Shown here: positions 1 to 64,000 of the stretch, piece by piece | Layout of the letters: each line of letters opens with the position of its first letter | Position numbering within the stretch: position 1 is the stretch's first letter | Assembly: GCA_963711505.1 (NCBI GenBank) | Contig: CAVQEJ010000003.1 | Span: forward strand, 781,564 to 845,563 | Direction: 5' to 3' | Length of the DNA stretch: 64,000 nucleotides | DNA from: an uncultured Acidobacteriota bacterium | GTDB lineage: Bacteria > Acidobacteriota > Vicinamibacteria > Vicinamibacterales > CAVVIG01 | The notes under the pieces: generated by a model | What the model was told of the DNA's origin: nothing | The model's database searches: none | Seen by the model: only the letters and a program-made list of their open reading frames with translations | Translations under genes and position numbers: made by a program

Positions 1-921
1 GGGACACGGTCGAACTCATCAACGGCACGGTGCACGACATCCGCGGCAACGTCGTCCGGATCGTCCAGTCGGTGGCGGACGTGGCCGCGCGGACGCAGAC
101 CATCATCAACACCGTCGGCAAGGATCTCCAGCGGATCGCCGCCGCCGGCGTCCGGATCGCCGCCGACGTGCGGCACGTGGCCGACAACCTGCGGGAGGGG
201 AAGGGAACGATCGGCAAGCTGCTGACCGACGACGAGCTGTACCGGCAGGTGACGGGCGTCATGAAGACGTCGGGTGAGATTGCCACGCGCGTGCGCGACG
301 TCATCGGCGAAGTCGACAAGGTCATCGCCAAGGTGCAGGGCAGCGGCGGACGGGTGCAGGGCGTTGTCACGAACCTGCAGGAGACGATGGACAGCGCGCG
401 GACGGCCCTCGGCGACATTTCCGACGCCATGGAGGCGCTGAAGCACAACTTCCTGCTGCGCGGCTTCTTCCGCGGCCGGGGCTACTTCGACCTCAGCCAG
501 CTCTCGCCGTCCGAGTACCGGTCGGACGTGCTGGAGCGCGGCAACCGGAAGCGGCTCCGGATCTGGCTGAACGCCGACGTGCTGTTCACCACGGGCTCGG
601 ACGGCCTGGAGCAAGCTGACCGACGGCGGCAAGGTCCGGATCGACTCGGCCATGGCAGGCTTCCTGCCGTACCTGCCCGACGCCGTGCTCATGGTGGAGG
701 GCTACGCGCGGCAGGGCTCGCGGGCGCAGCAGTTCCTCCACGCGCGCGACCGCGCCGCCATCGTCCGCTCGTACCTGCTCGAGCGCTTCCACCTGGACCC
801 GAAGACGACCGGACTGATGCCGCTCGGCGCGGAGGCCTCCGACAGCCCGGACGGTCGCACGTGGGACGGCGTGGCCTTGTCGCTCTTCGTCGACCGGAAT
901 CGGCTGGACGGCGGACGCTGA
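1..921 (+). CDS. MlaD/MCE-family protein, C-terminal portion, with OmpA-like C-terminal domain (5' end outside window; apparent +1 frameshift near 612)
   Basis: The frame is open from the window edge (frame of ORF 30..956) and encodes a long helical MlaD/MCE-type region. The sense continues in the frame of ORF 652..921 (LMVEGYA...RDRAAIVRSYLLERF, OmpA_C-like). Junction SDGLE/KLTDGGKVRIDSAM. Confidence 0.55.
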
Positions 922-999
922 CCGGCCGGTTTACCGGCGTCGGGCCGGAATGGTAAGGTGAAGTAGATCCCGGATGAGGTCGCCAATGGGGAGGGAACC

Positions 1000-1275
1000 G
1001 TGAGAGAACCCGTACAGGTCGCCGCGGCGACGGTCCTGGGGGCGGTGATCGGTGGCGTGGCCGGCTACCTGTTCTTCACGGAACGGGGACGGCGCGTGCG
1101 CCGCGATCTCGAGCCGGGCCTCGAGGAACTGACGCGCGAGCTCGTGCGGCTGCGGACGACGCTGCGCAAGGCGTCGCGGGCGGCCGAGGAAGGCGGTCGG
1201 CTGCTCGACGAACTGGCCACGGCCGGCGGCGATGCCGGCTGGCCGGAGACGCCGCGCCAGAGTTCGCCGTTCTGA
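1000..1275 (+). CDS. YtxH-like small membrane-anchored protein
   Basis: 91-aa ORF with a GTG start preceded by GGGGAGGGA. N-terminal Gly-rich hydrophobic helix (AAATVLGAVIGGVAGYLFFTERGRR) followed by a charged helical tail, typical of YtxH/DUF948-like proteins. Confidence 0.5.
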   Translation: MREPVQVAAATVLGAVIGGVAGYLFFTERGRRVRRDLEPGLEELTRELVRLRTTLRKASRAAEEGGRLLDELATAGGDAGWPETPRQSSPF

Positions 1276-1302
1276 GGTGCCCGGCCGTGCCGTCTGAGAT
1301 GC

Positions 1303-2253
1303 GTGAGCGCCGAACCTGATCGCCGCACCGGTTCGTCCCTGAAGCGCCGCAGGTCGGTCCTGCTCCGCTGGATCCGGAGGCAGGTGCGCCTGGTCGGCCT
1401 GGCGGGCTGGGGCGCGGTCGTGCAGTTCTCGCGCAGCACGCAGTCGCTGACCTACGCCGCCTCGATCGCCTTCTTCATGCTCGTGTCGCTGTTCCCCTGC
1501 CTCCTGCTGGCGTTCGCGCTGCTGGGACGGCTGAGCGCGGGCGGCGGGACGCGCACCCAGATCATCCCGTTCGTCCTGCGGTACTTCCCCACGCACTTCG
1601 ACTTCGTGGTGGCCCAGCTCAACGCGTTCCATGCCGGCGTCACGGTGAGCGTCACCGGTGTGATCGCCCTGATGTGGGCGTCGCTGGGGGTGTTCGGCGC
1701 GATCTCCGACGCGGTCAACTATGCGTGGGGCGTGGAGCACCAGCGCAGCTTCCTCAAGCAACGCCTCGTCGCGTTCAGCATGCTGCTGCTGGCCGGGCTG
1801 CTGCTGCTGGCGGCGCTGCTGCTGGTCAGCGCCGCCGCCGTCGTGCAGACGAGCTGGTTCGCGGAGGTCCTGCGCCGGTTTCCCGGCCTGATGCTCCTGG
1901 CGAAGCTGGCGAGCCGCTACGCGGCCACGCTGCTGCTGATTGGCGTCGTCGGCCTGGTCTTCTACTACGTGCCGAACGCGCAGGTCCGCTTCCGGGACGT
2001 CTGGCTGGGGGCGATCCTGACGGGGCTGGCCTGGAAGGGGACCCTGGTCGCCTTCTCCTGGTACGTCCGGGACATGGGCAAGCTCGCGTCGGTCAACGGG
2101 TCGATTACCACCGTGATCGTGTTCCTGATCTGGATGTACACCTCTGCCATCGTGCTGCTGCTGGGCACGCAGTTCACCGCGGCGCACGCCCGGCTGGTTG
2201 CCGGCCACTCGGCCATCGAGCACGAACCCGCGGCGCCCACGCCCAGGCGGTGA
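1303..2253 (+). CDS. YihY/BrkB (virulence factor BrkB / RNase BN-like) family inner-membrane protein
   Basis: 316-aa intact ORF with multiple TM helices. Family-typical stretch [22 protein letters not shown] ... [23 protein letters not shown]. The exact start is uncertain (GTG 1303). Confidence 0.8.
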
Positions 2254-2290
2254 GGGCGCCGGCCCGGCCGCGCCTCGTCCACCATCTATA

Positions 2291-4465
<2,175 letters not shown>

Positions 4466-4466
<1 letters not shown>

Positions 4467-5249
4467 TGGCGGCGGAGCAGCGCCCCGGCGTCCGCGTCGA
4501 GCTGAGCGACGATCGGTGCCGCATGCGCATCGTGCTCGACGGCCCCCGCGGACACGTGCTCACCGATCGCATGGTCGGCGTGATGCGGAAGGCGCTGGAT
4601 CGGGCCGCCGGCGAACCTCGTTTGCGGCTGCTGACGTTCGAGGCCGACGAGGGCGACTTCAGCTTCGGCTCGAGCGTCGACGAGCACGCGCCCGGGCCGA
4701 TTGCCGATGTGCTGCCGCGCTTCCACGATCTCGTCCGGGCCTGGCTCGACGTGCCGTGCGTGACCGCGGCGCTCGTCGCGGGCCGGTGCCTCGGCGGCGG
4801 GTTCGAGCTCGCGCTCTGCTGCGATGTCATCTTTGCGGCCGACGACGCCGAGTTCGGCCTGCCCGAGATTGTCGCTCGGTCTGTTCCCGCCGGTCGGGGC
4901 CATCCTGCTGCCGGCGCGCGTCGGTGCGGCCCGCGCCGCCAGTGCGATCGTCACGGGCGAGAGCCGTCCGGCGGCGGCGTGGCAGGCGGCCGGGCTGATC
5001 GAGCGGTTGGCGCCGGCCGAGGCGCTGCGCACGATGGTCGACGAGTGGTACGAGCGCCACCTGGAGGGCCGATCGGCCGTCGCGCTCGGCCACGCGGCCC
5101 GGGCGGCCCGGCTGGCCCTGGCCGACACCGTCGCGCGGCTGCTGCCGGAATCGGAGCGCCGCTATCTGGCCGAGCTCATGCGGACGGCCGACGCGGCCGA
5201 AGGGGTCGCCGCGTTCCTGGCGAAGCGTGCACCGCGGTGGACGGGGTGA
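4466..5249 (+). CDS. Enoyl-CoA hydratase/isomerase (crotonase) family protein; +1 frameshift near 4872
   Basis: ATG overlaps the upstream TGA (TGATG). Crotonase core [30 protein letters not shown], then the frame switches to ORF 4824..5249 ([17 protein letters not shown]...[14 protein letters not shown]). Confidence 0.8.
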
Positions 5250-5265
5250 CGCGCGGAGGAATGTC

Positions 5266-5372
5266 GTAGTTTTGAGTTCTGAGTTCTGAGTTCTGAGTTT
5301 TGAGTTGTGAGGAACTGAGAACTCGGCACTCATGACCCTGAACTGATAACTCAGAACTGATAACTCACAACT
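5266..5372. repeat. Imperfect ~105-nt palindrome built from tandem heptamers (GAGTTCT x3-5 / complementary CTCAGAA-CTGATAA units)
   Basis: Left arm gtagttttgagttctgagttctgagttctgagttttgagttgtgagg. The right arm cctgaactgataactcagaactgataactcacaactac is its imperfect reverse complement. Locally low GC. It fills the intergenic space 5250-5388. Confidence 0.7.
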
Positions 5373-5388
5373 ACAAGAAGCAGGCTTC

Positions 5389-5753
5389 ATGGATTTTCAG
5401 GTCGATATCTGGCTGCGCGGTGATCACCACGCGACCACCGAGACCGTGGCCGGACTGCAGCGGCAGCCGGCCGAGTGGACCGACGAGGACGTCCGGTTCG
5501 TGCTCGAGACGATGCTGCGGAGGATGGACCGGCTGAAGACGCCCGAGGGTGCCGACGATCGCGTCGTGCAGCTGCGGGGCTTGAGCTGGATCGTCAATCC
5601 GTTCGAACAGGGCGTGGTGATTGCGATCGAGATCACGCTGGGCGCCGCCGTGGCGGGGCCGTTCGTGATCGACAAGGCGCAGCTCGAGGGGATGATCGGC
5701 CGGGTGCTGGCGTCTCCGCCGCGGCCGATGGTCGATGCGGGGCAGACGGTGCA

Positions 5754-5757
<4 letters not shown>
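5389..5757 (+). CDS. Hypothetical protein (122 aa), no recognisable family
   Basis: Intact ORF with genome-typical GC3-rich codon usage and a weak RBS. Bracketed by the two heptad-repeat palindromes. Confidence 0.45.
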
Positions 5758-5826
<69 letters not shown>

Positions 5827-7047
5827 TCAGCGCAGTTGTCGGGCCAGCTGGTGCAGGAACAGGCCGACGTCGGTGACCAGGCCGACGGTCTGGGACGATC
5901 CGCGGTCGGCCAGCTTCGTGACGACCGCCGGATTGATGTCGACGCAGACGACCCGCACCCAGGCGGGGAGCATGTTGCCGACGCCGATGCCGTGCAGCAT
6001 GGTCGAGAGGATGATCACCATCTCGACCCCTTCCAGTGCGGCCGTGTAACGGTTCTGCGCCGCGACGAGGTCCATCACCGTGTCGGGCAGAGGGCCATCG
6101 TCCCGGATGCTGCCGGCCAGGACGAACTCCACGCCGTTGACGACGCATTCGTACATGATGCCGGAGGTCAGCACCCCGTGCTCGACGGCCGGCTGCAGCC
6201 CGCCCGCGCGGCTGATCGCGTTGATCGCCCGCATGTGGTGCTTGTGACCCTCCTCGACCGGCACTCCTGACTTCAGGTCGACCCCGAGCGACGTGCCGAG
6301 CAGCGCGTTCTCGACGTCGTGCACGGCCAGCGCGTTGCCGGCCAGCAGCACGGTGACGTAGCCGCGACGGATGAGCTCGCAGAAGTACTCGACGCCCCCG
6401 GTGTGCACGACCACCGGCCCGGCCACGAAGGCAATCCGGCGCCCGGCCTGCTTCAACTCCTTCATCCGCTCGGCGATCTTCGCCACGCTGACTTCCACGC
6501 GGCGCTCCGACGAGATGTCGTTCGTCATGAACGCGAAGCCGTGGCGATCCCGATCGCGGAACTCGGGCACGATCCGGATGCCGGTCGCGCCGCAGACGAT
6601 GCGGTCGCCGAGCCGGACGTCGCGCAGCTTGCGGCAGGTCGCGTGCCCTTCCTCGATGACGACGACCGCATCCATGCGCTGATGCGACACCTCGATCCAG
6701 CGGCCGCCGTGGCGGACGAGCGTGCGGTGGTTCGTCGTGGAGTAGAAGTCCTCGGGGGCGCATCCGGCCCGGTCGGCGGCACGCAGCAGGGCGTCGTGTT
6801 CGGCGACCGGGTGGCAGCCCAGCGGGATGAGATCTTCGACCAGCGTCTGCAGGGCCGCCTCGGTCGGCGCGGTTACCTTCATGCGGAGGTGTGAGAAGTC
6901 GTCGTTCGTGCGGCCGATGTCGAACTGCTGCACCTCGAACTGGCTGCCCGACTTGATGACCGTGTCGAAGATCAGCGTCAGCAGTTCAGAGTCGACGAGG
7001 TGGCCTTCGGCCTGAACGACCTCGCTCGTGTTCCGGTTCTCAGTCAT
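5827..7047 (-). CDS. LOR/SDH-domain protein (TIGR00300-type; lysine-oxoglutarate reductase/saccharopine dehydrogenase-like, ArgZ C-terminal-domain-like)
   Basis: Intact. Start taken at ATG 7047 (MTENRNTSEVVQAEGHLVDSELLTLIFDTVIKSGSQFEVQQFDIGR...), which matches the family N-terminus. The 24 upstream codons of the track ORF look like read-through. Confidence 0.7.
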   Translation of the reverse strand: MTENRNTSEVVQAEGHLVDSELLTLIFDTVIKSGSQFEVQQFDIGRTNDDFSHLRMKVTAPTEAALQTLVEDLIPLGCHPVAEHDALLRAADRAGCAPEDFYSTTNHRTLVRHGGRWIEVSHQRMDAVVVIEEGHATCRKLRDVRLGDRIVCGATGIRIVPEFRDRDRHGFAFMTNDISSERRVEVSVAKIAERMKELKQAGRRIAFVAGPVVVHTGGVEYFCELIRRGYVTVLLAGNALAVHDVENALLGTSLGVDLKSGVPVEEGHKHHMRAINAISRAGGLQPAVEHGVLTSGIMYECVVNGVEFVLAGSIRDDGPLPDTVMDLVAAQNRYTAALEGVEMVIILSTMLHGIGVGNMLPAWVRVVCVDINPAVVTKLADRGSSQTVGLVTDVGLFLHQLARQLR

Positions 7048-7274
7048 GGGATCTGCGCATCCAGCGTCGTACACGGACAGCCGGCGCCCGTCATGTCGGC
7101 GGCGCCGGTCGCGAATCATCGATTATAGGAGATCGGCGGTGGGGCAGGAGCGCGGGGCGTGAGTGGCCGCGAGCCGGCGTGAGCCGGCGTGAGTGATGAC
7201 ACCGCCACTCGAGAGCGCACGGCGCGTGCGGCGGCGCGGTCCGGGGCCGGCAGGCTGCCGGCCCCGCAGACCGA

Positions 7275-7589
7275 TCAACGGACGAGCGTGCGGCGGCCCA
7301 GCCAGCCGACCATCAGGCCGAGACAGGAGCCGGCCGCGAACGCGATGCCAAGGGCCTGCAGCGGACGGCGCTTCACCTGGTGCACCGTGTCGTCCGCGAG
7401 GTCCTGCGCGCGATATACCGTCTGCTTCACGGCGCGGCGGGCCGCGCGCGCGCCGTCCTCGGCGGCATCGGTCGCGATGGTCTTCGCCAGCTTGACCTCG
7501 TGCGCGAGATGGGACGCGCGACCGAGGATGTCCATTGCGCGATTCGTCATACGTCCGTCAGTGCCTTCGATCGTTTCAGCGTGGGCCAT
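7275..7589 (-). CDS. DUF883 (ElaB/YqjD/YgaM-like) tail-anchored stress protein
   Basis: Start at ATG 7589, preceded by GGGGGAGAAATC. Helical N-terminal part and C-terminal anchor RRPLQALGIAFAAGSCLGLMVGWLGRR, typical of DUF883. Confidence 0.75.
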   Translation of the reverse strand: MAHAETIEGTDGRMTNRAMDILGRASHLAHEVKLAKTIATDAAEDGARAARRAVKQTVYRAQDLADDTVHQVKRRPLQALGIAFAAGSCLGLMVGWLGRRTLVR

Positions 7590-7960
7590 GATTTCTCCCC
7601 CTTCATGAGCTCGTTCTGGTGCCCTGGCAGGGTTCAGAGTTGAGCGGTCTGGAAGATTGCAATATCCCCGCCAGTAAACCCCGCGTCGGCGATCTCGTTC
7701 ATGAGTCGGCGCCGCGGCGCCATACGACGCCCGCATGCACCATAACTATCTGCTTGAATGAATGTTAGAGGTGAAGTTGTCGAGGTTGATCGCGAGAGGG
7801 GTGTGTGGCCGTCCGAGACGATGTGACGGGCGCAGCAGGTGGACGCGTCCTTCCTTGCGACACGGCCGTGAAAAGTTCGCAGGTGAACGCCTTGTGCCGT
7901 CGACGGTCCCGGAAGACTCCTCACAAGTCCATCATTCAATGACTGTGCTTTGTCTTATGA

Positions 7961-8020
7961 ATTGATAAAATCAAGTACTGACTTGATTAAATTAAGTATT
8001 TGATCCACTATTAAATCAGA
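7961..8020. promoter_or_regulatory. AT-rich operator-like island with repeated TTGAT/ATCAA half-sites, including a perfect palindrome AATCAAGT-ACTG-ACTTGATT (7969-7988)
   Basis: attgataaaatcaagtactgacttgattaaattaagtatttgatccactattaaatcag. Five TTGAT/ATCA(A) half-sites in 60 nt. Striking GC drop in a ~70% GC genome. Directly upstream of the DUF2089 HTH gene. Confidence 0.4.
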
Positions 8021-8022
8021 AA

Positions 8023-9040
8023 GTGAGTCTCGACATGGCTGATGACTGGCAGGCGCTGACCGCCTTGACGGGCGGAGAACCGATGGTCGTCGAGCGGGTA
8101 CGACTGCTCAGGCGGGACATCGCCATCGAGGGGCGGTTCGACGTGCCGCCGCTGGCGCGGCTGTCGGCCGAAGACCAGATCTTCGTGGCGGCGTTCGTGC
8201 GGGCGCACGGCTCCATCAAGGAGATGGAAGCGTTGTTCGGCGTGAGCTACCCGACGGTGAAGAACCGGTTGAACCGGCTCGCCACGCAGCTCGACGTCGT
8301 CGACGTGTCGGTGCCGGTGCCACGCGTGGCGGCGCCGGTGTCGCCCGAGTCGAAGCGCGAGGTGCTCGACCGGCTCGAGCGCGGCGAGATCACGGTCGAG
8401 GAAGCATTGCGGAGCCTGAAGACGTCCGGCGCGGCCGGGGCTGCAGCCGGAGGAGGAGCGATCATGAGTGAGGAACGAGGTCGGATTCTGGAGATGCTGG
8501 CGCAGGGGAAGATCTCGGTGACCGAGGCCGAGCAACTGCTCAGTGCCGTGGGCGAGCCGGATGCGCCGCCCGCTGGCGACGGTGCGTCGGCGGCGGGCTC
8601 GTCGGATGCGGCCGGGGCGAGGGCACCCGGGGCCCTGAAGTACCTGCACGTGCACGTGCGGAAGAGCGCCAACGATACCTCGGGAGCCGGGTGGCCGGGC
8701 GGAGGGCAGGGACGCTGGTGGGCGCGTCACCAGGCGCGTGCCGCGCGGGACGGCACGGGGCAGGCCGCGGGGGCGACCGATCCGGACGGCGGCGTCCAGG
8801 TACAGCCGCGATGTCGACGTCCGCATTCCGCTGAGCCTGCTGCGTTCGGGGATGAAGCTCGCCGCGTTCATGCCCGGCCGGACGGGAGACGTCGTCTCGC
8901 GGAAGCTGCGGGAGAAAGGACTCGACATCGACGTCTCGAAGCTGGATCCGGCGCAGCTCGAGGAAGTGCTGACGAACCTCGGCGACCTGACGGTCGATCT
9001 GGACAACGGCCGCGGCCAGGTGCGGATTTACTGTGAGTGA
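8023..9040 (+). CDS. DUF2089-type HTH protein fused or adjacent to SHOCT-like motifs and a conserved C-terminal domain; at least one frameshift between ~8690 and ~8800
   Basis: RFDVPPLARLSAEDQIFVAAFVRAHGSIKEMEALFGVSYPTVKNRLNRL matches DUF2089, although the Cys zinc ribbon is absent. Two SHOCT-like motifs are present (GEITVEEALRSL; GKISVTEAEQLLSAV). The C-terminal part continues in the frame of ORF 8738..9040 (VDVRIPLSLLRSGMKLAAF...LTVDLDNGRGQVRIYCE). The start is ambiguous (GTG 8023 or ATG 8035). An internal ATG at 8467 could mean two genes. Confidence 0.6.
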
Positions 9041-9174
9041 CGCAGCCCCCCGCGCAGGAGGCGCCGGCCGATCGACGGCCCGCCGCCACGCCGCTGGAAG
9101 TGAGCGCCGGCTCGCTGCGCGTCGACGAGCCGCACCCGTTCGGATACACTCGGACGGTTCCACGATGGCCATGG

Positions 9175-9262
9175 GCCGGGGTGGCGGAACCGGTAGACGC
9201 TGGGGACTTAAAATCCCCTGACCCTTCGGGTCGTGTGGGTTCGATGCCCACCCCCGGCACCA
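9175..9262 (+). tRNA. tRNA-Leu (anticodon UAA), class II with long variable arm, CCA encoded
   Basis: Manual cloverleaf. Acceptor GCCGGGG/CCCCGGC. Anticodon stem GGGGA/TCCCC with loop CTTAAAA. Variable arm TGACCCTTCGGGTCGT. T-arm GTGGG-TTCGATG-CCCAC. Discriminator A followed by CCA. Confidence 0.95.
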
Positions 9263-9909
9263 GTCGCACGCGGCTCAGTCGGCGGAAGGGTGCCGTCGCA
9301 GCCGCCCGATGACGCGCTCCTCGATCGCGCGAATCGCGTAGATGCAGCTCGCAGAGATCCCTGGCGCAGCGGCCCTTGCCGGAGACGACCAGGAGACGTC
9401 GTTCGATTGCTTCGATGACGGCGTCGCTGACTCGAGCGATCCGGTCCGCATCGTTCCGGCGGAACGACCCGACGCCGCCGGTTTCCAGCGCGCAAAGACT
9501 TCCCATAAATCGATCGACATCACGACGGAAGCGCCGCGACGCGAAGACGCCGTGATGAGGACGGGCGACGCCCTGGGCCGATGCATCGAGGTGCTTCAGC
9601 ATGGCGAGCTCTTTCCTTTGTCAGCGGGGTGTCGTGCGATAGCCTTCCCTCAAGCAATTGCCGCGCCATGCGCAGGTCTTCGGCGAGTCGTCGTCGCAGG
9701 GCGGCGATCACAGGCGATGAAATCTGTCCAGGCGGTCGGCCTGCTCCGCACGGGCCGTCTCTCCCCCGCGCCGGCGTGACGCCGGCCCATTCTCCGCGGT
9801 GCCCGCGGGTAATTTCCCCCCGAACGTTGGATCCAGCGCTGCAGGCATGCCGGGAAGGTTTGGGAATGCGTCAATCGCTGTCAATTGACTGATCAAAGCT
9901 CGGCCATGC

Positions 9910-9925
9910 TGGCCTGCTACTTGCA
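9910..9925 (+). promoter_or_regulatory. Candidate sigma54 (-24/-12) promoter TGGCCT-N5-TTGCA upstream of the Csu pilus cluster
   Basis: tggcctgctacttgca. GG and GC are spaced as in the consensus TGGCAC-N5-TTGCA. About 100 nt upstream of ATG 10025. Single-site match only. Confidence 0.35.
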
Positions 9926-10024
9926 TCACACGACCAGCACAAGCGTCCAATTGATCATGCTTTTCCGGTATGAGTTCCTGACCGGAACGCTGGAGTAGAA
10001 GCCTTGACAACGGCACACATCACG

Positions 10025-10535
10025 ATGAGGCTCCTGCGGGCTGCGACGGCGGCTGCCGTGACCCTCGCAGCGGTATTCGGGCTGGTCTGGGTGATCAGGG
10101 CAGCGAGCGGGACGGCGAATCTGAGCGTCTCGGCGAGCGTCAGTGCCAACTGCACGATTACGACGGCCGCGGTGGCCTTTGGGGCCTACGATCCGATCGG
10201 CGCCAACGCCACGGCCAACCTCGACGCGACGGGCACGGTGACGGTTGCGTGCACGAAGGGCACGTCGGCCACCATCGGGCTCGGCCTCGGCCAGAATCCC
10301 GCAGCCGGCCGTGCGCAAGATGAGCGACGGCGCCACCGGCCTGCTGACCTACGAACTCTACAAGGACACCACGCGCGCGTCCGTCTGGGGCAATGCCGGT
10401 ACCGATCTGCTGGACACCGGGGCGGCGCCCTCCAAGGCGGCGCGGGCCTTCACCATCTACGGCCGGGTGCCCGCGGCCCAGGATGTCGCCGCCGGCACCT
10501 TCACGGACTCTGTGGTGGCAACCGTTAATTTCTAG
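10025..10535 (+). CDS. SCPU (spore coat protein U) domain pilin, Csu-type fimbrial subunit; +1 frameshift near 10310
   Basis: Signal peptide, then NLSVSASVSANCTITTAAVAFGAYDP...TVTVACTKGTSATIGLG. The sense continues in the frame of ORF 10245..10535 (KMSDGATGLLTYELYKD...WGN...YGRVPAAQDVAAGTFTDSVVATVNF), the canonical SCPU C-terminus. Confidence 0.8.
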
Positions 10536-10543
10536 GTGACTCA

Positions 10544-11329
10544 ATGTACATGCCACGCTCGGCCGCCAAAGTCGTTCCGGCGCTGATCCTGTTGCTGGCG
10601 GCGCTCATTGGGCCGCCCCGGGTGGAAGCCGCCTCGTTCACGGTCAGCCCGACGCAGGTCTTCCTGTCGGAGCACGCCACGAGTGCGCTCCTGACGCTCC
10701 GGAACGACAGCGACGAGCCGTTGCGGTTTCAGTTGACGCTGTTCCGGTGGGATCAGTCCCCGGACGGCGAGATGACGCTGACGCCGAGCGAAGACATCGT
10801 GTACTTCCCGAAGCTCGTGGCGCTCGACAAGCGGGAGGAGCGCAAGATCCGCATCGGCCTGATCGGGGCGTTCGGCGACGCCGAGCGGACCTACCGGATC
10901 TTCGTCGAGGAATTGCCGCCGGCGGTCGAACCGGGAGCCCCCACGGCCGGGGTCCGGATGCGGACGCGCATGGGCATTCCGATCTTCCTCGAACCGCTCA
11001 AGGCCACCCAGGGGGCGGACGTCACCGGGCTGACGGTCGACAACGGACAGGTCGTGGTGCGCGTGCACAACCGCGGCACGATCCATTTCATCACCGACAC
11101 GGTGCGCGTGAGTGGCACGAGCGCCCAGGGCACGCTGATCTTCAACAAGATCGTGAACGGGTGGTACATCCTCGCCGGCCGGTCGCAGGTCTACAAGGTT
11201 CCGCTGAGCGATGCCGAGTGCCAGGCGACGGCCACGGTGTCAGTAGAGGTGAAGATCGGTGAGTCAATACTCCGGCAGAAGGGCGATCGCCCGGCGGCCG
11301 GCTGCCGGCCGCCGGCCGGCCGGCGATGA
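10544..11329 (+). CDS. Periplasmic pilus chaperone (PapD-like, CsuC-type)
   Basis: Intact 261-aa ORF with a signal peptide and two Ig-like domains (FTVSPTQVFL...LTLRNDSDEPLRFQL...YRIFVEELPP...MGIPIFL). Located between the SCPU pilin and the usher. The C-terminal end is uncertain because it overlaps the usher start region. Confidence 0.75.
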   Translation: MYMPRSAAKVVPALILLLAALIGPPRVEAASFTVSPTQVFLSEHATSALLTLRNDSDEPLRFQLTLFRWDQSPDGEMTLTPSEDIVYFPKLVALDKREERKIRIGLIGAFGDAERTYRIFVEELPPAVEPGAPTAGVRMRTRMGIPIFLEPLKATQGADVTGLTVDNGQVVVRVHNRGTIHFITDTVRVSGTSAQGTLIFNKIVNGWYILAGRSQVYKVPLSDAECQATATVSVEVKIGESILRQKGDRPAAGCRPPAGRR

Positions 11330-13746
11330 ACGACGGTGGGACATGGAGGGATGGCCACGGCATCGCGCGCGGGCGACCGCCATCGGCCGATCCCGTCTGT
11401 CGGCCACGCCGTCGACCCGCATGATCGCGGCGGCGGCGCTGGTGGCGGTCTTGTCGGTGTCCGCGGCGCGCGCGGCCGACGGACAACGCGCCCTGATCGA
11501 ACTGGTCGTCAACGACGTGCCCCAGGGCAACACGCTGATCGTCCTGCGTGACGGGGAGCTCTGGATCACCGTGAAGGCGCTCGACGACGCGGGCCTCACG
11601 GGCTACCAGGGGCGGCGCGAGTCGATCGACGGCGTGCCGTACGTCCTGGTGTCGTCGCTGGCGCCCGCCATCACCTCGGTCTTCGACGAGCGCGGCCTCA
11701 CGCTTCACCTCACCGCGCGGCCCGAACTGTTCGCCCGCCACACGCTGGCGCTTCAGAACCCGCGGCCGGCCAACATGGTGTACGCGCGGACGCCGAGCGC
11801 CTTCGCGAACTACGCCCTGACCTGGCATCAGGGCCAGCCGGGAATCGACACCTTCCTCGAAACCGCGATGAGCGCGGGGCCGGCCTCCATCGACAGTACC
11901 TTTTCGCGGCTGGCGGCGGACGGCCGGATCGTCCGCAACCTGACGACGCTGACCATCGATGCGCGGTCGCGCCTGCAGCGGTGGAGGGCTGGTGACGTGA
12001 TCGCGCGGGCCGGACCGCTCGACGACAGCGTGATCATCGGTGGGCTGGGCGTCAGCCGCGAGTACGGCCTCGATCCCTACTACCAGTCCTATCCCTCGCC
12101 ATCGATCTCGGGGACCGTGACCACGCCCGCCACGGTCGACGTGTACGTGGATGGTCGTCTCGTCCGGCAGGAGCCCCTCGCGCCCGGGCCGTTTCAGGTG
12201 ACCCAGCTGCCGTTGTCGGCCGGGCTCGGCACGGCCGCGTGGTCGTGCGCGACGCCTTCGGCCGGGAGCAGCAGTTCGTCGAGCCGTACTACCTGACCAC
12301 GGCGCTCCTCCGGCGCGGGACACGTGACTACCAGTACGTGGTGGGCGTCGCGCGCAGTCAGGACCTCAGCCGTCCGTCGGCGTACGACACGCCGACGGCC
12401 GTGGCGGTGGACCGTGTCGGCCTGACCGGTTGGCTCACGGCCGGGTATCGGGTCGAAGCCGACCGCCACACCATCAACGGCGGGCCGACCGTCAACCTGC
12501 GTCTGTGGCGTCTGGGCGAGATCGAATGGGCCGGGGCCGTCAGCCGGCAGGCGGAGACGCATCGGTGAGGCCGGCCACCTCGCCTACACGTTCACGGGAC
12601 ACGCCGTCAGTCTGTCGGCGGTGGCGCGGGTCTATTCTCCGCAGTACGCCACGCTGCTGGCGCCGCCGCGCAACCGGTGGGCCTCCCTGGTCTCCGGCGT
12701 GCTCAGTGTGCCGCTCGGACGGCGGATCTCGCTCAGCGTCCAGCATACGATCGACGACCTCGCCGACGTCGAGCCGGGGCGGCCGATGCGGAACCGGCGG
12801 ACGGCGTTGACCGGCACCTGGCGTGCGGCCGGCCGTCTCGAGTTCTACGGGACGGTGGCGTTGAACGAGCAGACCGACAGCGCCAGGCGGCTCGATGTCT
12901 TCGCGGGCGCGAGCCTGCTGCTCGGGACGCAGGACCGCCATCAACGTGGCGCACGACCGGAGTGGGTCGCAGGGACTCACGACGGTGGAGATGCAGCAGT
13001 CGCTGCCGGTGGGGCCCGGTTTCGGGTATCGGCTGAGCGGCGTGGCCGGCGACGGAATCAGCCCCAGCGGCAGCGGCGTGCTGCAGTATCAGGGGGCGTT
13101 CGGTCGCTACGAGGTCACGCGCGACGTCGGCCCGGGGGGCGCGGGCACGTCGGTCAGCGCCAGCGGGGGGCTCGTCGCGATCGGCGGCGGGCTGCACCTC
13201 ACCCGCGCCGTGTCGAGCAGCTATGCGCTGGTCCGCGTGCCGGGCGCCGCTGGCGTGCGGGTGTACGACAACAACCAGCCGGTCGGCCGGACCGGCCGGC
13301 ACGGCAACCTGCTCGTGCCGAATCTGCTGCCGTATTACGGCAATCGTCTCAGCATTGCCGACACCGATCTTCCGCTCGATTACGACATCGAGCACACCGT
13401 GCAGACTATCGCCCCGCCGTTCCAGGGCGGCGCGCTGGTGGCGTTCCTGGCGGAGCGGATTCAGGGGGTCACCGGCCGGGTCGTGCTGACACGCGGCGGG
13501 GCGCGGACCGTGCCGGTCTACGGCAATCTCGTCGTCACGGTCAAGGGCGTCCGGCACGTGTCGCCCATCGGCGAGCAGGGCGAGTTCTACTTCGAGAACC
13601 TGCCCGCCGGGCCGCACCCGGCCGCCGTGGAGTTCGGCGACATGCCATGCGCCTTCACGCTGACCGTGACGCCATCGGCTGCACCATTCATCGATCTGGG
13701 AACCGTAGTCTGTGACGCCGGAGCACCGGCGGGGGGAACGCGATGA
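11259..13746 (+). CDS. Outer-membrane fimbrial usher (CsuD-type); at least 3 frameshifts (~12235, ~12560, ~12930)
   Basis: The sense chains through ORFs 11259.., 12239.., 12621.. and 12895..13746. Usher-like features include ALIELVVNDVPQGNTLIVLRDGELWITVKALDDAGL and VVVRDAFGREQQF. C-terminal region: VRVYDNNQPVGRTGRHGNLLVPNLLPYYGNRLSIADTDLPLDY. The start is uncertain (GTG 11259, ATG 11343 or ATG 11421). Confidence 0.7.
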
Positions 13747-14204
13747 GAGTCTCGATGATGCTGGTTGGCGCGATGCTGGCGGTGATGGTCTCGGCGCAGC
13801 CGGCCCGGGCCGACTGCGAGGTGCAGAGCAGCGGGATCGTGTTTCCCGCCTACGACGTCTACGCCACACAGCCGCTCGATGCCGTGGGATCGCTGCAGTT
13901 CAAGTGCTCGCCCGAGCAGAAGAACACGACGCCCACCGTGCGGCTGACACTCGGGGCGGAGCCCGACGGGACCTTCGTGCGGCGGATGAGAAACGACGGC
14001 GACACGCTGCACTACAACCTGTTCATGGACCCGTACCATACGGCCGTGTGGGGTGACGGCACCGGAGGCACGATGGCGTACATCGCCGCCTGTTGTCCCG
14101 TCGGCAAGTTCTCGGACGTGAAGGTGTACGCGCGGATTCCCGCCGGTCAGGACGTGTCGGCCGGCACCTACGTCGATTCGATGCTCGTCACGATCGAGTT
14201 CTAG
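13743..14204 (+). CDS. SCPU-domain fimbrial subunit (intact)
   Basis: ATGA overlap with the usher stop. Signal peptide ending ARADCEV. LHYNLFMDPYHTAVWGDG...YARIPAGQDVSAGTYVDSMLVTIEF is the SCPU signature. Confidence 0.85.
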   Translation: MRVSMMLVGAMLAVMVSAQPARADCEVQSSGIVFPAYDVYATQPLDAVGSLQFKCSPEQKNTTPTVRLTLGAEPDGTFVRRMRNDGDTLHYNLFMDPYHTAVWGDGTGGTMAYIAACCPVGKFSDVKVYARIPAGQDVSAGTYVDSMLVTIEF

Positions 14205-14212
14205 GCGAGGCC

Positions 14213-14697
14213 ATGACGAACCGATTCTGCGCCCGTGGCACGCAATGCCGCGCCGGCCGCGCCGCTCTGGCGGTCGCCGCAATCCTGGCTGATGGGCCTG
14301 GCCGCGCCGGCGCAGGCGAAGTGCACGATTTCCAGCACGAGCGTGATCTTCGGGACGTACAACGTGTTCAATACGTCGCCGCTCGATTCGACCGGCACGA
14401 TCTCGTTCAAGTGTGGAAAGAGGGATAAGAACATCCTCATCACGCTCGGTCGCGGAGGCAGTTCGTCGTTCAGTCGCGTGATGCGCAGCGGCACCGAGCA
14501 GATGGCCTACAACCTGTACCGCGACGCCACGCACACGTCGATCTGGGGAGACGGGACGAGCGGCACGGTGGTGTACCAGAACGCGCAGCCGGGGGATCAG
14601 CACGGTGAACCTGACGGTGTTCGGACGAGTGCCGGCAGGGCAGGATGTCGCGGTCGGCACGTACAGCGACAGCGTCGTCGTGACGATCGAGTGGTGA
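14213..14697 (+). CDS. SCPU-domain fimbrial subunit; 2 frameshifts (~14290, ~14594 in a G5 run)
   Basis: The start MTNRFCARG...AALAVAAILA lies in the frame of ORF 14093... The sense continues as LMGLAAPAQAKCTISSTSVIFGTYNV...MAYNLYRDATHTSIWGDG (ORF 14235..). It ends ISTVNLTVFGRVPAGQDVAVGTYSDSVVVTIEW, with TGA at 14695-14697. Confidence 0.75.
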
Positions 14698-14714
14698 ATA
14701 CCGGAGAGGGAGAT

Positions 14715-15053
14715 TCAGAACTCGATCGTGAGGACCAGATCGCGCGACCGGGGCGCGGTCCATCGCGCGTCGAGGCGGTTCTGGTCGGCGGTGGACCGGA
14801 CGAGCAGCGGTCGTTGCGCGCCGTTCAGGAGGGCTGTGACCGTGCGGACGGCGTGGCCGCTGCAGCGCATCGACATGGCGACGCCGGTGCCGCGGGACGT
14901 GCCCGGCCGGCTGGCGTCGATGGAGCATCGGGGCACGACGACCGCACTGACGGCCAGGGCGGCGCTCCTCGAGCGCCCCTGGGCGACGGCGGTGCCGGCG
15001 GCGGCAGCCAGCAGGAACACCGGCACGAGCGTCGCACGACAGGAGCGATACAT
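14715..15053 (-). CDS. Small SCPU-like secreted protein on the opposite strand
   Basis: 112 aa with a signal peptide (LVPVFLLAAAAGTAVAQG). LAVSAVVVPRCSID... and the ending LVLTIEF resemble a minimal SCPU fold. Confidence 0.6.
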   Translation of the reverse strand: MYRSCRATLVPVFLLAAAAGTAVAQGRSRSAALAVSAVVVPRCSIDASRPGTSRGTGVAMSMRCSGHAVRTVTALLNGAQRPLLVRSTADQNRLDARWTAPRSRDLVLTIEF

Positions 15054-15142
15054 CGTCCATCAGGGTAGCACAGAGTTGCGGCCGGGTGGGCACCGGGAGT
15101 CGGCAGGCGGGTTGTTCGAGCGCCCGTCCGGAGTCAGAGACC

Positions 15143-15961
15143 ATGAGCACGCGTGCTCTCACGCCGGTGATGGCCGCGATCGCCCTCTTGCTCGGAATCG
15201 CCGCACCGTCTCTGGCGACGCCACGGACCGGCGGGCGGCAGGCGGGCGCCCTGGCAGCGCCCAAGAGCCTGTGCGCGGAGTGTCACCTGGTGACGTCCAC
15301 CGCGCGGTCGCGGGCGCACGTGCTCGATTGGGAGCGCTCGGTCCATGCGAGACGGAACGTGGGCTGTGACGCCTGCCATGGCGGTGAGCCGACCGCGATG
15401 GATCCGATGAAGGCCCATCTGACGATCCTCGACAACGAGAACCCGAAGAGTCCCATCTATCCCGCGAACCTGCCCGTGACGTGCGGCCGGTGCCACACGC
15501 GGGCGGCCGAGGAGTTCAGGGCGAGCGCGCATTACGCCGTCCTGATGTCCACGCCGAACGCCCGCGTCCCGACCTGTTCCACCTGTCACGGCGAGACGGG
15601 CGCCCGGTTGCCGGACCCCGAGCAGGTGCGGGCCATTTGTGCGCAGTGCCACGGCGTCGGCACGCCGGCCGGGCATCCCGAGTACGCGGCGTCGGCCAAG
15701 GTGCTCACCATGCAGTACGCGGCGGCGAAGATGATGCTCGACGAGGTGAGCAACTTCATTCCATTGATCCCCGATGCGACCCTGCGCGCCAGCTTCGAAG
15801 CCGACCAGGTCCGCGCGTACCAGGGCCTGACCGCCGCGGCCGAAGCCAATCACACGCTGGACTACGACAAGATCGAGGAGAAGATCACGGTGGCGTTCGA
15901 GCGGGTCGTCGCGCTCATCCGGCGGGTGATGAGCAGCATGCCGAGGGCGCCGAGAGACTAG
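15143..15961 (+). CDS. Pentaheme c-type cytochrome, paralogue A1
   Basis: Signal peptide. Five CXXCH motifs (CAECH, CDACH, CGRCH, CSTCH, CAQCH). Heme-free helical C-terminal ~100 aa. GGAG lies 9 nt upstream of the ATG. Confidence 0.85.
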   Translation: MSTRALTPVMAAIALLLGIAAPSLATPRTGGRQAGALAAPKSLCAECHLVTSTARSRAHVLDWERSVHARRNVGCDACHGGEPTAMDPMKAHLTILDNENPKSPIYPANLPVTCGRCHTRAAEEFRASAHYAVLMSTPNARVPTCSTCHGETGARLPDPEQVRAICAQCHGVGTPAGHPEYAASAKVLTMQYAAAKMMLDEVSNFIPLIPDATLRASFEADQVRAYQGLTAAAEANHTLDYDKIEEKITVAFERVVALIRRVMSSMPRAPRD

Positions 15962-16014
15962 CGCGGCAGGCTGCCGACGGCGGACAGCGAACACGCGAAG
16001 CGGAGTCAGACACC

Positions 16015-16848
16015 ATGGTCAGCATGCTCAAGCGCCGTTCGGCCGCGTCCCTGGCGGGGATTGCCGTGCTGCTCGCCCTGGCCGCCCCGGCCCCGGCCGT
16101 TGCGGGGGACGGGATGCCGCAGGCGGTGGTCCCTTTCACGGCGCCGAAGAGTCTGTGCGCGGACTGCCACATGGCGACGGCCACGGCACGGTCTCGGGCG
16201 CACGTGCTCGACTGGGAGCGCTCGGTCCACGCGCGGCGGAACGTCGGGTGTGACGCCTGTCACGGCGGCGAGCCGGCCACCATGGACCCGATGAAGGCCC
16301 ATCTGACGATCCTCGACAACGAGGACCCGAAGAGCCCGATCTACCGCGCCAATCTGCCGGCGACCTGTGGCAAGTGTCATCCGCGGTCGACCGAGCGGTT
16401 CAAGGAAAGCAAGCACTACGCAATCCTGATGAGCACGCCGAACGCCCGCGTGCCGACCTGCTCGACCTGCCACGGTGACATCGGCGGCAGCCTGCCGGAC
16501 CCCGAGCAGGTGCGGACGATCTGCGCGCAATGCCATGGCGTCGGCACGCCGGCCGGACACCCCGAGTACGCCGCCGGCGCCAAGGTGCTCATGATGCAGT
16601 ACGCGGCCGCCCGCATGATGCTCGATGAGGTGGCCAACTTCATTCCGCTGATCCCGGACCCCGTCCTGCGCACCAGCTTCGAGACCGACGAGACCCGGGC
16701 CCGTCTGGGATTGACCGCCGTGGCCGAGGCCGACCATACGCTGGACTACGACGAGATAGAGGAGAAGATCACCGTGGCGTTCGAGCGCGTCGTCTCGCTC
16801 ATCCGGCGTGTGATGAGCAGCATGCCGAGACCGCTGACGAAAGGATAG
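16015..16848 (+). CDS. Pentaheme c-type cytochrome, paralogue A2
   Basis: CADCH, CDACH, CGKCH, CSTCH, CAQCH. Collinear with A1 and identical at most positions. Shares a 36-nt identical DNA run with A1 (16288-16323 vs 15404-15439) and the same cggagtcaga-N-ATG start context. Confidence 0.85.
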   Translation: MVSMLKRRSAASLAGIAVLLALAAPAPAVAGDGMPQAVVPFTAPKSLCADCHMATATARSRAHVLDWERSVHARRNVGCDACHGGEPATMDPMKAHLTILDNEDPKSPIYRANLPATCGKCHPRSTERFKESKHYAILMSTPNARVPTCSTCHGDIGGSLPDPEQVRTICAQCHGVGTPAGHPEYAAGAKVLMMQYAAARMMLDEVANFIPLIPDPVLRTSFETDETRARLGLTAVAEADHTLDYDEIEEKITVAFERVVSLIRRVMSSMPRPLTKG

Positions 16849-16886
16849 CGCTGTCGCGTCGCTGACAGCCTGCTGGAGTGTCAAAC

Positions 16887-17765
16887 ATGGACCGCACGGC
16901 GAGTCGAGGATCGGAGCCGGGCCGCAGGTCGCCCGCGCGTACCGCCGCGATCGCCGCCATCGGCCTGATGGCCTGGCTGTGGCCGTGCGTGGCCACCGCG
17001 CAATTCGCCAGGCCTGTGCCAGCTGGAACCATGGCGCAGGGCACGGCCACGCCGCCGGCCCCGGTCGCGATTCCGCCGGCCCTGGACACCGCCTGCGTCC
17101 ATTGCCACACGACCAGCCTGAAGAGCGAGATGCAGGTCCACCTGCGTGAATGGGCACGGTCGCCTCATGCGGCGCACGGCATCGGGTGCCACGATTGCCA
17201 TGGCGGCGACCCCCGGAACAGCGATGCGGCCACGGCGCACGCCTCGCATACCGCCGCCAACCGGCCCGACACCCTTCACAACGTCGATGACATGTGTACC
17301 AGGTGCCATGCGACGACGGGAAGACTGTTCGAAGGCAATCCTCACTACGCGCTGATCGCGGCCGGCAATCGTCTGATGCCGGGCTGCGTCGCGTGCCATG
17401 GCGAAGAAGGGGTCGAGCCGCTCTCACCTGTTCGCATGGAGGCGGTGTGCAACCAGTGTCACGGCGCCGGCAGCGCCCATGCCAACCCCGCGTACGGCGC
17501 CGGCATCAGGATGGGACTCGTCGAACTGGAGTCCATCCTCGGCCTGCTGGCGGAGAGTCGTCGTTTCGCGGGCCTGCTCCCCGAGGGCCCGGCCCGCACA
17601 CGCATCGAGGCGGAGATTACGCAGGTCGAAGCGGCGGTGCACGCCAATTCGGATGCGGGACACGGGGGTGACGATGCGGTTGTCGCTGCGCAGCAATCCG
17701 AGCTGTACCAGCGGACCGTCGATATCGTCAACCAGCTCCTGCAGTCGCCGACGCCGAAGCGGTAG
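16887..17765 (+). CDS. Pentaheme c-type cytochrome, paralogue B1
   Basis: CVHCH, CHDCH, CTRCH, CVACH, CNQCH. Signal-like N-terminus ending VATAQ. Start taken at ATG 16887 (GGAG upstream); the track ORF begins at GTG 16878. Confidence 0.8.
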   Translation: MDRTASRGSEPGRRSPARTAAIAAIGLMAWLWPCVATAQFARPVPAGTMAQGTATPPAPVAIPPALDTACVHCHTTSLKSEMQVHLREWARSPHAAHGIGCHDCHGGDPRNSDAATAHASHTAANRPDTLHNVDDMCTRCHATTGRLFEGNPHYALIAAGNRLMPGCVACHGEEGVEPLSPVRMEAVCNQCHGAGSAHANPAYGAGIRMGLVELESILGLLAESRRFAGLLPEGPARTRIEAEITQVEAAVHANSDAGHGGDDAVVAAQQSELYQRTVDIVNQLLQSPTPKR

Positions 17766-17793
17766 GCCGCGCATGCCGGACAGGAGCGTGAAC

Positions 17794-18675
17794 GTGGACC
17801 GCGACACACACCGAACGTCGAAGCCGGGGAGACGACTCGCCCGGCGTGCGACCGTGGTCGTCGCGATGGGCCTGTGCGGCTGGCTACGGCCAGGGACGGT
17901 GACGGCGCAGTCTCTCCCGCGGCCGTCGCTCGCGCTGGCGGCGCCGCAGGCGGGAAGCGTGCCGCCGACTCCGATCAGCATCCCGCCGGCGCTGGACACC
18001 GCCTGCGTCCGCTGCCACACGACCAGTCTGCGCGGCACGATGCGGGTGCACTTGCGCGAATGGGCACGGTCGCCTCATGCGGCGCACGGCATCGGGTGTC
18101 ACGATTGCCACGGGGGCGATCCCCGGCAGACGGATGTGACCACGGCCCACGCGCCGAACGCCGCCGACGGGGGCTTGAGCGGCCCGCAGCACGCCGACCG
18201 CCTGTGCGTCCGATGCCATGCCGAATCGGCCAGGGCCTTCGAGCGCAACCCTCACTACGCGCTGATCCAGGCTGGCGACCGCCTGATGCCGGGATGCGTG
18301 ACGTGTCATGGCGCCGAGGGCGTCGATCCCATCTCTCCCGAACGCCTGGAAGCGGTGTGCAATCAATGTCATGGTCCGGGCTCGTCGAGGCCCCATCCCG
18401 GGGCCGCCGGTGCCATCAGATTACTGCTCGTGGAACAACAGTCTCTGGTCCTTCTGCAAGCAGAAGTCGGGCGTCTCGCGAGCCTGTTCCCGCCCGGCGC
18501 GACGCGCGCGCGTGTCGAAGCGACACTGGCAGAGGTCTCCGTGATTCTGCGCGCAGACGCCGAGGCTGAGCATTCGGGGGAGGTCGGCACACTGGCAGCG
18601 CAACTGCAGGTGTTGTACCGGCGGACCCTCGATGCCGCGGGACTGCTCCTGCAGCCGCCGGAGCCGAAGCGGTAG
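17794..18675 (+). CDS. Pentaheme c-type cytochrome, paralogue B2
   Basis: CVRCH, CHDCH, CVRCH, CVTCH, CNQCH. Start chosen at GTG 17794 by alignment with the B1/B3 start context (caggag-N7-GTGGACCGC); an in-frame ATG at 17773 is the alternative. Shares a 41-nt identical run with B1 (18058-18098 vs 17148-17188). Confidence 0.8.
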   Translation: MDRDTHRTSKPGRRLARRATVVVAMGLCGWLRPGTVTAQSLPRPSLALAAPQAGSVPPTPISIPPALDTACVRCHTTSLRGTMRVHLREWARSPHAAHGIGCHDCHGGDPRQTDVTTAHAPNAADGGLSGPQHADRLCVRCHAESARAFERNPHYALIQAGDRLMPGCVTCHGAEGVDPISPERLEAVCNQCHGPGSSRPHPGAAGAIRLLLVEQQSLVLLQAEVGRLASLFPPGATRARVEATLAEVSVILRADAEAEHSGEVGTLAAQLQVLYRRTLDAAGLLLQPPEPKR

Positions 18676-18707
18676 AGGCGAACCCGTCAGACAGAAGAGA
18701 GTGGAAC

Positions 18708-19579
18708 ATGAACCGTCACTCGACGCGAACATCGGTGCGGCACGCACGACGGCGCTGGTGTGCCGCCGCCGGCGCCACGATGATCGCCATCGCCATCTTC
18801 GGCTGGCCATCGTCGTTCGTCGTGACGGCGCAATTGCTTCGATCGGGGCCGGCCCCGCAGAGCGCGGCCGCGCCGCCGCTGGCGATCCCGCCGTCCCTGG
18901 ACAGCGCGTGTGTTCGCTGCCATGCCGCCAGCCTGAGCAGCAGGGTGCGGGTCCACCTGCAGGAATGGGCAGGATCGCCTCATGGGAAGAACGGCGTCGG
19001 CTGCCAGGATTGCCACGGGGGCGATCCCGAGAGCACCGATGTGGCCACGGCCCACGCGCCGGCCGCCGCCGTCAACGGCCTCAGCCGCACGCAGAGGAGC
19101 ATCCGCCTGTGCGCCAGGTGCCATGCACAGACCGCGGAGGTCTACGAACGCAGTCCTCACTACCCGCTGATCCAGGCTGGCGAAAGACTGATGCCGAGCT
19201 GCGTGACGTGTCATGGCGCCGTGGCGTACGAACGTGTCTCCCCTGAGCGCCTGGAAGCGGAGTGCAGTCAATGTCACAGCGCGGGTCGATCGGCGCCCCG
19301 TCCCGGGATTGCCGGTGGCATCAGACTCCTGCTGGTGGAGCGAGATGCCCTGCTCCGGTTGTGCACAGAGGGCCTGCGCCTCGCGAGCGTGCTCCCGCCG
19401 GGCCCGACGCGCAGCGGCGTCGAAGGGGAATTGACCCACGTCGAACGCGCCTGCACACCGGCGTCCGGGAGACACACTCGACCGACATCGGGCCGTTTGC
19501 GGCAGAAATGCCCACGCTCTACCGGCGGGCGCTGAACGCCGTCGGACAGATGCTGCAGCCGCCGAAGCCGAAACCATAG
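18708..19579 (+). CDS. Pentaheme c-type cytochrome, paralogue B3; -1 frameshift near 19466
   Basis: CVRCH, CQDCH, CARCH, CVTCH, CSQCH. The C-terminal helical domain continues in the frame of ORF 19262..19579 (THSTDIGPFAAEMPTLYRRALNAVGQMLQPPKPKP), collinear with the B1/B2 C-termini. Confidence 0.75.
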
Positions 19580-19603
19580 CGCGACCGCGCCGGGAGTATC
19601 GCC

Positions 19604-20165
19604 ATGAACCGCACCATCTTCGCAGCCCGTTCAGCCGTCGTCGCGCTGGCGATGTGCATCGCCTACGCGACGCCGGTCCTGTCCGTCTCCGCACCGCCCG
19701 AGACGGTGCCGCCCTGCAGCCCGAACGCCAGGCGGGCGGACCTGAGCTTCACCCTCGATGACATGAACGGCAAGCCCGTGCACCTTGCCGACTACGCGGG
19801 CAAGGTCATCGTGCTGAACTTCTGGGCGACGTGGTGCGGTCCCTGCAAACCGGAGATCCGCGCCCTCGTCGCCTTGCAGGAGAAGGTACGGGACCGCGAA
19901 TCTGCAGGTGCTCGGCGTCTCCGTGGACGACGAACCGGCGGACATGAAGCCCTTTGCGCGCGAATTCGGCATCAACTATCCGCTTCTGCAGGGCAAGGGG
20001 CGCGACGACATTCAGAAGGCCTACGGCCCCATCTGGGGCGTGCCGATGACGTTCATCATCGGTCGGGCCGGAACGCTCTGCCGGACGCATCGCGGGTCGG
20101 TCACCAAGGAGACACTGGAAGAGGAAATCGCCGTATACGTGGGGCAGCGTCCGCCGGGACAGTAG
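19604..20165 (+). CDS. TlpA/ResA/CcmG-like periplasmic thiol:disulfide oxidoreductase (thioredoxin fold, WCGPC); +1 frameshift near 19885
   Basis: Signal or anchor segment, then KVIVLNFWATWCGPCKPEIRALVALQEK. The frame then switches to ORF 19908..20165 (NLQVLGVSVDDEPADMKPFAREFGINYPLL...WGVPMTFIIGRAG). Confidence 0.8.
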
Positions 20166-20394
20166 CGACAAGCCTCCGCGGTCGGCCGTCCGGCGCTGGC
20201 CCGGGTGGACGCCGGGCGGGGACTGGTCCGACGGTGCTTCAGGCGGTCGCGTCCGCATTTTTAATATGAGGGAGAGCCGCCATGGTCAAGCAGCATTGCG
20301 TTGTTGGTGTGTCTGTCGAATCCGTGGGCCACGTTGTTCGTGCCGTCGTCGAACGCTGAACCTGGACCGGGGGGCAGCGGTCCGGCCAGTGCGG

Positions 20395-20859
20395 ATGGCG
20401 CCGCAGGCGCCAAGCGGGGGATCACTGACCGCTGCCGGCGTGACGTTGTTCGCCGTGCCCCGCGAGAAGGCCGGGCGCGCGAGACTCACGGTGGGTGGCG
20501 CGGCCGCTGCGGACGGCGTGCAGGGCCCCAACCCGAGCGAGACGAGGCCCCGGGCTCTCACGCTGTTGTACCTGACGTACGTGGGAGTGGCGGCGGGCCA
20601 GTTCGCGGCGACCAAGATTGGGCGGTCGAGAGGCGGTTTGGAAGCCAATCCGGTGCTGGCCTATAGCGACGATCCCGTCGCCCAGCTCAGCGTCGCGCTT
20701 GGCGTCGGCGCCCTGACGTTCTGGCTGGTCGAGCGCCAATGGAAGCGCGGGCATCGCATCGGTGCGATTATCACGATGGCGATCGTCGACGGGATCAACG
20801 CAGCCATCCTCATTCACGACGTACGCTGGCTGGCCGGCCACCCGGCGGTATCGCCATAG
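20395..20859 (+). CDS. Small integral membrane protein, DUF5658-like (start uncertain)
   Basis: The C-terminal 100 aa (LTLLYLTYVGVAAGQFAATKIG...LEANPVLAY...ITMAIVDGINAAILIHDV) resemble DUF5658. The N-terminal part of track ORF 20266.. is Arg/Cys-rich and probably non-coding. Confidence 0.4.
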   Translation: MAPQAPSGGSLTAAGVTLFAVPREKAGRARLTVGGAAAADGVQGPNPSETRPRALTLLYLTYVGVAAGQFAATKIGRSRGGLEANPVLAYSDDPVAQLSVALGVGALTFWLVERQWKRGHRIGAIITMAIVDGINAAILIHDVRWLAGHPAVSP

Positions 20860-20879
20860 GCATCTGTTGTCGCCCCGCC

Positions 20880-21016
20880 CAGAGTAGCCCCGAGCTTCAG
20901 CTCGGTGACGCGACGATCCGGCGGACCGAGCGAAAGCTCGGTGCTACGACGAAAGAGAACGACCGGGCTGAAGCCCGGTGCGACGAGAAGAGCTGAAGCC
21001 TTCGTAGCACCGAGCT
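20880..21016. repeat. REP-like hairpin repeats flanking the RAYT gene (left array)
   Basis: Copies of caccgagc-ttca-gctcggtg and ccgggc-tgaa-gcccgg hairpins joined by gctacgacgaaagaga linkers, in both orientations. Confidence 0.75.
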
Positions 21017-21532
21017 TCAGCTCGGTGATTCACCCCTGATTCGTTCGATCCACGTCCCACCTGCAAACGGATACTCGTGCACGGCTCTGGCCAGGCCGGC
21101 GCGAACCGGGTTGGCCAGGATGTACAGCACACAGGCCTGCGTCTCCTCGCTCTCCCTCAGCACCCGTTCGTAATATCCGGGTTGCCACAGGTGCCGTGCG
21201 GCGCGCCGCGCATAGAGGTGACCCAGGCGTTGGCGCAAGAGCCGGCAGAACGTTGGAAGATGTGCGTCGTCGGTCCGCCCCTGAACGAGGAGGTGGAGGT
21301 GGTCAGACATGAAGCAGTACGCAATCGGTTCGAAGTCGCAGGCTTCGGAGGTATGCAATAGCTGCGTGGTCAGCGAGGCAATGCCGTCAGGATTCGTGAA
21401 CGCGGTGTGGCGGTCTGCCGTGCAGAACGTCAATGAATATCGCCAGCGACCGCGATAGTCGAAGCCGGGCAACCGGGTTGGACGAGGGGGACGCATGCCG
21501 GAACGGTTGCAGCGCACGTGCCAGCGGTTCAC
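21017..21532 (-). CDS. REP-associated tyrosine transposase (RAYT; IS200/IS605 Y1 transposase-like, TnpA_REP)
   Basis: FDYRGRWRYSLTFCTADRHTAF...YCFMSDHLHLLVQG carries the HUH motif (HLH). ...LWQPGYYERVLRESEETQACVLYILANPVRAGL supplies the catalytic-Tyr region. Flanked on both sides by REP arrays. The start may be the internal ATG at 21496. Confidence 0.85.
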   Translation of the reverse strand: MNRWHVRCNRSGMRPPRPTRLPGFDYRGRWRYSLTFCTADRHTAFTNPDGIASLTTQLLHTSEACDFEPIAYCFMSDHLHLLVQGRTDDAHLPTFCRLLRQRLGHLYARRAARHLWQPGYYERVLRESEETQACVLYILANPVRAGLARAVHEYPFAGGTWIERIRGESPS

Positions 21533-21760
21533 CGGGCTGAAGCCCGGTGCTACGACGAGAGAGAACGGCCCGGCTAAAGCCGGGTGCTACGACGAAAGAG
21601 AGCGACCGGGCTGAAGCCCGGTGCTACGGCGAAAGAGGCAGACTGGGCTGAAGTCCGGTGCTGCGAAGACCGCAATGCGCGCCTGCCGGGATCACGCCCC
21701 GATTCGATGCCGAGGACAACGGCTTTCGTCGCACCGAGCTTCAGCTCGGTGGTGCCTCCG
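21533..21760. repeat. REP-like hairpin repeat array (right array; 4 tandem ~36-38-bp units plus one inverted copy)
   Basis: Units accgggctgaagcccggtgctacgacgagagagaacgg / cccggctaaagccgggtgctacgacgaaagagagcg / accgggctgaagcccggtgctacggcgaaagagg / ctgggctgaagtccggtgctgcgaag. One inverted copy gcaccgagcttcagctcggtg at ~21736-21758. Confidence 0.8.
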
Positions 21761-22107
21761 CCGATGATCCGCAGCGTCGAGCTAGTAGCTCTGCGCTGGC
21801 GCGATCGATCGAAATCGCATTGAGTGCGGCGCGCGAACCGTGATACTTGAAAGAGGATCGCGGTACGCACGACGGCCGGCTCAGCCATGCCCACATCGAT
21901 GCCGGCCATCACGCTCTGAGATGCGGAGTTCCCGGTACGGGGACCCTCGTGCTCCGGAGACGATCCAACGGAACCTCCTGATCGATGCCTGCCGCACGCA
22001 GCGGATCTCATACCTGCCGATCGACGTGTCCCTGTCATGGGGCGCCGGCCGGCGGCTGTTCGAGACGACGGCCGCCGGACCTCTGCGCCCTCCGAGGAGC
22101 CTGAACG

Positions 22108-25100
22108 ATGAAACGCCTTGCCGATCCCTTGAAACTGATTGCCTTCGTGGCGGCCGTGGCGCTCGGGGCGACGCTGGCGCGGCCGGCCGCGCTGGCGGCC
22201 GATGCGCCGGCGCCCGCGACGCCGATGCGCACGCTGAAGTGGCGCAGTGTCGGTCCCTACATCGGAGGCCGCGTCGTCGCCGTCACCGGCGTGGCCAGCG
22301 ACCCGAACCTGTTCTACATGGGCGGCGTCGACGGCGGCGTCTGGAAGAGCACCGATTACGGCCTGCAGTGGAAGAACATCACCGATGGCACGCTGCCCGG
22401 CACGAGCGACAGCATCGGCGCCGTGGCCGTGGCACCGTCCAACCCGGACGTGATCTACGTGGGGACGGGCGAGAGCGACATCCGCGGCACGTTCATCACC
22501 GGTGACGGCGTCTACCGGTCGACCGATGCCGGCAGGACGTGGCAGTACGCCGGGCTCCGCGACACGCACACGATCAGCAATATCGTGATCGATCCGAAGA
22601 ACGCGGACGTGGCCTACGCTTCGTCGATGGGCCACGTGTTCGTCCCCGGCGCGAACCGCGGCGTCTTCAAGACCACCGATGGCGGCAAGACGTGGAGCAA
22701 GATTCTGTTCGTCGACAACCAGACCGGCGTCATCAACCTGGTGATGGATCCGATGGACCCGCAGGTGCTGTACGCGGCCGCGTGGCAGGCGCAGCGGACG
22801 CCGTGGAGCCTGACGAGCGGCGGTCCGGGCAGCGGCCTCTACAAGACGACCGACGGCGGCGCGCACTGGACGAACATCACGGATCATGCCGGCCTGCCGG
22901 CCGGGCCGCTCGGCCGGATGGGCGTCTCGGTGGTGGCGACCCACCCGAACATCCTCTACGCCATCATCCAGGCGAAGCAGGGCGGCGTCTTCCGCTCGAC
23001 CGACGCCGGCGCCACCTGGACGCGCGTGAACCAGGAATGGAAGCTCCGTCAGCGCGCCTTCTACTACATGAGCATCTTCGCCGACCCGAACGACCCGAAC
23101 ACGGCCTACGTGCCGGAGGTCGACGCGCTGTGGGTGACGCGCGACGGCGGCAAGACGTGGTCGGAACTGCATACCCCGCACGGCGACAACCACATCGTCT
23201 GGGTCAACCCGAACGACACGAAGATCCTGCTCGAGGGGAACGACGGCGGCGCGACCATCTCGACCGATGGCGGGACGAGCTGGAGCACGGAGCACAACCA
23301 GCCGACCGGGCAGTTCTACCACGTGAACCTCGACAACGAGTTCCCGTACCACATCTTCGGCGCGCAGCAGGACGAGGGCTCCTTCGAGGGGCCGAGCGCC
23401 ACCGCCGACGGCAACATTCCGCTCGGGGCCTGGCAGCGCGTGGCCTACGGCGAGAGCACGTTCGCGGTGCCGGAACCCGGCAATCCCGAGGTCAACTACG
23501 GCAGCGGGTACTTCAGCATCTTCATGCGCTACGACCGCAGGACCGGGCAGTTCCAGGACGTCAGCCCGTGGCCGAACTACCAGGAGGGCAGCGCTTCCGA
23601 GGCACTGAAGTACCGGTTCGCCTGGACGCACCCGATCCTGTTCTCGCCCGCGAACCCGAAGGAGCTGCTGATCGGATCGCAGATCCTGTTCAAGAGCACC
23701 GACGGCGGACGGACGTGGCAGAAGATCAGCCCGGACCTCACGCGCAACGACCCGGCCACGGAGAAGCCGACCGGAGGCCCGATCGATCTGGATCAGTCGG
23801 GCGCCGAGATCTATCCATGCCTGTCGGCGGTGGCGGTGTCGCCGCTGGACAACAATCTGATCTGGGCCGGCTCCTCCGATGGCCTCATCCACGTGACGAC
23901 CGACGGCGGGCAGCACTGGCAGGCGGTCCGGCCGGAGGGACTCCCCGAACGGGCCGACATCAGCTCGATCGAGCCGTCGCACGTCGCGAAGGGGACCGCC
24001 TTCCTCACGGTGCAGCGGTACATGTGGGACGACTTCACGCCCTACGTGTTCAAGACCACCGACTACGGCAAGCACTGGACGGCGATGACCCACGGCCTGC
24101 CGGCCGACGAGTACGTCTTCACCGTGCGGCAGGATCCGAGCGACGCGAAGCTCCTCTTCCTGGGGACGAAGCACACGGTGTACGTCAGCCTCGACGGCGG
24201 TGAGCGCTGGCAGCCGCTCGGCCTGAACCTGCCGCACGTGCAGGTGCGCGACATCGCCATCAACCGGCGCCAGCAGCAGGTGGTGATCGCGACGCACGGC
24301 CGCTCGTTCTGGGTGCTCGACAACCTCGCCCTGCTCGAACAGCTCACGAAGGCGCCCGGCGCGACGATGACCGGTGCGCACCTGTGGGCCCCGCAGACCG
24401 CGTGGCTGAGTCATGCGTACGGCGGCAGCGCCTACGGCGGGGCCGACGCGGGTCAGAACCCGCCGTTCGGCGCGACGGTCTTCTTCAACGTGCCCTCGAG
24501 CTACGACGGCAGCACGCCGGCGAGCCTGTCGTTCCTCGACGCGAAGGGGCACGTGGTCCGGCGCTTCGCCCTGCATCCGAAGAAGGGGAGACGGTCAGGG
24601 CCAGGCGCACCAGGGCTCGGAGAACCCGGCCGACCAGGCGAAGCAGGCCGCCGAGCGGCTCACGGCGATCGCGCCCGGCATGAACCGCTTCCAGTGGGAC
24701 CTGCGCTATCCGGAGGCCACCGAGGTGAACGGCTTCTACCCGCCGGCGGCTGCCGGCGGCATGCCCGACGTCGTGGACGGGCCGGTCGTCGTGCCGGGCA
24801 CCTATCGGGTGGAGCTCGAGTACGGCGGGCGGACGATGACGCAGTCCTTCAAGGTGATGCTCGATCCGCGGCTGAAGGCGACCCCGACGGCGCTCGAGGC
24901 CCGGCTCGCGCTGGGACTGAAGATCCACAAGGCGCTCGACTCGCTCGACACGACGATCAACGAGGCGATCGCCGAGCGCGACCGTCTGCAGGCAAACGCC
25001 CAGGCCGGCCAGGCGCTGTCGGACCTCAATGCCGCGATCAACGGTCTGGTGCAGATGGACATCCACGCGAGCGAGGGAAGCCTGCTGCACGAGACGAAGC

Positions 25101-25258
25101 TGCGCAGCCACCTCGCCTATCTCGCGGGCGATATCGACCTGGCGTACACGGCGCCGACGGCCGCCCAGCAGGCGGTCTTCACCGAGCTGAGCCAGGAGGC
25201 GACGGCGGGCGAGCAGAAGCTGCGCGCCGCCATCGCGGAGGCGAAGCCGATTCACTGA
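22108..25258 (+). CDS. Large secreted BNR/Asp-box repeat beta-propeller protein (sortilin/VPS10-like, GH74-like architecture); +1 frameshift near 24588
   Basis: Signal peptide, then about ten Asp-boxes (STDAGRTW, TTDGGKTW, TTDGGAHW, STDAGATW, TRDGGKTW, STDGGTSW, STDGGRTW, TTDGGQHW, TTDYGKHW, SLDGGERW). The C-terminal ~220 aa continue in the frame of ORF 24413..25258. Confidence 0.8.
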
Positions 25259-25344
25259 GGCCGATCGATCGGGAACCGGTCACCGAGACAGAGGGGGGCG
25301 GCGCGGGCCGCCCCCTTTTTCTTGTCGGAGGGGCCGTGGCGCCG

Positions 25345-26460
25345 TCAGGCGCCGGTCTTCTCGAACAGGTAGTGGGAGACGATCCACTCGTCGCCGTCGC
25401 GGTAGCCGAACAGCTCGGCGCAGGCGAGGAAGAAGAGCCGCCACCGGACCCACCACCGGCGCGCGTCCGGTGCGCCGTAGGTCCGCGCGAAGAGCGGCAG
25501 CAGCCGGTCCCGCGCGGCGTCCATGTTCGCGAGCCAGGCGTTCGCGGTTCTCTCGTAGTGGGTGCCGGTGAGTGTCCAGTGTCCGGTGGACGCGAGATCG
25601 CGGTCGAAGTACCCGAGGAGGTCGTCGCTCGGCATCAGGCCGCCGGTGAAGAACCAGCGCGCCATCCAGTCGCTGGCATCGCGGACCTCGAACGGATAGG
25701 CGAGCCGGCGGTGCGCGAAGACGTGGACGAACAGCCGGCCGTCGCGCTCGAGCCAGCCGGCGATGCGGGCCAGCAGCCGCTCGTAATTGCGCATGTGCTC
25801 GAACATCTCCACCGACACCACGCGGTCGAAGCGTCGATCGGTGGTGAAGTCGTTCATGTCGGCCGTCACGATCTCGAGGTTCGTCAGGCCGCGCGCCGCC
25901 GCGCGGGCCTCGATGAGGGCGCGCTGCGAGCGCGAGTTGGAGATGCTCACGAACCGGCTGGCGGGGAAGCGGGCGGCCATGTACAGCGAGAGCGATCCCC
26001 AGCCGCACCCGAGCTCGAGCACCCGCTGCCCGTCGGCCAGCCCGGCGCGCCGGCAGGTCAGATCGAGCATGGCCTCCTCGGCTTCGTCGAGTGTCGTGAC
26101 GCCCTCCGGCCAGTACGCGGCGCTGTACTTGAGGTGACGCCCGAGCACCGCCTCGAAGAAGGCCGCCGGCACCTCGTAGTGCTGGGCGTTCGCGGCGTCG
26201 GGATGGAGCGCGATGGGACTCCGCCGGAGCTCCTCGACGAAGGCCAGCTTTCGCGCGAGGCTGGCGGCGGCGCCGCCCCGCCCCTCCTCCCGGAGACGCT
26301 GGCGGAGCAGCCGGCGGATGCCGGCCCGCAGCAGGTGATCGGGCACGAGATCGCGCTCGACGATCGGTTCGTACCAGGCCCGTCGTTCCCCGGCGCCGGT
26401 CACGGCCGCGACCGACGCCCGATCGGCGGTGGCGATGTCGTTCACGACGGCCTCCCTCAC
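25345..26460 (-). CDS. cfa: Cyclopropane-fatty-acyl-phospholipid synthase family SAM-dependent methyltransferase
   Basis: [24 protein letters not shown]...[16 protein letters not shown]...[12 protein letters not shown] start at 26460 forms a GTGA overlap with the upstream DUF1295 stop. The longer track ORF (to 27192) is read-through. Confidence 0.85.
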
Positions 26461-27272
26461 GCGCGCCCTTCCGGCCGGCGCGGAAACCAGGGCACGAACG
26501 CACTCGTCGTCCGCTGGTAGTTGCGGTACTCGTCGCCGCGGCTTCGCAGCGCCTGGGCTTCGGTGGCCGGAATGCCGGTGACGCGCAGCAGGAAGTACAG
26601 CATGAGCGCCGGCGACAGCAGGCCGACGAGGCCGTGCGGCGAGCCGAGCGCGAACAGCGCGAAGCCCACCCAGACCGTCCATTCGAAGAAGTAGTTCGGG
26701 TGGCGCGACCAGCGCCAGAGCCCGACGCGGCAGGTCCGTCCCCGGTTGGCGGGGTCCGCCTTGAAGCGGTGCAGTTGGGTGTCGGCCGCGATCTCCCCGC
26801 TCATGCCGAGAGCCCAGACGAGCAGCCCCGCGCACTCGATCGCGTGCAGTCCCGGCGCGGCATTCAGGGCCGGCAGCAGGAACGGCGTGCTCAGGGCCAC
26901 GCAGAGCACGGCCTGGCATTCGAAGAAGAGAAGGAACTTCAGTGGTACGTGGGTGCGCCACGCGCGCCGCAGCTCCACGTAGCGACCCTCCTCGGGCTGC
27001 CCGATGACCCGCGTCACCAGCAGGTATCCCGACAGGCGAAGTCCCCAGACCCCGGCCATGACGGCGACGACGAGCGAGCGCAACGGATCGCCGTGGCCGC
27101 CCGCGGCGTAGACCCAGGCCAGGAGCACCAGTCCTCCGGCCCAGCCTGCATCGACGATGGCGGCGTTCCCGGTGCGGAGGTGGACGAGCCACAGCACGAA
27201 CATGAGCGCCGCGACCGCTCCGGTGCCGACAGCGATCAGAACCATCGCGTCGTGGATCATGTGCGGCCTCAC
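26457..27272 (-). CDS. DUF1295 family membrane protein (steroid 5-alpha-reductase / ICMT-like fold)
   Basis: Intact polytopic protein. [23 protein letters not shown] and [18 protein letters not shown] are DUF1295 hallmarks. Its start overlaps the regulator stop, indicating an operon. Confidence 0.8.
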
Positions 27273-28192
27273 GCGCGGTTCTCGAACCTCAGGAATTCCG
27301 CCTCGAGTGCCTCAATGGTCTCGATCGGCACCGCCCGGGAGCCGGGGAAGCCTGCGACCGTCCGGGCGGCCTGCGGTCCCCCTATCCAGAGCGTCACCCC
27401 GGCCGGCAGCTGACCAGCCAGCCGGGCGGCGTCCGCGATGGAGTCCGCGTTGTCGCTGGTCCGCGTCATCCCCAGCAGCACGGCGTCGGGACGGATCCGT
27501 TTCACCACGTGGAGGACTTCCGCGGCCGGCAGGTCGGCCCCCAGATAGGTGATGTCGATGCCGCGGCCGGTCGCCAGCAGCGCGGCCGCGAGGATCCCGA
27601 ATTCGTGTCGCTCACCGGCTGGCGTCGCCAGCAGGAGCCGGAAGGTGTGAGAACGGACCGGCACCAGCCGGAGCAGCGTGCCCAGCAGGCTGCGCATCAC
27701 CGCCGACAGCATGTGCTCGTGCGCGACATGGAGGCGGCCGTCGTGCCACGCATCTCCCACGTGGCGGAGCAGCGGCAGCACCACTTCGTGCACCAGGGTC
27801 GGCGCCGGCAGCAGGGCCGCCAGGCGCGACAGTTCCGATTCGACCTCCGAGAACTCGAACCGCTCAACCGCCTGCAGGAGTGCTTCGCGCACCGCCGGTG
27901 CGAGCGCCTCCGCCGTCGCCGGTTCGAGCGGAGCTGCGCCCTTCCGCTTCCGTCCCAGCAGTGCCTCGAGATCGGCATCCGCGCGGTCGGCGACCTGGCC
28001 GATGGCGAAGCCGGAGTCGACGGCTTCACGCAGCAGCCGAAGGCGGGTGACGTGCGCTTCGGTGTACAGGCGGCCGCGCGGGCCCCGCTCCGGTTCCACC
28101 GCGCCATAGCGGCGTTCCCAGGCTCGAAGGGTGTCGACCGACAGGCCCGCCAGTCGGGCGGCGGCGCGAATGGGGTAGCGGTTCGCTTCCAT
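27269..28192 (-). CDS. MerR-family regulator with C-terminal cobalamin-binding domain (CarH/LitR-type light-responsive repressor)
   Basis: N-terminal MerR HTH ([25 protein letters not shown]). W-x9-EH motif ([15 protein letters not shown]). B12 motif ExHxxG (GERHEFG) followed by ...WIGG. Intact. Confidence 0.8.
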
Positions 28193-28235
28193 CTTCTTTC
28201 CACAGAGTAGTGCGTTGAGCCGAGTATGTCAATCA

Positions 28236-28283
28236 TTTGTCTATGACAAAGGCTTGACGTAGTGCCAGCCGGGATGCTACAAG
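28236..28283 (+). promoter_or_regulatory. Divergent control region: perfect inverted repeat TTTGTC-TAT-GACAAA (28236-28250) abutting a TTGACG-N18-TACAAG promoter-like element (28254-28283)
   Basis: Read directly from the 131-bp gap between the CarH-like gene (start 28192, minus strand) and the desaturase gene (start 28324, plus strand). Locally AT-rich. Confidence 0.4.
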
Positions 28284-28323
28284 CAGAAGAAGGCTCCAGC
28301 TATCGCAGAACCGAGGGGAAGAC

Positions 28324-29164
28324 ATGGGCTCCGCCGCGCAGGTTGTTGTTCGTCGTCCGTGGCGTTACCAGTTGGGGGCGATTCTGCCGTTCGTCCTGAT
28401 CCATCTGGGGGCGCTGGCCGTCTTTTCGTGCCGTTCCGCTGGTCACTGGTCGGCTGGTTCGCCGCGAGCTATGCCGTGCGGGTGTTCGGCGTCACGGCTG
28501 GGCATCACCGGTATTTCAGTCACCGCTCGTACAGGCTGGGGCGCATCAGCCAGTTCGTGATGGCGTGTCTCGCCCAGACGGCGGCGCAGAAGGGGGTCCT
28601 GTGGTGGGCGGCGCATCACCGGGCGCACCACCGTCACGCGGATGCCCCGGGGGACATCCACTCACCGTGGCTGAAGACGCTCTGGTGGGCGCACGTCGGC
28701 TGGGTGCTGTCGAACGACACGACACGTACGACCCGCGACGGGTCGCCGACTTCGCGCGGTTTCCGGAGCTGCGCTGGCTCGATCGCCATCACTGGGTGCC
28801 GGCGGCGGTCTACGGGTCGGCCATCTGGCTGATTGGGGGCTGGGGCGCCTTCGTGTGGGGCTTCCTGCTCGCCACGGTAGCGGTCTATCACGCGACGTTC
28901 GCCGTGAACTCGGTCGCCCACGTGTTCGGCTGGCGCCGGTTCGAGACGCCCGACCAGAGCCGCAACAGTCTGCTGCTCGCGCTGGTGACCTTCGGCGAAG
29001 GGTGGCACAACAACCATCACTATTCGATGACGAGCTGCCGCCAGGGTCTCCGGTGGTGGGAGATCGACCTGACGTACTACGTGCTGCGGCTGCTGAACCT
29101 CGTGGGTATCGCGCGCGACCTGAAGGGGTTTCGCCGGCCGCAGGCGGGAAAGCGCGCGGCATGA
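28324..29164 (+). CDS. Membrane acyl-CoA/acyl-lipid desaturase (stearoyl-CoA delta-9 desaturase family); 2 frameshifts (~28425 in a T run, ~28720)
   Basis: The three His boxes are spread over three frames: HHRYFSH, HHRAHHRH, and GWHNNHHY. The sense chains through ORFs 28324.. -> 28359.. -> 28565..29164. Confidence 0.8.
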
Positions 29165-30411
29165 TGCGCGTGGCCGTCATCGGCGGCGGCATCTCCGGGC
29201 TCGCGGCGGCCTACTACCTGAGCCGGAAGCACCGCGTGTTCGTGCTCGAGGCGGAGTCGCGCCTCGGCGGTCACACGCACACGGTCCCGGTCGAGACCAG
29301 CCGGGGGCCGATGCCGATCGACACCGGCTTCATCGTCCACAACGAGCGGACGTACCCGCGTCTGGTCCAGCTGCTCCGGGAGCTGGGCGTGGCGACGCAG
29401 GCGTCGGACATGTCGTTCGCGGTGACCTGTCCCTCGACCGGCTTCGAGTACCTCGAGCCGGGGGCTCCGCGGATTCTTCGCGCAGCGGCGCAACCTGGTG
29501 CGCGGGCGGTCGTGGGAGCTGCTGCGCGAAATCGTCCGGTTCAACCGGACGGCGCCTTCGGTGCTGGCGCGCGAGGACGCCGACCGCCTGACGCTGGGCG
29601 ACTTCCTCGAGGCGCACCGGTTCGGCGGGGTCTTTCTCGACTACTACCTGCTGCCGATGGCGTCGGCGATCTGGTCGGCGACCTTCCCGGCGATCCGCGC
29701 GTTTCCCGCCCAGACGCTCGTGCGGTTCTTCGCCAATCACGGGATGCTCGGTCTGAACACCCATCCGCAGTGGCGAACGATCACCGGCGGCAGCGCGACG
29801 TACCTCGGGCCGCTGACGGCGCCCTTCCAGGAGCGGATCGTCACCGGGGCGCGTATCGAGACGGTGGCACGGGATGAAGCCGGGGTGACCGTGCGCTTCG
29901 TCGATCGGCCGGCGATGGCTTCGACCAGGTGGTGTTCGCCTGCAACGGCGATCGTGTGCTGAGGCTCCTCGAGGCACCGACCGACACCGAGCGCGAGGTG
30001 CTCGGCGCCTTCCGCACCAGCCGGAACGACGTCTGCCTGCACACCGACAGCCGCCTGCTGCCGCGGCGGCCCGCGGCGCGGGCCGCGTGGAACTACAACC
30101 TGGATCCATCGAACGGCCACGCAGCGACGGTCACCTACCACATGAACCGTCTGCAGGCACTGCGGCTGCCGGAGGACTACTGCGTGACGTTGAACGGAAC
30201 CGAGCGCGTCGATCCGGCGCGCGTGATCCGGTGCATGACCTACCACCACCCGCTGTTCGACCACGCGGCCATCCGGGCGCAGGGGCGCTGGGGTGACATC
30301 AGCGGCCGGCATCGGACGCACTTCGCCGGGGCGCACTGGTTCTACGGCTTCCACGAGGACGGACTGAACTCGGCGCGCCGCGTGGCGCGGGCGCTCGGGG
30401 TGCGGCTGTGA
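29161..30411 (+). CDS. FAD/NAD(P)-binding amine-oxidase / phytoene-desaturase-like oxidoreductase; 2 frameshifts (~29450, ~29915)
   Basis: ATGA overlap with the desaturase stop. Rossmann motif MRVAVIGGGISGLAAAYYL. Continues FFAQRRNLV...HPQWRTITGGSATY...VVFACNGD...GAHWFYGFHEDGLNSA across three frames. Confidence 0.8.
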
Positions 30412-31208
30412 CGATGGCCAGCGGCGTCTACCGGGGCACGCTGCGCCATCGCCGCTTCGAGCCGCGGGCGCATGCCTTCACGTACGAGCTCTTCATGGTG
30501 CTGCTCGACATCGATCGGATTCCCGACCTGATGCGCGTGTCGCCGCTCGCCGGCTGCAACCGGTTCGCCTGGGCGAGCTTCGACGACCGCGATCATCTCG
30601 GCGACCCGACGCAACCGCTCCGGGAGCGCCTGCGGGGCGACGCCGCCGCGCACGGCATCGTCCTGCCCGATGGCCCCATCTACCTGCTGACGCACCTGCG
30701 GTACCTCGGTTATGCGTTCAACCCCGTGTCGTTCTTCTATTGCGGAGACGGGCAGGGACACGTCGCGGCGATTCTGGCCGAGGTGAGCAATACCTTCGGC
30801 GACCGGCGTCACTACTGGCTGTGGGACGGGAACCGGCAGCCGTCCGGCGGCGGCCTGCGCTTCCGGGTGCCGAAGACGCTCCACGTGTCGCCGTTCATGG
30901 CGATGGGGCTCGATTACACCTTTGCCTTCACGCCGCCGGGCGATCGACTCGTCGCCCACATGAACACGCTGGACGGAGGACGGCCCTTCTTCGACGCGAC
31001 GCTGCGGCTGACGCGGGAGCCGTGGAGTGGCCGCGCCCTTCATCGGGCGCTCGCGCGCCACCCGTGGATGACGGCCAAGGTGATCGGGGCGATCCACTGG
31101 GAGGCCCTCAGGCTCTATCTGAAGAAGGTTCCGGTACATCACCGGCCGGCGCCGCCGCCGCCGGACCCGTCGGCATCCCGGCTGAAGGGAGACTCCGCAC
31201 ATGCGTGA
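30408..31208 (+). CDS. DUF1365 family protein (intact)
   Basis: YRGTLRHRRFEPRAHAFTYELFMVLLDIDRI...YLGYAFNPVSFFYC is typical of DUF1365. Overlaps both neighbouring genes, indicating an operon. Confidence 0.85.
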   Translation: MTMASGVYRGTLRHRRFEPRAHAFTYELFMVLLDIDRIPDLMRVSPLAGCNRFAWASFDDRDHLGDPTQPLRERLRGDAAAHGIVLPDGPIYLLTHLRYLGYAFNPVSFFYCGDGQGHVAAILAEVSNTFGDRRHYWLWDGNRQPSGGGLRFRVPKTLHVSPFMAMGLDYTFAFTPPGDRLVAHMNTLDGGRPFFDATLRLTREPWSGRALHRALARHPWMTAKVIGAIHWEALRLYLKKVPVHHRPAPPPPDPSASRLKGDSAHA

Positions 31209-32664
31209 CTGGACCACCCGTGCCGCGAAGCGGTATTTCCTGCAGGCGCTCGACGGATTGTCGGACGGCGGCCTCGAACTGGTCGGGCCCGACGGGATCC
31301 GGGCGTTCGGCGACCGGGATGCGCCGTTGCGCGCCGTGATCGAGGTGCACGACGAGCGGTTCTACCGGCGTGCGCTGATCGGTGGCGACACCGGCATGGG
31401 GGAATCGTGGATGGACGGGGACTGGAGCTCGCCGGATCTCATCTCGGCCGTGCGGCTGGCGCTGCGGAATGCCGCCCGGCTGGAGGCCGGTCACCGCTGG
31501 ACGTCGGCCGCCCGGCGCCTGCTGGACCTGGCGGCCCAGCGGCAGCGAGCCAATACGCCGGCCGGCAGCCGGAGGAACATCCACGCGCACTACGATCTGG
31601 GCAACGACTTCTTCTCGCTGTTCCTCGATCGTCGACTCGTCTACTCGTGCGCCTACTATGCGCATGCGGATGAGTCGCTCGAGGAGGCGCAACTCGGCAA
31701 GCTCGATCGCATCTGCCGGAAGCTCGACCTGCGGGCCGGCCAGCGCGTGCTGGAGATCGGCACCGGCTGGGGGGCGTTCGCGATCCACGCGGCCCGCGAG
31801 TACGGGTGCCACGTGACCACGACCACCATCAGCCGCGAGCAGTTCGACTACGTCAGGGCGCGGCTGGGCGAGATGCCGGACGTGGCCCGACGGGTCACGC
31901 TGCTGAACGCGGACTACCGCACCCTGCAGGGCGCGTTCGATCGACTCGTCAGCATCGAGATGTTCGAGGCCGTCGGCTTCGCCAACTACGATCGGTTCTT
32001 CGGCCTCTGCGATCGACTGCTGGGCTCCGAGGGGGCGATGCTGCTGCAGACGATCACGATGACCGACCAGCGCTTCCCGATCTACCGGCGCTCGGCCGAC
32101 TGGACGCAGAAGTACATCTTCCCCGGAGGCCAGCTCGCGTCGATGTCCGGCGTGCTGGCGTCGCTGCAGCGGGTGACGGGACTGAGGCTCCACCATGCCG
32201 AGGACATCGGCGCCCACTACGCGCGGACGCTGGAGATCTGGCGCGACCGGTTCCTGGGCGCCCTGCCGGCCGTGCGCGCCCGCGGGTTCGACGAGCGCTT
32301 CATCCGGATGTGGGACTTCTACCTGGCGTCCTGCGCGGCCGCGTTCCGGGAACGCTACATCGGCGACGTCCAGCTGCTGCTGGTGCGCAACGGGTGCCGC
32401 CGGCCATTGATGAACGAGCCGTGGCCGGGGGAGGGTGACGGAGTCGGACGGGACGCGGCGGAGGTCGCGCCCCGGGACGAACGCGACCGCATTCGGCGGC
32501 CGTCAGCTGACGCTCGACACGCGCAGGCGGCCGCCGGGCGGGCCGTGGATTTTTCGACGGGTCGCGCGCAACCGTCCTTTCCAGGGTTCGTGCCCGCCGT
32601 CTTTCAGACGAAATTCCGTCTGTTCAGAGGGTTTCGTGGCTGGAACTCCTTTTGCAACGTTTGA
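31201..32664 (+). CDS. Cyclopropane-fatty-acyl-phospholipid synthase-like SAM methyltransferase (second copy; C-terminal ~75 aa extension doubtful)
   Basis: IHAHYDLGNDFFSLFLD...VLEIGTGWGAFAIHAA...VSIEMFEAVG...IFPGGQLAS...WDFYLASCAAAF. The methyltransferase domain ends near 32420. The tail to 32664 is low-complexity and may be read-through. Confidence 0.8.
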   Translation: MRDWTTRAAKRYFLQALDGLSDGGLELVGPDGIRAFGDRDAPLRAVIEVHDERFYRRALIGGDTGMGESWMDGDWSSPDLISAVRLALRNAARLEAGHRWTSAARRLLDLAAQRQRANTPAGSRRNIHAHYDLGNDFFSLFLDRRLVYSCAYYAHADESLEEAQLGKLDRICRKLDLRAGQRVLEIGTGWGAFAIHAAREYGCHVTTTTISREQFDYVRARLGEMPDVARRVTLLNADYRTLQGAFDRLVSIEMFEAVGFANYDRFFGLCDRLLGSEGAMLLQTITMTDQRFPIYRRSADWTQKYIFPGGQLASMSGVLASLQRVTGLRLHHAEDIGAHYARTLEIWRDRFLGALPAVRARGFDERFIRMWDFYLASCAAAFRERYIGDVQLLLVRNGCRRPLMNEPWPGEGDGVGRDAAEVAPRDERDRIRRPSADARHAQAAAGRAVDFSTGRAQPSFPGFVPAVFQTKFRLFRGFRGWNSFCNV

Positions 32665-32682
32665 CGTACGAGGAGGTTCGTC

Positions 32683-32814
32683 ATGATCACGATCGGATGG
32701 ATTGGCTTCATGATCGTGCTGGGCGGCATGTTGCTCGGCCTGGGCGGGGCCGCACTCATTGCTGTCGTGCTGTACGACGTCAGCGTCCGGCACAAGTCGA
32801 AGACCGGCGCCTAG
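32683..32814 (+). CDS. Small hydrophobic protein (43 aa), not in the ORF track
   Basis: MITIGWIGFMIVLGGMLLGLGGAALIAVVLYDVSVRHKSKTGA. ATG is preceded by GAGGAGG at the optimal distance (gaggaggttcgtcATG). One or two TM helices followed by a basic tail. Confidence 0.5.
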   Translation: MITIGWIGFMIVLGGMLLGLGGAALIAVVLYDVSVRHKSKTGA

Positions 32815-33085
32815 GTGTCGCTCGTCTCACGGGCGGTCGGCGCGGCCTGCGGCCCTCGCGGGCACCGCCGAGGTGTGCGGGATCGGGGCCGCAGGCGATG
32901 GTGCGCGGCCACAGCTCCTCTCCCCATTCGCCGGCCCTGCCGTATTCCGGCCATCCCGCTGCCTCTCACGCGCTCCCGATACGCTATCCTTGTTGAAGTA
33001 ATGTTGTTGCGCCCGGACGCCGGCATCGACGCCCTCGACGACGTCGATCGCGCGGCGGGATGCCGGCACGGCCGGCCTTGGTTCC

Positions 33086-34027
33086 GTGTCTGACGAAAAC
33101 ATCTTCGTCGCCTTCGCGCTGCGCGCGGCCAACTCGCCCGGTGACGCCTGCCTGGTGCATCTGTGGGATGCCGGGCAGGGCACGGGCCGGCTCGTCGCCT
33201 GCCATCACCGGCGGGGCGAAGCGACGGCCTTGCTGATGTCGTGGGTGAGTGGCAGCGTGGGCGATCCCGCGAGGACGCCCTGGACCCGCGTGATGCGGAC
33301 CGGGCAGACGCTGCTCATCCCGTCGGCGGGACTGGCGGACGTGCGCGAGTTCGCCGTGGGTGAAGGCGACCTGTACCTGTCGCAGTGGGGCGTGCAGAGC
33401 ATCCTCATCCTGCCGCTGCGGCTGCAGGACGACGTGATCGGTGCCGTGACCCTGTTGCGGGATGCGGCGGGAGCGCCGTATACGCCGGTCGACTGGGAGA
33501 CGCTGCGGCACCTGACCGAGGGGCTGGCGCGGGCGCTGGCGCGGCGGGGCGCGGCGGGGGTGGCGGAGCTGAGTGCGAGCGCTCAGCCGCTGGTCGACGT
33601 CCACGCGGCGGCACGCGAGCGGCGGCCGGTACGGCGGGTGTCGGAGGGCGAATCGCCGATCATCGTGCTGGTCGAGGACGAGCATTCGGTGCGCGATCTC
33701 GTGCGCGAGATCCTGCAGCGGCAAGGCTACGTCGTGCTGGAAGCCGAGACGGCCGAGGACGCCCTGACCATCGTCGCCGGCCACACGGGCCGGCTCGATC
33801 TGCTGCTGACCGACGTCGTGATGCCCGGCATGAGCGGCGTGGCGCTCGCCGAGCGGCTGCGCCAGAGCCATCCCGGCCTGAGCGCGCTGTACATGTCGGG
33901 CTACGTCGACCAGTCGCTCACGAGCCGCAGCGATGCGGCGCGACCGACGCGCTTCCTGCAGAAGCCGTTCACGCTGGAGACCCTGCTGCGCGCCGTGCGC
34001 GACGCGCTCTCCAGCGACGCCTCCTGA
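33086..34027 (+). CDS. GAF-domain plus receiver-domain response regulator (no output domain)
   Basis: The N-terminal ~170 aa are GAF-like (SILILPLRLQDDVIGAVTLLR). C-terminal REC domain: IIVLVEDEHSVRDLV...LLLTDVVMPGMSG...SGYVD...FLQKPF. GTG start. Confidence 0.75.
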   Translation: MSDENIFVAFALRAANSPGDACLVHLWDAGQGTGRLVACHHRRGEATALLMSWVSGSVGDPARTPWTRVMRTGQTLLIPSAGLADVREFAVGEGDLYLSQWGVQSILILPLRLQDDVIGAVTLLRDAAGAPYTPVDWETLRHLTEGLARALARRGAAGVAELSASAQPLVDVHAAARERRPVRRVSEGESPIIVLVEDEHSVRDLVREILQRQGYVVLEAETAEDALTIVAGHTGRLDLLLTDVVMPGMSGVALAERLRQSHPGLSALYMSGYVDQSLTSRSDAARPTRFLQKPFTLETLLRAVRDALSSDAS

Positions 34028-34046
34028 AGACCGTTCTCCGCTTCTC

Positions 34047-35481
34047 TCAGATCAACCCCACGAAGATCGTCCGGATCGTCTCCCGCAGCGGCGCCGGGTA
34101 CGTGCCCAGCCAGATCGAGGAGCACGGTCAGCAGCGCCAGCACCACGCCGCTGCCGGCGTGCAGCGGCAGCGGGCTGGCGGTCGGCTCGCCGCGGGTGGC
34201 GTAGAGCGCGACGACGATCCGCAGGCAGTAGAAGAGGCCGATGGCGCTCGTCGCGACCAGGACCGCGACCAGCCCCCAGACACCGGTCGACGCGGCGGCG
34301 CCGACCACGAAGAACCGGCCGAGAAAGCCCGCCGTCAGCGGGATGCCGGCCAGTGACAGCAACATGGCGGTCATGACGCCCCCCAGGACCGGCCGCCGCC
34401 AGAACAGGCCGCGGTAGTCGTCGATCCGGTCGGCGTCGCGCGTTTCGTCGGAGAGGATTCCCACGACGGCGAACACCCCGAGCGTCGTGACGAAGTAGGC
34501 CGTCAGGCAGAAGGTGGCGGCCTCGGCTCCCGCCGCGCCGCCCGCCTGGACGGCGACGAGCAGGTAGCCGAAGTGGGCGATCGACGAATAGGCGAGGAGG
34601 CGCTTCACGTTGCGCTGACGCAGCGCCAGCAGGTTGCCGGCGATCATCGAGGCCGCGGCGATAAGCGTGAACGCCAGGTAGATCGACCCGCCGTCGACCG
34701 GCGACTCGCGGAAGTAGCGGAGCAGCAGGCCGAACAGCGCGCCTTTCGAGACCGTGTCCACGAAGGCGACGATGGGCGCGGGCGCGCTCTCGTAGACGTC
34801 GGGAGCCCACATGTGGAAGGGCACGACGGCCAGCGTGGAGGCGATGCCCGCAATCATCAGCGCCAGACCCGCCAGCAGCATCGGATCGTAGAAGCTGGCC
34901 CGGGTCGTGAAGAGCGCGCTCATCCGGCCGAATTCCATCGTCCCCAGCCGCGCGTAGATGAGCGCCATGCCGAACAGCAGCACGGCAGTGGAGCTGGCGG
35001 CGAGCACCAGGTACTTCAAGCCGGCTTCGATCGGTTGCGGACGGGTCGTCACGTAGCTGATGAGGCCGTACAGCGCGACGCTCAGCACCTCCATCCCGAG
35101 GAAGAACGAGACGAAGTGGCTGCTCAACACGATGGCGACGGCTCCGGTGGCCGCCGTCGGCAGCAGGATGTACAGCTCCTCCGGCCGCTCGCTCTGCCGT
35201 GCCAGGCAGCCGTGCGCCAGCACGACGACGATGAGGGTGGTCGCGATGAGCAGGCCGGCGTAGAACAGGCCGAAGCGGTCGACCACCAGCAGCGGCGTCA
35301 CCTGACGCGGGACCTCGGGCAGCGCCGCCGCGATCGAGGCGAGCGCCGCCACGAGCCCGGTGCCAGCCACGACAGCGGCGGCCGTGTGGTTCCGGCGCAC
35401 GGCGACCGTCAGCATGACGGCGATAGCCGTCAGGGCGACGAGCAGCAGCGGGAGCAGTGCGATCAGGCCGCGTTCGGTCAC
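34047..35481 (-). CDS. nuoN: NADH-quinone oxidoreductase subunit N (antiporter-like); frameshift near 34115 restores the normal C-terminus
   Basis: FFLGMEVLSVALYGLISY...EAGLKYLVLAASSTAVLLFGMALIY...PFHMWAPDVYE...AYSSIAHFGY. After the shift the C-terminus reads WLGTYPAPLRETIRTIFVGLI with TGA at 34047-34049. GTG start with GGAG upstream. Confidence 0.85.
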
Positions 35482-35630
35482 CTCGTCGGCTCCAGGGCAC
35501 CGGCCTGCACGCCGACGGGCCGCATCCGTGTCAGGGCGGGAGCGAAGGTGTCGCAGATCGGCCGGGGCGAGCGACCCGGCCGGACGAGGCCGGGGACGAG
35601 CGGAAGCGGGATGAGCCGGAGCGGAATCAT
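35478..35630 (-). pseudogene. 50-codon ORF occupying the position of nuoL/nuoM (possible relic)
   Basis: MIPLRLIPLPLVPGLVRPGR... Its ATG overlaps the nuoK stop (ATGA) and its TGA overlaps the nuoN GTG start (GTGA). So it keeps K->L-type and M->N-type translational coupling with about 3.5 kb of expected sequence absent. Confidence 0.3.
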
Positions 35631-35995
35631 AGGAACAGCACCAGGGCGACGAACAGGACGGTTCCGGCCGCCAGGCTCGCCGTGTACCAGCGGAGACGCG
35701 CCATCTCCGTGTCGCCCAGCCGCCGCCAGCCCCACTGCGTGAGGCGCCGCACCAGCGCGAGTCCGACCAGCGCCCCGGCTGCCGCCATCGTCAGGACGAA
35801 GATGAACATCACCTGGCCGTCGACCTGTCCCCAGCGGGCGCCCGCGGCGACGAAGGCGAGTCCGGTGGCGTTCAGCATCACCTCGATGGCGATCAGCATG
35901 AAGAGCACGTTGCGGCGCGCCAGCAGTCCCGCGAGGCCGATGACGAGGAGCGTGCCGGCCACGAGCAGCAGATCAGTCAGCGGAACGGCGGTCAT
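35627..35995 (-). CDS. nuoK: NADH-quinone oxidoreductase subunit K (with ~20-aa C-terminal hydrophobic extension)
   Basis: LLARRNVLFMLIAIEVMLNATGLAFVAAG...DGQVMFIFVLTMAAAGALVGLALV is canonical NuoK. Confidence 0.85.
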   Translation of the reverse strand: MTAVPLTDLLLVAGTLLVIGLAGLLARRNVLFMLIAIEVMLNATGLAFVAAGARWGQVDGQVMFIFVLTMAAAGALVGLALVRRLTQWGWRRLGDTEMARLRWYTASLAAGTVLFVALVLFL

Positions 35996-36506
35996 CGCCT
36001 CCCTCCGCGCGGGCCGTTCGCCGCCAGCCGATGTGATACGCCGTTACCAGCCCTCCCGGCAGCACCATGAACGCCAGCGCGATGCCGATCAGGTAGCGGC
36101 CCCACAGCGCGAGACCCACTTCGCGAGGTCCGGTGGCGGCCGAGCCGGCCATGGCGGTCAGGCCCTCGTGAGTGAGCAGGTAGCCGAACTCGGCGAGGAG
36201 CAGGGCCGCCAGTGCGGACGGGCCGAGCCAGGTGCCGGGCGTGAGCCAGGTCCGCTCCAGCTCGGCGGGCTCCCTGCCCGGGTTCATGGACGTGACCGCG
36301 AAGACGAAGAGGGCGATGATCGCGCCGGCGCCGACGACGACCTCGAGCGCCGCGGCGAGCTCGGCGCCGATCAGGAAGAAGACGACGGCGACGGCCAGCA
36401 GCGACACGGCGAGATACGCCAGGGCATGGATGATGCTGGTGCGCGTGACGGCCAGCAGCGTGGCCAGAATGGCGACGGCGCTGGAGACGTAGAGAGCGGA
36501 GGTCAT
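35973..36506 (-). CDS. nuoJ: NADH-quinone oxidoreductase subunit J
   Basis: Start at ATG 36506 (MTSALYVSSAVAILATLLAVTRTSIIHALAYLAVSLLAVAVVFFLIGAELAAALEVVVGAGAIIALFVFAV). The upstream part of the track ORF is read-through. Confidence 0.8.
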   Translation of the reverse strand: MTSALYVSSAVAILATLLAVTRTSIIHALAYLAVSLLAVAVVFFLIGAELAAALEVVVGAGAIIALFVFAVTSMNPGREPAELERTWLTPGTWLGPSALAALLLAEFGYLLTHEGLTAMAGSAATGPREVGLALWGRYLIGIALAFMVLPGGLVTAYHIGWRRTARAEGGDDRRSAD

Positions 36507-36974
36507 GGGAGCGCAATCTCTGTGACGGACGACGTGCGGCGTGTCCGCGGATCGGCCACTCGTGCCTCTCGCACGCCACCGGCTGCCGCCCCGTCCTCTA
36601 TCATCGCGCCTGTGCCGCGCCGCGCGTTGCACGGCGAAGCGGCAGGTTGGGACACGCGTCACGGCTGAGGCGGCTGCGCGATCACGAACCTGTGCCATGC
36701 CGTGTCCGCGGCCGGACCTCGTCGAACGCGGCACGCCGCGCGGCATATACTCTTAGAGAAGTGCACGCCCGCGCCTCGGGTCCTGGACGATGGTCCGGCT
36801 CCGGCGCTTCGGCGGTCGCCGCCGTGCGTCGCAATCGTGCTGCTGGCGTCCGCTCCACCCGCCGGCCCCGCGACCGGCATTCCGTGCCCGTCGCACCGCG
36901 CGTGCCTCCCGTTTCCGCAAGCTGATCCGTGCCGATGGCCGGTGTCGCCGTCGCGACGCGGCAAGGAGTGCAAG

Positions 36975-38404
36975 ATGGCAGAACGGCATGAGATGGGGAT
37001 GATCGGCCTCGGCGTCATGGGCCGGAATCTCGTCCTGAACATGGCCGATCACGGCTTCCCGGTGGTCGGCTTCGACAAGGACCCCGCCAAGGTGGAGGCG
37101 CTGCGCCGCGAGGCGGGCCAGCGGCCCGTGAAGGGCGCCAGCACGCTCGACGAGTTCCTCGGCCTGCTGCGGTCGCCGCGCGCCGTGATGATGCTCGTGC
37201 CGGCGGGCGGCCCGGTCGATGCGGTCGTCGACGAGCTGCGTCCCCACCTCGATCGGCAGGACGTCATCATCGACGGCGGCAACTCGTTCTACCGCGACAC
37301 CGATCGCCGCGCGAGCGCGCTGGCGAAGGACGGTCTGCACTTCGTCGGCGTCGGCGTCTCGGGCGGCGAGAAGGGGGCGCGCTTCGGTCCGAGCATCATG
37401 CCGGGCGGCGCGAAGGAGGCCTGGGATCGCCTGCGGCCGGTGCTGGAGGCGGTGTCGGCGAAGGTCGACGGCTCGCCGTGCGTGACGTACCTCGGGCCGG
37501 GCTCGGCCGGGCACTACGTGAAGATGGTGCACAACGGCATCGAGTACGGCCTGATGGAGCTCATCGCCGAGGCCTACGACCTGATGAAGCGGGGCCTGGG
37601 GTTCGACGACGACCGGCTGCACCGGGTCTTCGAGACGTGGAACGGCGGCGAGCTGAACGGCTACCTCATCGAGATCACGGCCGACATCTTCCTGCAGCCC
37701 GACGATCGCACCGGCAAGCGGCTGGTCGACATGATCCTGGACGAGGCGAAGCAGAAGGGGACGGGGAAGTGGACGTCCCAGGACGCGATGGATCTCCAGG
37801 TGCCGGTGCCGACGATCGATGCGGCCGTGGCCATGCGCGATCTGTCCGGGTACAAGAGCGAGCGGAGTGGCCGCCCAGCGTCTGTATCCCCCGACGAAGG
37901 CGCCGGCCGGGACTCGAGGCAGAGGCCTTCATCGAGCAGCTCGGCCATGCGCTCTACGCCGGCATGGTGATGACCTACGTGCAGGGGATGGCCCTGCTGC
38001 GCCGGGCGTCCGAGGCCTACCAGTACGGCCTGGCGCTCGACGAGGTGGCGCGCATCTGGCGCGGCGGCTGCATCATCCGCGCGGGGATTCTCGAGAAGAT
38101 TCGTACCGCCTATCACCGGACGCCCGACCTGCCGAACCTGCTGCAGGACGAGGCGTTCGCGTCGGACCTGCACGCCCGGCAGGGCGCGCTGCGCGGCGTC
38201 GTGCAGGCGGCGGCGCAGCTCGGCATTCCGGCGCCGGGACTGATGGCGTCGCTCGGCTACTTCGACGGGTACCGCTCGGGCCGTCTGCCGGCCAACCTCA
38301 CCCAGGCGCAGCGTGATTACTTCGGATCGCACACCTACGAACGGGTGGACGCGACGGGCGTGTTCCACACCGAGTGGCAGCAGACCGCACGGGAGGGTCG
38401 ATGA
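36975..38404 (+). CDS. gnd: 6-phosphogluconate dehydrogenase (decarboxylating); 2 frameshifts (~37866, ~37907)
   Basis: AAGGAG RBS. GMIGLGVMGRNLVLNMADHGF...GGNSFYRDT...GVSGGEKGARFGPSIMPGG...HYVKMVHNGIEYG. The C-terminal third lies in the frame of ORF 37478..38404, reached via a short stretch in a third frame. Confidence 0.9.
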
Positions 38405-39952
38405 CGAACGGAAACCAGGTGGGCCCGGCCACCCTCGTGATCTTCGGCGCGGCCGGGGACCTGACGTGGCGCAAGCTCGTGCCGGCGCTCTTCGATCTGT
38501 TCCTCGACAAGCACCTGCCGGAGCACTTCGCCGTGCTCAGTGTCGACAAGCAGCCGATGTCGCACGAGGACTACGTGCAGCACCTGCGCGAGGGCGTCCG
38601 GCAGTTCGGGCGGCGCAAGGTCAGCGACGAGGACAGCTGGAAGGCGTTCGCCGAACACCTGCTGGACTACGTGTCGGCCGACTTCGACGATGACAAGGCG
38701 TTCCAGGAGCTGGCGGCGCGGCTGAACGAGATCGACGGCCAGTGGGACACGAAGGCGACCCGCGTGTTCTACCTGGCCATCTCGCCGGGCCTGGTCGAGA
38801 TGGTGACGCGCCAGCTCGGGCAAGGCCGGGCTGGCCAGCGACACCGACCGCGCCCGGATCGTCGTCGAGAAGCCGTTCGGTCACGACCTGGCGTCGGCGA
38901 AGCAGCTAACGCGATGCTGACCGGCGTCTTCGAGGAACGGCAGATCTACCGGATCGATCACTACCTCGGCAAGGAGACCGTCCAGAACATCCTGGCGTTC
39001 CGGTTCGCGAACGCGCTGTTCGAGCCGATCTGGGACCGGCGCTACATCGATCACGTGCAGATCACCGTGGCCGAGCAGGTCGGCGTGGGGCACCGCGGCG
39101 GCTATTACGAGCACGCGGGCGCGCTGCGCGACATGGTGCAGAACCACCTGCTGCAGGTGCTCTGCCTGGTGGCGATGGAGCCGATCATCTCGTTCGACGC
39201 CGACGAGATCCGGACGAAGAAGGTGGACGTGCTGCGCGCCATCCGTCCGATTCGCGCCGGCCGACGTCCACCGGCTCGCCGTGCGCGGCCAGTACGCCGG
39301 CGGCTGGCTGCAGGGCGAGAAGGTCGAGGCGTACCGCAACGAGGACGGCTGCGATCCCGACTCGTCCACCGAGACCTTCGCCGCGCTGAAGCTGTTCGTC
39401 GACAACTGGCGGTGGCAGGACGTGCCGTTCTACCTGCGCACCGGCAAGCGGCTGCCGGCGAAGGTGTCGGAGGTGTTCATCCAGTTCCGGCCCGTGCCGC
39501 ACCAGGCGTTCCCGGCGTCGGCCGTGCAGGACTGGCAGCCGAACCTGATGATGATCCGGATTCAGCCCGACGAAGGGATCGTCATCCGCTTCCAGGCGAA
39601 GCATCCCGGGCCGCACATGCACCTCAGCCCGGTCGACATGCGCTTCGACTACCAGAAAGCGTTCAAGGCGGCCGCCCCGGAGGCGTACGAGACGCTGCTG
39701 CTCGACGTGATCCGGGGCGACGCCACGCTGTTCATGCGGGCCGACCAGGTCGAGGCGGCCTGGTCGGTCGTCATGCCCGTCCTCGACGTCTGGGCGGAGA
39801 CGACGCCGGCCGATTTCCCGAACTACCGCGCCGGCAACTGGGGGCCGGAAGCGGCGCAGGTGCTGATTGCGTCCGACGGGCGCGCCTGGCTCCTGCCGTC
39901 GCTCGCGGACGACGGGCAGGAGGAGCTGAGACGGCGGCGCAGCACATCCTGA
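38401..39952 (+). CDS. zwf: Glucose-6-phosphate 1-dehydrogenase; 3 frameshifts (~38823, ~38908, ~39255)
   Basis: ATGA overlap with gnd. LVIFGAAGDLTWRKLVPALF. The active-site region RIVVEKPFGHDLASAKQLN is readable only in a shifted frame. Then IYRIDHYLGKETVQNI and the C-terminal half in ORF 39281..39952. Confidence 0.9.
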
Positions 39953-41116
39953 CCATCAACGGCGGATCGTCGAGCCTGAAGTCGACCGTCTACGAGGCGG
40001 CAGGTGGCGACCTGCGTCCGCTGCAGACCGCGGCCGTGCAGCGCATCGGCTCCGGGACGGCCCGCGTCCGCGTGCGGGCCGCCGACGGGCGGACGCTCGA
40101 CGAGGGCGAGGCGCCGCTGCCCGACCTGCAGGCCGCGGTGCGTCACTGGCTCGACTGGCTGCGGGATCACGATGGCCCGCCGATCGACGGCGTCGGTCAC
40201 CGGATCGTGCACGGCGGCCCCGATGGTGACCGGCCGCGCCGAATTGGGCCGGAGCTCGTCGAGACGCTGCGCGCGCTCATCCCGCTCGATCCGGATCACC
40301 TGCCCGGCCAGCTCGATGCCGTGGCGGCGGTGGAGGCGGCGTACCCCGGCGTGCCGCAGGTCGCCTGCTTCGACACGACCTTCCACCGGACCATGCCGGG
40401 GGATGCCCGCCGCTACCCGTTGCCGCGGGCGCTCGAGGCGCGCGGGATCGTCCGGTACGGCTTTCACGGCCTGTCGTACGAATACATCATGAGTGAGATC
40501 CGCCGGATCGCACCCGGCGGCGGCCGGCGGCCGCATCGTCATCGCCCATCTGGGCGGCGGCGCGAGCATGGCCGCGATCGCGGGTGGCGTCAGCATCGAC
40601 ACGACGATGGGGCTGACGCCGGCCGGCGGCCTGATGATGGGCACCCGGTGCGGCGACCTCGATCCCGGCGTGCTCGTCCGGCTGCTGGAGATGGAACAGC
40701 TGACACCCGGAGGGCTGAACGATCTCGTGAACCATCGTGCCGGCCTGCTGGGCGTCTCGGAGACGAGCGCCGACATGCAGGAACTGCTGGGCCGGACGAG
40801 CGCGGACGTCCGAGCCGCGGAGGCGGTCTCGCTGTTCTGCTACGTGGCCCGGAAGTGGCTCGGCGCGCTGCTGGCCGTGCTCGACGGTGCCGACCTGGTG
40901 GTCTTTACCGGCGGAATCGGCGAGCACGCGCCGCGCGTCCGCGCGGCCATCTGCGAGCGGCTGACGTTTGCGGGTATCCGGATCGACGCGGCACGCAACG
41001 AGGCGAATGCGCCGGTGATCTCCGTCGAGGGGGCACCGGTGGGCGTGCGGGTGATCACCACGAACGAAGAGCTGATGATTGCGCGCCACACGGTGAAGAC
41101 ACTGCAGGCGGACTGA
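39931..41116 (+). CDS. ackA: Acetate kinase; frameshift near 40520; no canonical start codon found near the conserved N-terminus
   Basis: ILTINGGSSSLKSTVY...GHRIVHGG...ACFDTTFHRTMP...YGFHGLSYEYI, then frame of ORF 40493..41116 (RIVIAHLGGGASMAAI...GTRCGDLDPG...VFTGGIGEHA...TNEELMIARH). The 5' coordinate is approximate. Confidence 0.8.
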
Positions 41117-41173
41117 TGCCCGGGGGCCGCTTGCTGCAACGGAGCAACGGGCAATGGGTAACGGGTATTGCCT

Positions 41174-41193
41174 GACGTCGGACGTCCGACGTC
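41174..41193. terminator. Perfect 20-bp palindrome gacgtcggac/gtccgacgtc between ackA and rpiB
   Basis: Read directly. There is no loop and no T-tract, so a terminator function is doubtful. It could equally be a protein-binding site. Confidence 0.25.
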
Positions 41194-41208
41194 GGAGAGG
41201 ACCACCCT

Positions 41209-41667
41209 ATGCGTGTCGGAATTTCAGCGGACCACGGCGGCTTCGCCATGAAGGAGCACCTCCTCGGGTTGCTGCGAACACTGGGCCACGAGGTCGTCGA
41301 TTTCGGCGCCACGGCCTTCGATCCGGCTGACGACTACCCGGACTTCGTGGTGCCGATGGCGCGGGCGGTGGCCGCCGGACAGGTGGAGCGCGGCATCGCG
41401 CTCTGTGGCAGCGGCGTCGGGGCGTGCATCGTGGCGAACAAGGTGCCCGGCGTGCGGGCCGCGCTGATTCACGAGTCGTTCTCGGCCCGGCAGGGCGTCG
41501 AAGACGACGACATGAACGTGATGGCCGTGGGCGGCCGGGTCGTGGGCGAGGCCGTGGCGACCATCCTCATCAACACGTTCCTCGAGGCGCGCTTCACCGG
41601 CGCCGAGCGGTTTCGCCGCCGCCTCGCGAAGATCGCGGCGCTCGAAACAGGGCAGCGGTTATCATGA
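41209..41667 (+). CDS. rpiB: Ribose-5-phosphate isomerase B (RpiB/LacA/LacB family)
   Basis: MRVGISADHGGFAMKEHL...GIALCGSGVGACIVANKVPGVRAALIHESFSARQGVEDDDMNVMAVGGRVVG. Intact. Confidence 0.9.
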   Translation: MRVGISADHGGFAMKEHLLGLLRTLGHEVVDFGATAFDPADDYPDFVVPMARAVAAGQVERGIALCGSGVGACIVANKVPGVRAALIHESFSARQGVEDDDMNVMAVGGRVVGEAVATILINTFLEARFTGAERFRRRLAKIAALETGQRLS

Positions 41668-41707
41668 CCAGGCGGAATTCATTCTTCACTGCTCAAGGAG
41701 TGTCCCC

Positions 41708-41896
41708 ATGTCCGGTCCGTCCCTGACGAGCTTCGTCGCGGCCGTCTTCGTGGTCGCGCTGGTGATTCTGCTGGTGCTGGAGCTGCCGCTGGCCGGTATC
41801 GGCACCGGGCTCGAGGTGATCGAGGGGGTGCTGGCGCTCTTCGTCGTGGTGGTCGGCTTCCGGACCGCGAACGACGTCCGGCGCGGAAGAGCGTAG
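41708..41896 (+). CDS. Small membrane protein (62 aa)
   Basis: AAGGAG lies 8 nt upstream of the ATG. Two hydrophobic helices (FVAAVFVVALVILLVLEL; VLALFVVVVGF). No family recognised. Confidence 0.45.
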   Translation: MSGPSLTSFVAAVFVVALVILLVLELPLAGIGTGLEVIEGVLALFVVVVGFRTANDVRRGRA

Positions 41897-41942
41897 GGGC
41901 CCGGGGACTGTCCGCGGGACAGTCCCCCCGGTCCCAGGTCCG

Positions 41943-43415
41943 CTAGACCCCGTAGCGGACGCAGACGTTCTTCACCTGCGTGTAGCTGAGCAGTGCCTCG
42001 AGGCCCTTCTCGCGGCCGTAGCCGCTCTTCTTGTAGCCGCCGAACGGCAGCTCCACGCCGCCGCCCGCCCCGTAGGTGTTGATGTAGACCTGGCCGGTCT
42101 GCATCCGCCCGGCCAGCGTCAGGGCCTTGTTGATGTCGCGCGTCCAGATGCCGGCGACCAGGCCGTACTGGCTGCGGTTCGCGATGGCTGCCGCTTCCTC
42201 CACCTCGTCGAACGTGATGATGGACAGCACCGGCCCGAAGATTTCCTCCTGCGCGATCCGCATGTCGGGACCGACGCGGTCGATGACCGTCGGCTCGATG
42301 TAGAAGCCACCCTTCAGCCGCGCCTCGTCGGGGCGCCGGCCGCCGGCCACGATTTCCGCCCCTTCGTCCCTGCCGATCCCGATGTAGCGCTCGATCGTCT
42401 CGAGCTGCTTCTTCGAGATGATCGGCCCCAGATCGGGATCGTCGGGCCCCGGTCCGATGCGCATGGCGCGGGTGTGCGCCTTGAGGCGCTCGAGCATCGC
42501 GCCGTGCGCCTTGCGCTCCACCAGCAGGCGCGACCCGGCCGAGCAGGTCTGGCCGGCGTTCTGGAAGATGGCATTCGCCACGCCCTTGACGGCGGCATCC
42601 AGATCGGCGTCGGCGAAGACGATGTTCGGCGACTTCCCACCCAGCTCCATCACGACCGGCACGACGTTCTCGGCCGCCATCTTGGCGACGGCGATGCCGA
42701 CCTCGACCGAGCCGGTGAAGGTGAGCTGGTTGATGTCGGGATGGCTGGCCAGGGCGCGGCCGGCCACGGGGCCCAGGCCGGGAATGACGTTGAGCACGCC
42801 GGGCGGCACGCCGCAGTCGAGCGCGATCTCGCCGAGCCGCAGCGCCGTCATCGGCGCATCCTCGGCCGGCTTCAGCACCACGGCGCAGCCGGCGGCCATG
42901 GCGGCGGCGGCGGCGCGGCCGCCGATCTGGATCGGATAGTTCCACGGAATGATCTGCGCCGAGACGCCGATCGGTTCCCGCACCGTGTAGTCGAGCAGGC
43001 CGGGGCCGAGCGGAATCGTGTGGCCCATGATCTTGTCGGCGGCGCCCGCGTAGAACTCGAAATAGCGGGCGGCCACCTGCACGTCCGTGCGAGCCTGGCG
43101 GAGCGGCTTCCCGTTGTCCTGGCTCTCGAGGACGGCCAGTTCCTCGGCGCGGTCGCGGATCCGCTGCGCGATCCGGAAGAGGATGCGGCCGCGCTCGGCG
43201 GGCGCCATGCCGCCCCAGGCGGCCGACTCGAGCGCCGCGCGCGCACTGGCGACCGCGCGATCGACGTCGGCTTCCGTGGCCCTCGCCACCTGGGCGAGCC
43301 GTTCGCCGGTCGACGGGTTCAGGACGTCGATGACGCCTCCGTCGGAAGCGGCGCTGCGCGCGCCGTCGATGATGAGGCCTTCAACGGCCGTGGAAGTCGA
43401 AGCCGGGCCTGGCAT
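41943..43415 (-). CDS. NAD(P)+-dependent aldehyde dehydrogenase (intact)
   Basis: AGGAGG RBS before ATG 43415. Catalytic motifs VVMELGGKSPNIVF and FQNAGQTCSAGSRLLV. The track ORF extends upstream to 44180 as read-through. Confidence 0.9.
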   Translation of the reverse strand: MPGPASTSTAVEGLIIDGARSAASDGGVIDVLNPSTGERLAQVARATEADVDRAVASARAALESAAWGGMAPAERGRILFRIAQRIRDRAEELAVLESQDNGKPLRQARTDVQVAARYFEFYAGAADKIMGHTIPLGPGLLDYTVREPIGVSAQIIPWNYPIQIGGRAAAAAMAAGCAVVLKPAEDAPMTALRLGEIALDCGVPPGVLNVIPGLGPVAGRALASHPDINQLTFTGSVEVGIAVAKMAAENVVPVVMELGGKSPNIVFADADLDAAVKGVANAIFQNAGQTCSAGSRLLVERKAHGAMLERLKAHTRAMRIGPGPDDPDLGPIISKKQLETIERYIGIGRDEGAEIVAGGRRPDEARLKGGFYIEPTVIDRVGPDMRIAQEEIFGPVLSIITFDEVEEAAAIANRSQYGLVAGIWTRDINKALTLAGRMQTGQVYINTYGAGGGVELPFGGYKKSGYGREKGLEALLSYTQVKNVCVRYGV

Positions 43416-43757
43416 GTGGATACCTCCTGTCGGTCGGGGCTCTGCCCCGAGCCCCGGCTCACTGCACTCGCTCGCGCAACGGCTCGCTCCGTTCCGTTCG
43501 CGCCCTTCGACGAGCTCAGGGCGCCTCGAGCCTGCCGAGAGGCGGGCGCGCGGTGCGCGCCGCCGGGCATGGCCCGGCGCTGGAGTCGAGGCGGGACGGG
43601 AGGACGCGGGCCCTGTGCCCGGGTTCTCGCCGCCCGATCGGCTCATTCTATGCCGCCGCTGTTCGCGCGCGCAGGGGTGACGGTTTATTTTTTTCCGGAT
43701 CTGTCGTACCTTCGCGGCGGCGCGGCCGTACCGGCGCGCCCGCAGAACGGAGGCAGG

Positions 43758-44924
43758 GTGCCCACAGGCGAACGACACGCAGATCTGCGGAAGGCGGTGC
43801 GCGAGCTCTGCCGTTTGTATCCGGACACGTACTGGCGCGAGCTCGACGCGGAGCGGGCGTACCCCGAGGCGTTCGTCCGGACGCTCACCGAGGCCGGCTA
43901 TCTGGCGGCCCTCATTCCGGAAGAGTTCGGCGGATCGGGCCTCGGCGTCACCGAGGCGTCCATCATCCTGGAAGAGATCAACCGCTGCGGCGGCAACGCC
44001 GGCGCCTGCCATGCGCAGATGTACGTGATGGGGACGCTGCTGCGCCATGGCTCCGATGCCCAGAAGCAGCGCTACCTGCCGAAGATCGCCAAGCGGCGAG
44101 CTGCGGCTCCAGGCGTTCGGCGTCACCGAGCCGACCACCGGTTCCGACACCACGCAGCTCAAGACGATGGCCGTCCGCAAGGGCGATCGCTACATCGTCA
44201 ACGGCCAGAAGGTCTGGATCTCGCGTGCGGAACACTCGGACCTGCTGCTGCTGGTCGCCCGCACGACGCCGATCGAGCAGGTGAAGAAGCGGACCGAGGG
44301 GCTGTCGATCCTGCTCGTCGATCTGCGGCAGGCCGTGGGGCACGGCCTCACCATCCGGCCGATCCGGACGATGATGAACCACGCGACGACCGAGCTGTTC
44401 TTCGACGACCTCGAGGTGCCGGTGGAGAACCTGGTCGGCGAGGAGGGGCGCGGGTTCCGCTACCTGCTCGACGGCCTCAACGCCGAGCGGATCCTGATTG
44501 CGGCCGAGTGCATCGGCGACGGACGATGGTTCGTCGACCGCGCGACGAGATACGCGAAGGAGCGGGTCGTCTTCGGCCGCGCGATCGGCCAGAACCAGGG
44601 CATCCAGTTCCCGATCGCCCGGGCGCACGTGAACGTCGAGGCCGCCGACCTGATGCGGTTCCAGGCGGCCGACATGTTCGATCGCGGCGAGGCCTGCGGC
44701 GCCGAGGCGAACATGGCGAAGCTGCTCGCGGCCGACGCGTCGTGGGAGGCGGCCAACGTCGCCGTGCAGACCTACGGGGGCTTCGGCTTCGCCGAGGAGT
44801 ACGACATCGAGCGGAAGTTCCGGGAGACGCGGCTCTACCAGGTGGCCCCGATCTCCACCAATCTCATCCTGACCTTCGTCGCCGAGCACGTGCTCGGGCT
44901 GCCGCTAGGTCGTGGAATGACTGA
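43758..44924 (+). CDS. Acyl-CoA dehydrogenase; 2 frameshifts (~44091, ~44900)
   Basis: GGAGG lies before GTG 43758. YPEAFVRTLTEAGYLAALIPEEFGG..., then SGELRLQAFGVTEPTTGSD...VNGQKVWISRA...YGGFGFAEEYDIERKFRETRLYQVAPISTN. The expected ending GLPRSWND* is restored in the first frame. Confidence 0.8.
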   Translation: MPTGERHADLRKAVRELCRLYPDTYWRELDAERAYPEAFVRTLTEAGYLAALIPEEFGGSGLGVTEASIILEEINRCGGNAGACHAQMYVMGTLLRHGSDAQKQRYLPKIAKRRAAAPGVRRHRADHRFRHHAAQDDGRPQGRSLHRQRPEGLDLACGTLGPAAAGRPHDADRAGEEADRGAVDPARRSAAGRGARPHHPADPDDDEPRDDRAVLRRPRGAGGEPGRRGGARVPLPARRPQRRADPDCGRVHRRRTMVRRPRDEIREGAGRLRPRDRPEPGHPVPDRPGARERRGRRPDAVPGGRHVRSRRGLRRRGEHGEAARGRRVVGGGQRRRADLRGLRLRRGVRHRAEVPGDAALPGGPDLHQSHPDLRRRARARAAARSWND

Positions 44925-46253
44925 CGACGTCTCCGTTTCTTCCATGCTCCCTACTCTCCGGCCTCACCGTCGTCTCGCTCGAGCAGGCGGTGGCCGCGCC
45001 GTTCGCCACGCGGCAGCTCGCCGATCTGGGGGCGCGGGTCATCAAGATCGAGCGGCCCGGAGTCGGCGATTTCGCCCGCGGCTACGACACGACGGTGAAG
45101 GGGCTGGCGAGCCACTTCGTCTGGCTGAACCGATCGAAGCAGTCGCTGACGCTCGACATCAAGCAGCCCGAGGGGCGCGAGGCGCTGGCGCGGCTGCTGG
45201 CGCGGGCCGACGTGTTCGTGCAGAACCTGGCGCCGGGAGCGTCGGCGCGCCTGGGGCTCGACGCCGGCACGCTGCGCGCCCGCCATCCGCGGCTCATCGT
45301 CGGCGACCTGTCGGGATACGGCTCGACCGGTCCGTACCGGGACAAGAAGGCCTACGACCTGCTGATTCAGAGCGAAGTCGGACTGGTGTCGATCACGGGC
45401 ACGCCCGAGACGCCGTCGAAGGTCGGAATCTCGGTCGCCGACATCGCGGCGGGGATGTACCCTCTATTCGGGCATCCTGAGCGCGCTGCTCGTCCGCGAG
45501 CGGACGGGGGAGGGAACCGCGCTGGAGGTGTCGCTGTTCGAGGCCCTGGGCGAGTGGATGAGCTACCCGGTCTACTACGCCTCCGGGGGCGGAGCCGCCC
45601 CGGCCCGAACGGGGGCGAGCCACGCCGCCATCGCCCCGTATGGACCGTTTCCCGCGGCTGACGGGTCGGTCTACCTCGGCGTGCAGAACGAGCGCGAGTG
45701 GCGCCGGTTCTGCGAGCAGGTGCTCGGCCAGCCGGCGCTCGCCTCCGATCCGCGGTTCGACTCGAACTCCCGGCGCGTCGAGCACCGGGCGGCGCTGCAC
45801 GCCGAGATCGAGCGGGTGTTCGGCGGGCTGTCGAGCGCCGATGTCGTGGCGCGGCTCGACGCGGCCGGCATCGCGTACGCACGGATGAACAGCGTCAGCG
45901 AGTTCGCGGCGCATCCGCAGCTGGCGGCACGCGACCGCTGGCGGACGATCGGATCGCCCGCGGGCCCGCTGCCCGCCCTGCGTCCACCGGTGACGGTCGA
46001 GGGGGAAGAGCCGGTGATGGGCCCCGTGCCGGCGCTCGGCGAGCACACCGACGCGCTGCTCGCCGAAATCGGTTTCGACGCCGCCACGATCGCCGAGTGG
46101 CGGACGCGAGAGGGGATCGTGCGAGAGGATCGACGGGGCATTGAGAATCGAAGCATTGCAGAGATTGGGAAACGACGCGAGACGCGTGGACGTGGTGACG
46201 CATCGCAGGAATCGGCGCGTGGCACGTCGCACGCATGGCACATCGCGACGTGA
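44917..46253 (+). CDS. Family III CoA-transferase (CaiB/BaiF/Frc-like); 2 frameshifts (~44948, ~45462); 3' tail doubtful
   Basis: LLSGLTVVSLEQAVAAPFATRQLADLGARVIKIERPGVGDFARGYD...NRSKQSLTLD...SGILSALLVRERTGEGTALEVSLFEA...LGEHTDALL. The last ~45 codons (46110-46253) are lower in GC and Arg-rich, so they may be read-through. Confidence 0.75.
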
Positions 46254-46272
46254 TGAGCGTAAGGAGATCCCC

Positions 46273-46785
46273 ATGACCGTCAAGCAGGGCTGGACCGGCC
46301 GCGTGTACGAGGACTTCGAAGTGGGCGACATCTATCCGCATCCGCTCGGACGGACGGTGCTGGCCGCCGACAACATGTGGTTCACGATGATGACGCTCAA
46401 CACGAACCCCATCCACTTCGATCATCACTATGCCGCGAAGACCGAGTTCGGCCGACCGCTGGTGAACTCCACGTTCACCCTGGCCCTGGTCACCGGGCAG
46501 TCGGTCACCGACCTGTCGCAGAACGTGATGGCGAACCTGGGCTGGGACGAAGTGCGCCTGCCGCACCCGGTCTTCGAGGGCGATACGATCTACGCGCGCA
46601 GCGAGGTGCTCGAGAAGCGGGAGTCGAAGTCGCGGCCGAACGTCGGCATCGTGCGGGTGAAGACGAGCGGCATCAACCAGGACGGCGCGGTCGTCATCGA
46701 GTTCAAGCGGACGTTCATGGTCTATAAGCGGGGGCACGTCCCGCAGACGGTGCAGCAGACCGGCCCGTCGCCAGCACAGCCGTGA
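46273..46785 (+). CDS. MaoC-like (R)-specific enoyl-CoA hydratase / dehydratase (hot-dog fold), intact
   Basis: AAGGAG RBS. ...NMWFTMMTLNTNPIHFDHHYAAKTEFGRPLVNSTFTLALVTG... is typical of itaconyl-/mesaconyl-CoA hydratase-like MaoC proteins. Confidence 0.8.
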   Translation: MTVKQGWTGRVYEDFEVGDIYPHPLGRTVLAADNMWFTMMTLNTNPIHFDHHYAAKTEFGRPLVNSTFTLALVTGQSVTDLSQNVMANLGWDEVRLPHPVFEGDTIYARSEVLEKRESKSRPNVGIVRVKTSGINQDGAVVIEFKRTFMVYKRGHVPQTVQQTGPSPAQP

Positions 46786-48118
46786 GCGTCCGGACGTCCT
46801 CGAGGCGCTCGAAGGTCCGCAGCGCCTCGAGCGCGCGGGACGCCGCGTCGGCGGGGACGGCCCGCCGGGCGCACGCCAGGAACTTGCCTTCCAGCTCTTC
46901 ACGACTCGCCGGCCGCGCGGGGTAGCCGCGCGCGCCGTCGGCCCGCTGCACGAGCTGGCGCCCGTCGCGCGAGCCGCACGGTGACGATCGCCTGCGTCAG
47001 CGACGGCGCGTTCCGGCCCAGCTCCGGGTCCACCCGCATCGTTACCGCCGGCAGCAGCTGCTGCAGGCGCGGATCGGTCAGCCGGTGCTCCTCGAAGGTG
47101 TCGATGGTCACGCGGCCGTCGGCCACGGCGGCGGCCGCGCAGAACGGCATGCTGAACTTCGCCTCCAGCCCCGTGCGGGGACGGTCGTAAATCAGCACCG
47201 TCGGCGTGACGGCGTCGACCGCCACGTCAACGGCGGCGACGGTCTCGACGCCGAAGCCGTGGCGTGTGCGCAGATCGAGCAGGGCATCGAGCGCCGGATG
47301 CGTGCCGGCGCACGACGGGTACAGCTTCACCGTGATTCCCGTCTCGAGAATCTCCCACCGGGTGCCGAGTCGTTCGACGTCGTCGCCGAGCTCGCGGTGC
47401 GTACCGTCCATGGCGGCGAGCAGGCCCTGCGGTCCTTCGATCGCGAGCGCGGAAGCCGTGAGGCCCGCGCGGGCGAGCAGCGCCGCCAGCACGCCGTTGC
47501 GAGCCGCCAGCCCGGCATGCAGCGGCTTGGTCATCGTGCCGAAGTTCTCCTTCAGGCCGGAGGCCTCGGAAGCGGCGATGGCGAGTGCGCGCGCCGTCGT
47601 GGCCGCGTCGAGTCCGAGGATGCGCGAGACGCACGCGGCGGCCCCGAGCGTGCCGAGGGTCGACGTGCAGTGCCAGCCGCGCTGGTAGTGTGACGGGTTC
47701 AGCGCGCGGCCCAGCACCGCCTCGATCTCGAAGCCGACGACGTAGCCGTCGAGCAGGCGGCGGGCTGGCGCGCCGGCCAGCTCGCCGGCAGCCAGCGCGG
47801 CCGCCACCAGCGGCGCGCTCGGGTGGGCGAGCGAGACGAAGCACATGTCGTCGTAGTCGAGCGCATGGGCGGCCGTGCCGTTGGCGAGTGCGGCCATCGT
47901 GGCGCTGGTCCGCTGCGCCGTGCCGAGGATCGTGGCGGCCGGCGTGCCGCCTTCGGCTTCGGTCACCTGCTGGACGGCGCGGCCGGCCGGCTCGGCCGAG
48001 CCCGCCAGCGTGACACCAATCGTGTCGAGGAAGGCGCGGGCCGCGGCTGTGGCCGCCGCGTCGGGCACCTGGGCGCCGGCGGTGAAGGTGGCGAGGCGTC
48101 CGGCAGCGTCGTCGTCAT
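46715..48118 (-). CDS. MmgE/PrpD family protein (2-methylcitrate dehydratase-like); 2 frameshifts (~48100, ~46968)
   Basis: ATG 48118 (MTTTL..) must shift to reach ...RLATFTAGAQVPDAAATAAARAFLDTIGV. Core motifs: HALDYDD, HPSAPLVAAALA, WHCTSTLGTLGAAA. The C-terminal part lies in ORF 46715..46951. The 3' end overlaps the convergent MaoC gene by ~70 nt, so the true stop may differ. Confidence 0.75.
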
Positions 48119-48125
48119 GGCGGCG

Positions 48126-48981
48126 TTACTCTCCGAGGATGGCGCGGGCGCGTTGCACCGTGGGCGTGTCGATCATCCGTCCGTCGATCTGCGCCGTGCC
48201 GCGGCCCGAGCGGGCCGCGGCGTCGTAGGCGTCGATCACGCGCTGGGCCCACGCCCGCGCCTCCGGGCTGGCGCTCAGCACCTCGTGAATGGGCGCGATC
48301 TGGGCCGGATGAATGGCGAGCTTCGCGCGGAAGCCGAAGCGACGGGCGCGCCGCGTATCCTCCCGTACGCGCTCGGGATCGCGGAACTCGAACGTCGGAC
48401 AGTCGATGGCATCGAGCCCCGCCGCCGCGGCGGCTGTCGTGACCGTGGCCCGCGCGTAGTCGAGCAGCGGAGAGTCGTCGGCGATCTCGGACGAGTCGAC
48501 GCCCATCGCCGCGCGATAGTCCTCGGCGCCGAAGGCGAGCGCCGACAGCCGCGGATGCCGCGTGAAGGCCACGCGTGAGGCCTCGAGGATGCCGCGCGGC
48601 GTCTCCAGCAGCGCGACGATGGCCGGATGGTGACCCTGCGGGTCGGCCGGCCGGGCCGCCAGCCAGTCGGCGACGCGCGCCAGGTCGGCCGGGCTCTCGA
48701 CTTTCGGGACGACGAGCCCGGCCAGCGGCAGACGACTCGCGAGGTGGAGGTCGGCCTCCTGCAGCCCGGGCTCGGCATTGAGCCGGACGATAGACGCGCG
48801 CGGCGGGTGCGGCGAACACGCCCATGGTCGCCGCGATGGTCTCGCGCGCGGCTGCCTTTTCGGCGGGCGGCACCGCATCCTCGAGGTCGAGGATGATCAG
48901 GTCGGCGTCCGACCGCTCCGCGTGTGCGTACATCGTCGGACGGTTCGCCGGCACGAAGAGGTAACTTCGTCGAAGCATCAC
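48126..48981 (-). CDS. HpcH/HpaI aldolase / citrate lyase beta-subunit-like (CitE; citramalyl-/malyl-CoA lyase-like); frameshift ~48800
   Basis: MLRRSYLFVPANRP...DADLIILDLEDAV, then frame of ORF 48126..48878 (VRLNAEPGLQEADL...GLVVPKVES...ALLETPRGIL...ALAFGAEDY...KLAIHPAQI). Confidence 0.8.
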
Positions 48982-48985
48982 TCGT

Positions 48986-49570
48986 TCAGGCCGGTCCGCC
49001 GCCGGTTGCGTCGGCCGTGCCGATGGCCGTCATGAACCGGTGCTTGACGAACACGCAGTCGAGCGGCGGCTTCGCCACCGGCGCCGACTCCTCGACCGTG
49101 ACGACGATGACGTGCGGCCCCGGCACTCGCCGGCTCGTGTCCATGGCGGCCGCCAAATCCGCTTCGGTCGCCACGGTCATGGCCGACGCGATGCCGGCCG
49201 CGCGCGCGACCGCCGCCAGGTCGGTGCCATGCGCCGTGGCCGTCGCCTGGCCGCCCGTCGTCCCGTACTGGCGGTTGTCCCAGACGACGATCGTGAGGTT
49301 CCGCGGGGCTTCGCTCGCAATCGTCGCCAGCAATCCGAGGTTCATCAGCAGCGAGCCGTCGCCATCCAGCACGACGACCCGTCGATCGGGCTGCGACGTG
49401 GCGAGGCCGAGGCCGATCGACGACGCGACTCCCATGCTGCCCCACGTGTAGAAGTTCTCCGGCCGGTCGCCGGCGGCGTACAGATCGTAGGCGGGATGAC
49501 CGAGGCTGGCGACGACGGCTTCGTCGGTGAGGTCGGCGACGAGCCGGCGGGTCGCCGCGAGGCGATTCAT
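48986..49570 (-). CDS. TPP-dependent decarboxylase beta subunit (sulfopyruvate/phosphonopyruvate decarboxylase ComE-like, TPP-binding C-terminal domain)
   Basis: Start ATG 49570 (ATGA overlap with the alpha-subunit stop). FYTWGSMGVASSIGLGLATSQPDRRVVVLDGDGSLLMNLG...NLTIVVWDNRQYGTTGGQ carries the TPP motif GDGS...N. Confidence 0.75.
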   Translation of the reverse strand: MNRLAATRRLVADLTDEAVVASLGHPAYDLYAAGDRPENFYTWGSMGVASSIGLGLATSQPDRRVVVLDGDGSLLMNLGLLATIASEAPRNLTIVVWDNRQYGTTGGQATATAHGTDLAAVARAAGIASAMTVATEADLAAAMDTSRRVPGPHVIVVTVEESAPVAKPPLDCVFVKHRFMTAIGTADATGGGPA

Positions 49571-50136
49571 CGGGCCTCCAGTGCCGCCGGCGGCGGCGTC
49601 GTGAGGCGGCGCGGCAGCAGGCAGGCGGCCGGCACGCGGGCGCCGAAGGCCAGCGCGGCGGTGGCGACGATCGTGCGCTCCGCCTCGTCGGGGCGATCGA
49701 TCGTGAGATGCTGAATGCCGAGGGCATCGAGCGCCGGTCGGACGAGACGGCCCATCGGCACCTGCGCCCAGTTCCACTCGCCGGCGTCCCCGCGCATGCT
49801 GATGATGATGAGCACCGGCATCTGGTACGGCACGAGCAGCGTGCCCAGGGCGTTCAGTGAATTGCCGAGCCCGCTCGACTGCAGCAGCACCGTCGGCCGC
49901 CGTCCGCCGAGATACAGGCCGGCCGCGATGCCGAAGGCCTCCTCCTCGCGCGTGGCGACCATCGTGCGGATGTCGGGATGACGCACGGCAAGCGTGCGCA
50001 GCACGTGGGACATCGGGTTGTCCGGCACGTACACGATGTCGCGGCTGCCGGCGGCGTGAATGCCGGCGGCGACGCCCTCGGCCCACGCGGGCGTCCGGGG
50101 CGCGGCGGCGGCTGGAACGGCCTCTGGTTGGCGCAT
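49567..50136 (-). CDS. TPP-dependent decarboxylase alpha subunit (ComD-like, pyrimidine-binding N-terminal domain)
   Basis: Start ATG 50136. IVYVPDNPMSHVL...MVATREEEAFGIAAGLYLGGRRPTVLLQSSGLGNSLNALGTLLVPYQMPVLIIISMRG. Confidence 0.75.
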   Translation of the reverse strand: MRQPEAVPAAAAPRTPAWAEGVAAGIHAAGSRDIVYVPDNPMSHVLRTLAVRHPDIRTMVATREEEAFGIAAGLYLGGRRPTVLLQSSGLGNSLNALGTLLVPYQMPVLIIISMRGDAGEWNWAQVPMGRLVRPALDALGIQHLTIDRPDEAERTIVATAALAFGARVPAACLLPRRLTTPPPAALEAR

Positions 50137-50364
50137 GATGTCGACGGGGCTCCTCGCGGCGCACGGCACGCGCGCCGCGCCGGCGGTCGAACGGACGATG
50201 GAGCGGAGTCGCCGCCGGGCGTGCTTACTGTACTGCGGGCATTCGACGCGATGCAATGCGCTGCAGTGAAACCCTGCACCCCGGCGATCGGCGTGTGCCG
50301 CGCGGTCGGGCGTTCGCCGCGCCTGGTCAGCTGCTTGGCGGCAGAGATTGGCGCCCGCAGGTGC

Positions 50365-50380
50365 TGGCACCGCCCTTGCT
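50365..50380 (+). promoter_or_regulatory. Candidate sigma54 (-24/-12) promoter TGGCAC-N5-TTGCT
   Basis: tggcaccgcccttgct is an exact match to the TGGCAC-N5-TTGC core. About 190 nt upstream of the MDR dehydrogenase start at 50570, on the same strand. Confidence 0.5.
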
Positions 50381-50569
50381 CCCTTCATTCGCTGATGGAG
50401 CGGGTGGCCGGGAACGGGCGCGGAGGGCCGGCTCCCGTGATCGCGGTGTGAGGCCCGAGCACCCGCGGGCTGTTCCCGGACAGGACCCGCACCTGCACTC
50501 CGGCCGGCCTGCGCGCCGGCGAATGGAGCGGACGACAGCACCGGCAGCTGCCGGCAGAAGGGAAGGGCC

Positions 50570-51697
50570 GTGAAGGCGCTCGCGATTGAACCCGGCACCA
50601 CGACGCTGCATCTCGTCGATCGTCCCGAACCGCAGATCGGCGCACCCGACGAGGTGAAGCTCGCCGTCATCCGCGTCGGCATCTGCGGCACCGATCGCGA
50701 GGAGGCCCGCGGCGGACGGGCGAAGGCGCCCGACGGGGCGAAGGATCTCGTCGTCGGTCACGAGATGATCGGCCGCGTGGTCGCGGTCGGGAAGGACGTG
50801 ACGCGGGTGAAGCCGGGCGACTGCGCCGTCTTCACCGTGCGCCGTGGCTGCGGCCGATGCGTGCCGTGCGGCATGAACCGATCGGACATGTGCCGGACGG
50901 GCGGGTACTGCGAGCGCGGCATCTGGGGCCTGGACGGCTATCAGGCGGAATTCGCCGTGGACCGGGAGCAGTACGTCGTGCGCGTGCCGCCGGCGCTGGA
51001 GCCGATCGGCGTGCTGACCGAACCGCTGTCGGTGGCCGTCAAGGCGATCGACGAGGCCGTGCGGCTGCAGACGGGCCGGCTGCCCGACGCCTCGGTGAGC
51101 CCGAACTGGCTGTACCGGCGCCGCTGCCTGGTGGCGGGCCTCGGCCCGGTCGGGCTGCTGGCCGCGATGGCCCTGCGGCTGCGGGGGGCCGAGGTGCTCG
51201 GCCTCGACGTCGTCGACGCCGACACGGCACGCCCGCGCTGGCTGACCGGCATCGGCGGGCAGTACGTCGACGGCCGGCAGGTGCCGGCCGACAAGGTCGA
51301 CGATCACTTCGGCGCGGTCGACCTCATCGTGGAGGCGGCCGGCATCGCGAAGCTGGAGTTCAATCTGCTCGACGCGCTCGGCGTGAACGGCGCCTATGCG
51401 CTGACCGGCATTCCGGGGGACGATCGGCCGCTGCAGATTCCGGGCGCCGAGCTGGTTCGCCAGCTCGTCCTCGACAACCAGGTGATGGTGGGCAGCGTGA
51501 ACGCGGCCCGCGGACACTTCGAGCAGGCCGTCGAGACCCTGGAGCACGCGCACCAGCAGTGGGGCGACCACGTGGCGGCGCTCATCACGAACCGGCACCG
51601 GTTCGACGACATCGGCGCGGCCCTGGCGCGCCACGGGCAGGACGAGATCAAGGTCGTCGTCGAATGGGACGGCGGAGGAGACGCGGCACGTGGCTGA
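50570..51697 (+). CDS. Zn-dependent medium-chain dehydrogenase/reductase, glucose-1-dehydrogenase-like
   Basis: GICGTDRE...VVGHEMIGRVVAVG...structural-Zn Cys cluster RRGCGRCVPCGMNRSDMC...VAGLGPVGLL. Intact, GTG start. Confidence 0.75.
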   Translation: MKALAIEPGTTTLHLVDRPEPQIGAPDEVKLAVIRVGICGTDREEARGGRAKAPDGAKDLVVGHEMIGRVVAVGKDVTRVKPGDCAVFTVRRGCGRCVPCGMNRSDMCRTGGYCERGIWGLDGYQAEFAVDREQYVVRVPPALEPIGVLTEPLSVAVKAIDEAVRLQTGRLPDASVSPNWLYRRRCLVAGLGPVGLLAAMALRLRGAEVLGLDVVDADTARPRWLTGIGGQYVDGRQVPADKVDDHFGAVDLIVEAAGIAKLEFNLLDALGVNGAYALTGIPGDDRPLQIPGAELVRQLVLDNQVMVGSVNAARGHFEQAVETLEHAHQQWGDHVAALITNRHRFDDIGAALARHGQDEIKVVVEWDGGGDAARG

Positions 51698-54100
51698 GGG
51701 CGATCGGCAGGCGCCGGGCTGGCCCGGCATTCCGGCGCGGTGGACGTCGAGTGCGAAGAGCGGGATCGGCACGTCGCTGAACGCGGTGAGTCGCGTCTGG
51801 TTCACGCTCAGCCACGGCATCCTGAACGAGATCTACTTTCCGCGCATCGATCGCGCGTGCACGCGCGACTGCGGCCTCGTCGTCACCGACGGCCAGACGT
51901 TCTTCTCCGAGGAGAAGCGCGACACGCTGTCGCGCACCGAGCCGTTCGCGCCGGGGGTGCCGGCCTATCACATCGAGAACACGTGCAGCGAGGGGCGGTA
52001 CCGCATCGAGAAGGACGTCCTGGCCGATCCGCGCCGGCACGTGGTCTGGCAGCGCATCCGGTTCACGCCGCTCCAGGGCACGCTGGCCGACTACCGGCTG
52101 TACGTCATCCTGTCGCCGCACCTGGGGAACCAGGGAGCCGGCAACTCCGCCTGGGTCGGCGACTACAAGGGCACGCCGATGCTCTTCGCCCAGCGCGACG
52201 CGCTCGCCATGTCGCTCGCGTCGTCGGCGCCCTGGCGCAGCCGGTCGGTCGGTTTCGTCGGCGTGTCGGACGGCTGGCAGCAGCTGCACGCGCATCGCAT
52301 GCTGCCGGAGACCTGGGATCGGGCGGACAACGGGAACGTGGCGCTGACGGGCGAGATCGATCTCGAGGCGTGCGGCGGCGAGGTGATGCTGGTGCTCGGC
52401 TTCGACACCAACGCGCAGGAGGCCGGCCAGCTCGCGCGCTGGAGCCTGGACGAAGGCTTCGACGCCGTGCGGGACGCCTACGTCGGAGAGTGGCAGCGCT
52501 GGATCGACTCGCTCGCGCCGCTCGGCCGCATGCCGGAGCGCCGGCGCGAGCTGAATCACATCAGCGCCATGGTCTTCAAGGTGCACGAGAGCAAGCCGCT
52601 GCCCGGCGGCCTCATCGCCAGCCTCTCGATCCCCTGGGGCGACACCAAGGGCGACCTGGACCTGGGCGGCTATCACCTCATCTGGCCGCGCGATCTCGTG
52701 GAATCGGCCGGCGGGCTGCTCGCCGTCGGCGCGCCGCATCGCGTGCGCGACGTCCTGGAGTTCCTGCGCGTGACGCAGGAGGCCGACGGGCACTGGCCGC
52801 AGAACATGTGGCTCGACGGCACGCCGTACTGGAACGGCGTGCAGATGGACGAGACGGCCTTTCCCATCCTGCTGGTGGATCTCGCCGAGCGTGAGGGCGC
52901 GATCAGCGCCGACGAGGCGCGTGCGCACTGGCCCATGATGAAGCGGGCGGCGGCCTTCCTCGTGCAGCACGGCCCCGTCAGCCAGCAGGATCGCTGGGAG
53001 GAGGATCCCGGCTACTCGCCCTTCACGCTGGCCGTCGAGATCGCCGCGCTGCTCGTGGCCGCCGACCTGGCCGCCGACTGCGGCGAAGCCGATGTCGCGG
53101 CCTATCTCAGCGAGACGGCCGACGCGTGGAACGACAGCATCGAACGGTGGATCTACGCGCGCGACACGTCGCTCTGCCGCGCGCACGGCGTCGATGGCTA
53201 CTACGTGCGGATCGGATCGGTGGACGGCGCCTGCGCCTCGTCGCCGCTGCACGGCTTCGTCCCGATCAAGAACCGTCCGCCGGCGTCGAGCGAGGCGGAG
53301 GCCGATCTCATCGTCAGTCCCGATGCCCTGGCGCTCGTCCGCTTCGGGCTCCGCGCGCCCGACGACCCGCGCATCGTGAACACGGTCAAGGTCGATCGAT
53401 GCCCTGCTGAAGGTCGAGACCCCGAACGGACCCGCCTGGCATCGGTACAACGACGATGGGTACGGCGAGCACGCCGACGGCCGTGCGTTCGACGGCACCG
53501 GGATCGGCCGGGCCTGGCCCCTGCTGACCGGCGAGCGGGCGCACTACGAACTGGCCGCCGGGCGGATCGAAGAGGCCGAACGGCTCGTCCGGGCGATGGA
53601 GGCCTTCGCCGGCGATTGCGGCCTGCTGCCCGAGCAGGTCTGGGACACCGAGGCCGTGCCGGCGCGCGAGCTGTTTCCGGGCCAGGCCTCGGGGTCGGCC
53701 CGTCCGCTCGTCTGGGCGCACGCCGAGTACGCGAAGATCTGCCGCTCGCTCGCCGACGGCCGGATCTTCGATCGGCCGCCGCAGACCGTGCAGCGCTATC
53801 TGAGCGGGCACGCCCCGGAGCACGTGCGGATGGTCTGGCGCTTCAACAACAAGATCCGCACGCTGGAGCCCGGACGCACGCTGCGCATCGAGACCCCGGC
53901 GCCCGCCGTCGTGCACTGGGGCCTGGACGACTGGACGGACGTCAGGGACACACCGACCCGCGACGCCGGCCTCGGCGTCCACAGCGCCGATTCTGACGAC
54001 CGCGGCGCTGACCATCGGCCGGACGGTCGTGTTCACGCTGTTCTGGCCCGGGGAGCACCGGTGGGAAGGAACCGACTTCCGCGTGAGCGTCTGCGGGTAG
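51690..54100 (+). CDS. GH15 glucoamylase / glucodextranase-type glycoside hydrolase; 2 frameshifts (~53394, ~53990)
   Basis: GIPARWTSSAKSGIGTS...VWFTLSHGILNEIYFPRID is a bacterial or archaeal GH15 N-terminal domain. Catalytic region: YHLIWPRDLVESA...QDRWEEDPGYSPFT. After the shift: IDALLKVETPNGPAWHRYNDDGYGEH...GSARPLVWAHAEY. The final segment ...TAALTIGRTVVFTLFWPGEHRWEGTDFRVSVCG ends at TAG 54098-54100. Confidence 0.8.
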
Positions 54101-54134
54101 GAGCGGTCCGGGGGCCGTGCGGCCCGCGCGCCGC

Positions 54135-54824
54135 TTACCGGGGACCCCTGCCCGGCCGCACCGGCTGGCGGAAGCCGAAGACGACGTAGGCGTACGCCTC
54201 CGCCGGATTACCGTCGAGGCGCGCCGGGCGGAATCGCCACTGCTTCGCGGCCGCCACCGCACCGGCGTCGAACCCTGAGCCCGCTCCCCGGACATCCGCC
54301 GCGTCGACCGTGCCGTCGGCGCCGACGTGGACCTCGACGACCACGCGCGCGTCGCCCACCGCCTGCACCGGATACATCGGCGTCACCGTTGACATGGCGT
54401 ACGGCGCGTCGGCCGACGGCGCGCCCAGCCGGCGTGGCTGCTGGCCGAGCGTCGGCGCGTTGTAGAGGACCGGCGGCCGATAGACGATCGCCACGAAGAC
54501 GACGGCCGGGACCGGCCGATCGTGGCTCGTGGCCGGCTTGAACGTCCAGCCCTTCAGGGCGCTCGTCACGGCCTCGTCGAAGCCGGGCGTACTCTCGAGC
54601 AGCGTGACACCGGTGACGGCGCCGGCGGCGTCCACGTTCAGGTCGGCTGTTGCCTGTTCCCAGCCGACGACCGTGGTGGACTGGACCGGCAGGGGGCCGC
54701 CGGCCAGACGTGCCGGTTCGTCGGCGGCCGCCGGCCGCGCCGGGAAGACCAGGACGGCCAGCACGAGCAGCCAGGCGCCGATCGGCAGACGAGGGTGCGC
54801 GGGACGGGTATGGGATGACCTCAT
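54135..54824 (-). CDS. Secreted protein with two TonB-C-like (energy transducer C-terminal) domains
   Basis: Start ATG 54824. Signal peptide LPIGAWLLVLAVLVFPARPAAA. Two repeats of the pattern ...V.V...G.V......S.G.FD.A...A...W.F.PA...G.P.... Confidence 0.6.
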   Translation of the reverse strand: MRSSHTRPAHPRLPIGAWLLVLAVLVFPARPAAADEPARLAGGPLPVQSTTVVGWEQATADLNVDAAGAVTGVTLLESTPGFDEAVTSALKGWTFKPATSHDRPVPAVVFVAIVYRPPVLYNAPTLGQQPRRLGAPSADAPYAMSTVTPMYPVQAVGDARVVVEVHVGADGTVDAADVRGAGSGFDAGAVAAAKQWRFRPARLDGNPAEAYAYVVFGFRQPVRPGRGPR

Positions 54825-55030
54825 GGCGGAACCGTAACCGGCTGCTTCGATTGTGTCGTGGGCTCCGCGCGGCGTCAACGGGTTGCGGGCCCTGCGGCAG
54901 GTTCGTGCATGACGCGCGCCAGCCGGCCGGGCCAGGGTGGCGGTCGGCCGGCGGGGTACGTCAAGATAGGAGCGGAAGAGGCCGGGCGTGCGCCCGGCTC
55001 CGATGGACACCCGTATTTCCGCTTCGTACG

Positions 55031-55981
55031 ATGACCAACAAGCTCGTGCAGACGCTCGCGCCAGGGCTCGGCTACCTCGACCTCAACTTCCTCGACTTTC
55101 CGGGCGTCATCGCGACGGCCGTGCTGCGCAGCGACGAGGGGATCGCGCTCATCGATCCCGGCCCCTCGTCCACGCAGGCGGCGCTGCGGGCGGCGCTGGC
55201 GTCGACCGGCGCCGAGGTGGCGGATATCCGCGCGATCCTGCTGACCCACATCCACCTGGATCATGCCGGCATCACCGGGACCCTCGTCCGCGAGAATCCG
55301 GCCATCGAGGTCTACGTGCACGAACGCGGCGCGCCGCACCTGTCGAGCCCGGAGCGGCTGCTGAGCAGTGCGAGCCGGCTCTACGGTGCCGACATGGACC
55401 GGCTGTGGGGGCGGTTCGAGGCGGTGCCGGCGGGGAATCTGCGGTCGCTGGCGGGCGGGGAGACGATTCAGGTCGTCGGCCGGCGCCTGGATGTCGCCTA
55501 CACGCCGGGCCACGCGTGGCATCACGTGAGCTATCTGGACCGCGATACGCGCGTCGCATTCGCCGGCGACACCGCCGGTATCCGCCGGCAGGACGGCTTC
55601 CTGGTGCCGCCGACGCCGCCGCCCGACATCGAGCTCGACACGTGGCGGGAGAGCGTGGCCCGGCTGCGCGCGTGGCATCCGTCGACGCTGTTCGTGACGC
55701 ACTTCGGCCCCTCCGAGTCGGTGGAGGCGCACTTCGAGGAGTTCCTGTCCCGGCTCGATCAGGCTGCGGACCTGGCCCGTCAGTCGCTGGCGCGCGAGGG
55801 CAGCGACGAGGCGCGGTCGGCGTGGTTCGCCGAGCAGATGCATCGCGAGCTGCTGCGGGCCGTGCCCGACGCCGATGTGGCGAGCTACGAGGCCGCCGGG
55901 CGCCTCGACCTGAGCTGGCTGGGGCTGGCGCGCTACTGGCGCAAGGCGGCCGAGCGGGCGGCGTCCGCTCCGTCGAAGTGA
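55031..55981 (+). CDS. MBL-fold metallo-hydrolase
   Basis: ILLTHIHLDHAG (HxHxDH motif), ...TPGHAWHHV..., ...FAGDTAG... Intact. Confidence 0.8.
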   Translation: MTNKLVQTLAPGLGYLDLNFLDFPGVIATAVLRSDEGIALIDPGPSSTQAALRAALASTGAEVADIRAILLTHIHLDHAGITGTLVRENPAIEVYVHERGAPHLSSPERLLSSASRLYGADMDRLWGRFEAVPAGNLRSLAGGETIQVVGRRLDVAYTPGHAWHHVSYLDRDTRVAFAGDTAGIRRQDGFLVPPTPPPDIELDTWRESVARLRAWHPSTLFVTHFGPSESVEAHFEEFLSRLDQAADLARQSLAREGSDEARSAWFAEQMHRELLRAVPDADVASYEAAGRLDLSWLGLARYWRKAAERAASAPSK

Positions 55982-55992
55982 AGGACCACCGC

Positions 55993-57702
55993 ATGCGTCT
56001 CGCCCTGGCGCAGTTGAACTTCACCGTCGGCGCCTTCGACGACAATTTCGATCGGATGCGCGACGCCATCGCGCGCGCCCGCGAGGCCGGCGCCGATCTC
56101 GTCATCTTCTCCGAGATGGCGGCGACCGGCTATCCACCGCGCGACCTGCTGACGCACGCGGGATTCGTGCAGGCCAACCTCGCGCTCGTCGACCGCGTGG
56201 CCGCCCTCACCGACGAGGATCTCGGCGTCGTGGTGGGCTTCGTCGACCCCAACCCCTCGAGCGAGGGCAAGGGGCTGTTCAACGCGGCCGCCGTCTGCCA
56301 CCAGGGCCGGATCATCGCGCGCCGGTACAAGTCGCTGCTCCCCACCTACGACGTCTTCGACGAGGACCGGTACTTCGAGCCGGCCCGCGAGGTCGCGCCG
56401 GTCGAGTTCAAGGGCATCCGCCTCGGCATCACGATCTGCGAGGACGTCTGGAACGCGAGAGACTTCTGGCCCAGCCGGCTGTATCACCGCGATCCGGTCG
56501 ACGAGGTCGCGCGGGCCGGCGCCGATCTGCTGATCAACATCTCCTCGAGCCCGTTCAGCCTGGGCAAGCCGGCCCTGCGCCGCGACATGATCCGGCAGGA
56601 GGCCCTGAAGCACGGGCGCTACTTCTTCTACCTGAACCAGGTCGGCGGCAACGACGAGCTGATCTTCGACGGGCACTCGCTCGGATTCGACCCGCGCGGG
56701 GAAGTCGTGCTCCGGGCGCGCGACTTCGACGAGGACTTCCTCCTCTACGACGTGCCGATCGGCCCAGGTGCCGCGGACGTGCCGGGCGCCGGGGCGCCGG
56801 GGACCGTGGCCGCCGTGAGCGCGTCGCGGGTCGAGGAGGCGTACAAGGCCATCGAGCTCGGCCTGCGCGACTACGTGCACAAGTGCGGCTTCGAGGATGT
56901 CGTCGTGGGGCTCAGCGGCGGGATCGACTCGGCCCTGACGGCGGCGCTGGCGAGCGGGGCGCTCGGGCCCGAGCGCGTGCTCGGCGTCTCGATGCCGAGC
57001 CGGTACTCGTCGGAACACAGCCGGCGGGATGCCGAAGCGCTCGCGCACAACCTGGGGATCCGCTACCGGTCGATCCCGATCGACGGCGTCTTCGGCGCGT
57101 ATCTCACGGCCCTGGCGCCGGCCTTCGAAGGCTGCGAAGAGGACGTCACCGAGGAGAACATCCAGGCGCGCATCCGGGGGGCGGTGCTGATGGCGCTGGC
57201 CAACAAGTTCGGCGCCCTGCTGCTGTCGACCGGCAACAAGTCGGAGCTGGCCGTCGGATACTGCACGCTGTACGGCGACATGGCCGGTGGCCTCGCGGTC
57301 ATCAGCGACGTGCCCAAGACGCTCGTCTACGAGCTGTCGCGGTTCGTCAATCGCGACGCGATCCGGATTCCCGAGTCGACGCTCACCAAGCCGCCCAGCG
57401 CAGAGCTCCGGCCGGGACAGACCGATCAGGACTCGCTGCCGCCCTACGACGTGCTCGATCGGATTCTCGAGGCGTACGTCGAGAAGAACCTCGACATCGA
57501 CGGGATCTGCGCTCTGGGGCTCGACCCGGCGGTGGTCCAGCGGACGATCCGGATGATCGATCGCGCGGAGTACAAGCGACGCCAGGCCGCGCCGGGCCTG
57601 AAGATCACCTCGAAGGCGTTCGGGGTCGGACGCCGGTACCCGATTGCCGCCGATTATCGGGCGGTGAGGCGGACCCGCGCCGTCGAGCCGGTCAAAGGCT
57701 GA
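55993..57702 (+). CDS. nadE: Glutamine-dependent NAD+ synthetase (nitrilase-like domain plus NAD synthetase domain), intact
   Basis: MRLALAQLN...FSEMAATGYPPRDLL...ITICEDVW is the CN-hydrolase domain. VVGLSGGIDSALTAALA is the SGGxDS P-loop. ...STGNKSELAVGYCTLYGDMAGGLAVISDVPKT. Confidence 0.9.
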   Translation: MRLALAQLNFTVGAFDDNFDRMRDAIARAREAGADLVIFSEMAATGYPPRDLLTHAGFVQANLALVDRVAALTDEDLGVVVGFVDPNPSSEGKGLFNAAAVCHQGRIIARRYKSLLPTYDVFDEDRYFEPAREVAPVEFKGIRLGITICEDVWNARDFWPSRLYHRDPVDEVARAGADLLINISSSPFSLGKPALRRDMIRQEALKHGRYFFYLNQVGGNDELIFDGHSLGFDPRGEVVLRARDFDEDFLLYDVPIGPGAADVPGAGAPGTVAAVSASRVEEAYKAIELGLRDYVHKCGFEDVVVGLSGGIDSALTAALASGALGPERVLGVSMPSRYSSEHSRRDAEALAHNLGIRYRSIPIDGVFGAYLTALAPAFEGCEEDVTEENIQARIRGAVLMALANKFGALLLSTGNKSELAVGYCTLYGDMAGGLAVISDVPKTLVYELSRFVNRDAIRIPESTLTKPPSAELRPGQTDQDSLPPYDVLDRILEAYVEKNLDIDGICALGLDPAVVQRTIRMIDRAEYKRRQAAPGLKITSKAFGVGRRYPIAADYRAVRRTRAVEPVKG

Positions 57703-57872
57703 GCTGGCAGGCGCAACTGCCGGGCATCAGCCTTGCTAGCATCGGTGCCGTCGGTGCCGCGGAGGACATCGACCACTGGAAAGCCGGCCATTTTCAAGGC
57801 ATCAGTGCGGGAGCGGGTGTCGGGATGCCGCGGCTGGGCTGAAAATCTCCAGCGCGAGCCGTGGAATATTTC

Positions 57873-58253
57873 ATGTCGCATGGGCGGAGCATACTCATCG
57901 TTGATGATGAGGCACTGGTCAGATGGTCGCTGGGTGAGGCGTTCCGGGCGGCCGGATTCGAGGTCAGCGAGGCCTCGGACGTCCGGTCGGGGCTCGAGCG
58001 GGTCGCGTCGGGCAATGGGCTGGATGCGGCGCTGCTCGATTGCCGATTGCCGGATGCCGACGGCCTGACGCTGTGCGGGGCGATTCAGCGGGAGCGGCCG
58101 GGCTGCCTGTGCCTGATGATGACGGCCTTCAGGACCCCGAATCTGGCGCATGAAGCCGAACGTCTGGGCGCCCGGGGCGTGCTCGACAAGCCGTTCGACG
58201 TCGAAGAGGTGGTCGCGGAGGTCCGTCGCTACCTGGATGAGCTGCGAGGGTAG
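57873..58253 (+). CDS. Stand-alone receiver-domain response regulator
   Basis: ILIVDDEALVR...AALLDCRLPDADGL...MMTAF...LDKPF. Start at ATG 57873. Confidence 0.8.
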   Translation: MSHGRSILIVDDEALVRWSLGEAFRAAGFEVSEASDVRSGLERVASGNGLDAALLDCRLPDADGLTLCGAIQRERPGCLCLMMTAFRTPNLAHEAERLGARGVLDKPFDVEEVVAEVRRYLDELRG

Positions 58254-58395
58254 CCAAGACCGTGTGAAAGCCCCCTGCCGCGACCTGTAACTCTGTCCCT
58301 TCCTGCGTCGTATTCGCCTACAGGACAGGAATTTCCCGGGTGCCTTGCGCCCAATCCAAGAATTCGGACTTTCGCCGCCAAATAGACTCGTACTC

Positions 58396-59779
58396 ATGCC
58401 CCGTCCGCTTCCGACCGTCCTTGTCGTTGACGATGAAGAGCTCATCCGCTGGGCCCTCGACCAGAGCCTGACGCAGGCTGGATACCGGGTGCTGCAGGCG
58501 GCCTCCGGCCGTGAGGCGCTGGAGCGCTGCAGCAGCGACAGCGTCGACGTCGTCATTCTCGATTACCGGCTTCCCGACTGCGACGGCCTGCAGCTGCTCA
58601 AGCAGATCAAGGACATCGATCCCGAAGTGCCGGTGATCCTCCTGACGGCCTTTTCGTCGGTCGAGCACGCGGTCGAGGCGATGAAGCAGGGGGCGTACCA
58701 CTACGCGAACAAGCCGTTCAACCTGCAGGAAGTGCTGCTGCTGGTGGAGAAGGCGCTCGAGGCCCACCGGCTGCGCCGCGAGGTGCGGGCGCTGCGCGCG
58801 ACCCAGGGGGCTCCCCACAGCGTCGACCGCCTGATTGGGGAATCCCCGGCCATGCAGGCGGTCAAGAGCCTGCTGCGGAAGATCGCATCGGGGCCCGCTT
58901 CGACGGTCCTGCTGACGGGCGAGACCGGCACGGGCAAGGATTCTGGCGGCCAAGGCGATTCACTACAGCAGCGACCGGACCGCGTCGATGTTCGTGAACA
59001 TCACGTGTTCGGCCCTGCCCGAGGCGTTGCTCGAGAGCGAGCTGTTCGGCCACGAGCGCGGCGCCTTCACCGACGCGCGGCAGCAGAAGCGGGGCCTCCT
59101 CGAGATGGCGGGCGGGGGCACGGTATTCCTCGACGAGATCGGGGAGATGCCGCGTTCGCTGCAGGCGAAGCTGCTCCGGTTCCTCGAGGAGAAGACGTTC
59201 CGGCGGGTGGGGGGCCTCAAGGACGTCTCGGTGGACGTCCGCGTGGTGGCGGCCACGAACCGCGACCTCGAGCAGGCGGTCCAGGACGGCCGCTTCCGGG
59301 AGGACCTGTATTACCGGCTCGGGGTGCTGCCGGTCACGATGCCGCCGCTGCGCGACCGCGCCGGCGACGTCACGCTGCTGGTGAGATACCTGATCGACAA
59401 CTTCAACCGCGAGTTCGGCAAGCACGTGCAGAGCGCGTCGGCCACGGCGCTCAGCCAGCTCGAGGCGCATCACTGGCCCGGCAACGTCCGCGAGTTGAAG
59501 AACGCCGTCGAGCGGGCCATGCTGCTCGCCGAGGGTGAGACCCTGACCGTGGACACGTTCGACACGATCGTCGGTCGGTCGGCCGGCTCGCAGATCTTCC
59601 AGCTGCCCGCGAGCGGCGTGAACCTCGAGCACCTCGAGCGCGACCTCGTCAGCCAGGCGCTGCAGCGGACCTCCGGGAGCCGGACCCGCGCGGCGGCCCT
59701 GCTCGGTCTCAACCGCGACCAGATCCGGTATCGCATCGAGAAGTTCGGCCTCGAGGTCGGCGGCCGGCGCGAATCCTGA
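58396..59779 (+). CDS. Sigma54-dependent Fis-family response regulator (NtrC-type: REC + AAA+ + HTH); +1 frameshift near 58941
   Basis: VLVVDDEELIR...ILDYRLPDCDG. Walker A LLTGETGTGKD, then frame of ORF 58988..59779: ESELFGHERGAFTDA (GAFTGA-like), RVVAATNRDL, WPGNVRELKN, and C-terminal Fis HTH AAALLGLNRDQIRYRIEKFG. Confidence 0.85.
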
Positions 59780-59953
59780 TCGCGCCGGCGCCGGTCCGGG
59801 CCTCCCGCTCCGGCCCGCAGCGCTCCTCCTCCCACCTGTCCGACTCCAGTTCCAGCGATTACTGCCGATTGGTACCGTGGACGGATCCGGTGTCGGCTGG
59901 CGACACCGCTGGATGGCCGCACGGGCGGCCGACCATGGACCTGTGGGCGCCTC

Positions 59954-60535
59954 ATGAAGCTCTGGATGCACGACGAACGAGGAACGACGGGCGGCGTACG
60001 GCTGGTCGTATGCCTCCTGATCGTGACGTTCATCGTCCTGGCCGGCGTCCGGAGCCGGGCCCAGGTCACCACCGACGGCTGTGCGGGAGACCACGCGGCC
60101 TTCCTCTACACCATCGCGCAGTTCGTGCACTGGCCGTCCGGGCACCCGCAGCAGCCGCTCGTCATCGGCATCCTCGGTGACGATGCGCTCGTGGCGGTGC
60201 TCGGGCAGACCGTGCACGGCCGGACGATCGACGGCCGGCCGGTGGTCGTCCGCCGGCTGAGCGCGGCCACGCAGATTCGCGACTGTCAGCTGGCGTACAT
60301 CGGGACGGCCGATCCCGCCCTCCTGCGGACCGTGCTGACGGCGGCCGCCGATGCCGGTGTGCTGACCATTTCCGCCATGCCCGGCTTCGAGGCGATGGGG
60401 GGCATCGTCCACCTGATCTCCGGCGGCAGCCAGTGGCGGTTCGTCATCAACTACCGGGCGGCCGAGCGCAGCGGCCTCTGGATCAGCTCGGAGGTGCTGA
60501 ACCTGGCGGTGGCCGAGGTGAGCGGCGAACCATGA
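59954..60535 (+). CDS. YfiR/DUF4154-family periplasmic protein
   Basis: Signal or anchor segment, then AAFLYTIAQFVHWPS...LVIGILGDDAL...CQLAYIG...GVLTIS...GGIVHLISGGSQWRFVINYRAAERSGLWISSEVLNLA. ATGA overlap with the downstream kinase. Confidence 0.7.
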   Translation: MKLWMHDERGTTGGVRLVVCLLIVTFIVLAGVRSRAQVTTDGCAGDHAAFLYTIAQFVHWPSGHPQQPLVIGILGDDALVAVLGQTVHGRTIDGRPVVVRRLSAATQIRDCQLAYIGTADPALLRTVLTAAADAGVLTISAMPGFEAMGGIVHLISGGSQWRFVINYRAAERSGLWISSEVLNLAVAEVSGEP

Positions 60536-63500
60536 GGCCGACGCCCTGGCGGGACTGGTCGCTCCGGTCGAAGCTGCGGCTGCTGATCATGACGGCGACC
60601 AGCGTGGCGCTGCTCATCGTCGGCCTGGCCGTGCTGACCGTCACGCGGATGCACTACCGCACCGCGCTGGCCGACGACATGACGGCCGTGGCGAACATCG
60701 TCGGCACCAGCAGCACGGCCGCGGTCGTCTTCCACGACCACCGGACCGCCGCCGGGATCCTCCGCACGCTGGTGGCGAAGCCCCACATCGAGGCCGCGGC
60801 GCTGTACGACGCCGAGGGGCAGCTGTTCGCCGTGTACCAGCGCACGCCGGTGAGCCCCGATGCGGTCCCGGCGCATCCGGGGCCGGAAGGCGTCCGGATG
60901 CAGGGCAACGCGTTCGTCCTGGTGCGGCCCCTGCGCGTCAACGGCGCGCTGGTCGGCACGCTGTACCTGGGGAACGACCTCGGCGCGCTGCGCGGCGGCC
61001 TGATCCGGTTCGGCATCATCGTGCTCGTGGCCATGGGGTGCGCCTGGACCGTGGCGCTGATCCTGTCGGCGCGGCTGCAGCGCGTGGTCTCGGACCCGGT
61101 GCTCGCGCTCGCCGACACCGTCGAGCGGATCTGCCGCGGGAAGGACTACGGGGTGCGCGTCGAGGCGGACGCGCACGGCGAGATCGGCGTGCTCGTCCGA
61201 TCGTTCAACGAGATGCTCGGACAGATCGCCGACCGCGATCGCAAGTTCCAGCAGCAGCAGGACGACCTGGAGGAGATGGTCGCGGTCCGCACGTTCGAGC
61301 TGGAACGCGAACGCCAGCAGCTCCGGCAGATCGTGGCCAACGCCCCGGTGGCCATGGCGATGTTCGACCGGAACATGCGCTACGTCACCTATAGCCGCAA
61401 GTGGCTCACCGACTATCACCTCGAGGGACGCAACATCATCGGCCGCAGCTACTACGAGGTCTTCCCGGAGACGTCGGCCGACCAGATGCGGCTGCACCGG
61501 CGGGCGTTGAGCGGGGAAGAGCTGGCGAGCCCCGAAGACGTGATGGAGCGGCTCGACGGCACGCGGCTGTACCTGCGCTGGGCCATCCACCCCTGGTACA
61601 CGCCCGGCGGGCGAAGTCGGCGGCATCGTCGTCGTCACCGACATCATCAACGAGCTCGTCGAGGCGCGCGAGGCCGCCCTGGAGGCCTCGCGGCTGAAGT
61701 CGGACTTCCTGGCGAACATGAGCCACGAGATCCGGACACCGATGAACGGCATCATCGGCATGACCAAGCTCGCGCTCCAGACGAGCCTCTCGCTGGAGCA
61801 GCGGCAGTACCTCGACACGGCCATGGTCTCGGCGGAATCCCTGCTGTCGGTGCTGAACGACGTCCTGGACTTCTCGAAGATCGAAGCGGGCAAGCTCGAT
61901 CTGGAGGCCATCGAGTTCGACGTGCGCAACACCCTGCACGACGCCGTGAAGCCGGTGGCGATGCGTGCGGACGAGAAGGACCTCGAGCTGCTCTGCCAGG
62001 TGGCCCCCGACGTGCCGGCCGTGCTCGTGGGCGATCCCGGCCGGCTGCGCCAGGTCGTCCTGAACCTCGTCGGCAACGCCGTGAAGTTCACCGACGCGGG
62101 CGAGATCGTCGTCCGGGCGGAAATGGCCGAAGCGCCCGAGGGACGGGGCGTTCTTCATGTGTCCGTGTCGGATACCGGCATCGGCATTCCACTCGAGAAG
62201 CAGCGCCTGATCTTCGATCCGTTCGCGCAGGCCGACGGATCGACGACCCGCCGGTACGGCGGCACGGGGCTGGGGCTGGCGATCTCGGCCAACCTGGTGG
62301 CCGTGATGGGCGGCCGCATCTGGGTCGACAGCGAGCCGGGCCACGGCAGCACGTTCCACTTCACCGTGGCGCTCGAAGGCCGACCCGGCGCGGCCGAGGG
62401 GCCGGGCTCGAAGCCGATTGCCGCGCTGGAAGGCGTGCGGGTCCTGATCGTCGACGACAATGCCACCAGCCGCGGCCTGCTGGCCGACACGCTCGGCGCG
62501 GCGGGCCTCAGTCCCGTCGTCGCCGAGGACGCCCAGACGGCGACTGCGCTGGCGACCGAGGCCAACGAGGCCTGGCGCCCGTTCGCCGTGGCGCTGGTGG
62601 ACGCACGGATGCCGGGCGCCGACGGCTTCGAGACCGCCAAGCATCTGCGCAGCGGCAACGCCCAGGCCGGCGCCGTCATCATGCTGCTCGCCCAGTCGCA
62701 CGGGCCCACCGACGTGCCGCGGTGCCGGGAGGCCGGGGTGGCCTCGTACCTGTTCAAGCCGATCCGCGAGTCCGAGCTGCTGCACACGATCGCCGTCATG
62801 CTCGGGGCGCCGCTCGTCGCCGTGCCGCCGCCGGTGGAGACCCCGGCCGTCGCTCCGGTGGCCCAGGCCGCCGGCCTCAGCATCCTGCTCGCCGAGGACA
62901 ACCCGGTGAACCAGGCGCTGGCCGTCCACCTGCTCGAGGACGAAGGGTACCGCGTGCAGGTCGCGGGCAACGGGCGGGAAGCGGTGGAGCGGCTGGCGGG
63001 CGGGTCGTTCGATCTGATCCTGATGGACCTGCAGATGCCCGAAATGAGCGGCCTCGAGGCGACGGCCGTCATCCGCGAGCAGGAGCAGGGCACGGAACGG
63101 CACATCCCCATCATCGCGCTCACGGCGCATGCGATGAAGGGCGATCGCGAGCACTGCCTCGCCGCCGGCATGGACGAGTACCTGTCGAAGCCGATCATGC
63201 CGGATCAGCTCATGGCGACGATTCAGCGCGTGGCCGGCGGCGGCGCGCCGGCTCGGCGAGCCGGTCGCGGTCGCCTCCGGACAGGCCGATGCCGGCGTCT
63301 TCGATCTCGACGAGGCGCTGCAGCGCGTCCGGGGCGACCGGGTCATGCTCAGCCAGCTCGTGTCGATGTTTGACGAAGACGCGCCGGGCCTGCTGGCCGA
63401 GATCCGGGACGCGGCCGACGCGGGTGACGTCTCCCGGCTGACCCGGGCGGCGCACACGCTGAAGGGGTCCTGCGGGCTGCTGGCGGCACATGCCGCCCAG

Positions 63501-63653
63501 GAGGCCGCCCGACGGATCGAAGAATTCGCGCGTGAGGGTGATCTGGATCACGCCGCCGCGGCGTTGACGTCACTGGACGAACAGATCGCCCGGGTGATGC
63601 CGGAGCTCCGGCGAATCAGGACGGGATCGGGGGTGTCGTCGTGCGAATCATAG
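60532..63653 (+). CDS. Hybrid sensor histidine kinase (TM sensor + HAMP + PAS + HisKA/HATPase + 2 REC + Hpt); 2 frameshifts (~61610, ~63245)
   Basis: HAMP: [22 protein letters not shown]...[15 protein letters not shown]: [17 protein letters not shown]. After the shift, the H-box [18 protein letters not shown] and N/G boxes [25 protein letters not shown]. Two receivers (VLIVDDN...; [10 protein letters not shown]...[11 protein letters not shown]). The Hpt domain ([12 protein letters not shown]) lies in the frame of ORF 63345..63653. Confidence 0.85.
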
Positions 63654-64000
63654 TGGCGGAAGACGATCGACTGTATCGAAAACTCCTCGAGGCCGCCCTG
63701 GCGACACGCGGCTACGCCGTGACGACCTGCGTCGACGGCGTCGAGGCGTGGGAGCGGCTGTCCAAGGAGGCGGGGCCGACGATTGCCATCCTCGACTGGA
63801 TGATGCCGAAGATGGACGGCCTGGAGATCTGCCGACGCATCCGCCAGTCCGCCGTCACGCTGCCGCCCTACGTCATCCTGCTGACGTCCCGTACGCGCAA
63901 GGAGGACATCGTCGCCGGTCTGCAGGCTGGCGCCGACGACTACCTCTGCAAGCCGTTCGATCCCGAGGAGCTGGGCGCCCGCGTCGTCGTCGGCACGCGC
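63641..64000 (+). CDS. Response regulator receiver domain (3' end outside window; output domain unknown)
   Basis: GTG 63641: [20 protein letters not shown]...ILDWMMPKMDGLEICRRIR...LLTSRTRKEDIVAGLQAGADDYLCKPFD. Runs off the window edge. Confidence 0.75.
   Translation, partial: MRIIVAEDDRLYRKLLEAALATRGYAVTTCVDGVEAWERLSKEAGPTIAILDWMMPKMDGLEICRRIRQSAVTLPPYVILLTSRTRKEDIVAGLQAGADDYLCKPFDPEELGARVVVGTR

Follow-up and report, generated by a model that had tools for sequence, protein, structure and literature searches.

The window, the whole 64-kb stretch of DNA that was analysed, comes from a Vicinamibacterales (Acidobacteriota) genome, has a GC content of 70% and holds about 59 protein genes, of which 23 are broken by changes of reading frame, among them gnd, zwf, ackA and a complex-I subunit. 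A sequence-only reading had proposed 36 single-nucleotide frameshifts here; all 36 are true frame breaks, each lying within ~25 nt of its original placement. They are given below as range, best position in parentheses, strand, event and supporting evidence.

610..614 (612), +: +1 nt in an MlaD-like gene (C between CTGGAG and AAGCTG); frameshift-aware alignment to the L086 orthologue
3054..3057 (3056), +: +1 nt (G2 to G3) in a YyaL/DUF255 thioredoxin-domain gene; Pfam, alignment, P0179 with 81% identity over the junction
4869..4872 (4871), +: +1 nt in an enoyl-CoA hydratase gene; ECH_1 Pfam match crossing the junction, alignment to L086
8636..8803, +: net +1 in a SHOCT-like gene; placement limited to a range by a low-complexity linker; frame track, frameshift-aware alignment
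10306..10310 (10309), +: +1 nt in SCPU pilin gene 1; nucleotide alignment to L085, paralogue alignment
12232..12236 (12234), +: -1 nt in a pilus usher gene; L085 alignment, intact 773-aa orthologue P0121
12550..12553 (12552), +: +1 nt in the usher gene (C within a G run, GGGG to GGCGG); L085 alignment
12928..12930 (12929), +: +1 nt in the usher gene (G between two Cs); L085 alignment
14283..14285 (14284), +: +1 nt in SCPU pilin gene 3; L085 alignment, paralogue alignment
14592..14611 (~14596), +: +1 nt in SCPU pilin gene 3, probably in the G5 run 14594-14598; SCPU Pfam match over the junction, paralogues
19440..19470 (~19443), +: -1 nt in the fifth multihaem cytochrome paralogue, near its 3' end; paralogue alignment
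19884..19886 (19885), +: +1 nt in a TlpA/AhpC-type thiol-disulfide oxidoreductase gene (G between AAG and TAC); AhpC-TSA over the junction, three-frame reading
24548..24586, +: net +1 in a BNR/sortilin-repeat gene; one-stretch match to P0299 (62% identity, 1059 aa), alignment
28418..28426 (28420), +: -1 nt in a fatty-acid desaturase gene (T4 run or CC); frameshift-aware alignment against L001
28714..28719 (28716), +: -1 nt in the fatty-acid desaturase gene; Pfam, frameshift-aware alignment
29450..29453 (29452), +: +1 nt in an amine oxidase gene; Pfam, frameshift-aware alignment
29916..29921 (29918), +: -1 nt in the amine oxidase gene; Pfam, frameshift-aware alignment
34114..34118 (34116), -: +1 nt in a nuoN-like gene, near its 3' end; frameshift-aware alignment
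37864..37868 (37866), +: +1 nt in gnd (6-phosphogluconate dehydrogenase); Pfam, frameshift-aware alignment
37895..37912 (37903), +: +1 nt in gnd, second site; frameshift-aware alignment
38816..38820 (38818), +: +1 nt in zwf (G2 to G3); Pfam, frameshift-aware alignment
38898..38903 (38900), +: -1 nt in zwf, restoring the frame; frameshift-aware alignment
39255..39264 (39262), +: +1 nt in zwf; Pfam, frameshift-aware alignment
40500..40518 (40507), +: +1 nt in ackA; Acetate_kinase over the junction, frameshift-aware alignment
44089..44092 (44091), +: +1 nt in an acyl-CoA dehydrogenase gene; frameshift-aware alignment against L002
44893..44901 (~44897), +: -1 nt (or +2) just 5' of the acyl-CoA dehydrogenase stop; three-frame reading against L002
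44947..44954 (~44951), +: +1 nt in a CoA-transferase gene, a few codons past its ATG (44944); direct reading
45459..45462 (45461), +: +1 nt (C2 to C3) in the CoA-transferase gene; Pfam, frameshift-aware alignment
46968..46972 (46970), -: +1 nt in a prpD/MmgE-family gene; Pfam, frameshift-aware alignment
48100..48116 (~48108), -: -1 nt directly after the prpD ATG (48119-48117); direct reading
48787..48791 (48789), -: +1 nt in an HpcH/HpaI aldolase gene; Pfam, frameshift-aware alignment
53392..53395 (53394), +: +1 nt in a GH15 glucoamylase-like gene; Pfam, alignment, homologues
53990..53993 (53992), +: +1 nt in the GH15 gene near its 3' end (T between GAT and CTG); homologues, frameshift-aware alignment
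58940..58943 (58942), +: +1 nt in a sigma-54-dependent response regulator gene (T between GAT and CTG); Pfam, alignment
61600..61605 (61603), +: +1 nt (C2 to C3) in a hybrid histidine kinase gene; Pfam, frameshift-aware alignment
63245..63267 (63263), +: +1 nt in the hybrid histidine kinase gene, between receiver and Hpt domains; frameshift-aware alignment

Four kinds of evidence confirm these positions: a codon-usage frame track; Pfam matches that cross the junctions; protein-to-DNA alignment that allows for frameshifts, with intact orthologues of five independent assemblies as references; and nucleotide alignment to L085, a contig of the closest relative. The Viterbi frame track changes frame within ~20 nt of nearly all listed positions, and at these switches the upstream frame meets no nearby stop codon. 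Pfam matches on the frame-stitched proteins run unbroken over 18 junctions, and the stitched GH15 protein is matched end to end by all 80 homologues (80/80). The remaining sites were placed by paralogues (~14596 and ~19443) or by direct reading (~44897, ~44951, ~48108 and 19885). The acyl-CoA dehydrogenase stop codon falls out of frame after the event at 44893..44901, and the prpD start codon and gene body lie in different frames across 48100..48116. At every one of the 36 sites homology to intact orthologues carries on in the new frame, as the undiminished conservation described earlier implied.

The size and direction of the events are equally well defined. Across all sites 28 are net +1 and eight net -1 (78% insertions), in keeping with an earlier estimate of three quarters; all 33 fine-mapped events involve exactly 1 nt, comprising 25 insertions and eight deletions, with the flanking orthologue residues consecutive. 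No gene carries more than three hits, and none shows other decay. In zwf, a +1 at 38818 is compensated by a -1 at 38900, a measured spacing of 82 nt where 85 nt had been proposed; the conserved peptide between them is still encoded in the shifted frame, which marks the pair as two independent lesions. Two homopolymers named in the sequence-only reading, G5 at 14594 and T4 at 28425, are likewise present as described.

Several further candidates were set aside. One ambiguous candidate, which would be a 37th site, lies at ~8430-8445 at the C-terminus of DUF2089 and was left uncounted; the window's fused DUF2089-SHOCT arrangement may represent the natural state, and the split form in a relative the variant. 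Additional switches in the frame track, absent from the original list of positions, correspond to gene boundaries or model artefacts: the paralogue alignment needs no frameshift at 16839/16941, the switch at 22115 is a gene start (ATG at 22108), those at 9036, 41646 and 46166 are gene ends, and 35489/35631 belong to the nuoK/nuoN spacer, where the alignment proceeds without a shift.

Comparison with orthologous loci, which the sequence-only reading had proposed, revealed, in five independent assemblies (L001 and L086, GCA_028876655.1; L002-L004; L085; L087), intact orthologues for every broken gene. L085, a MEGAHIT short-read contig from a sister lineage rather than the same strain, matches the window at 94.3% nucleotide identity over 4.4 kb, and all five genes there are intact. 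The only frame-breaking differences in this alignment are five 1-nt indels, all in the window, the remaining gaps being multiples of three or net zero; absence of the indels at the nucleotide level thus covers these five sites, and more distant relatives are intact at all others. L086 was reached with a chimeric query of six junction segments, in which YyaL-family matches dominated and through which site 3056 was also confirmed. Loci L005-L010, retrieved by a NadE search, were rejected as syntenic loci, sharing no synteny with the window beyond NadE.

Signs of degeneration are lacking in the same comparisons. Orthologue identity averages ~79% for broken and ~78% for intact genes, a comparison insensitive to extremely recent inactivation, and dN/dS against L085 is 0.25, a measure likewise insensitive to very recent inactivation. 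The alignments contain zero in-frame stops, though 2.6% of possible substitutions would create one, so that the earlier statement that neither stops nor decay accompany the shifts is borne out. No multi-base frameshifts or gene-interrupting insertion sequences (IS) accompany the 36 sites, and the frame track shows no reduction in coding density or codon-usage signal.

The placement of the indels is random. The distances from one site to the next follow an exponential distribution (KS p=0.63), the variance/mean ratio per 4 kb is 1.16, and this Poisson spacing rules out clustering of the kind expected from local low coverage. Homopolymer runs near the sites are no longer than elsewhere, the longest within 2 nt averaging 2.09 nt at the sites and 2.09 nt at random positions (permutation p=0.53); just one of the 85 runs of at least 5 nt is affected, and the inserted base equals its neighbour in 14 of 25 cases, against 50% by chance. 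A homopolymer link was rejected, the sites lacking the concentration in such runs that is typical of older nanopore (R9), 454 or Ion Torrent data. After correction for multiple testing, no enrichment at the sites remains for any 4- to 6-mer; a link to GATC or methylation motifs, suggested by eye at several sites, was discarded, GATC occurring in 519 copies in the window and being unenriched at the sites.

We infer, with a probability of about 0.93, that all 36 frame breaks represent one-base errors of the consensus, which arose in sequence determination or assembly and not in the cell. The earlier preference for error over pseudogenisation is upheld by everything testable without reads, namely the orthologues, the mutational spectrum, the placement and the absence of decay. 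Their most likely origin is an assembly that was noisy or of low coverage and had received no polishing with accurate reads. Stochastic, insertion-biased and position-independent miscalls would have left its consensus with ~0.6 one-base indels per kb, and all 23 genes are most likely intact in the free-living source organism. Long-read assemblies are documented to contain gene-fragmenting indels, low-coverage metagenome bins in particular (PMC9262707; Kastor, PMC12007338). As in such nanopore or PacBio CLR assemblies and bins, 1-nt indels here split conserved genes, homology resumes in another frame, a large share of genes is affected, and the errors are detected by comparing gene length or frame with relatives. 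Nanopore consensus indels are, however, described as homopolymer-derived (PMC9262707), whereas the sites of the window are not concentrated in homopolymers and show a 3:1 ratio of insertions to deletions; the missing homopolymer concentration was counted against consensus error. The profile looks nearer to the position-independent random error described for PacBio raw reads (PMC5093776).

Were the indels real, very recent one-base insertions would number in the hundreds to thousands across the genome of a free-living, high-GC soil member of the Vicinamibacterales, implying either that ~40% of its genes have just begun to collapse or that the cell tolerates, or corrects, pervasive +1 frameshifts in gene expression. 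Either would be remarkable, and the evidence stands strongly opposed, leaving such an outcome very improbable. Inactivation on this scale would be genuine, very recent, genome-wide pseudogenisation, for instance in a newly host-confined or extreme-drift lineage. Some recently host-restricted bacteria, such as Mycobacterium leprae and Sodalis, have pseudogene fractions of this order in pseudogene-rich genomes undergoing reductive evolution, and the indels do stand in the sequence as given. Fractions are also comparable in leaf-nodule Candidatus Burkholderia, which likewise carry many frameshifted genes, some of them repeatedly hit (PMC6054270). Real pseudogenes nevertheless display more deletions than insertions, broad indel sizes, nonsense mutations, a falling coding density and relaxed selection. 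The window shows no such features, the measures of selection being blind to very recent inactivation. Reported bacterial pseudogenes hold 396 deletions against 300 insertions, with 131 of the 396 deletions being 1 nt (PMC6054270), and under the insertion share of real high-GC pseudogenes at least 25 insertions among 33 events have a binomial probability of 1.4e-4. A spectrum of 1-nt events only, with insertions 3:1 over deletions and devoid of nonsense mutations, multi-nt frameshifts and IS, together with genes hit two or three times without extra substitutions, an undiminished coding density and codon-usage signal, and relatives of this 70%-GC soil lineage that keep all affected genes intact, renders pseudogenisation highly unlikely.

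Recoding, in which programmed or high-level ribosomal +1/-1 frameshifting or transcriptional slippage restores the proteins from real frameshifts, is less probable still, to the point of being barely credible. Most events do share one direction (+1 nt), and skipping the extra base would yield intact proteins, much as one skipped base does in programmed +1 frameshifting of prfB (RF2). Known programmed shifts such as that of prfB are conserved, whereas no orthologue conserves any frameshift of the window; the sites share no common slippery sequence or motif, have no stop codon at the shift and lack the long A/T runs that transcriptional slippage needs, the genes concerned number in the dozens and are unrelated, and eight events run in the opposite direction. 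A different origin for the artefact, with the indels added after assembly by mis-parameterised or over-aggressive polishing, a mixed-strain consensus in a metagenome bin or deliberate simulation, would suit indels that are uniformly and randomly placed, strictly 1 nt long and composition-like in their inserted bases, as expected of a simple stochastic process, and a profile that matches no well-known platform-specific signature. Nothing in the sequence separates it from raw consensus error, however, and strain mixing should yield substitutions and 3n variants, not 1-nt insertions at random; we regard such an origin as very improbable, and its consequence for the window would be the same, the indels being artefacts.

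The lesion pattern points to sequencing or assembly error, which makes these frame breaks a warning about quality rather than a biological signal. Calls of genes, pseudogenes, 'fusion proteins', giant ORFs or missing functions from the window should not be relied on before the consensus has been corrected, and this probably holds for the whole parent assembly too. Giant ORFs had been attributed to the frameshifts, which do contribute; the 70% GC content contributes equally, its off-frames seldom meeting stops, so that each error would generate long chimeric ORFs instead of short truncations. The 36 coordinates and directions listed above permit in silico repair of the 23 genes.

A seven-state Viterbi frame track, whose codon-usage model was trained on the long ORFs of the window itself, switched frame within ~20 nt of almost all of the 36 positions listed as frame breaks by the sequence-only reading. 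We then asked, at each switch, how far the upstream frame stays open before its next stop codon. True gene boundaries had such a stop at 0–30 nt; the listed positions mostly had none for hundreds of bases, indicating that the upstream gene there has no proper end. When frame segments were joined and the resulting stitched proteins scanned against Pfam, single continuous matches spanned the following junctions.

Pfam matches spanning frame junctions in stitched proteins (window coordinates)
3055: GlcNAc_2-epim (weak match)
4872: ECH_1
14596: SCPU
19885: AhpC-TSA
28720: FA_desaturase
29460 and 29904: Amino_oxidase
37912: 6PGD
38816 and 38906: G6PD_N
39243: G6PD_C
40508: Acetate_kinase
44093: acyl-CoA dehydrogenase N and M domains
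45459: CoA_transf_3
46966: MmgE_PrpD_C
48790: HpcH_HpaI
53395: Glyco_hydro_15
58940: Sigma54_activat
61602: PAS_4

Comparison with the closest relative, the 5.6-kb MEGAHIT short-read contig L085 (94.3% nucleotide identity to window 10088–14452), placed part of these events to the base. All five L085 genes are intact, including a 773-aa protein to which the stitched pilus usher is 94% identical. Only five single-base differences break frame, all in the window, and they are the breaks previously read at 10310, 12235, 12560, 12930 and 14290; the remaining gaps either have lengths divisible by three or offset one another nearby. Elsewhere, genes were likewise all intact on the related contigs that share the gene order of the window:

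L001, from MAG GCA_028876655.1: window ~27.5–44.9 kb
L002–L004, from Vicinamibacterales MAGs: window ~36.9–51 kb
L086, a different contig of the MAG that contains L001: window 1–9.1 kb
L087, a 34-kb JGI metagenome contig: window ~42–64 kb

Against orthologue proteins, we ran a purpose-written protein-to-DNA alignment permitting one-base insertions and deletions. The orthologue residues flanking each aligned event are consecutive, so each event changes the length by a single base rather than by −2 or +4. Three further breaks emerged from three-frame reading against orthologues. At 24585, an exhaustive search recovered an intact 1059-aa homologue (database protein P0299, 62% identity) that aligns unbroken across the junction of the stitched protein. 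Through frame track, Pfam, alignments, paralogues and direct reading, all 36 listed positions were confirmed.

Placement of the frame breaks (+1, extra base in the window; −1, missing base)
10309: +1, nucleotide alignment to L085
12234: −1, nucleotide alignment to L085
12552: +1, C inside a G run, nucleotide alignment to L085
12929: +1, G between two Cs, nucleotide alignment to L085
14284: +1, nucleotide alignment to L085
612, 3056, 4871: +1, frameshift-aware alignment to orthologues
Somewhere in 8636–8803: net +1, same alignment
28420, 28716, 29918, 38900: −1, same alignment
29452, 34116, 37866, 37903, 38818, 39262, 40507, 44091, 45461, 46970, 48789: +1, same alignment
53394, 53992, 58942, 61603, ~63263: +1, same alignment
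~44897: acyl-CoA dehydrogenase, stop codon lost from frame, three-frame reading
~44951: CoA-transferase, ATG (44944) out of frame with the gene body, three-frame reading
~48108, minus strand: prpD, ATG (48119–48117) out of frame with the gene body, three-frame reading
~14596, ~19443: placed by paralogues inside the window
19885: sequence read as AAG-G-TAC

The 33 fine-mapped events comprise 25 insertions and 8 deletions, every one of 1 nt (28 versus 8 by direction over all 36 sites, which amount to ~0.6 breaks per kb). Their placement resembles a random process: the intervals between sites follow an exponential distribution (KS p=0.63), the variance/mean of site counts in 4-kb bins is 1.16, and the longest homopolymer run no more than 2 nt from a site has a mean length of 2.09 nt, as at random positions (p=0.53). 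Only 1 of the 85 runs of at least 5 nt in the window was struck, and 14 of the 25 inserted bases are the same as a base next to them, where random insertion would give 50%. A k-mer test found no enriched 4- to 6-mers at the sites; an apparent association with GATC vanished given the 519 GATC in the window.

Of ~59 protein genes, 23 are broken, some two or three times; gnd, zwf, ackA and the gene of a complex-I subunit are among them. The broken genes nevertheless show lesions of no other kind, an undiminished codon-usage signal and no added divergence, with mean amino-acid identity to orthologues of ~79% (~78% for intact genes). No in-frame stop occurred across the frameshift-aware orthologue and L085 alignments, in frames where 2.6% of all possible substitutions would yield one. 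After frame correction, the window gives a dN/dS of 0.25 against L085, a measure that would miss very recent inactivation. The two zwf shifts, earlier read as compensating each other, do lie close together (+1/−1, 82 nt apart), but the stretch between them continues to encode the conserved peptide in the shifted frame, marking two independent lesions rather than evolutionary compensation. Real bacterial pseudogenes also look different: those of high-GC Burkholderia are deletion-rich (396 deletions versus 300 insertions), with a 1-nt size in only 131 of the 396 deletions (PMC6054270), whereas the fine-mapped window events are insertion-rich and all of 1 nt. Given the Burkholderia insertion share, at least 25 insertions among 33 events has P = 1.4e-4, and an exclusively 1-nt spectrum would be far less likely still. 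Programmed frameshifting is excluded by the lack of a common motif, the occurrence of both shift directions and the conservation of none of the sites in orthologues.

The lesion spectrum, the lack of decay and the intact orthologues, together with gene-fragmenting indels documented for long-read assemblies and low-coverage metagenome bins (PMC9262707, PMC12007338), support the consensus errors proposed by the sequence-only reading, to which we assign a probability of about 0.93. Nanopore consensus has a homopolymer-centred profile (PMC9262707), unlike the window, whose indels, independent of position and rich in insertions, more closely resemble the random errors ascribed to raw PacBio reads (PMC5093776). 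The same appearance would result from an artefact arising after assembly. As an artefact, the feature has practical consequences for annotation and low biological interest.

GC content is 67–72% across the 64-kb window, which contains one tRNA gene (tRNA-Leu). Nearest matches of its genes are uncultured Acidobacteriota of the order Vicinamibacterales; once its frame is corrected, the zwf product shares 85% identity along its whole length with proteins of Vicinamibacterales metagenome-assembled genomes.

Several gene clusters and gene forms were also observed.

8027–9038: DUF2089 HTH domain and SHOCT-like domain in one fused ORF
10017–14690: chaperone-usher pilus operon of SCPU (spore coat protein U) type, in the order SCPU, PapD-like chaperone, usher, SCPU, SCPU
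15100–19560: tandem array of five paralogous multihaem cytochrome c genes, ~290–300 aa each
20878–21753: ~20-nt GC-rich hairpin repeat clusters on both sides of a 171-aa ORF (21017..21532, minus strand)
34052–36492, minus strand: isolated nuoJ-nuoK-nuoN-like trio, with neither nuoL nor nuoM separating K from N
41895–41940: perfect GC-rich hairpin GGGGGGACTGTCCCGCGGACAGTCCCCGG

DUF2089 and SHOCT-like are two genes with an ATGA overlap in L086, and the fused or split form turns on a one-base difference at ~8430–8445; either form may be the original, and the difference may be a 37th error. A 94% identical copy of the pilus operon lies in the ENA soil metagenome assembly ERZ27256799 (contig k141_407747). 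The cytochromes, with Cytochrome_C7, c3 and c554 matches, form two subfamilies, adjacent copies being 55–70% identical. The nuoJ-nuoK-nuoN-like arrangement is kept in L001, and L002 has full nuoA-H-type genes instead at the same position upstream of gnd. Outside the window, the 816-aa ENA protein P0215 is 69% identical to the YyaL segment of a chimeric query, and its only Pfam domains are enoyl-CoA hydratase (ECH); a possible explanation is a YyaL-ECH read-through fusion in a different public assembly, and this would suggest similar missed-stop or frameshift artefacts elsewhere.

The hairpin 41895–41940, between convergent 62-aa and aldehyde dehydrogenase genes, is probably a bidirectional terminator. 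The 171-aa ORF matches Pfam Y1_Tnp (E=7.7e-8), the IS200-like/REP-associated tyrosine transposase family; with its flanking repeats (CACCGAGCTTCAGCTCGGTG and variants, ~37-nt period), it looks like a REP/RAYT unit, located in the sole extended region classed as non-coding by the codon model.

Follow-up and report, generated by a model that had tools for sequence, protein, structure and literature searches.

CarH and class I LitR proteins are AdoB12-dependent photoreceptor repressors. A gene for a regulator of this type lies in the window analyzed here, a stretch of 64,000 nucleotides from an uncultured member of the Acidobacteriota, and raises the question of what such a protein controls in this organism. 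The window ORFs that were scanned revealed no carotenoid genes, in agreement with a first-pass annotation of this DNA, and the genes around the regulator belong to lipid-modifying families. Light probably switches on a membrane antioxidant pathway here, in place of the usual carotenoid pigments. The reading that we favor, and consider reasonably likely, is that light governs this locus as a regulon for modifying membrane fatty acids, with a B12-dependent CarH/LitR-type repressor at its center and furan fatty acids as product. The observations of the first-pass annotation are confirmed in part, and its interpretation is largely supported, with corrections.

Regulator and Minus-Strand Operon

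Two divergent operons meet at a control region shared with the regulator gene (27269–28192, minus strand), which heads the minus-strand operon. The 307-aa protein, of CarH/LitR class I type, consists of a MerR wHTH followed by a four-helix bundle and a Rossmann B12-binding module, and contains the Pfam domains MerR_1, B12-binding_2 and B12-binding. It aligns with T. thermophilus CarH (5c8d, E 1e-23; also 3whp), with the Wx9EH and ExHxxG motifs kept as W149-x9-E159-H160 and E194-x-H196-x-x-G199. The alignment to the TtCarH structures also reveals a His directly after the Trp (W149-H150). In 20 relatives (43–67% identical) the residues of both motifs are invariant or nearly so, and G271-G272 is invariant. 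The W-x9-E-H, E-x-H-x-x-G and GG signatures initially proposed for this MerR gene are confirmed. Judged by its sequence, the regulator carries every signature of class I (AdoB12) CarH/LitR and would depend on B12; its score against the NCBIfam CarH equivalog model is 131 bits, under the cut-off of 400. No B12 synthesis or uptake genes and no cobalamin riboswitch were seen in the window.

The regulator gene is followed on the minus strand by genes for a DUF1295 protein and a CMAS-family methyltransferase, with junctions that overlap or nearly touch. The DUF1295 membrane protein (26457–27272, minus strand; alternative start ATG 27260) matches Pfam DUF1295 with 232 bits and Steroid_dh with 5e-8, displays weak steroid-5-alpha-reductase/ICMT/PEMT-type matches, and is 76% identical to its orthologue in the closest relative, L001. 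By analogy with UsgR, a DUF1295-like ene-reductase (PMC8597850), it is possibly an ene-reductase. The third gene (25345–26460, minus strand; alternative start GTG 26445) encodes a SAM methyltransferase which, by PDB comparison, is of the coclaurine-N-methyltransferase/LIME/FufM type. Its best solved relative is CNMT (6gkv, 261 bits, versus 100 bits for E. coli Cfa), and its assignment as a Cfa was rejected on these scores. The gene order and tight junctions of the regulator-DUF1295-Cfa operon described at first pass therefore stand, with the third gene reassigned to the CNMT/FufM type. FufM shares 38% identity with Arabidopsis LIME1 and 26% with UfaM (PMC10940516, PMC7380195).

Plus-Strand Operon

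The first gene of the plus-strand operon encodes a delta-9 (SCD/OLE1-type) membrane fatty-acid desaturase (28324–29164), located by tblastn to L001. The L001 orthologue matches mouse SCD1 (4ymk, 3.8e-30), and His boxes are visible in the desaturase ORF translations of the window. Next comes a UfaD-like FAD/NAD-binding (amine-oxidase/phytoene-desaturase-like) oxidoreductase (29161–30411; Pfam, tblastn), whose N-terminal piece matches Pfam NAD_binding_8 and Amino_oxidase, followed by a 266-aa UfaO-like DUF1365 protein (30408–31208; Pfam DUF1365, 263 bits, full length) and a Cfa/UfaM-clade SAM methyltransferase, CMAS_L (31201–32664; Pfam CMAS, 293 bits). Against solved structures, CMAS_L scores 213 bits with E. 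coli Cfa (6bqc) and 83 bits with CNMT; its NCBIfam Cfa score of 307 is below the cut-off of 400. The PDB comparisons thus split the two methyltransferases of the locus, initially taken for two Cfa paralogues, into a plus-strand member of the Cfa/UfaM clade and a minus-strand member of the CNMT/FufM clade. The last ~48 codons of CMAS_L are doubtful because homology to relatives stops near 32520; the L001 stop codon TGA aligns with GGA in the window, and a terminator-like hairpin is present at 32527–32556. The 43-aa hydrophobic small ORF downstream (32683–32814, plus strand; RBS GAGGAGG) is clade-specific: 39 of its 43 residues are shared with L001, where the RBS is also conserved and the differences fall mostly at third positions, and neither a convincing match in the other 80-odd loci nor a Pfam match was found. 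Its membership in the operon is uncertain.

The UfaD-, UfaO- and UfaM-like labels are assigned by protein family and gene order, following descriptions of UfaD as a FAD/NAD phytoene-desaturase-like protein, UfaO as a DUF1365 protein (RSP1090, RPA2570) and UfaM as Cfa-like (PMC7380195). The gene families match these furan fatty acid enzymes, as had been suggested. Moreover, the genes follow the order of R. palustris ufaD-ufaO-ufaM (RPA2571-2570-2569), a trio both required and sufficient for making furan fatty acids (PMC7380195).

As assembled, the pathway is broken in sequence, with the desaturase and UfaD-like genes both frameshifted. With tblastn, the desaturase is recovered in three pieces (frames 1, 3 and 2), which are 75–87% identical to the intact 276-aa L001 protein, and the UfaD-like gene in three pieces 81–85% identical to the intact 416-aa L001 protein. 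Compared with two relatives, the former has 1-nt deletions near 28421 and 28717, and the latter has gained 1 nt near 29451 and lost 1 nt near 29919. All families of the plus-strand set, and the genes of the seven-gene lipid cluster claimed at first pass, are found, with desaturase and oxidoreductase each split over three frames and the place of the 43-aa ORF in doubt.

Operator and Promoters

The control region contains a predicted 33-bp operator, TGTCAATCATTTGTCTATGACAAAGGCTTGACG (28227–28259), in which four TGTC/GACA half-sites form a 2+2 inverted repeat with the pattern TGTCAA-N5-TGTC-N3-GACA-N5-TTGACA. The 15-bp palindrome TTTGTC-TAT-GACAAA described earlier is present at 28236–28250 and is merely the center of this operator; the inverted repeat extends over 17+17 nt (28225–28241/28245–28261, 82% complementary). 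The pattern was scored in 37 divergent intergenic regions, namely those of the window and of 36 related loci. All 37 reach 17–20 of 20 (the window 19), compared with a maximum of 15 of 20 in 2000 shuffles. With the threshold set to 16/20, the window contains only one match; with 17/20, a search of 1.2 Mb of related loci usually gave one match per locus. The position of the operator between the divergent operons is kept even when the regulator gene comes last (L018, L026, L034, L052).

The outer half-sites of the operator are the −35 boxes of both putative divergent promoters, and the operator also covers the putative promoter of the regulator's own gene. The putative regulator-operon promoter (28204–28232, minus strand) comprises −35 TTGACA (28232–28227), a 17-nt spacer and −10 TACTCT (28209–28204). 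On the plus strand, the TTGACG-N18-TACAAG element noticed at first pass is found at 28254–28283 as the putative plus-operon promoter; its −10 TACAAG lacks the terminal T, and L001 has TTGACA-N18-TATAAG at this position. On the regulator side, 33 of the 37 regions have TAnnnT 17–18 nt past the outer TTGACA, and on the plus-operon side 19 have it at the −10 place, against a background of 4% in either case. When scanned strictly for the sigma-70 consensus, the region gave no promoter call. The TnnACA core of CarH repeats is matched by each outer half-site (PMC8156234, PMC9304148).

Occurrence in Related Genomes

The arrangement is not a one-off. The UfaD/UfaO/UfaM-like core adjoins the regulator in 37 of 80 genome loci, and the operator is present in 36 of these 37; the wiring is widespread in Acidobacteriota, and the operator is conserved across soil Acidobacteria. 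Regulator relatives that lack the lipid cluster adjoin photolyase, fasciclin, DUF523/DUF1722 and PAS-SpoIIE genes, and the photolyase, fasciclin and DUF523/DUF1722 neighbors independently point to a light regulon. On a Burkholderia plasmid, the same five-gene lipid module is located behind an ECF sigma/anti-sigma pair. On a Ralstonia plasmid, a B12-less LitR-like MerR protein is encoded directly upstream of this same UfaD/UfaO/UfaM/DUF1295/FufM-like module, with photolyases alongside. A domain search found solely MerR domains in this protein, whose DNA-binding domain shares 47% identity with that of the window regulator. The FufM/CNMT-type methyltransferase is paired with DUF1295 in Burkholderia and Ralstonia too. 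The singlet-oxygen regulon of Chlamydomonas includes CFA1, the CNMT-like CFA2, DUF1295 and fasciclin (PMC4067076).

Proposed Mechanism

We infer B12 binding, light response and repression from CarH of Thermus and Bacillus, and the chemical products from homology. In the dark, the regulator would bind adenosylcobalamin, oligomerize and occupy the operator at 28227–28259. Since the outer half-sites are both −35 boxes, a single bound complex would silence both operons and the regulator gene. The binding mode is extrapolated, because the 2+2 operator is unlike the same-sense tandem CarH arrays. UV, blue or green light would then cleave the Co-C bond, leading to dissociation of the oligomer and opening of both promoters. 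By homology, the delta-9 desaturase of the plus operon would provide cis-monoenoic acyl chains, which the UfaM-like methylase would turn into methyl-branched trans-enoates and the UfaD-like FAD desaturase into a conjugated diene, before the UfaO-like DUF1365 protein would insert oxygen from O2 and close the furan ring. The minus operon would supply fresh apo-repressor, a FufM-type methylase adding a second methyl to the furan, and the DUF1295 membrane protein, which may be an ene-reductase. Phospholipids would accumulate furan fatty acids, which would act as scavengers of singlet oxygen and radicals. Here they would fill the photoprotective role held by carotenoids in classical CarH regulons.

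Alternative Explanations

It is unlikely, in our view, that regulation works as proposed while the enzymes make cyclopropane, mid-chain methyl-branched, methylene or DUF1295-reduced fatty acids instead of furan. Such products would agree with both methyltransferases being of the CMAS family, and with CMAS_L being 38% identical to E. coli Cfa and keeping C139, E239 and Y317. Adjacency is no proof of UfaM function either, because the R. sphaeroides CMAS gene RSP1089, which adjoins ufaO in the ufaD-ufaO operon, is dispensable for furan fatty acids (PMC7380195). DUF1295 resembles the ene-reductase UsgR and is without an assigned step in the furan pathway, because FufM alone sufficed in vitro. However, the UfaD-like and DUF1365 proteins, enzymes specific to the furan ring, are always kept with CMAS_L (all three in 34 of 80 loci), and their order is that of the R. 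palustris furan genes. In addition, CMAS_L and those of its relatives, from two phyla, that are linked to such clusters have Gln in place of Cfa residue His266, a bicarbonate ligand, and this argues against ordinary cyclopropanation.

Less likely again is a decaying plus operon, in which the four frameshifts are real, the desaturase and UfaD-like genes are pseudogenes and the system is non-functional in this organism. The four 1-nt indels are packed into 2.1 kb, the remaining five cluster genes are intact, and no indel site lies in a long homopolymer. Yet any decay would have to be very recent, because the fragments are more similar to the L001 proteins (~75–87% identical) than the intact neighbors are (65–77%), and a sister contig (L005, ~90% identical) is in frame at all four sites. 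The BNR/sortilin and 6PGD genes of the window are likewise frameshift-broken, many window ORFs cover their Pfam models only in part, and switches of GC3 phase are frequent. As frameshifts occur across the window, errors of long-read assembly probably account for the four. The sequences of the relatives were taken from long-read metagenome contigs of Flye style. The least likely alternative concerns the regulator, which might be no light sensor but a CarA-like B12-independent repressor, relieved by another signal such as singlet oxygen or an antirepressor, or a reporter of B12 availability. B12 motifs are no proof of B12 dependence, because M. xanthus CarA has a canonical B12-binding motif yet can do without both B12 and light (PMC8156234). 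The window operator, being palindromic, is also closer to CarA inverted repeats than to CarH tandem repeats (PMC9304148), and the CarH equivalog cut-off is missed. Nevertheless, the adenosyl-capping and cobalt-ligating residues are all conserved in relatives 43–67% identical to the window protein, and a B12-independent protein would be unlikely to keep them. Photolyase and photo-oxidative stress genes neighbor the regulator across the family, and an untargeted reading of the gene tables of some loci noticed no CarS-like antirepressor gene.

Comparison with Known Systems

A light-controlled furan fatty acid regulon, the reading we favor, can be set beside three groups of systems. With CarH (Thermus thermophilus, Bacillus megaterium, Myxococcus xanthus) and class I LitR (Streptomyces), the window regulator shares the MerR wHTH, four-helix bundle and Rossmann B12 domain as well as the Wx9EH and E/DxHxxG motifs, although it reaches only ~131 bits of the 400 set as cut-off for the CarH equivalog model. 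Its host phylum is Acidobacteriota, and its targets are lipid-modification genes, whereas those of CarH are carotenoid genes. The window half-sites likewise have a TnnACA core, 11 bp spacing and overlap with a −35 box (PMC8156234). In contrast, characterized CarH operators are 3–5 same-sense tandem 11-bp repeats, while the window operator is two-fold symmetric and spans two divergent −35 boxes.

In Pseudomonas, class II LitR (PplR/PmlR with short LOV), and in Burkholderia, class III LitR, form the second group, which controls a light-induced cluster with ufaM, an FAD-dependent oxidoreductase and photolyase (PMC9758184). The first-pass statement that a LitR homologue controls a similar set in Pseudomonas is borne out by class II LitR, which controls ufaM there. 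Unlike the window protein with its full B12 module, these classes have no functional B12-binding Rossmann domain and sense light via a LOV partner or by other means.

The UfaM-UfaD-UfaO-FufM systems of Rhodobacter sphaeroides and Rhodopseudomonas palustris (sigmaE-ChrR, singlet oxygen) share the protein families of the window, a likeness at family level, and RPA2571-2569 its gene order (PMC7380195). The second, distantly related FufM/CNMT-type methylase is present in the window too (PMC10940516). In the Rhodobacter and Rhodopseudomonas systems, an ECF sigma/anti-sigma pair takes the place of the photoreceptor-type repressor; in the window, a delta-9 desaturase heads the plus operon, and DUF1295 is predicted to share a transcript with the regulator and the FufM-like gene. 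Light or singlet-oxygen control of the same lipid module is already known in Proteobacteria, via B12-independent LitR classes or an ECF sigma factor, and the novelty here would be the predicted class I (B12) control of this module together with the symmetric 2+2 operator.

Regulator and operon layout

The regulator, a protein of 307 residues encoded at 27269-28192 on the minus strand, carries the Pfam domains MerR_1, B12-binding_2 and B12-binding. Its MerR-type winged-helix DNA-binding domain is matched by MerR_1 over residues 6-69 (5.6e-16), and the N-terminus aligns with the DNA-binding domain of CarH as well as with the CarA domain structure 2jml. The B12 module, composed of a four-helix bundle and a Rossmann-like domain, is matched by B12-binding_2 (residues 101-173) and B12-binding (residues 185-275), both above their cut-offs, and residues 102-256 align with 5c8a and 5c8d. 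In a phmmer search, the top PDB match is T. thermophilus CarH (TtCarH; 3whp and 5c8d, E ~1e-23).

Alignment with TtCarH allows for a comparison at the level of single residues. A 19-residue segment of the regulator aligns with VGEAWHRGEIGVAEEHLAS of TtCarH. The regulator sequence GERHEFG aligns with GERHEIG of TtCarH, which harbors the cobalt-ligating lower axial histidine (E/DxHxxG), and W149-x9-E159-H160 aligns with the Wx9EH motif that caps the 5'-deoxyadenosyl group; the histidine adjoining the tryptophan of this motif is also present. Among 20 relatives sharing 43-67% identity with the regulator, E159, H160, H196, G199, G271 and G272 are invariant, with W149 and E194 conserved in 90% or more of them. 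On this evidence, the Wx9EH, ExHxxG and GG signatures claimed in the first-pass annotation can be kept. Because it scores only 131 bits against the NCBIfam equivalog NF052513 (TransRegCarH), for which the cut-off is 400, we judge the regulator to be a member of a separate class I LitR/CarH subfamily, and no orthologue of the studied CarH proteins. At E ≤ 1e-10 it has over 1500 matches among database proteins, the named ones originating mostly from Acidobacteriota.

Pfam matches the previously described gene content on both strands. On the minus strand, the regulator is accompanied by a DUF1295 membrane protein (26457-27272) and a short CMAS-family methyltransferase (CMAS_S, 25345-26460). The plus strand encodes a fatty-acid desaturase (28324-29164), the frame of which is broken twice, a UfaD-like oxidoreductase of the FAD/amine-oxidase type (29161-30411) with NAD_binding_8 and Amino_oxidase domains and two frameshifts in the window, a UfaO-like DUF1365 protein (30408-31208; PF07103, 263 bits, full length), a second, long CMAS-family methyltransferase (CMAS_L, 31201-32664) and a hydrophobic ORF of 43 aa (32683-32814). 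At the junctions, genes overlap by 4-8 nt, as the UfaD-like gene does with the DUF1365 gene (4 nt), or are separated by a few bases, and thus form two tight divergent operons.

Several other features surround the operons. A response regulator with GAF and receiver domains (33086-34027, plus strand) lies immediately downstream of the plus operon; it occupies the same place in the closest related locus, L001 (65% identity), and is absent there in more distant relatives. Elsewhere in the window, a chaperone-usher-type cluster at 10544-14204 (plus strand) comprises a PapD_N chaperone, an usher fragment and an SCPU spore-coat-U domain protein, and an ORF at 15086-15961 resembles multihaem cytochrome c7.

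Operator and promoters

The palindrome TTTGTC-TAT-GACAAA, found as described at 28236-28250, is the 15-bp middle of a 17+17-nt inverted repeat. We compared the window with 36 related loci that likewise have the regulator and the lipid operon facing each other. The pattern TGTCAA-N5-TGTC-N3-GACA-N5-TTGACA is present with 17-20 of its 20 specified bases in the window region and in all 36 related intergenic regions; shuffled sequences reach at most 15/20 for this 33-bp pattern. The copy at 28227-28259 scores 19/20 and, with the threshold lowered to 16/20, is still the only one in the window. Throughout 1.2 Mb of related loci there is usually one copy per locus (17/20), always ahead of the operon of the regulator. 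In four loci (L018, L026, L034, L052) the regulator comes last in its operon, and even there the site remains between the divergent operons.

Read outward on its own strand, each outer half-site of the operator gives TTGACA. On the regulator side, 33 of 37 regions have a TAnnnT element 17-18 nt beyond TTGACA; on the opposite side 19 of 37 do, and the background is 4%. The putative promoter of the regulator operon is TTGACA-N17-TACTCT (28232-28204, minus strand), and that of the plus operon is the TTGACG-N18-TACAAG element already recognized at 28254-28283 on the plus strand. Since a strict scan for the E. coli-type sigma-70 consensus across 28100-28420 calls no promoter, both assignments rest on conservation across species.

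With this arrangement, both -35 boxes would be covered by one bound complex, which points to an occlusion mechanism of repression that includes autoregulation. The alternative, MerR-type activation via spacer distortion, was rejected because the operator covers the -35 boxes instead of falling within a 19-20-nt spacer, and the spacers have a normal length of 17-18 nt. An Rfam scan of the whole window yielded one tRNA gene (9175-9259, plus strand) as its sole match, and no cobalamin riboswitch. The entire control region is flanked by a 15-nt inverted repeat with 80% complementarity (28158-28172 / 28323-28337), one arm of which falls within the N-terminal codons of the regulator and the other over the desaturase start codon; we set it aside as probably due to chance.

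Enzymes of the lipid operons

In R. palustris, RPA2571-2570-2569 are necessary and sufficient for production of monomethyl furan fatty acid; UfaD is a FAD/NAD-binding phytoene-desaturase-like enzyme, UfaO a DUF1365 protein and UfaM a Cfa-like methylase, and a second methyl group is added by FufM, which is only 26% identical to UfaM (PMC7380195). FufM in turn shares 38% identity with Arabidopsis LIME1 (PMC10940516). The plus operon of the window holds the same three families as RPA2571-2570-2569, in identical order. We infer orthology to UfaM (RSP2144/RPA2569), UfaD, UfaO and FufM from family and context only. The position of CMAS_L beside a ufaO-like gene is no proof of UfaM function, because RSP1089, the CMAS gene adjoining ufaO in R. 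sphaeroides, is dispensable for furan fatty acids (PMC7380195).

The two methyltransferases were sorted by the contrast between their best PDB hits, in place of a phylogeny. CMAS_L scores 213 bits with E. coli Cfa (6bqc) and 83 bits with coclaurine N-methyltransferase (CNMT; 6gkv), and for CMAS_S the corresponding values are 100 and 261 bits. Because it matches 6gkv far above Cfa, we provisionally assign CMAS_S to the FufM/CNMT type, and do not regard it as a second Cfa. Hence, of the two Cfa paralogues originally proposed, both belong to the CMAS family, but the Cfa label does not suit CMAS_S. Neither protein reaches the cut-off of 400 for NCBIfam PRK11705 (Cfa), at 307 bits for CMAS_L and 154 bits for CMAS_S. 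The short methyltransferase of L001 is 29% identical to CMAS_L, and the long one 31% identical to CMAS_S.

Six aligned UfaD/UfaO-linked methyltransferases of the Cfa clade span Acidobacteriota and Betaproteobacteria. In CMAS_L and five cluster-linked relatives (L001, L002, L003, L089 and L090), His266 of Cfa is replaced by Gln and His240 by Ala; the FufM/CNMT-like short clade has His at both positions. His266 of E. coli Cfa is a ligand of bicarbonate. Gln266/Ala240 may be a signature dividing olefin-forming methylases from cyclopropane synthases.

The "delta-9-type" label of the desaturase is fair, as its L001 orthologue matches mouse SCD1 (4ymk, 3.8e-30) and three His boxes (HRYFSH, HHRAHH, HNNHH) are readable in the window ORFs. 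The DUF1295 protein displays weak matches to steroid-5-alpha-reductase, ICMT and PEMT, and UsgR, a fungal DUF1295-like protein, is an ene-reductase (PMC8597850).

At the 3' tail of CMAS_L, the last 48 codons are doubtful. The true end of the gene may lie near 32520, since the L001 stop codon aligns with a GGA in the window; this difference is a substitution, and a frameshift in the tail was discarded. The tail also contains a terminator-like GC hairpin with a T run (32527-32556) and a lower-GC stretch (32560-32680) with a second small hairpin, CAGACG-N6-CGTCTG. The 43-aa ORF, which sits behind the hairpin at 32527-32556, is probably a real gene, because 39 of its 43 residues are conserved in L001, the differences are mostly in third positions and the RBS is kept. 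As a general part of the system it was dismissed: tblastn hits are convincing only in L001, confining the ORF to that clade.

Frameshifts

The desaturase and the UfaD-like oxidoreductase are each spread over three reading frames. Alignment with L001, an Acidobacteriota MAG, locates 1-nt deletions at ~28421, ~28717 and ~29919 and a 1-nt insertion at ~29451. The genes seen in the first reading are real, but these split frames had been overlooked. Two explanations can be considered, an error of assembly or recent pseudogenisation. A sister contig, L005, which is 90% identical, is in frame at all four break sites, and the pieces of the broken genes retain 81-87% protein identity to the intact L001 genes, compared to 65-77% for the unbroken neighbours. 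Breaks relative to L001 also occur outside the two genes: a BNR/sortilin-type gene (22108-25258) changes frame once at ~24550-24600, and a 6-phosphogluconate dehydrogenase gene (~36975-38395) once at ~37865-37916. The GC3 phase switches frequently across the window, and many other ORFs cover Pfam models only partly (G6PD_C from position 97, acetate kinase 201-392, usher 407-545, Sigma54_activat from 53). Contigs of the relatives are of the Flye-style long-read kind, and the window resembles an unpolished long-read assembly. Assembly error is the likeliest origin of the four indels, with pseudogenisation left as a minority possibility.

Conservation across related loci

We surveyed 80 genome loci that carry a gene for a regulator relative; many of the contigs are incomplete, so that all counts are lower bounds. 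At least two of the three UfaD/UfaO/UfaM-like core genes lie beside the regulator in at least 37 of the 80 loci, and all three in at least 34. The desaturase is found there in at least 21 loci, DUF1295 in at least 35, the FufM-like methyltransferase in at least 25 and all six genes together in at least 13. An operator scoring 17/20 or higher adjoins the regulator in at least 59 loci, and it is present in 36 of the 37 core-containing ones. Among the carriers are a MAG from Acidobacteriota, a genome of 5 Mb and Paludibaculum fermentans.

Regulator relatives without the lipid cluster (L055, L010, L066, L076, L028, L046, L086, L088) face genes for photolyase, fasciclin-domain, DUF523/DUF1722, PAS-SpoIIE phosphatase, SRPBCC and NmrA/epimerase proteins. 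DUF1722 is the family of E. coli ybgA, a neighbour of phr. These neighbours belong to the vocabulary of photoprotection, and in the motif-bearing loci of this kind the 33-bp operator lies between the regulator relative and the facing gene. This suggests a wider light regulon for the regulator family.

Local variations of the layout were observed as well. In several relatives, an insertion of two small genes, DUF1475 and DUF2062, separates the regulator from DUF1295 (L002, 11006-11881; L003, P. fermentans, 10933-11753); this insertion is absent in the window and in L001. In eight loci (L047, L051, L059, L065, L068, L069, L073, L083), the operator adjoins the UfaD-like gene but is 450-490 nt upstream of the regulator, and a small gene probably heads the operon of the regulator.

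Proposed mechanism and comparison with known systems

Motifs, operator, promoter geometry and synteny form the firm part of this analysis, and they support the overall interpretation of the first-pass annotation, a B12 light-sensor regulator controlling lipid operons; everything beyond them we infer. The data support a subfamily of class I CarH/LitR proteins whose operator is symmetric and which would control genes for furan fatty acids in place of those for carotenoids. In the dark, an AdoCbl-bound oligomer on the 33-bp operator would block both -35 boxes. Upon illumination, photolysis of the Co-C bond would disassemble the oligomer, leading to transcription of both operons. The plus operon would start with the desaturase supplying cis-monoenes, which the UfaM-like enzyme would turn into methyl-branched trans-enoates; the UfaD-like enzyme would make the conjugated diene, prior to furan ring closure by the UfaO-like enzyme with O2. 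From the minus operon, the FufM-like enzyme would add the second methyl group, and DUF1295 might act as a reductase in the pathway. O2 would be needed at three steps, which fits a response to light and air. The minus operon would also renew the apo-repressor, which is sensible because photolysed CarH cannot be reused (PMC8156234).

More tentatively, the mainly acidobacterial regulators could represent a new DNA-binding mode of B12 photoreceptors, with one oligomer on a 2+2 operator serving two -35 boxes, and a regulon extended by a delta-9 desaturase and a DUF1295 step; we consider this possible, though unlikely as a whole. The dedicated desaturase would then draw on saturated lipids to provide substrate when needed, and the ene-reductase-like DUF1295 step might lead to a lipid product so far undescribed. 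If true, B12 would be one of the environmental factors that determine how abundant soil bacteria photoprotect their membranes.

The finding is not categorically new and is of specialist interest. CarH-type B12 photoreceptors have so far been known almost solely as switches of carotenoid genes. For furan fatty acid genes, the known control by light or singlet oxygen comes from Proteobacteria and runs only through ECF sigma factors or LitR classes that do not depend on B12. Both fields would be joined by a conserved class I (B12) regulator with a sharp operator on such genes in Acidobacteriota. It would also open the regulation and physiology of furan fatty acids to study in a dominant soil phylum for the first time, and put forward the delta-9 desaturase and DUF1295 as accessory genes of the pathway. 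Searches of the literature for furan fatty acids together with Acidobacteria, or for CarH/LitR together with DUF1365/DUF1295, returned nothing directly relevant, and SignatureFinder (PMC11796333) offers nothing about genomic context.

The same five-gene lipid module (UfaD/UfaO/UfaM/DUF1295/FufM-like) also occurs in Proteobacteria. On a Burkholderia anthina plasmid (L089) it follows an ECF sigma/anti-sigma pair, and on a Ralstonia wenshanensis megaplasmid (L090) a LitR-like MerR protein without any B12 domain, with cryptochrome/photolyase genes alongside. Extra genes of the betaproteobacterial modules encode lipocalin, chalcone-isomerase-family, DUF2878, GTP cyclohydrolase I and cryptochrome/photolyase proteins. 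As the B. anthina plasmid is conjugative and its module lies near Tn7-like transposition genes, the module can move horizontally. In Pseudomonas, a class II LitR together with a LOV protein mediates light induction of a cluster of ufaM and an FAD-oxidoreductase (PMC9758184). In Chlamydomonas, CFA1, the CNMT-like CFA2, a fasciclin and a DUF1295 gene belong to the singlet-oxygen regulon (PMC4067076). The lipid module is a widely shared unit of photo-oxidative stress, the sensor of which varies by lineage; in the mainly acidobacterial regulator family, the sensor appears to be of the B12 photoreceptor type.

The compact symmetric 33-bp operator would offer a test case for how CarH oligomers read DNA, with possible optogenetic use. 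Known CarH operators consist of 3-5 tandem same-sense 11-bp repeats, nnnnTnnACAn (PMC8156234, PMC9304148). The operator described here resembles them in that its outer half-sites fit TnnACA, lie 11 bp from the inner ones and overlap the -35 box. In contrast, its four half-sites are arranged as two inverted pairs and form no same-sense tandem array, which is a real difference in architecture.

Follow-up and report, generated by a model that had tools for sequence, protein, structure and literature searches.

We found three complex I membrane-arm genes, nuoJ, nuoK and nuoN, standing alone between unrelated genes in the 64-kb stretch of DNA analysed here (the window). The same remnant, with the TM16-encoding end of nuoL joined in-frame to nuoK (nuoK::L'), is present in three independent assemblies. 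We think it probable that a small Vicinamibacterales (Acidobacteriota) lineage once had a second, E. coli-type complex I operon, that the trio is what erosion has left of it, and that the surviving J, K, TM16 and N are, as predicted from their residues, non-pumping.

Results

Layout of the locus

The features of the locus are collected in Table 1. By their ORF coordinates, the genes follow one another on the minus strand in the order nuoJ, nuoK, a 50-codon ORF and nuoN. A sequence-only reading made before this analysis had proposed just these three membrane-arm genes with unrelated flanks, and Pfam, NCBIfam and tblastn searches bore it out. With all 13 E. coli Nuo proteins as queries, tblastn returned J, K and N and no other nuo gene from the 64 kb; NuoG, H, I, L and M of the closest intact relative (L083) added nothing but short NuoL and NuoM remnants. 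The earlier statement that the window has no nuoA-I, L or M is right for these genes as such. The window contains no further PF00361, nuoH or nuoA gene and no nuoC or nuoD, and no full nuo set (13-14 genes, or at least 11 including NuoH, A, B, C, D, I, L and M) is found in the 64 kb. The contigs of two relatives, L082 and L084, likewise carry J, K and N only.

The 50-codon ORF lies at the coordinates proposed for it, with both of its overlaps. It starts with MIPLRLIPLPLVPGLV, its ATG overlaps the nuoK::L' stop (ATGA), and its TGA overlaps the nuoN GTG at 35481 (GTGA).

Table 1. Features of the nuoJ-nuoK::L'-nuoN locus (positions in the window)
Feature	Position	Strand	Remarks
GAF-REC response-regulator gene	33086..34027	+	Pfam GAF + Response_reg
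nuoN, 477 aa	34047..35481	-	after one extra base removed near 34116; GTG start
nuoM stub (50-codon ORF)	35478..35630	-	NuoM codons 1 to ~17 and last ~33, in-frame join
nuoL remnant, last ~37 codons and nuoL stop codon	35627..35740	-	in-frame to nuoK
nuoK::L' whole ORF, 122 aa	35627..35995	-	nuoK core and nuoL tail
nuoK core, codons 1-85, three TM helices	35741..35995	-	PF00420 E=5e-18
nuoJ, 177 aa	35973..36506	-	first gene of remnant operon; PF00499 E=3e-19
AT-rich motif TAAGAGTATAT	36745..36755	-	gnd-nuoJ spacer; conserved
gnd (6-phosphogluconate dehydrogenase)	36972..38404	+	Pfam NAD_binding_2 + 6PGD; divergent

Family assignment

All three proteins exceed their Pfam cut-offs (NuoJ, PF00499, 69.5 bits; NuoK, PF00420, 65.1 bits; NuoN, PF00361, 230.4 bits). 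The window nuoJ also matched an HMM made from 7 intact sequences of NuoJ (E=8e-56), and nuoN matched PF00361 at E=3.5e-68 and TIGR01770 at 353 bits (cut-off 332.6). The best NCBIfam models were the E. coli-type set NF005162, NF004319 and NF004439. NF004319 (nuoK) reached 101.9 bits against a cut-off of 101, NF005162 (E. coli-type NuoJ) 155.4 against 157, and nuoN 436 against 531; the sub-cut-off scores of J and N would fit a diverged member of clade E, whose complex I is characterized by a fused NuoCD subunit (PMC4453560). Membership of the Mrp antiporter family was considered and rejected: Mrp models scored 17-118 bits, far short of cut-offs of 91-718, and neither an MrpA-G set nor any single Mrp gene was found in the window.

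One extra base near 34116 shifts the nuoN frame relative to L082, L083 and L084. The uncorrected ORF from 35481 runs on to 33901, whereas the conserved NuoN C-terminus (IWLGTYPAPLRETIRTIFVGLI, then the stop) lies in another frame and ends at 34047; the end at 34047 given previously thus agrees with the conserved C-terminus but not with the ORF as listed. The frameshift points to an assembly error, because similar single-base indels occur in gnd (frameshifted once relative to L084), zwf, ackA and other genes of the window, and a single event in nuoN is consistent with the assembly-wide indel rate.

Intact and trimmed relatives

The sequence-only reading had suggested a survey of related genomes for the same trio, and two further loci were found. 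L082 and L084 (Vicinamibacterales and Acidobacteriota MAGs) have the same layout, gnd / nuoJ-nuoK::L'-nuoN / GAF-REC, with protein identities to the window of 61-72% for NuoN, 53-68% for NuoJ and 58-69% for NuoK. The window NuoN is 72% identical to that of L082 and 71% to that of the intact L083. Known examples amount to three full trios and one fragment, all uncultured; the source lineage of the window is a soil acidobacterium.

In the intact relative L083/L088, nuoG-H-I-J-K-L-M-N adjoins the same GAF-REC gene, and across L083 and L088-L090 the operon beside it is nuoF/G-H-I-J-K-L-M-N, the intact loci as fetched ending at nuoF or nuoG. The closest NuoN relatives in representative genomes all lie in full operons, among those whose contig reaches upstream of nuoM. 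The GAF-REC gene is convergent with nuoN across a 19-nt gap in the window and adjoins nuoN in L082, L083, L084, L087, L088, L089 and L090; the database holds five clusters of full-length orthologues, all beside this nuoN. This neighbour therefore marks the locus as orthologous to that of the intact operon. Matches between the window and L083 are collinear, running from nuoK through the nuoL 3' end with the nuoM start and the nuoM 3' end to nuoN. L087 suggests that decay is still under way in some lineages: its regulator is 70% identical but its NuoN C-terminus only about 37%.

On the other side, the adjacency of gnd and nuoJ is common to the window, L082 and L084. As gene order suggests, gnd marks the probable boundary of an upstream deletion or rearrangement, where nuoA-I would be expected. 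The spacers (465, 308 and 162 bp) are GC-rich and divergent apart from TAAGAGTATAT, which is found in all three and could be a promoter or operator of gnd and nuoJ, the two genes that diverge from it. Scans of 33.0-37.5 kb for sigma-70 consensus promoters and terminators gave nothing, an Rfam search of the same interval gave no match, and tblastn found no nuoG, H or I remnant in the gnd-nuoJ spacer.

The end of nuoL is fused to nuoK

The window NuoK has 122 residues, compared with the usual ~100, and owes this to a C-terminal extension. Only residues 4-86 are matched by PF00420 and NF004319, and the nuoK DNA is 78.6% identical to that of L083 (E=3e-59). The tail, the fourth hydrophobic segment of the protein, comes from the end of NuoL. 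When all six-frame segments were searched, a NuoL HMM matched the tail alone, over the last stretch of the profile (positions 590-629; E=0.001), and tblastn with L083 NuoL found it at E=3e-5. Its best local alignment is to residues 596-632 of the 632 in L083 NuoL (score 96 versus 31±4.6 for shuffled sequences, 0/2000), and its PDB matches are to residues 586-611 of E. coli NuoL and nothing else. The segment covers the end of the lateral helix and TM16, and the residues ...VRRLTQWGWRR... span its junction with NuoK.

L082 and L084 retain the tail, and the stretch AGTVLFVALVL is the same in the window and L082. Among 1.84 billion representative proteins, a profile search found a sole other tail-bearing protein, P0250, which is that of L084; the other long "NuoK" matches were artefacts of frameshifts or read-through. 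Neither of two metagenome scans, one using the K::L' tail and one a trio NuoJ alignment, revealed further loci.

The 50-codon ORF is a stub of nuoM

This ORF had been read as a 5'-nuoL/3'-nuoM fusion made by one in-frame deletion, which proved wrong: DNA matches to L083 indicate two in-frame deletions, and the ORF joins the start and end of nuoM. One match (window 35694-35599, L083 5820-5915, E=1.7e-11) spans the nuoL end and the nuoM start, and another (window 35567-35530, L083 7300-7337) falls within the 3' end of nuoM. By comparison with L083, ATGA is the ancestral nuoL/nuoM overlap, not the preserved K-to-L junction that had been proposed, and GTGA the ancestral nuoM/nuoN overlap. At the protein level, the suggested likeness to the NuoM C-terminus held (score 63 versus 21±4 shuffled, 0/2000; NuoM 462-490 by tblastn, E=8e-4), but that to the NuoL N-terminus did not, the N-terminal part of the stub fitting the NuoM N-terminus (p~0.013) and not NuoL (p~0.4). 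The idea of a relic was therefore correct in that remnants of nuoL and nuoM are real, and mistaken in its anatomy. The peptide contains 10 prolines in 50 residues and has no match in Pfam or NCBIfam; a NuoM HMM from 7 sequences misses it, the link to NuoM being only through the closer relative L083.

The stub is not conserved. The nuoK-nuoN interval of 146 bp in the window is a 55-bp spacer in L082, after a 91-nt deletion, and is absent in L084, where the stub is entirely lost.

Selection and proton-relay residues

The signs of a pseudogene (frameshifts or stops, indels of any length, equal change at all codon positions) were seen in the nuoM stub only and not in J, K::L' or N. Differences in these three genes are 0.17/0.13/0.35 at codon positions 1/2/3, with 2-3 times more change at position 3 than at the other two. 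Their dN/dS (NG86) of 0.28-0.62 exceeds that of neighbouring housekeeping genes 2-5 times, and pS of 0.38-0.51 among the three trio lineages places synonymous sites near saturation. About 10 indels, all multiples of three, were found when counting only isolated indels in well-conserved stretches, the global DNA alignment being noisy where divergent; two nuoN gaps shared by the trio loci lie in a variable loop and were left out as evidence of common descent. Stop codons are absent across 2.1 kb in L082 and L084. In neutral simulations nuoN stayed stop-free in 2-3% of runs per lineage, and all three genes stayed open in ~0.2% per lineage. In general, high G+C favours long open frames by chance. 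At the level of sequence, J, K::L' and N show the pattern of purifying but relaxed selection.

Proton-relay residues tell of losses. NuoN E133, K217, K247 and K395 (TM5 Glu, TM7 Lys, TM8 Lys and TM12 Lys; E. coli numbering) and the E-channel residues NuoK E36 and E72 and NuoJ Y59 are invariant in 7 intact operons. In the trio loci (window/L082/L084), NuoN K217 is replaced by T/R/H and K395 by R/R/I; at E133 the window and L082 still have Glu but L084 has A, and K247 is kept. NuoK E36 reads E/A/V, NuoK E72 G/E/A and NuoJ Y59 G/Y/G. The trio thus has neither a complete proton-translocating set in NuoN, K217 and K395 being replaced, nor a complete E-channel set in NuoK and NuoJ. Overall, 14-39% of the sites invariant in intact operons are changed in the trio versus 0-6% in L083, and 78-86% of invariant NuoN sites are retained. 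By sequence alignment, the relay residues show loss lineage by lineage, and the replacements, being different in each lineage, suggest drift more than a function newly acquired in common. A genuine J-K-N proton-channel module had been one of the earlier suggestions; the selection, indel and simulation tests support a conserved, selected gene set, but a working channel is not supported, because canonical proton-transfer residues are replaced.

Discussion

We suggest that three deletions account for the locus, removing nuoA-I, so that gnd now abuts nuoJ, ~1.8 kb of nuoL and ~1.3 kb of nuoM. The survivors are nuoJ, nuoK fused to the last ~37 nuoL codons (TM16) and nuoN, with the nuoM stub left in the window genome only. 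TMH16 of ND5/NuoL adjoins ND2/NuoN and ND4L/NuoK, and TMH4 of bacterial ND6/NuoJ binds at that interface (PMC8762328); truncation of TM16 destabilises the complex (PMC11794437). Since NuoJ, NuoK, NuoN and NuoL TM16 pack together in complex I, the survivors would form one contiguous helix bundle, like a proximal membrane module from which NuoH and NuoA are missing. All three proteins would still be produced, nuoN translation being coupled either by way of the stub or by direct overlap, and would assemble into a small membrane sub-complex from which proton pumping is gone. Such a sub-complex may be retained for a structural or other non-canonical role while slowly degenerating. Only tentatively do we entertain a further step, in which NuoJ, NuoK-TM16 and NuoN form a free-standing "mini membrane arm" selected for a new non-redox role after the rest was discarded; it could conduct ions, passively or under regulation, serve as a scaffold in the membrane, or act as a sensor jointly with the co-inherited orphan GAF-REC regulator.

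Could J, K::L' and N instead be pseudogenes in slow neutral decay, their intact look due to recent loss and high G+C? We regard this as rather unlikely. Lost relay residues with a different replacement in each lineage, change at so many otherwise invariant sites, rates elevated relative to neighbouring genes, the very divergent L087 NuoN fragment and a clearly eroding nuoM stub all speak for it, as does the frequent gain and loss of clade E operons (PMC4453560). However, the fusion and the gnd junction are common to three lineages near synonymous saturation, which have kept codon positions 1 and 2 under constraint, only in-frame indels and most invariant NuoN sites; an absence of stops over 2.1 kb would be expected very seldom by chance. 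It is improbable that the trio provides spare or split subunits, working with nuo genes elsewhere (a canonical complex I or relocated nuoA-I/L/M) in a functional complex or isoform. The canonical NuoN of Vicinamibacterales MAGs shares only 38-40% identity with that of the window, so a second complex I in the same cell is plausible, and genomes with two isozymes are known (PMC4453560). However, the stubs show that nuoL and nuoM were lost on the spot and not relocated, the 64 kb hold no other PF00361, nuoH or nuoA gene, and relay residues required by any working complex I are replaced.

Two simpler accounts from the sequence-only reading fare worse. A single in-frame deletion from 5' nuoL to 3' nuoM draws on the N-terminus MIPLRLIPLPLV, which generically resembles those of antiporter-like subunits, but it is very unlikely given that this N-terminus fits NuoM better than NuoL, that the DNA match continues unbroken from the nuoL 3' end over ATGA into the nuoM start, and that the nuoL C-terminus sits on nuoK. 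Assembly collapse between paralogous L/M/N sequences is scarcely credible. The window assembly is indeed prone to single-base indels, but collapse is ruled out because the same gene order, K::L' fusion and neighbours recur in L082 and L084, two independent MAG assemblies from other samples with NuoN 61-72% identical; the junctions, moreover, are in-frame and join non-paralogous segments (nuoK 3' end to nuoL 3' end).

The eroded-operon reading, which we prefer, places the trio closest to E. coli-type 13-subunit (clade E) complex I. J, K and N are clear homologues whose best NCBIfam models are E. coli-type equivalogs, the orthologous locus of relatives has a full nuoF/G-N operon, and the trio inherits the 23-nt J/K overlap of the intact relative and the 4-nt L/M and M/N overlaps. 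It differs in being without nuoA-I and the bodies of nuoL and nuoM, in having TM16 of NuoL on its NuoK, and in its replaced relay Lys, Glu and Tyr. With the proximal pump module, or ND2-module assembly intermediate (ND2/ND3/ND4L/ND6), the trio has N, K, J and the TM16 contact site in common. Proximal-module sub-complexes, however, retain NuoH/NuoA (ND1/ND3) and the redox arm and pump, whereas the trio is without these and has lost relay residues. E. coli ΔnuoL, an engineered or mutant enzyme without NuoL, is said to keep NuoH/NuoA and the redox arm and still to pump; the Yarrowia nb8m deletion subcomplex, without ND4 and ND5, reportedly keeps ND1/ND3 and the redox arm and also pumps. TM16 arrives via the lateral helix in these systems but is covalently tethered to NuoK in the trio.

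Mrp and Mbh/Mbx modules also share a J-like, K-like and antiporter-like core (the MrpA C-terminal domain resembling NuoJ, MrpC NuoK and MrpD NuoN), and Mrp, too, has a TM16 that fastens the lateral helix to MrpD (PMC7733839). The trio sequences, in contrast, are Nuo-type and recently derived from a complex I operon, and the trio lacks MrpB, E, F and G as well as another antiporter-like subunit. "Partial" nuo clusters, such as 11-subunit enzymes without NuoEFG and the Nuo-Partial category of surveys (PMC4453560, PMC12361115), resemble the trio as incomplete nuo sets on one strand; known functional ones drop the NADH module and keep the whole membrane arm and Q module, whereas the trio is three membrane subunits. 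The nuo fusions noted in surveys are CD and BCD, and a K-L fusion is not mentioned in PMC12361115.

The locus carries a caution for annotation, in that labels such as "NADH-quinone oxidoreductase subunit J/K/N" are here almost certainly no sign of a working complex I. It may record the stepwise dismantling of a horizontally acquired second complex I, from intact operon to nuoM stub, 55-bp spacer and direct overlap. Retention of TM16 by fusion to NuoK would parallel in nature the truncations that have been engineered in NuoL and TM16. If the trio is functional, a J/K/N bundle with one NuoL helix needs neither the quinone module nor NuoH/A, NuoM or the NuoL body in order to fold and be maintained, and this would bear on the modularity of the membrane arm of complex I and Mrp.

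Results

Anatomy of the locus. The sequence-only reading of the gene layout, with nuoJ, nuoK, a 50-codon ORF and nuoN on the minus strand between a convergent GAF-REC gene and a divergent gnd, was confirmed, as were the overlaps of the ORF start with the nuoK stop (ATGA) and of its TGA with the nuoN GTG (GTGA). What that reading had missed was an overlong NuoK, 22 residues longer than expected, and a break in the nuoN frame near 34116. The best-scoring models for nuoJ, nuoK and nuoN were the E. coli-type equivalogs NF005162, NF004319 and NF004439, and tblastn with all 13 Nuo proteins of E. coli MG1655 bore out the claim that the 64 kb hold no other nuo gene.

Features of the locus and their positions
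Feature	Window	Elsewhere	Remarks
nuoJ	36506->35973		minus; 177 aa; Pfam and NCBIfam match
nuoK	35995->35627		minus; 122 aa; Pfam and NCBIfam match
50-codon ORF	35630->35478		minus; no Pfam or NCBIfam match
nuoN	GTG start 35481; conserved C-terminus ends 34047		minus; Pfam and NCBIfam match
GAF-REC gene	33086-34027	L082, L083, L084, L087, L088-L090	convergent with nuoN
gnd	other flank		divergent from nuoJ
nuoK DNA match	35998-35742	L083 3676-3932	78.6% identity
nuoL 3' end across ATGA into nuoM start	35694-35599	L083 5820-5915	E=1.7e-11
nuoM 3' end	35567-35530	L083 7300-7337	E=0.008
nuoN 5' end	35466-35336	L083 7401-7531	E=2.2e-16
Motif TAAGAGTATAT	36745-36755	L082 ~925-935; L084 ~9005-9015	minus in window
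Block GCCGCCTCAGCCGTG	36660-36674		TATACT on gnd strand
Lipid-modification cluster	25360-32700	L084 12850-19987	66-87% identity
NuoN C-terminus, short contig		L087 1491-1766	~37% identity to window
Differently truncated operon		L085 5553-7907	

The NuoK family models match residues 4-86 and nothing beyond. The remainder, TQWGWRRLGDTEMARLRWYTASLAAGTVLFVALVLFL, is the C-terminus of NuoL, as five results indicate. A profile HMM of seven intact NuoL sequences matched this tail at its last 40 profile positions (E=0.001 over 1156 six-frame segments), and elsewhere in the window it found nothing but the paralogous NuoN core. The best local alignment of the tail to NuoL of L083, the closest intact relative, covered residues 596-632 of 632 (score 96 versus 31±4.6 in shuffles, 0/2000), tblastn recovered the NuoL tail in the window at E=3e-5, and PDB matches were confined to NuoL chains of E. 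coli (residues 586-611 of 613, the TM16 helix). The tail also forms the fourth hydrophobic segment of the fusion, designated K::L'.

The 50-codon ORF is a nuoM stub. Its C-terminal part (GRSPRPICDTFAPALTRMRPV) aligns to the NuoM C-terminus (GLYPRPVIETFAPAMTHLEEV; score 63 versus 21±4 in shuffles), NuoM 462-490 matches the stub by tblastn (E=8e-4), and for its N-terminal part the NuoM N-terminus is a better match (p~0.013) than NuoL is (p~0.4). The earlier proposal was right about a relic but not about its anatomy, which is a K::L' fusion plus a nuoM stub. The DNA matches to L083 are collinear, and their order, together with the stub alignments, shows two separate in-frame deletions, ~1.8 kb of nuoL and ~1.3 kb of nuoM; nuoA-I disappeared in a third loss. 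ATGA is the ancestral nuoL/nuoM overlap and GTGA the ancestral nuoM/nuoN overlap; both are 4-nt in L083.

The nuoN frame is broken by an extra base, CTCCTC[G]ATCTGG, which leaves the conserved C-terminus in another frame; its removal yields a 477-aa NuoN colinear with its relatives. Compared with L084, another assembly carrying the trio of nuoJ, K::L' and nuoN, isolated single-base indels also occur in gnd, zwf, ackA, the amine oxidase and the fatty-acid desaturase (28300-41200), at roughly one per 1-2 kb of coding sequence. The extra base fits this rate, and an assembly error is a likelier source of it than a mutation. The indels look like long-read consensus error rather than mass pseudogenisation, and frame-based readings of the window need to allow for them.

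Conservation in relatives. Searching with NuoK led to a 142-aa homologue on L082, from a Vicinamibacterales MAG, where the gene order is gnd, nuoJ-nuoK::L'-nuoN, GAF-REC. A NuoN search found the same trio in L084, an Acidobacteriota MAG, with the window's wider synteny: tal-pgi, rpiB, ackA, zwf and gnd on one side, GAF-REC, CMAS, DUF1365, amine oxidase and desaturase on the other. The assembly collapse raised earlier is excluded by these two loci. NuoN searching also found L083, where nuoG-H-I-J-K-L-M-N is intact and the same GAF-REC gene comes next; three further loci (L088-L090) are likewise intact, on contigs as long as 175 kb, and among representative genomes the closest NuoN homologues (47-54% identity) all belong to full operons wherever the contig extends upstream of nuoM.

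The K::L' tails can be aligned among all three trio loci, and the linker from NuoK core to tail carries in-frame indels that reach 28 codons between the window and L082. The nuoM stub is not conserved: it spans 146 bp in the window but 55 bp in L082, where only a Shine-Dalgarno-like CTGGAGCCG is retained, while in L084 the K::L' stop directly overlaps the nuoN start. The fusion is uncommon: of 1.84 billion representative proteins, the L084 protein alone has the tail, and two metagenome scans added no further trio loci.

A related operon is truncated differently (L085 and L086; ENA ERZ25039512 contig_87311, Logan ERR10755942), with nothing left but a complete NuoN (59% identical, every relay residue intact) and, of NuoM, the C-terminal ~290 residues, ahead of fliW-csrA-flagellin genes, which suggests that erosion of this operon type recurs.

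The gnd-nuoJ spacers are otherwise GC-rich and divergent, and all three conserve the AT-rich TAAGAGTATAT; with a second conserved block, this could be a shared promoter or operator of the divergent genes. The GAF-REC protein lacks an output domain. Its full-length orthologues make up only five of 5.8 billion protein clusters, all tail-to-tail with this clade's nuoN, 4-19 nt apart, whether the operon is intact or reduced, and the protein may be functionally linked to the nuo locus. A conserved lipid-modification cluster adjoins the locus, with two CMAS-type methyltransferases, DUF1295, a B12-binding MerR regulator, fatty-acid desaturase, amine oxidase and DUF1365.

Discussion

Between the window and L082, nuoN codon positions 1/2/3 differ at 0.17/0.13/0.35. 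dN/dS (NG86) for J, K and N is 0.28-0.62, against values of 0.06 (rpiB), 0.13-0.22 (gnd) and 0.27-0.37 (GAF-REC gene). Each of the ~10 indels found in J, K::L' or N has a length divisible by three, and neutral simulation at half the third-position difference left frames stop-free, per lineage, in 2-3% of runs for nuoN, 26% for nuoJ and 30% for nuoK. J, K::L' and N are therefore subject to purifying selection, while the intervening stub decays.

That selection is relaxed. Among sites invariant in six intact operons, 14-22% (N), 20-39% (J) and 17-28% (K) have changed, as against 6%, 2% and 0% in intact L083. At the proton-carrying residues of complex I, the replacements differ from lineage to lineage (window/L082/L084): NuoN K217 (T/R/H), K395 (R/R/I) and E133 (E/E/A), NuoK E36 (E/A/V) and E72 (G/E/A), and NuoJ Y59 (G/Y/G). 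On a fourth, short contig (L087; regulator 70% identical) NuoN carries K395R, and nuoN may be decaying faster in that lineage. As to the J-K-N module suggested earlier, a conserved gene set is real, but the hallmarks of a proton pump are gone from it.

Because the NuoK C-terminus and the start of TM16 both lie on the cytoplasmic side, the K::L' fusion would be topologically sensible. In published structures, TMH16 of ND5 (NuoL) adjoins ND2 (NuoN) and ND4L (NuoK), and TMH4 of bacterial ND6 (NuoJ) sits where TMH16-ND5, TMH1-ND4L and TMH6-ND2 meet (PMC8762328); the only piece of NuoL to be retained is thus precisely its helix in the J/K/N bundle. The complex is destabilised when TM16 is truncated (PMC11794437), and Mrp, too, has its lateral helix anchored to MrpD by TM16 (PMC7733839). 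J, K, TM16 and N are spared at each of the three deletion boundaries, which suggests, but does not prove, that deletions were tolerated only where they left this bundle whole. Partial clusters and CD/BCD fusions appear in surveys of complex I (PMC4453560, PMC12361115), but nothing comparable to this gene set. Ahead of its main rival, a dead relic, the most likely account is that the trio is what remains in the membrane of a second (clade E-like) complex I, still translated but no longer pumping, and held under relaxed purifying selection.
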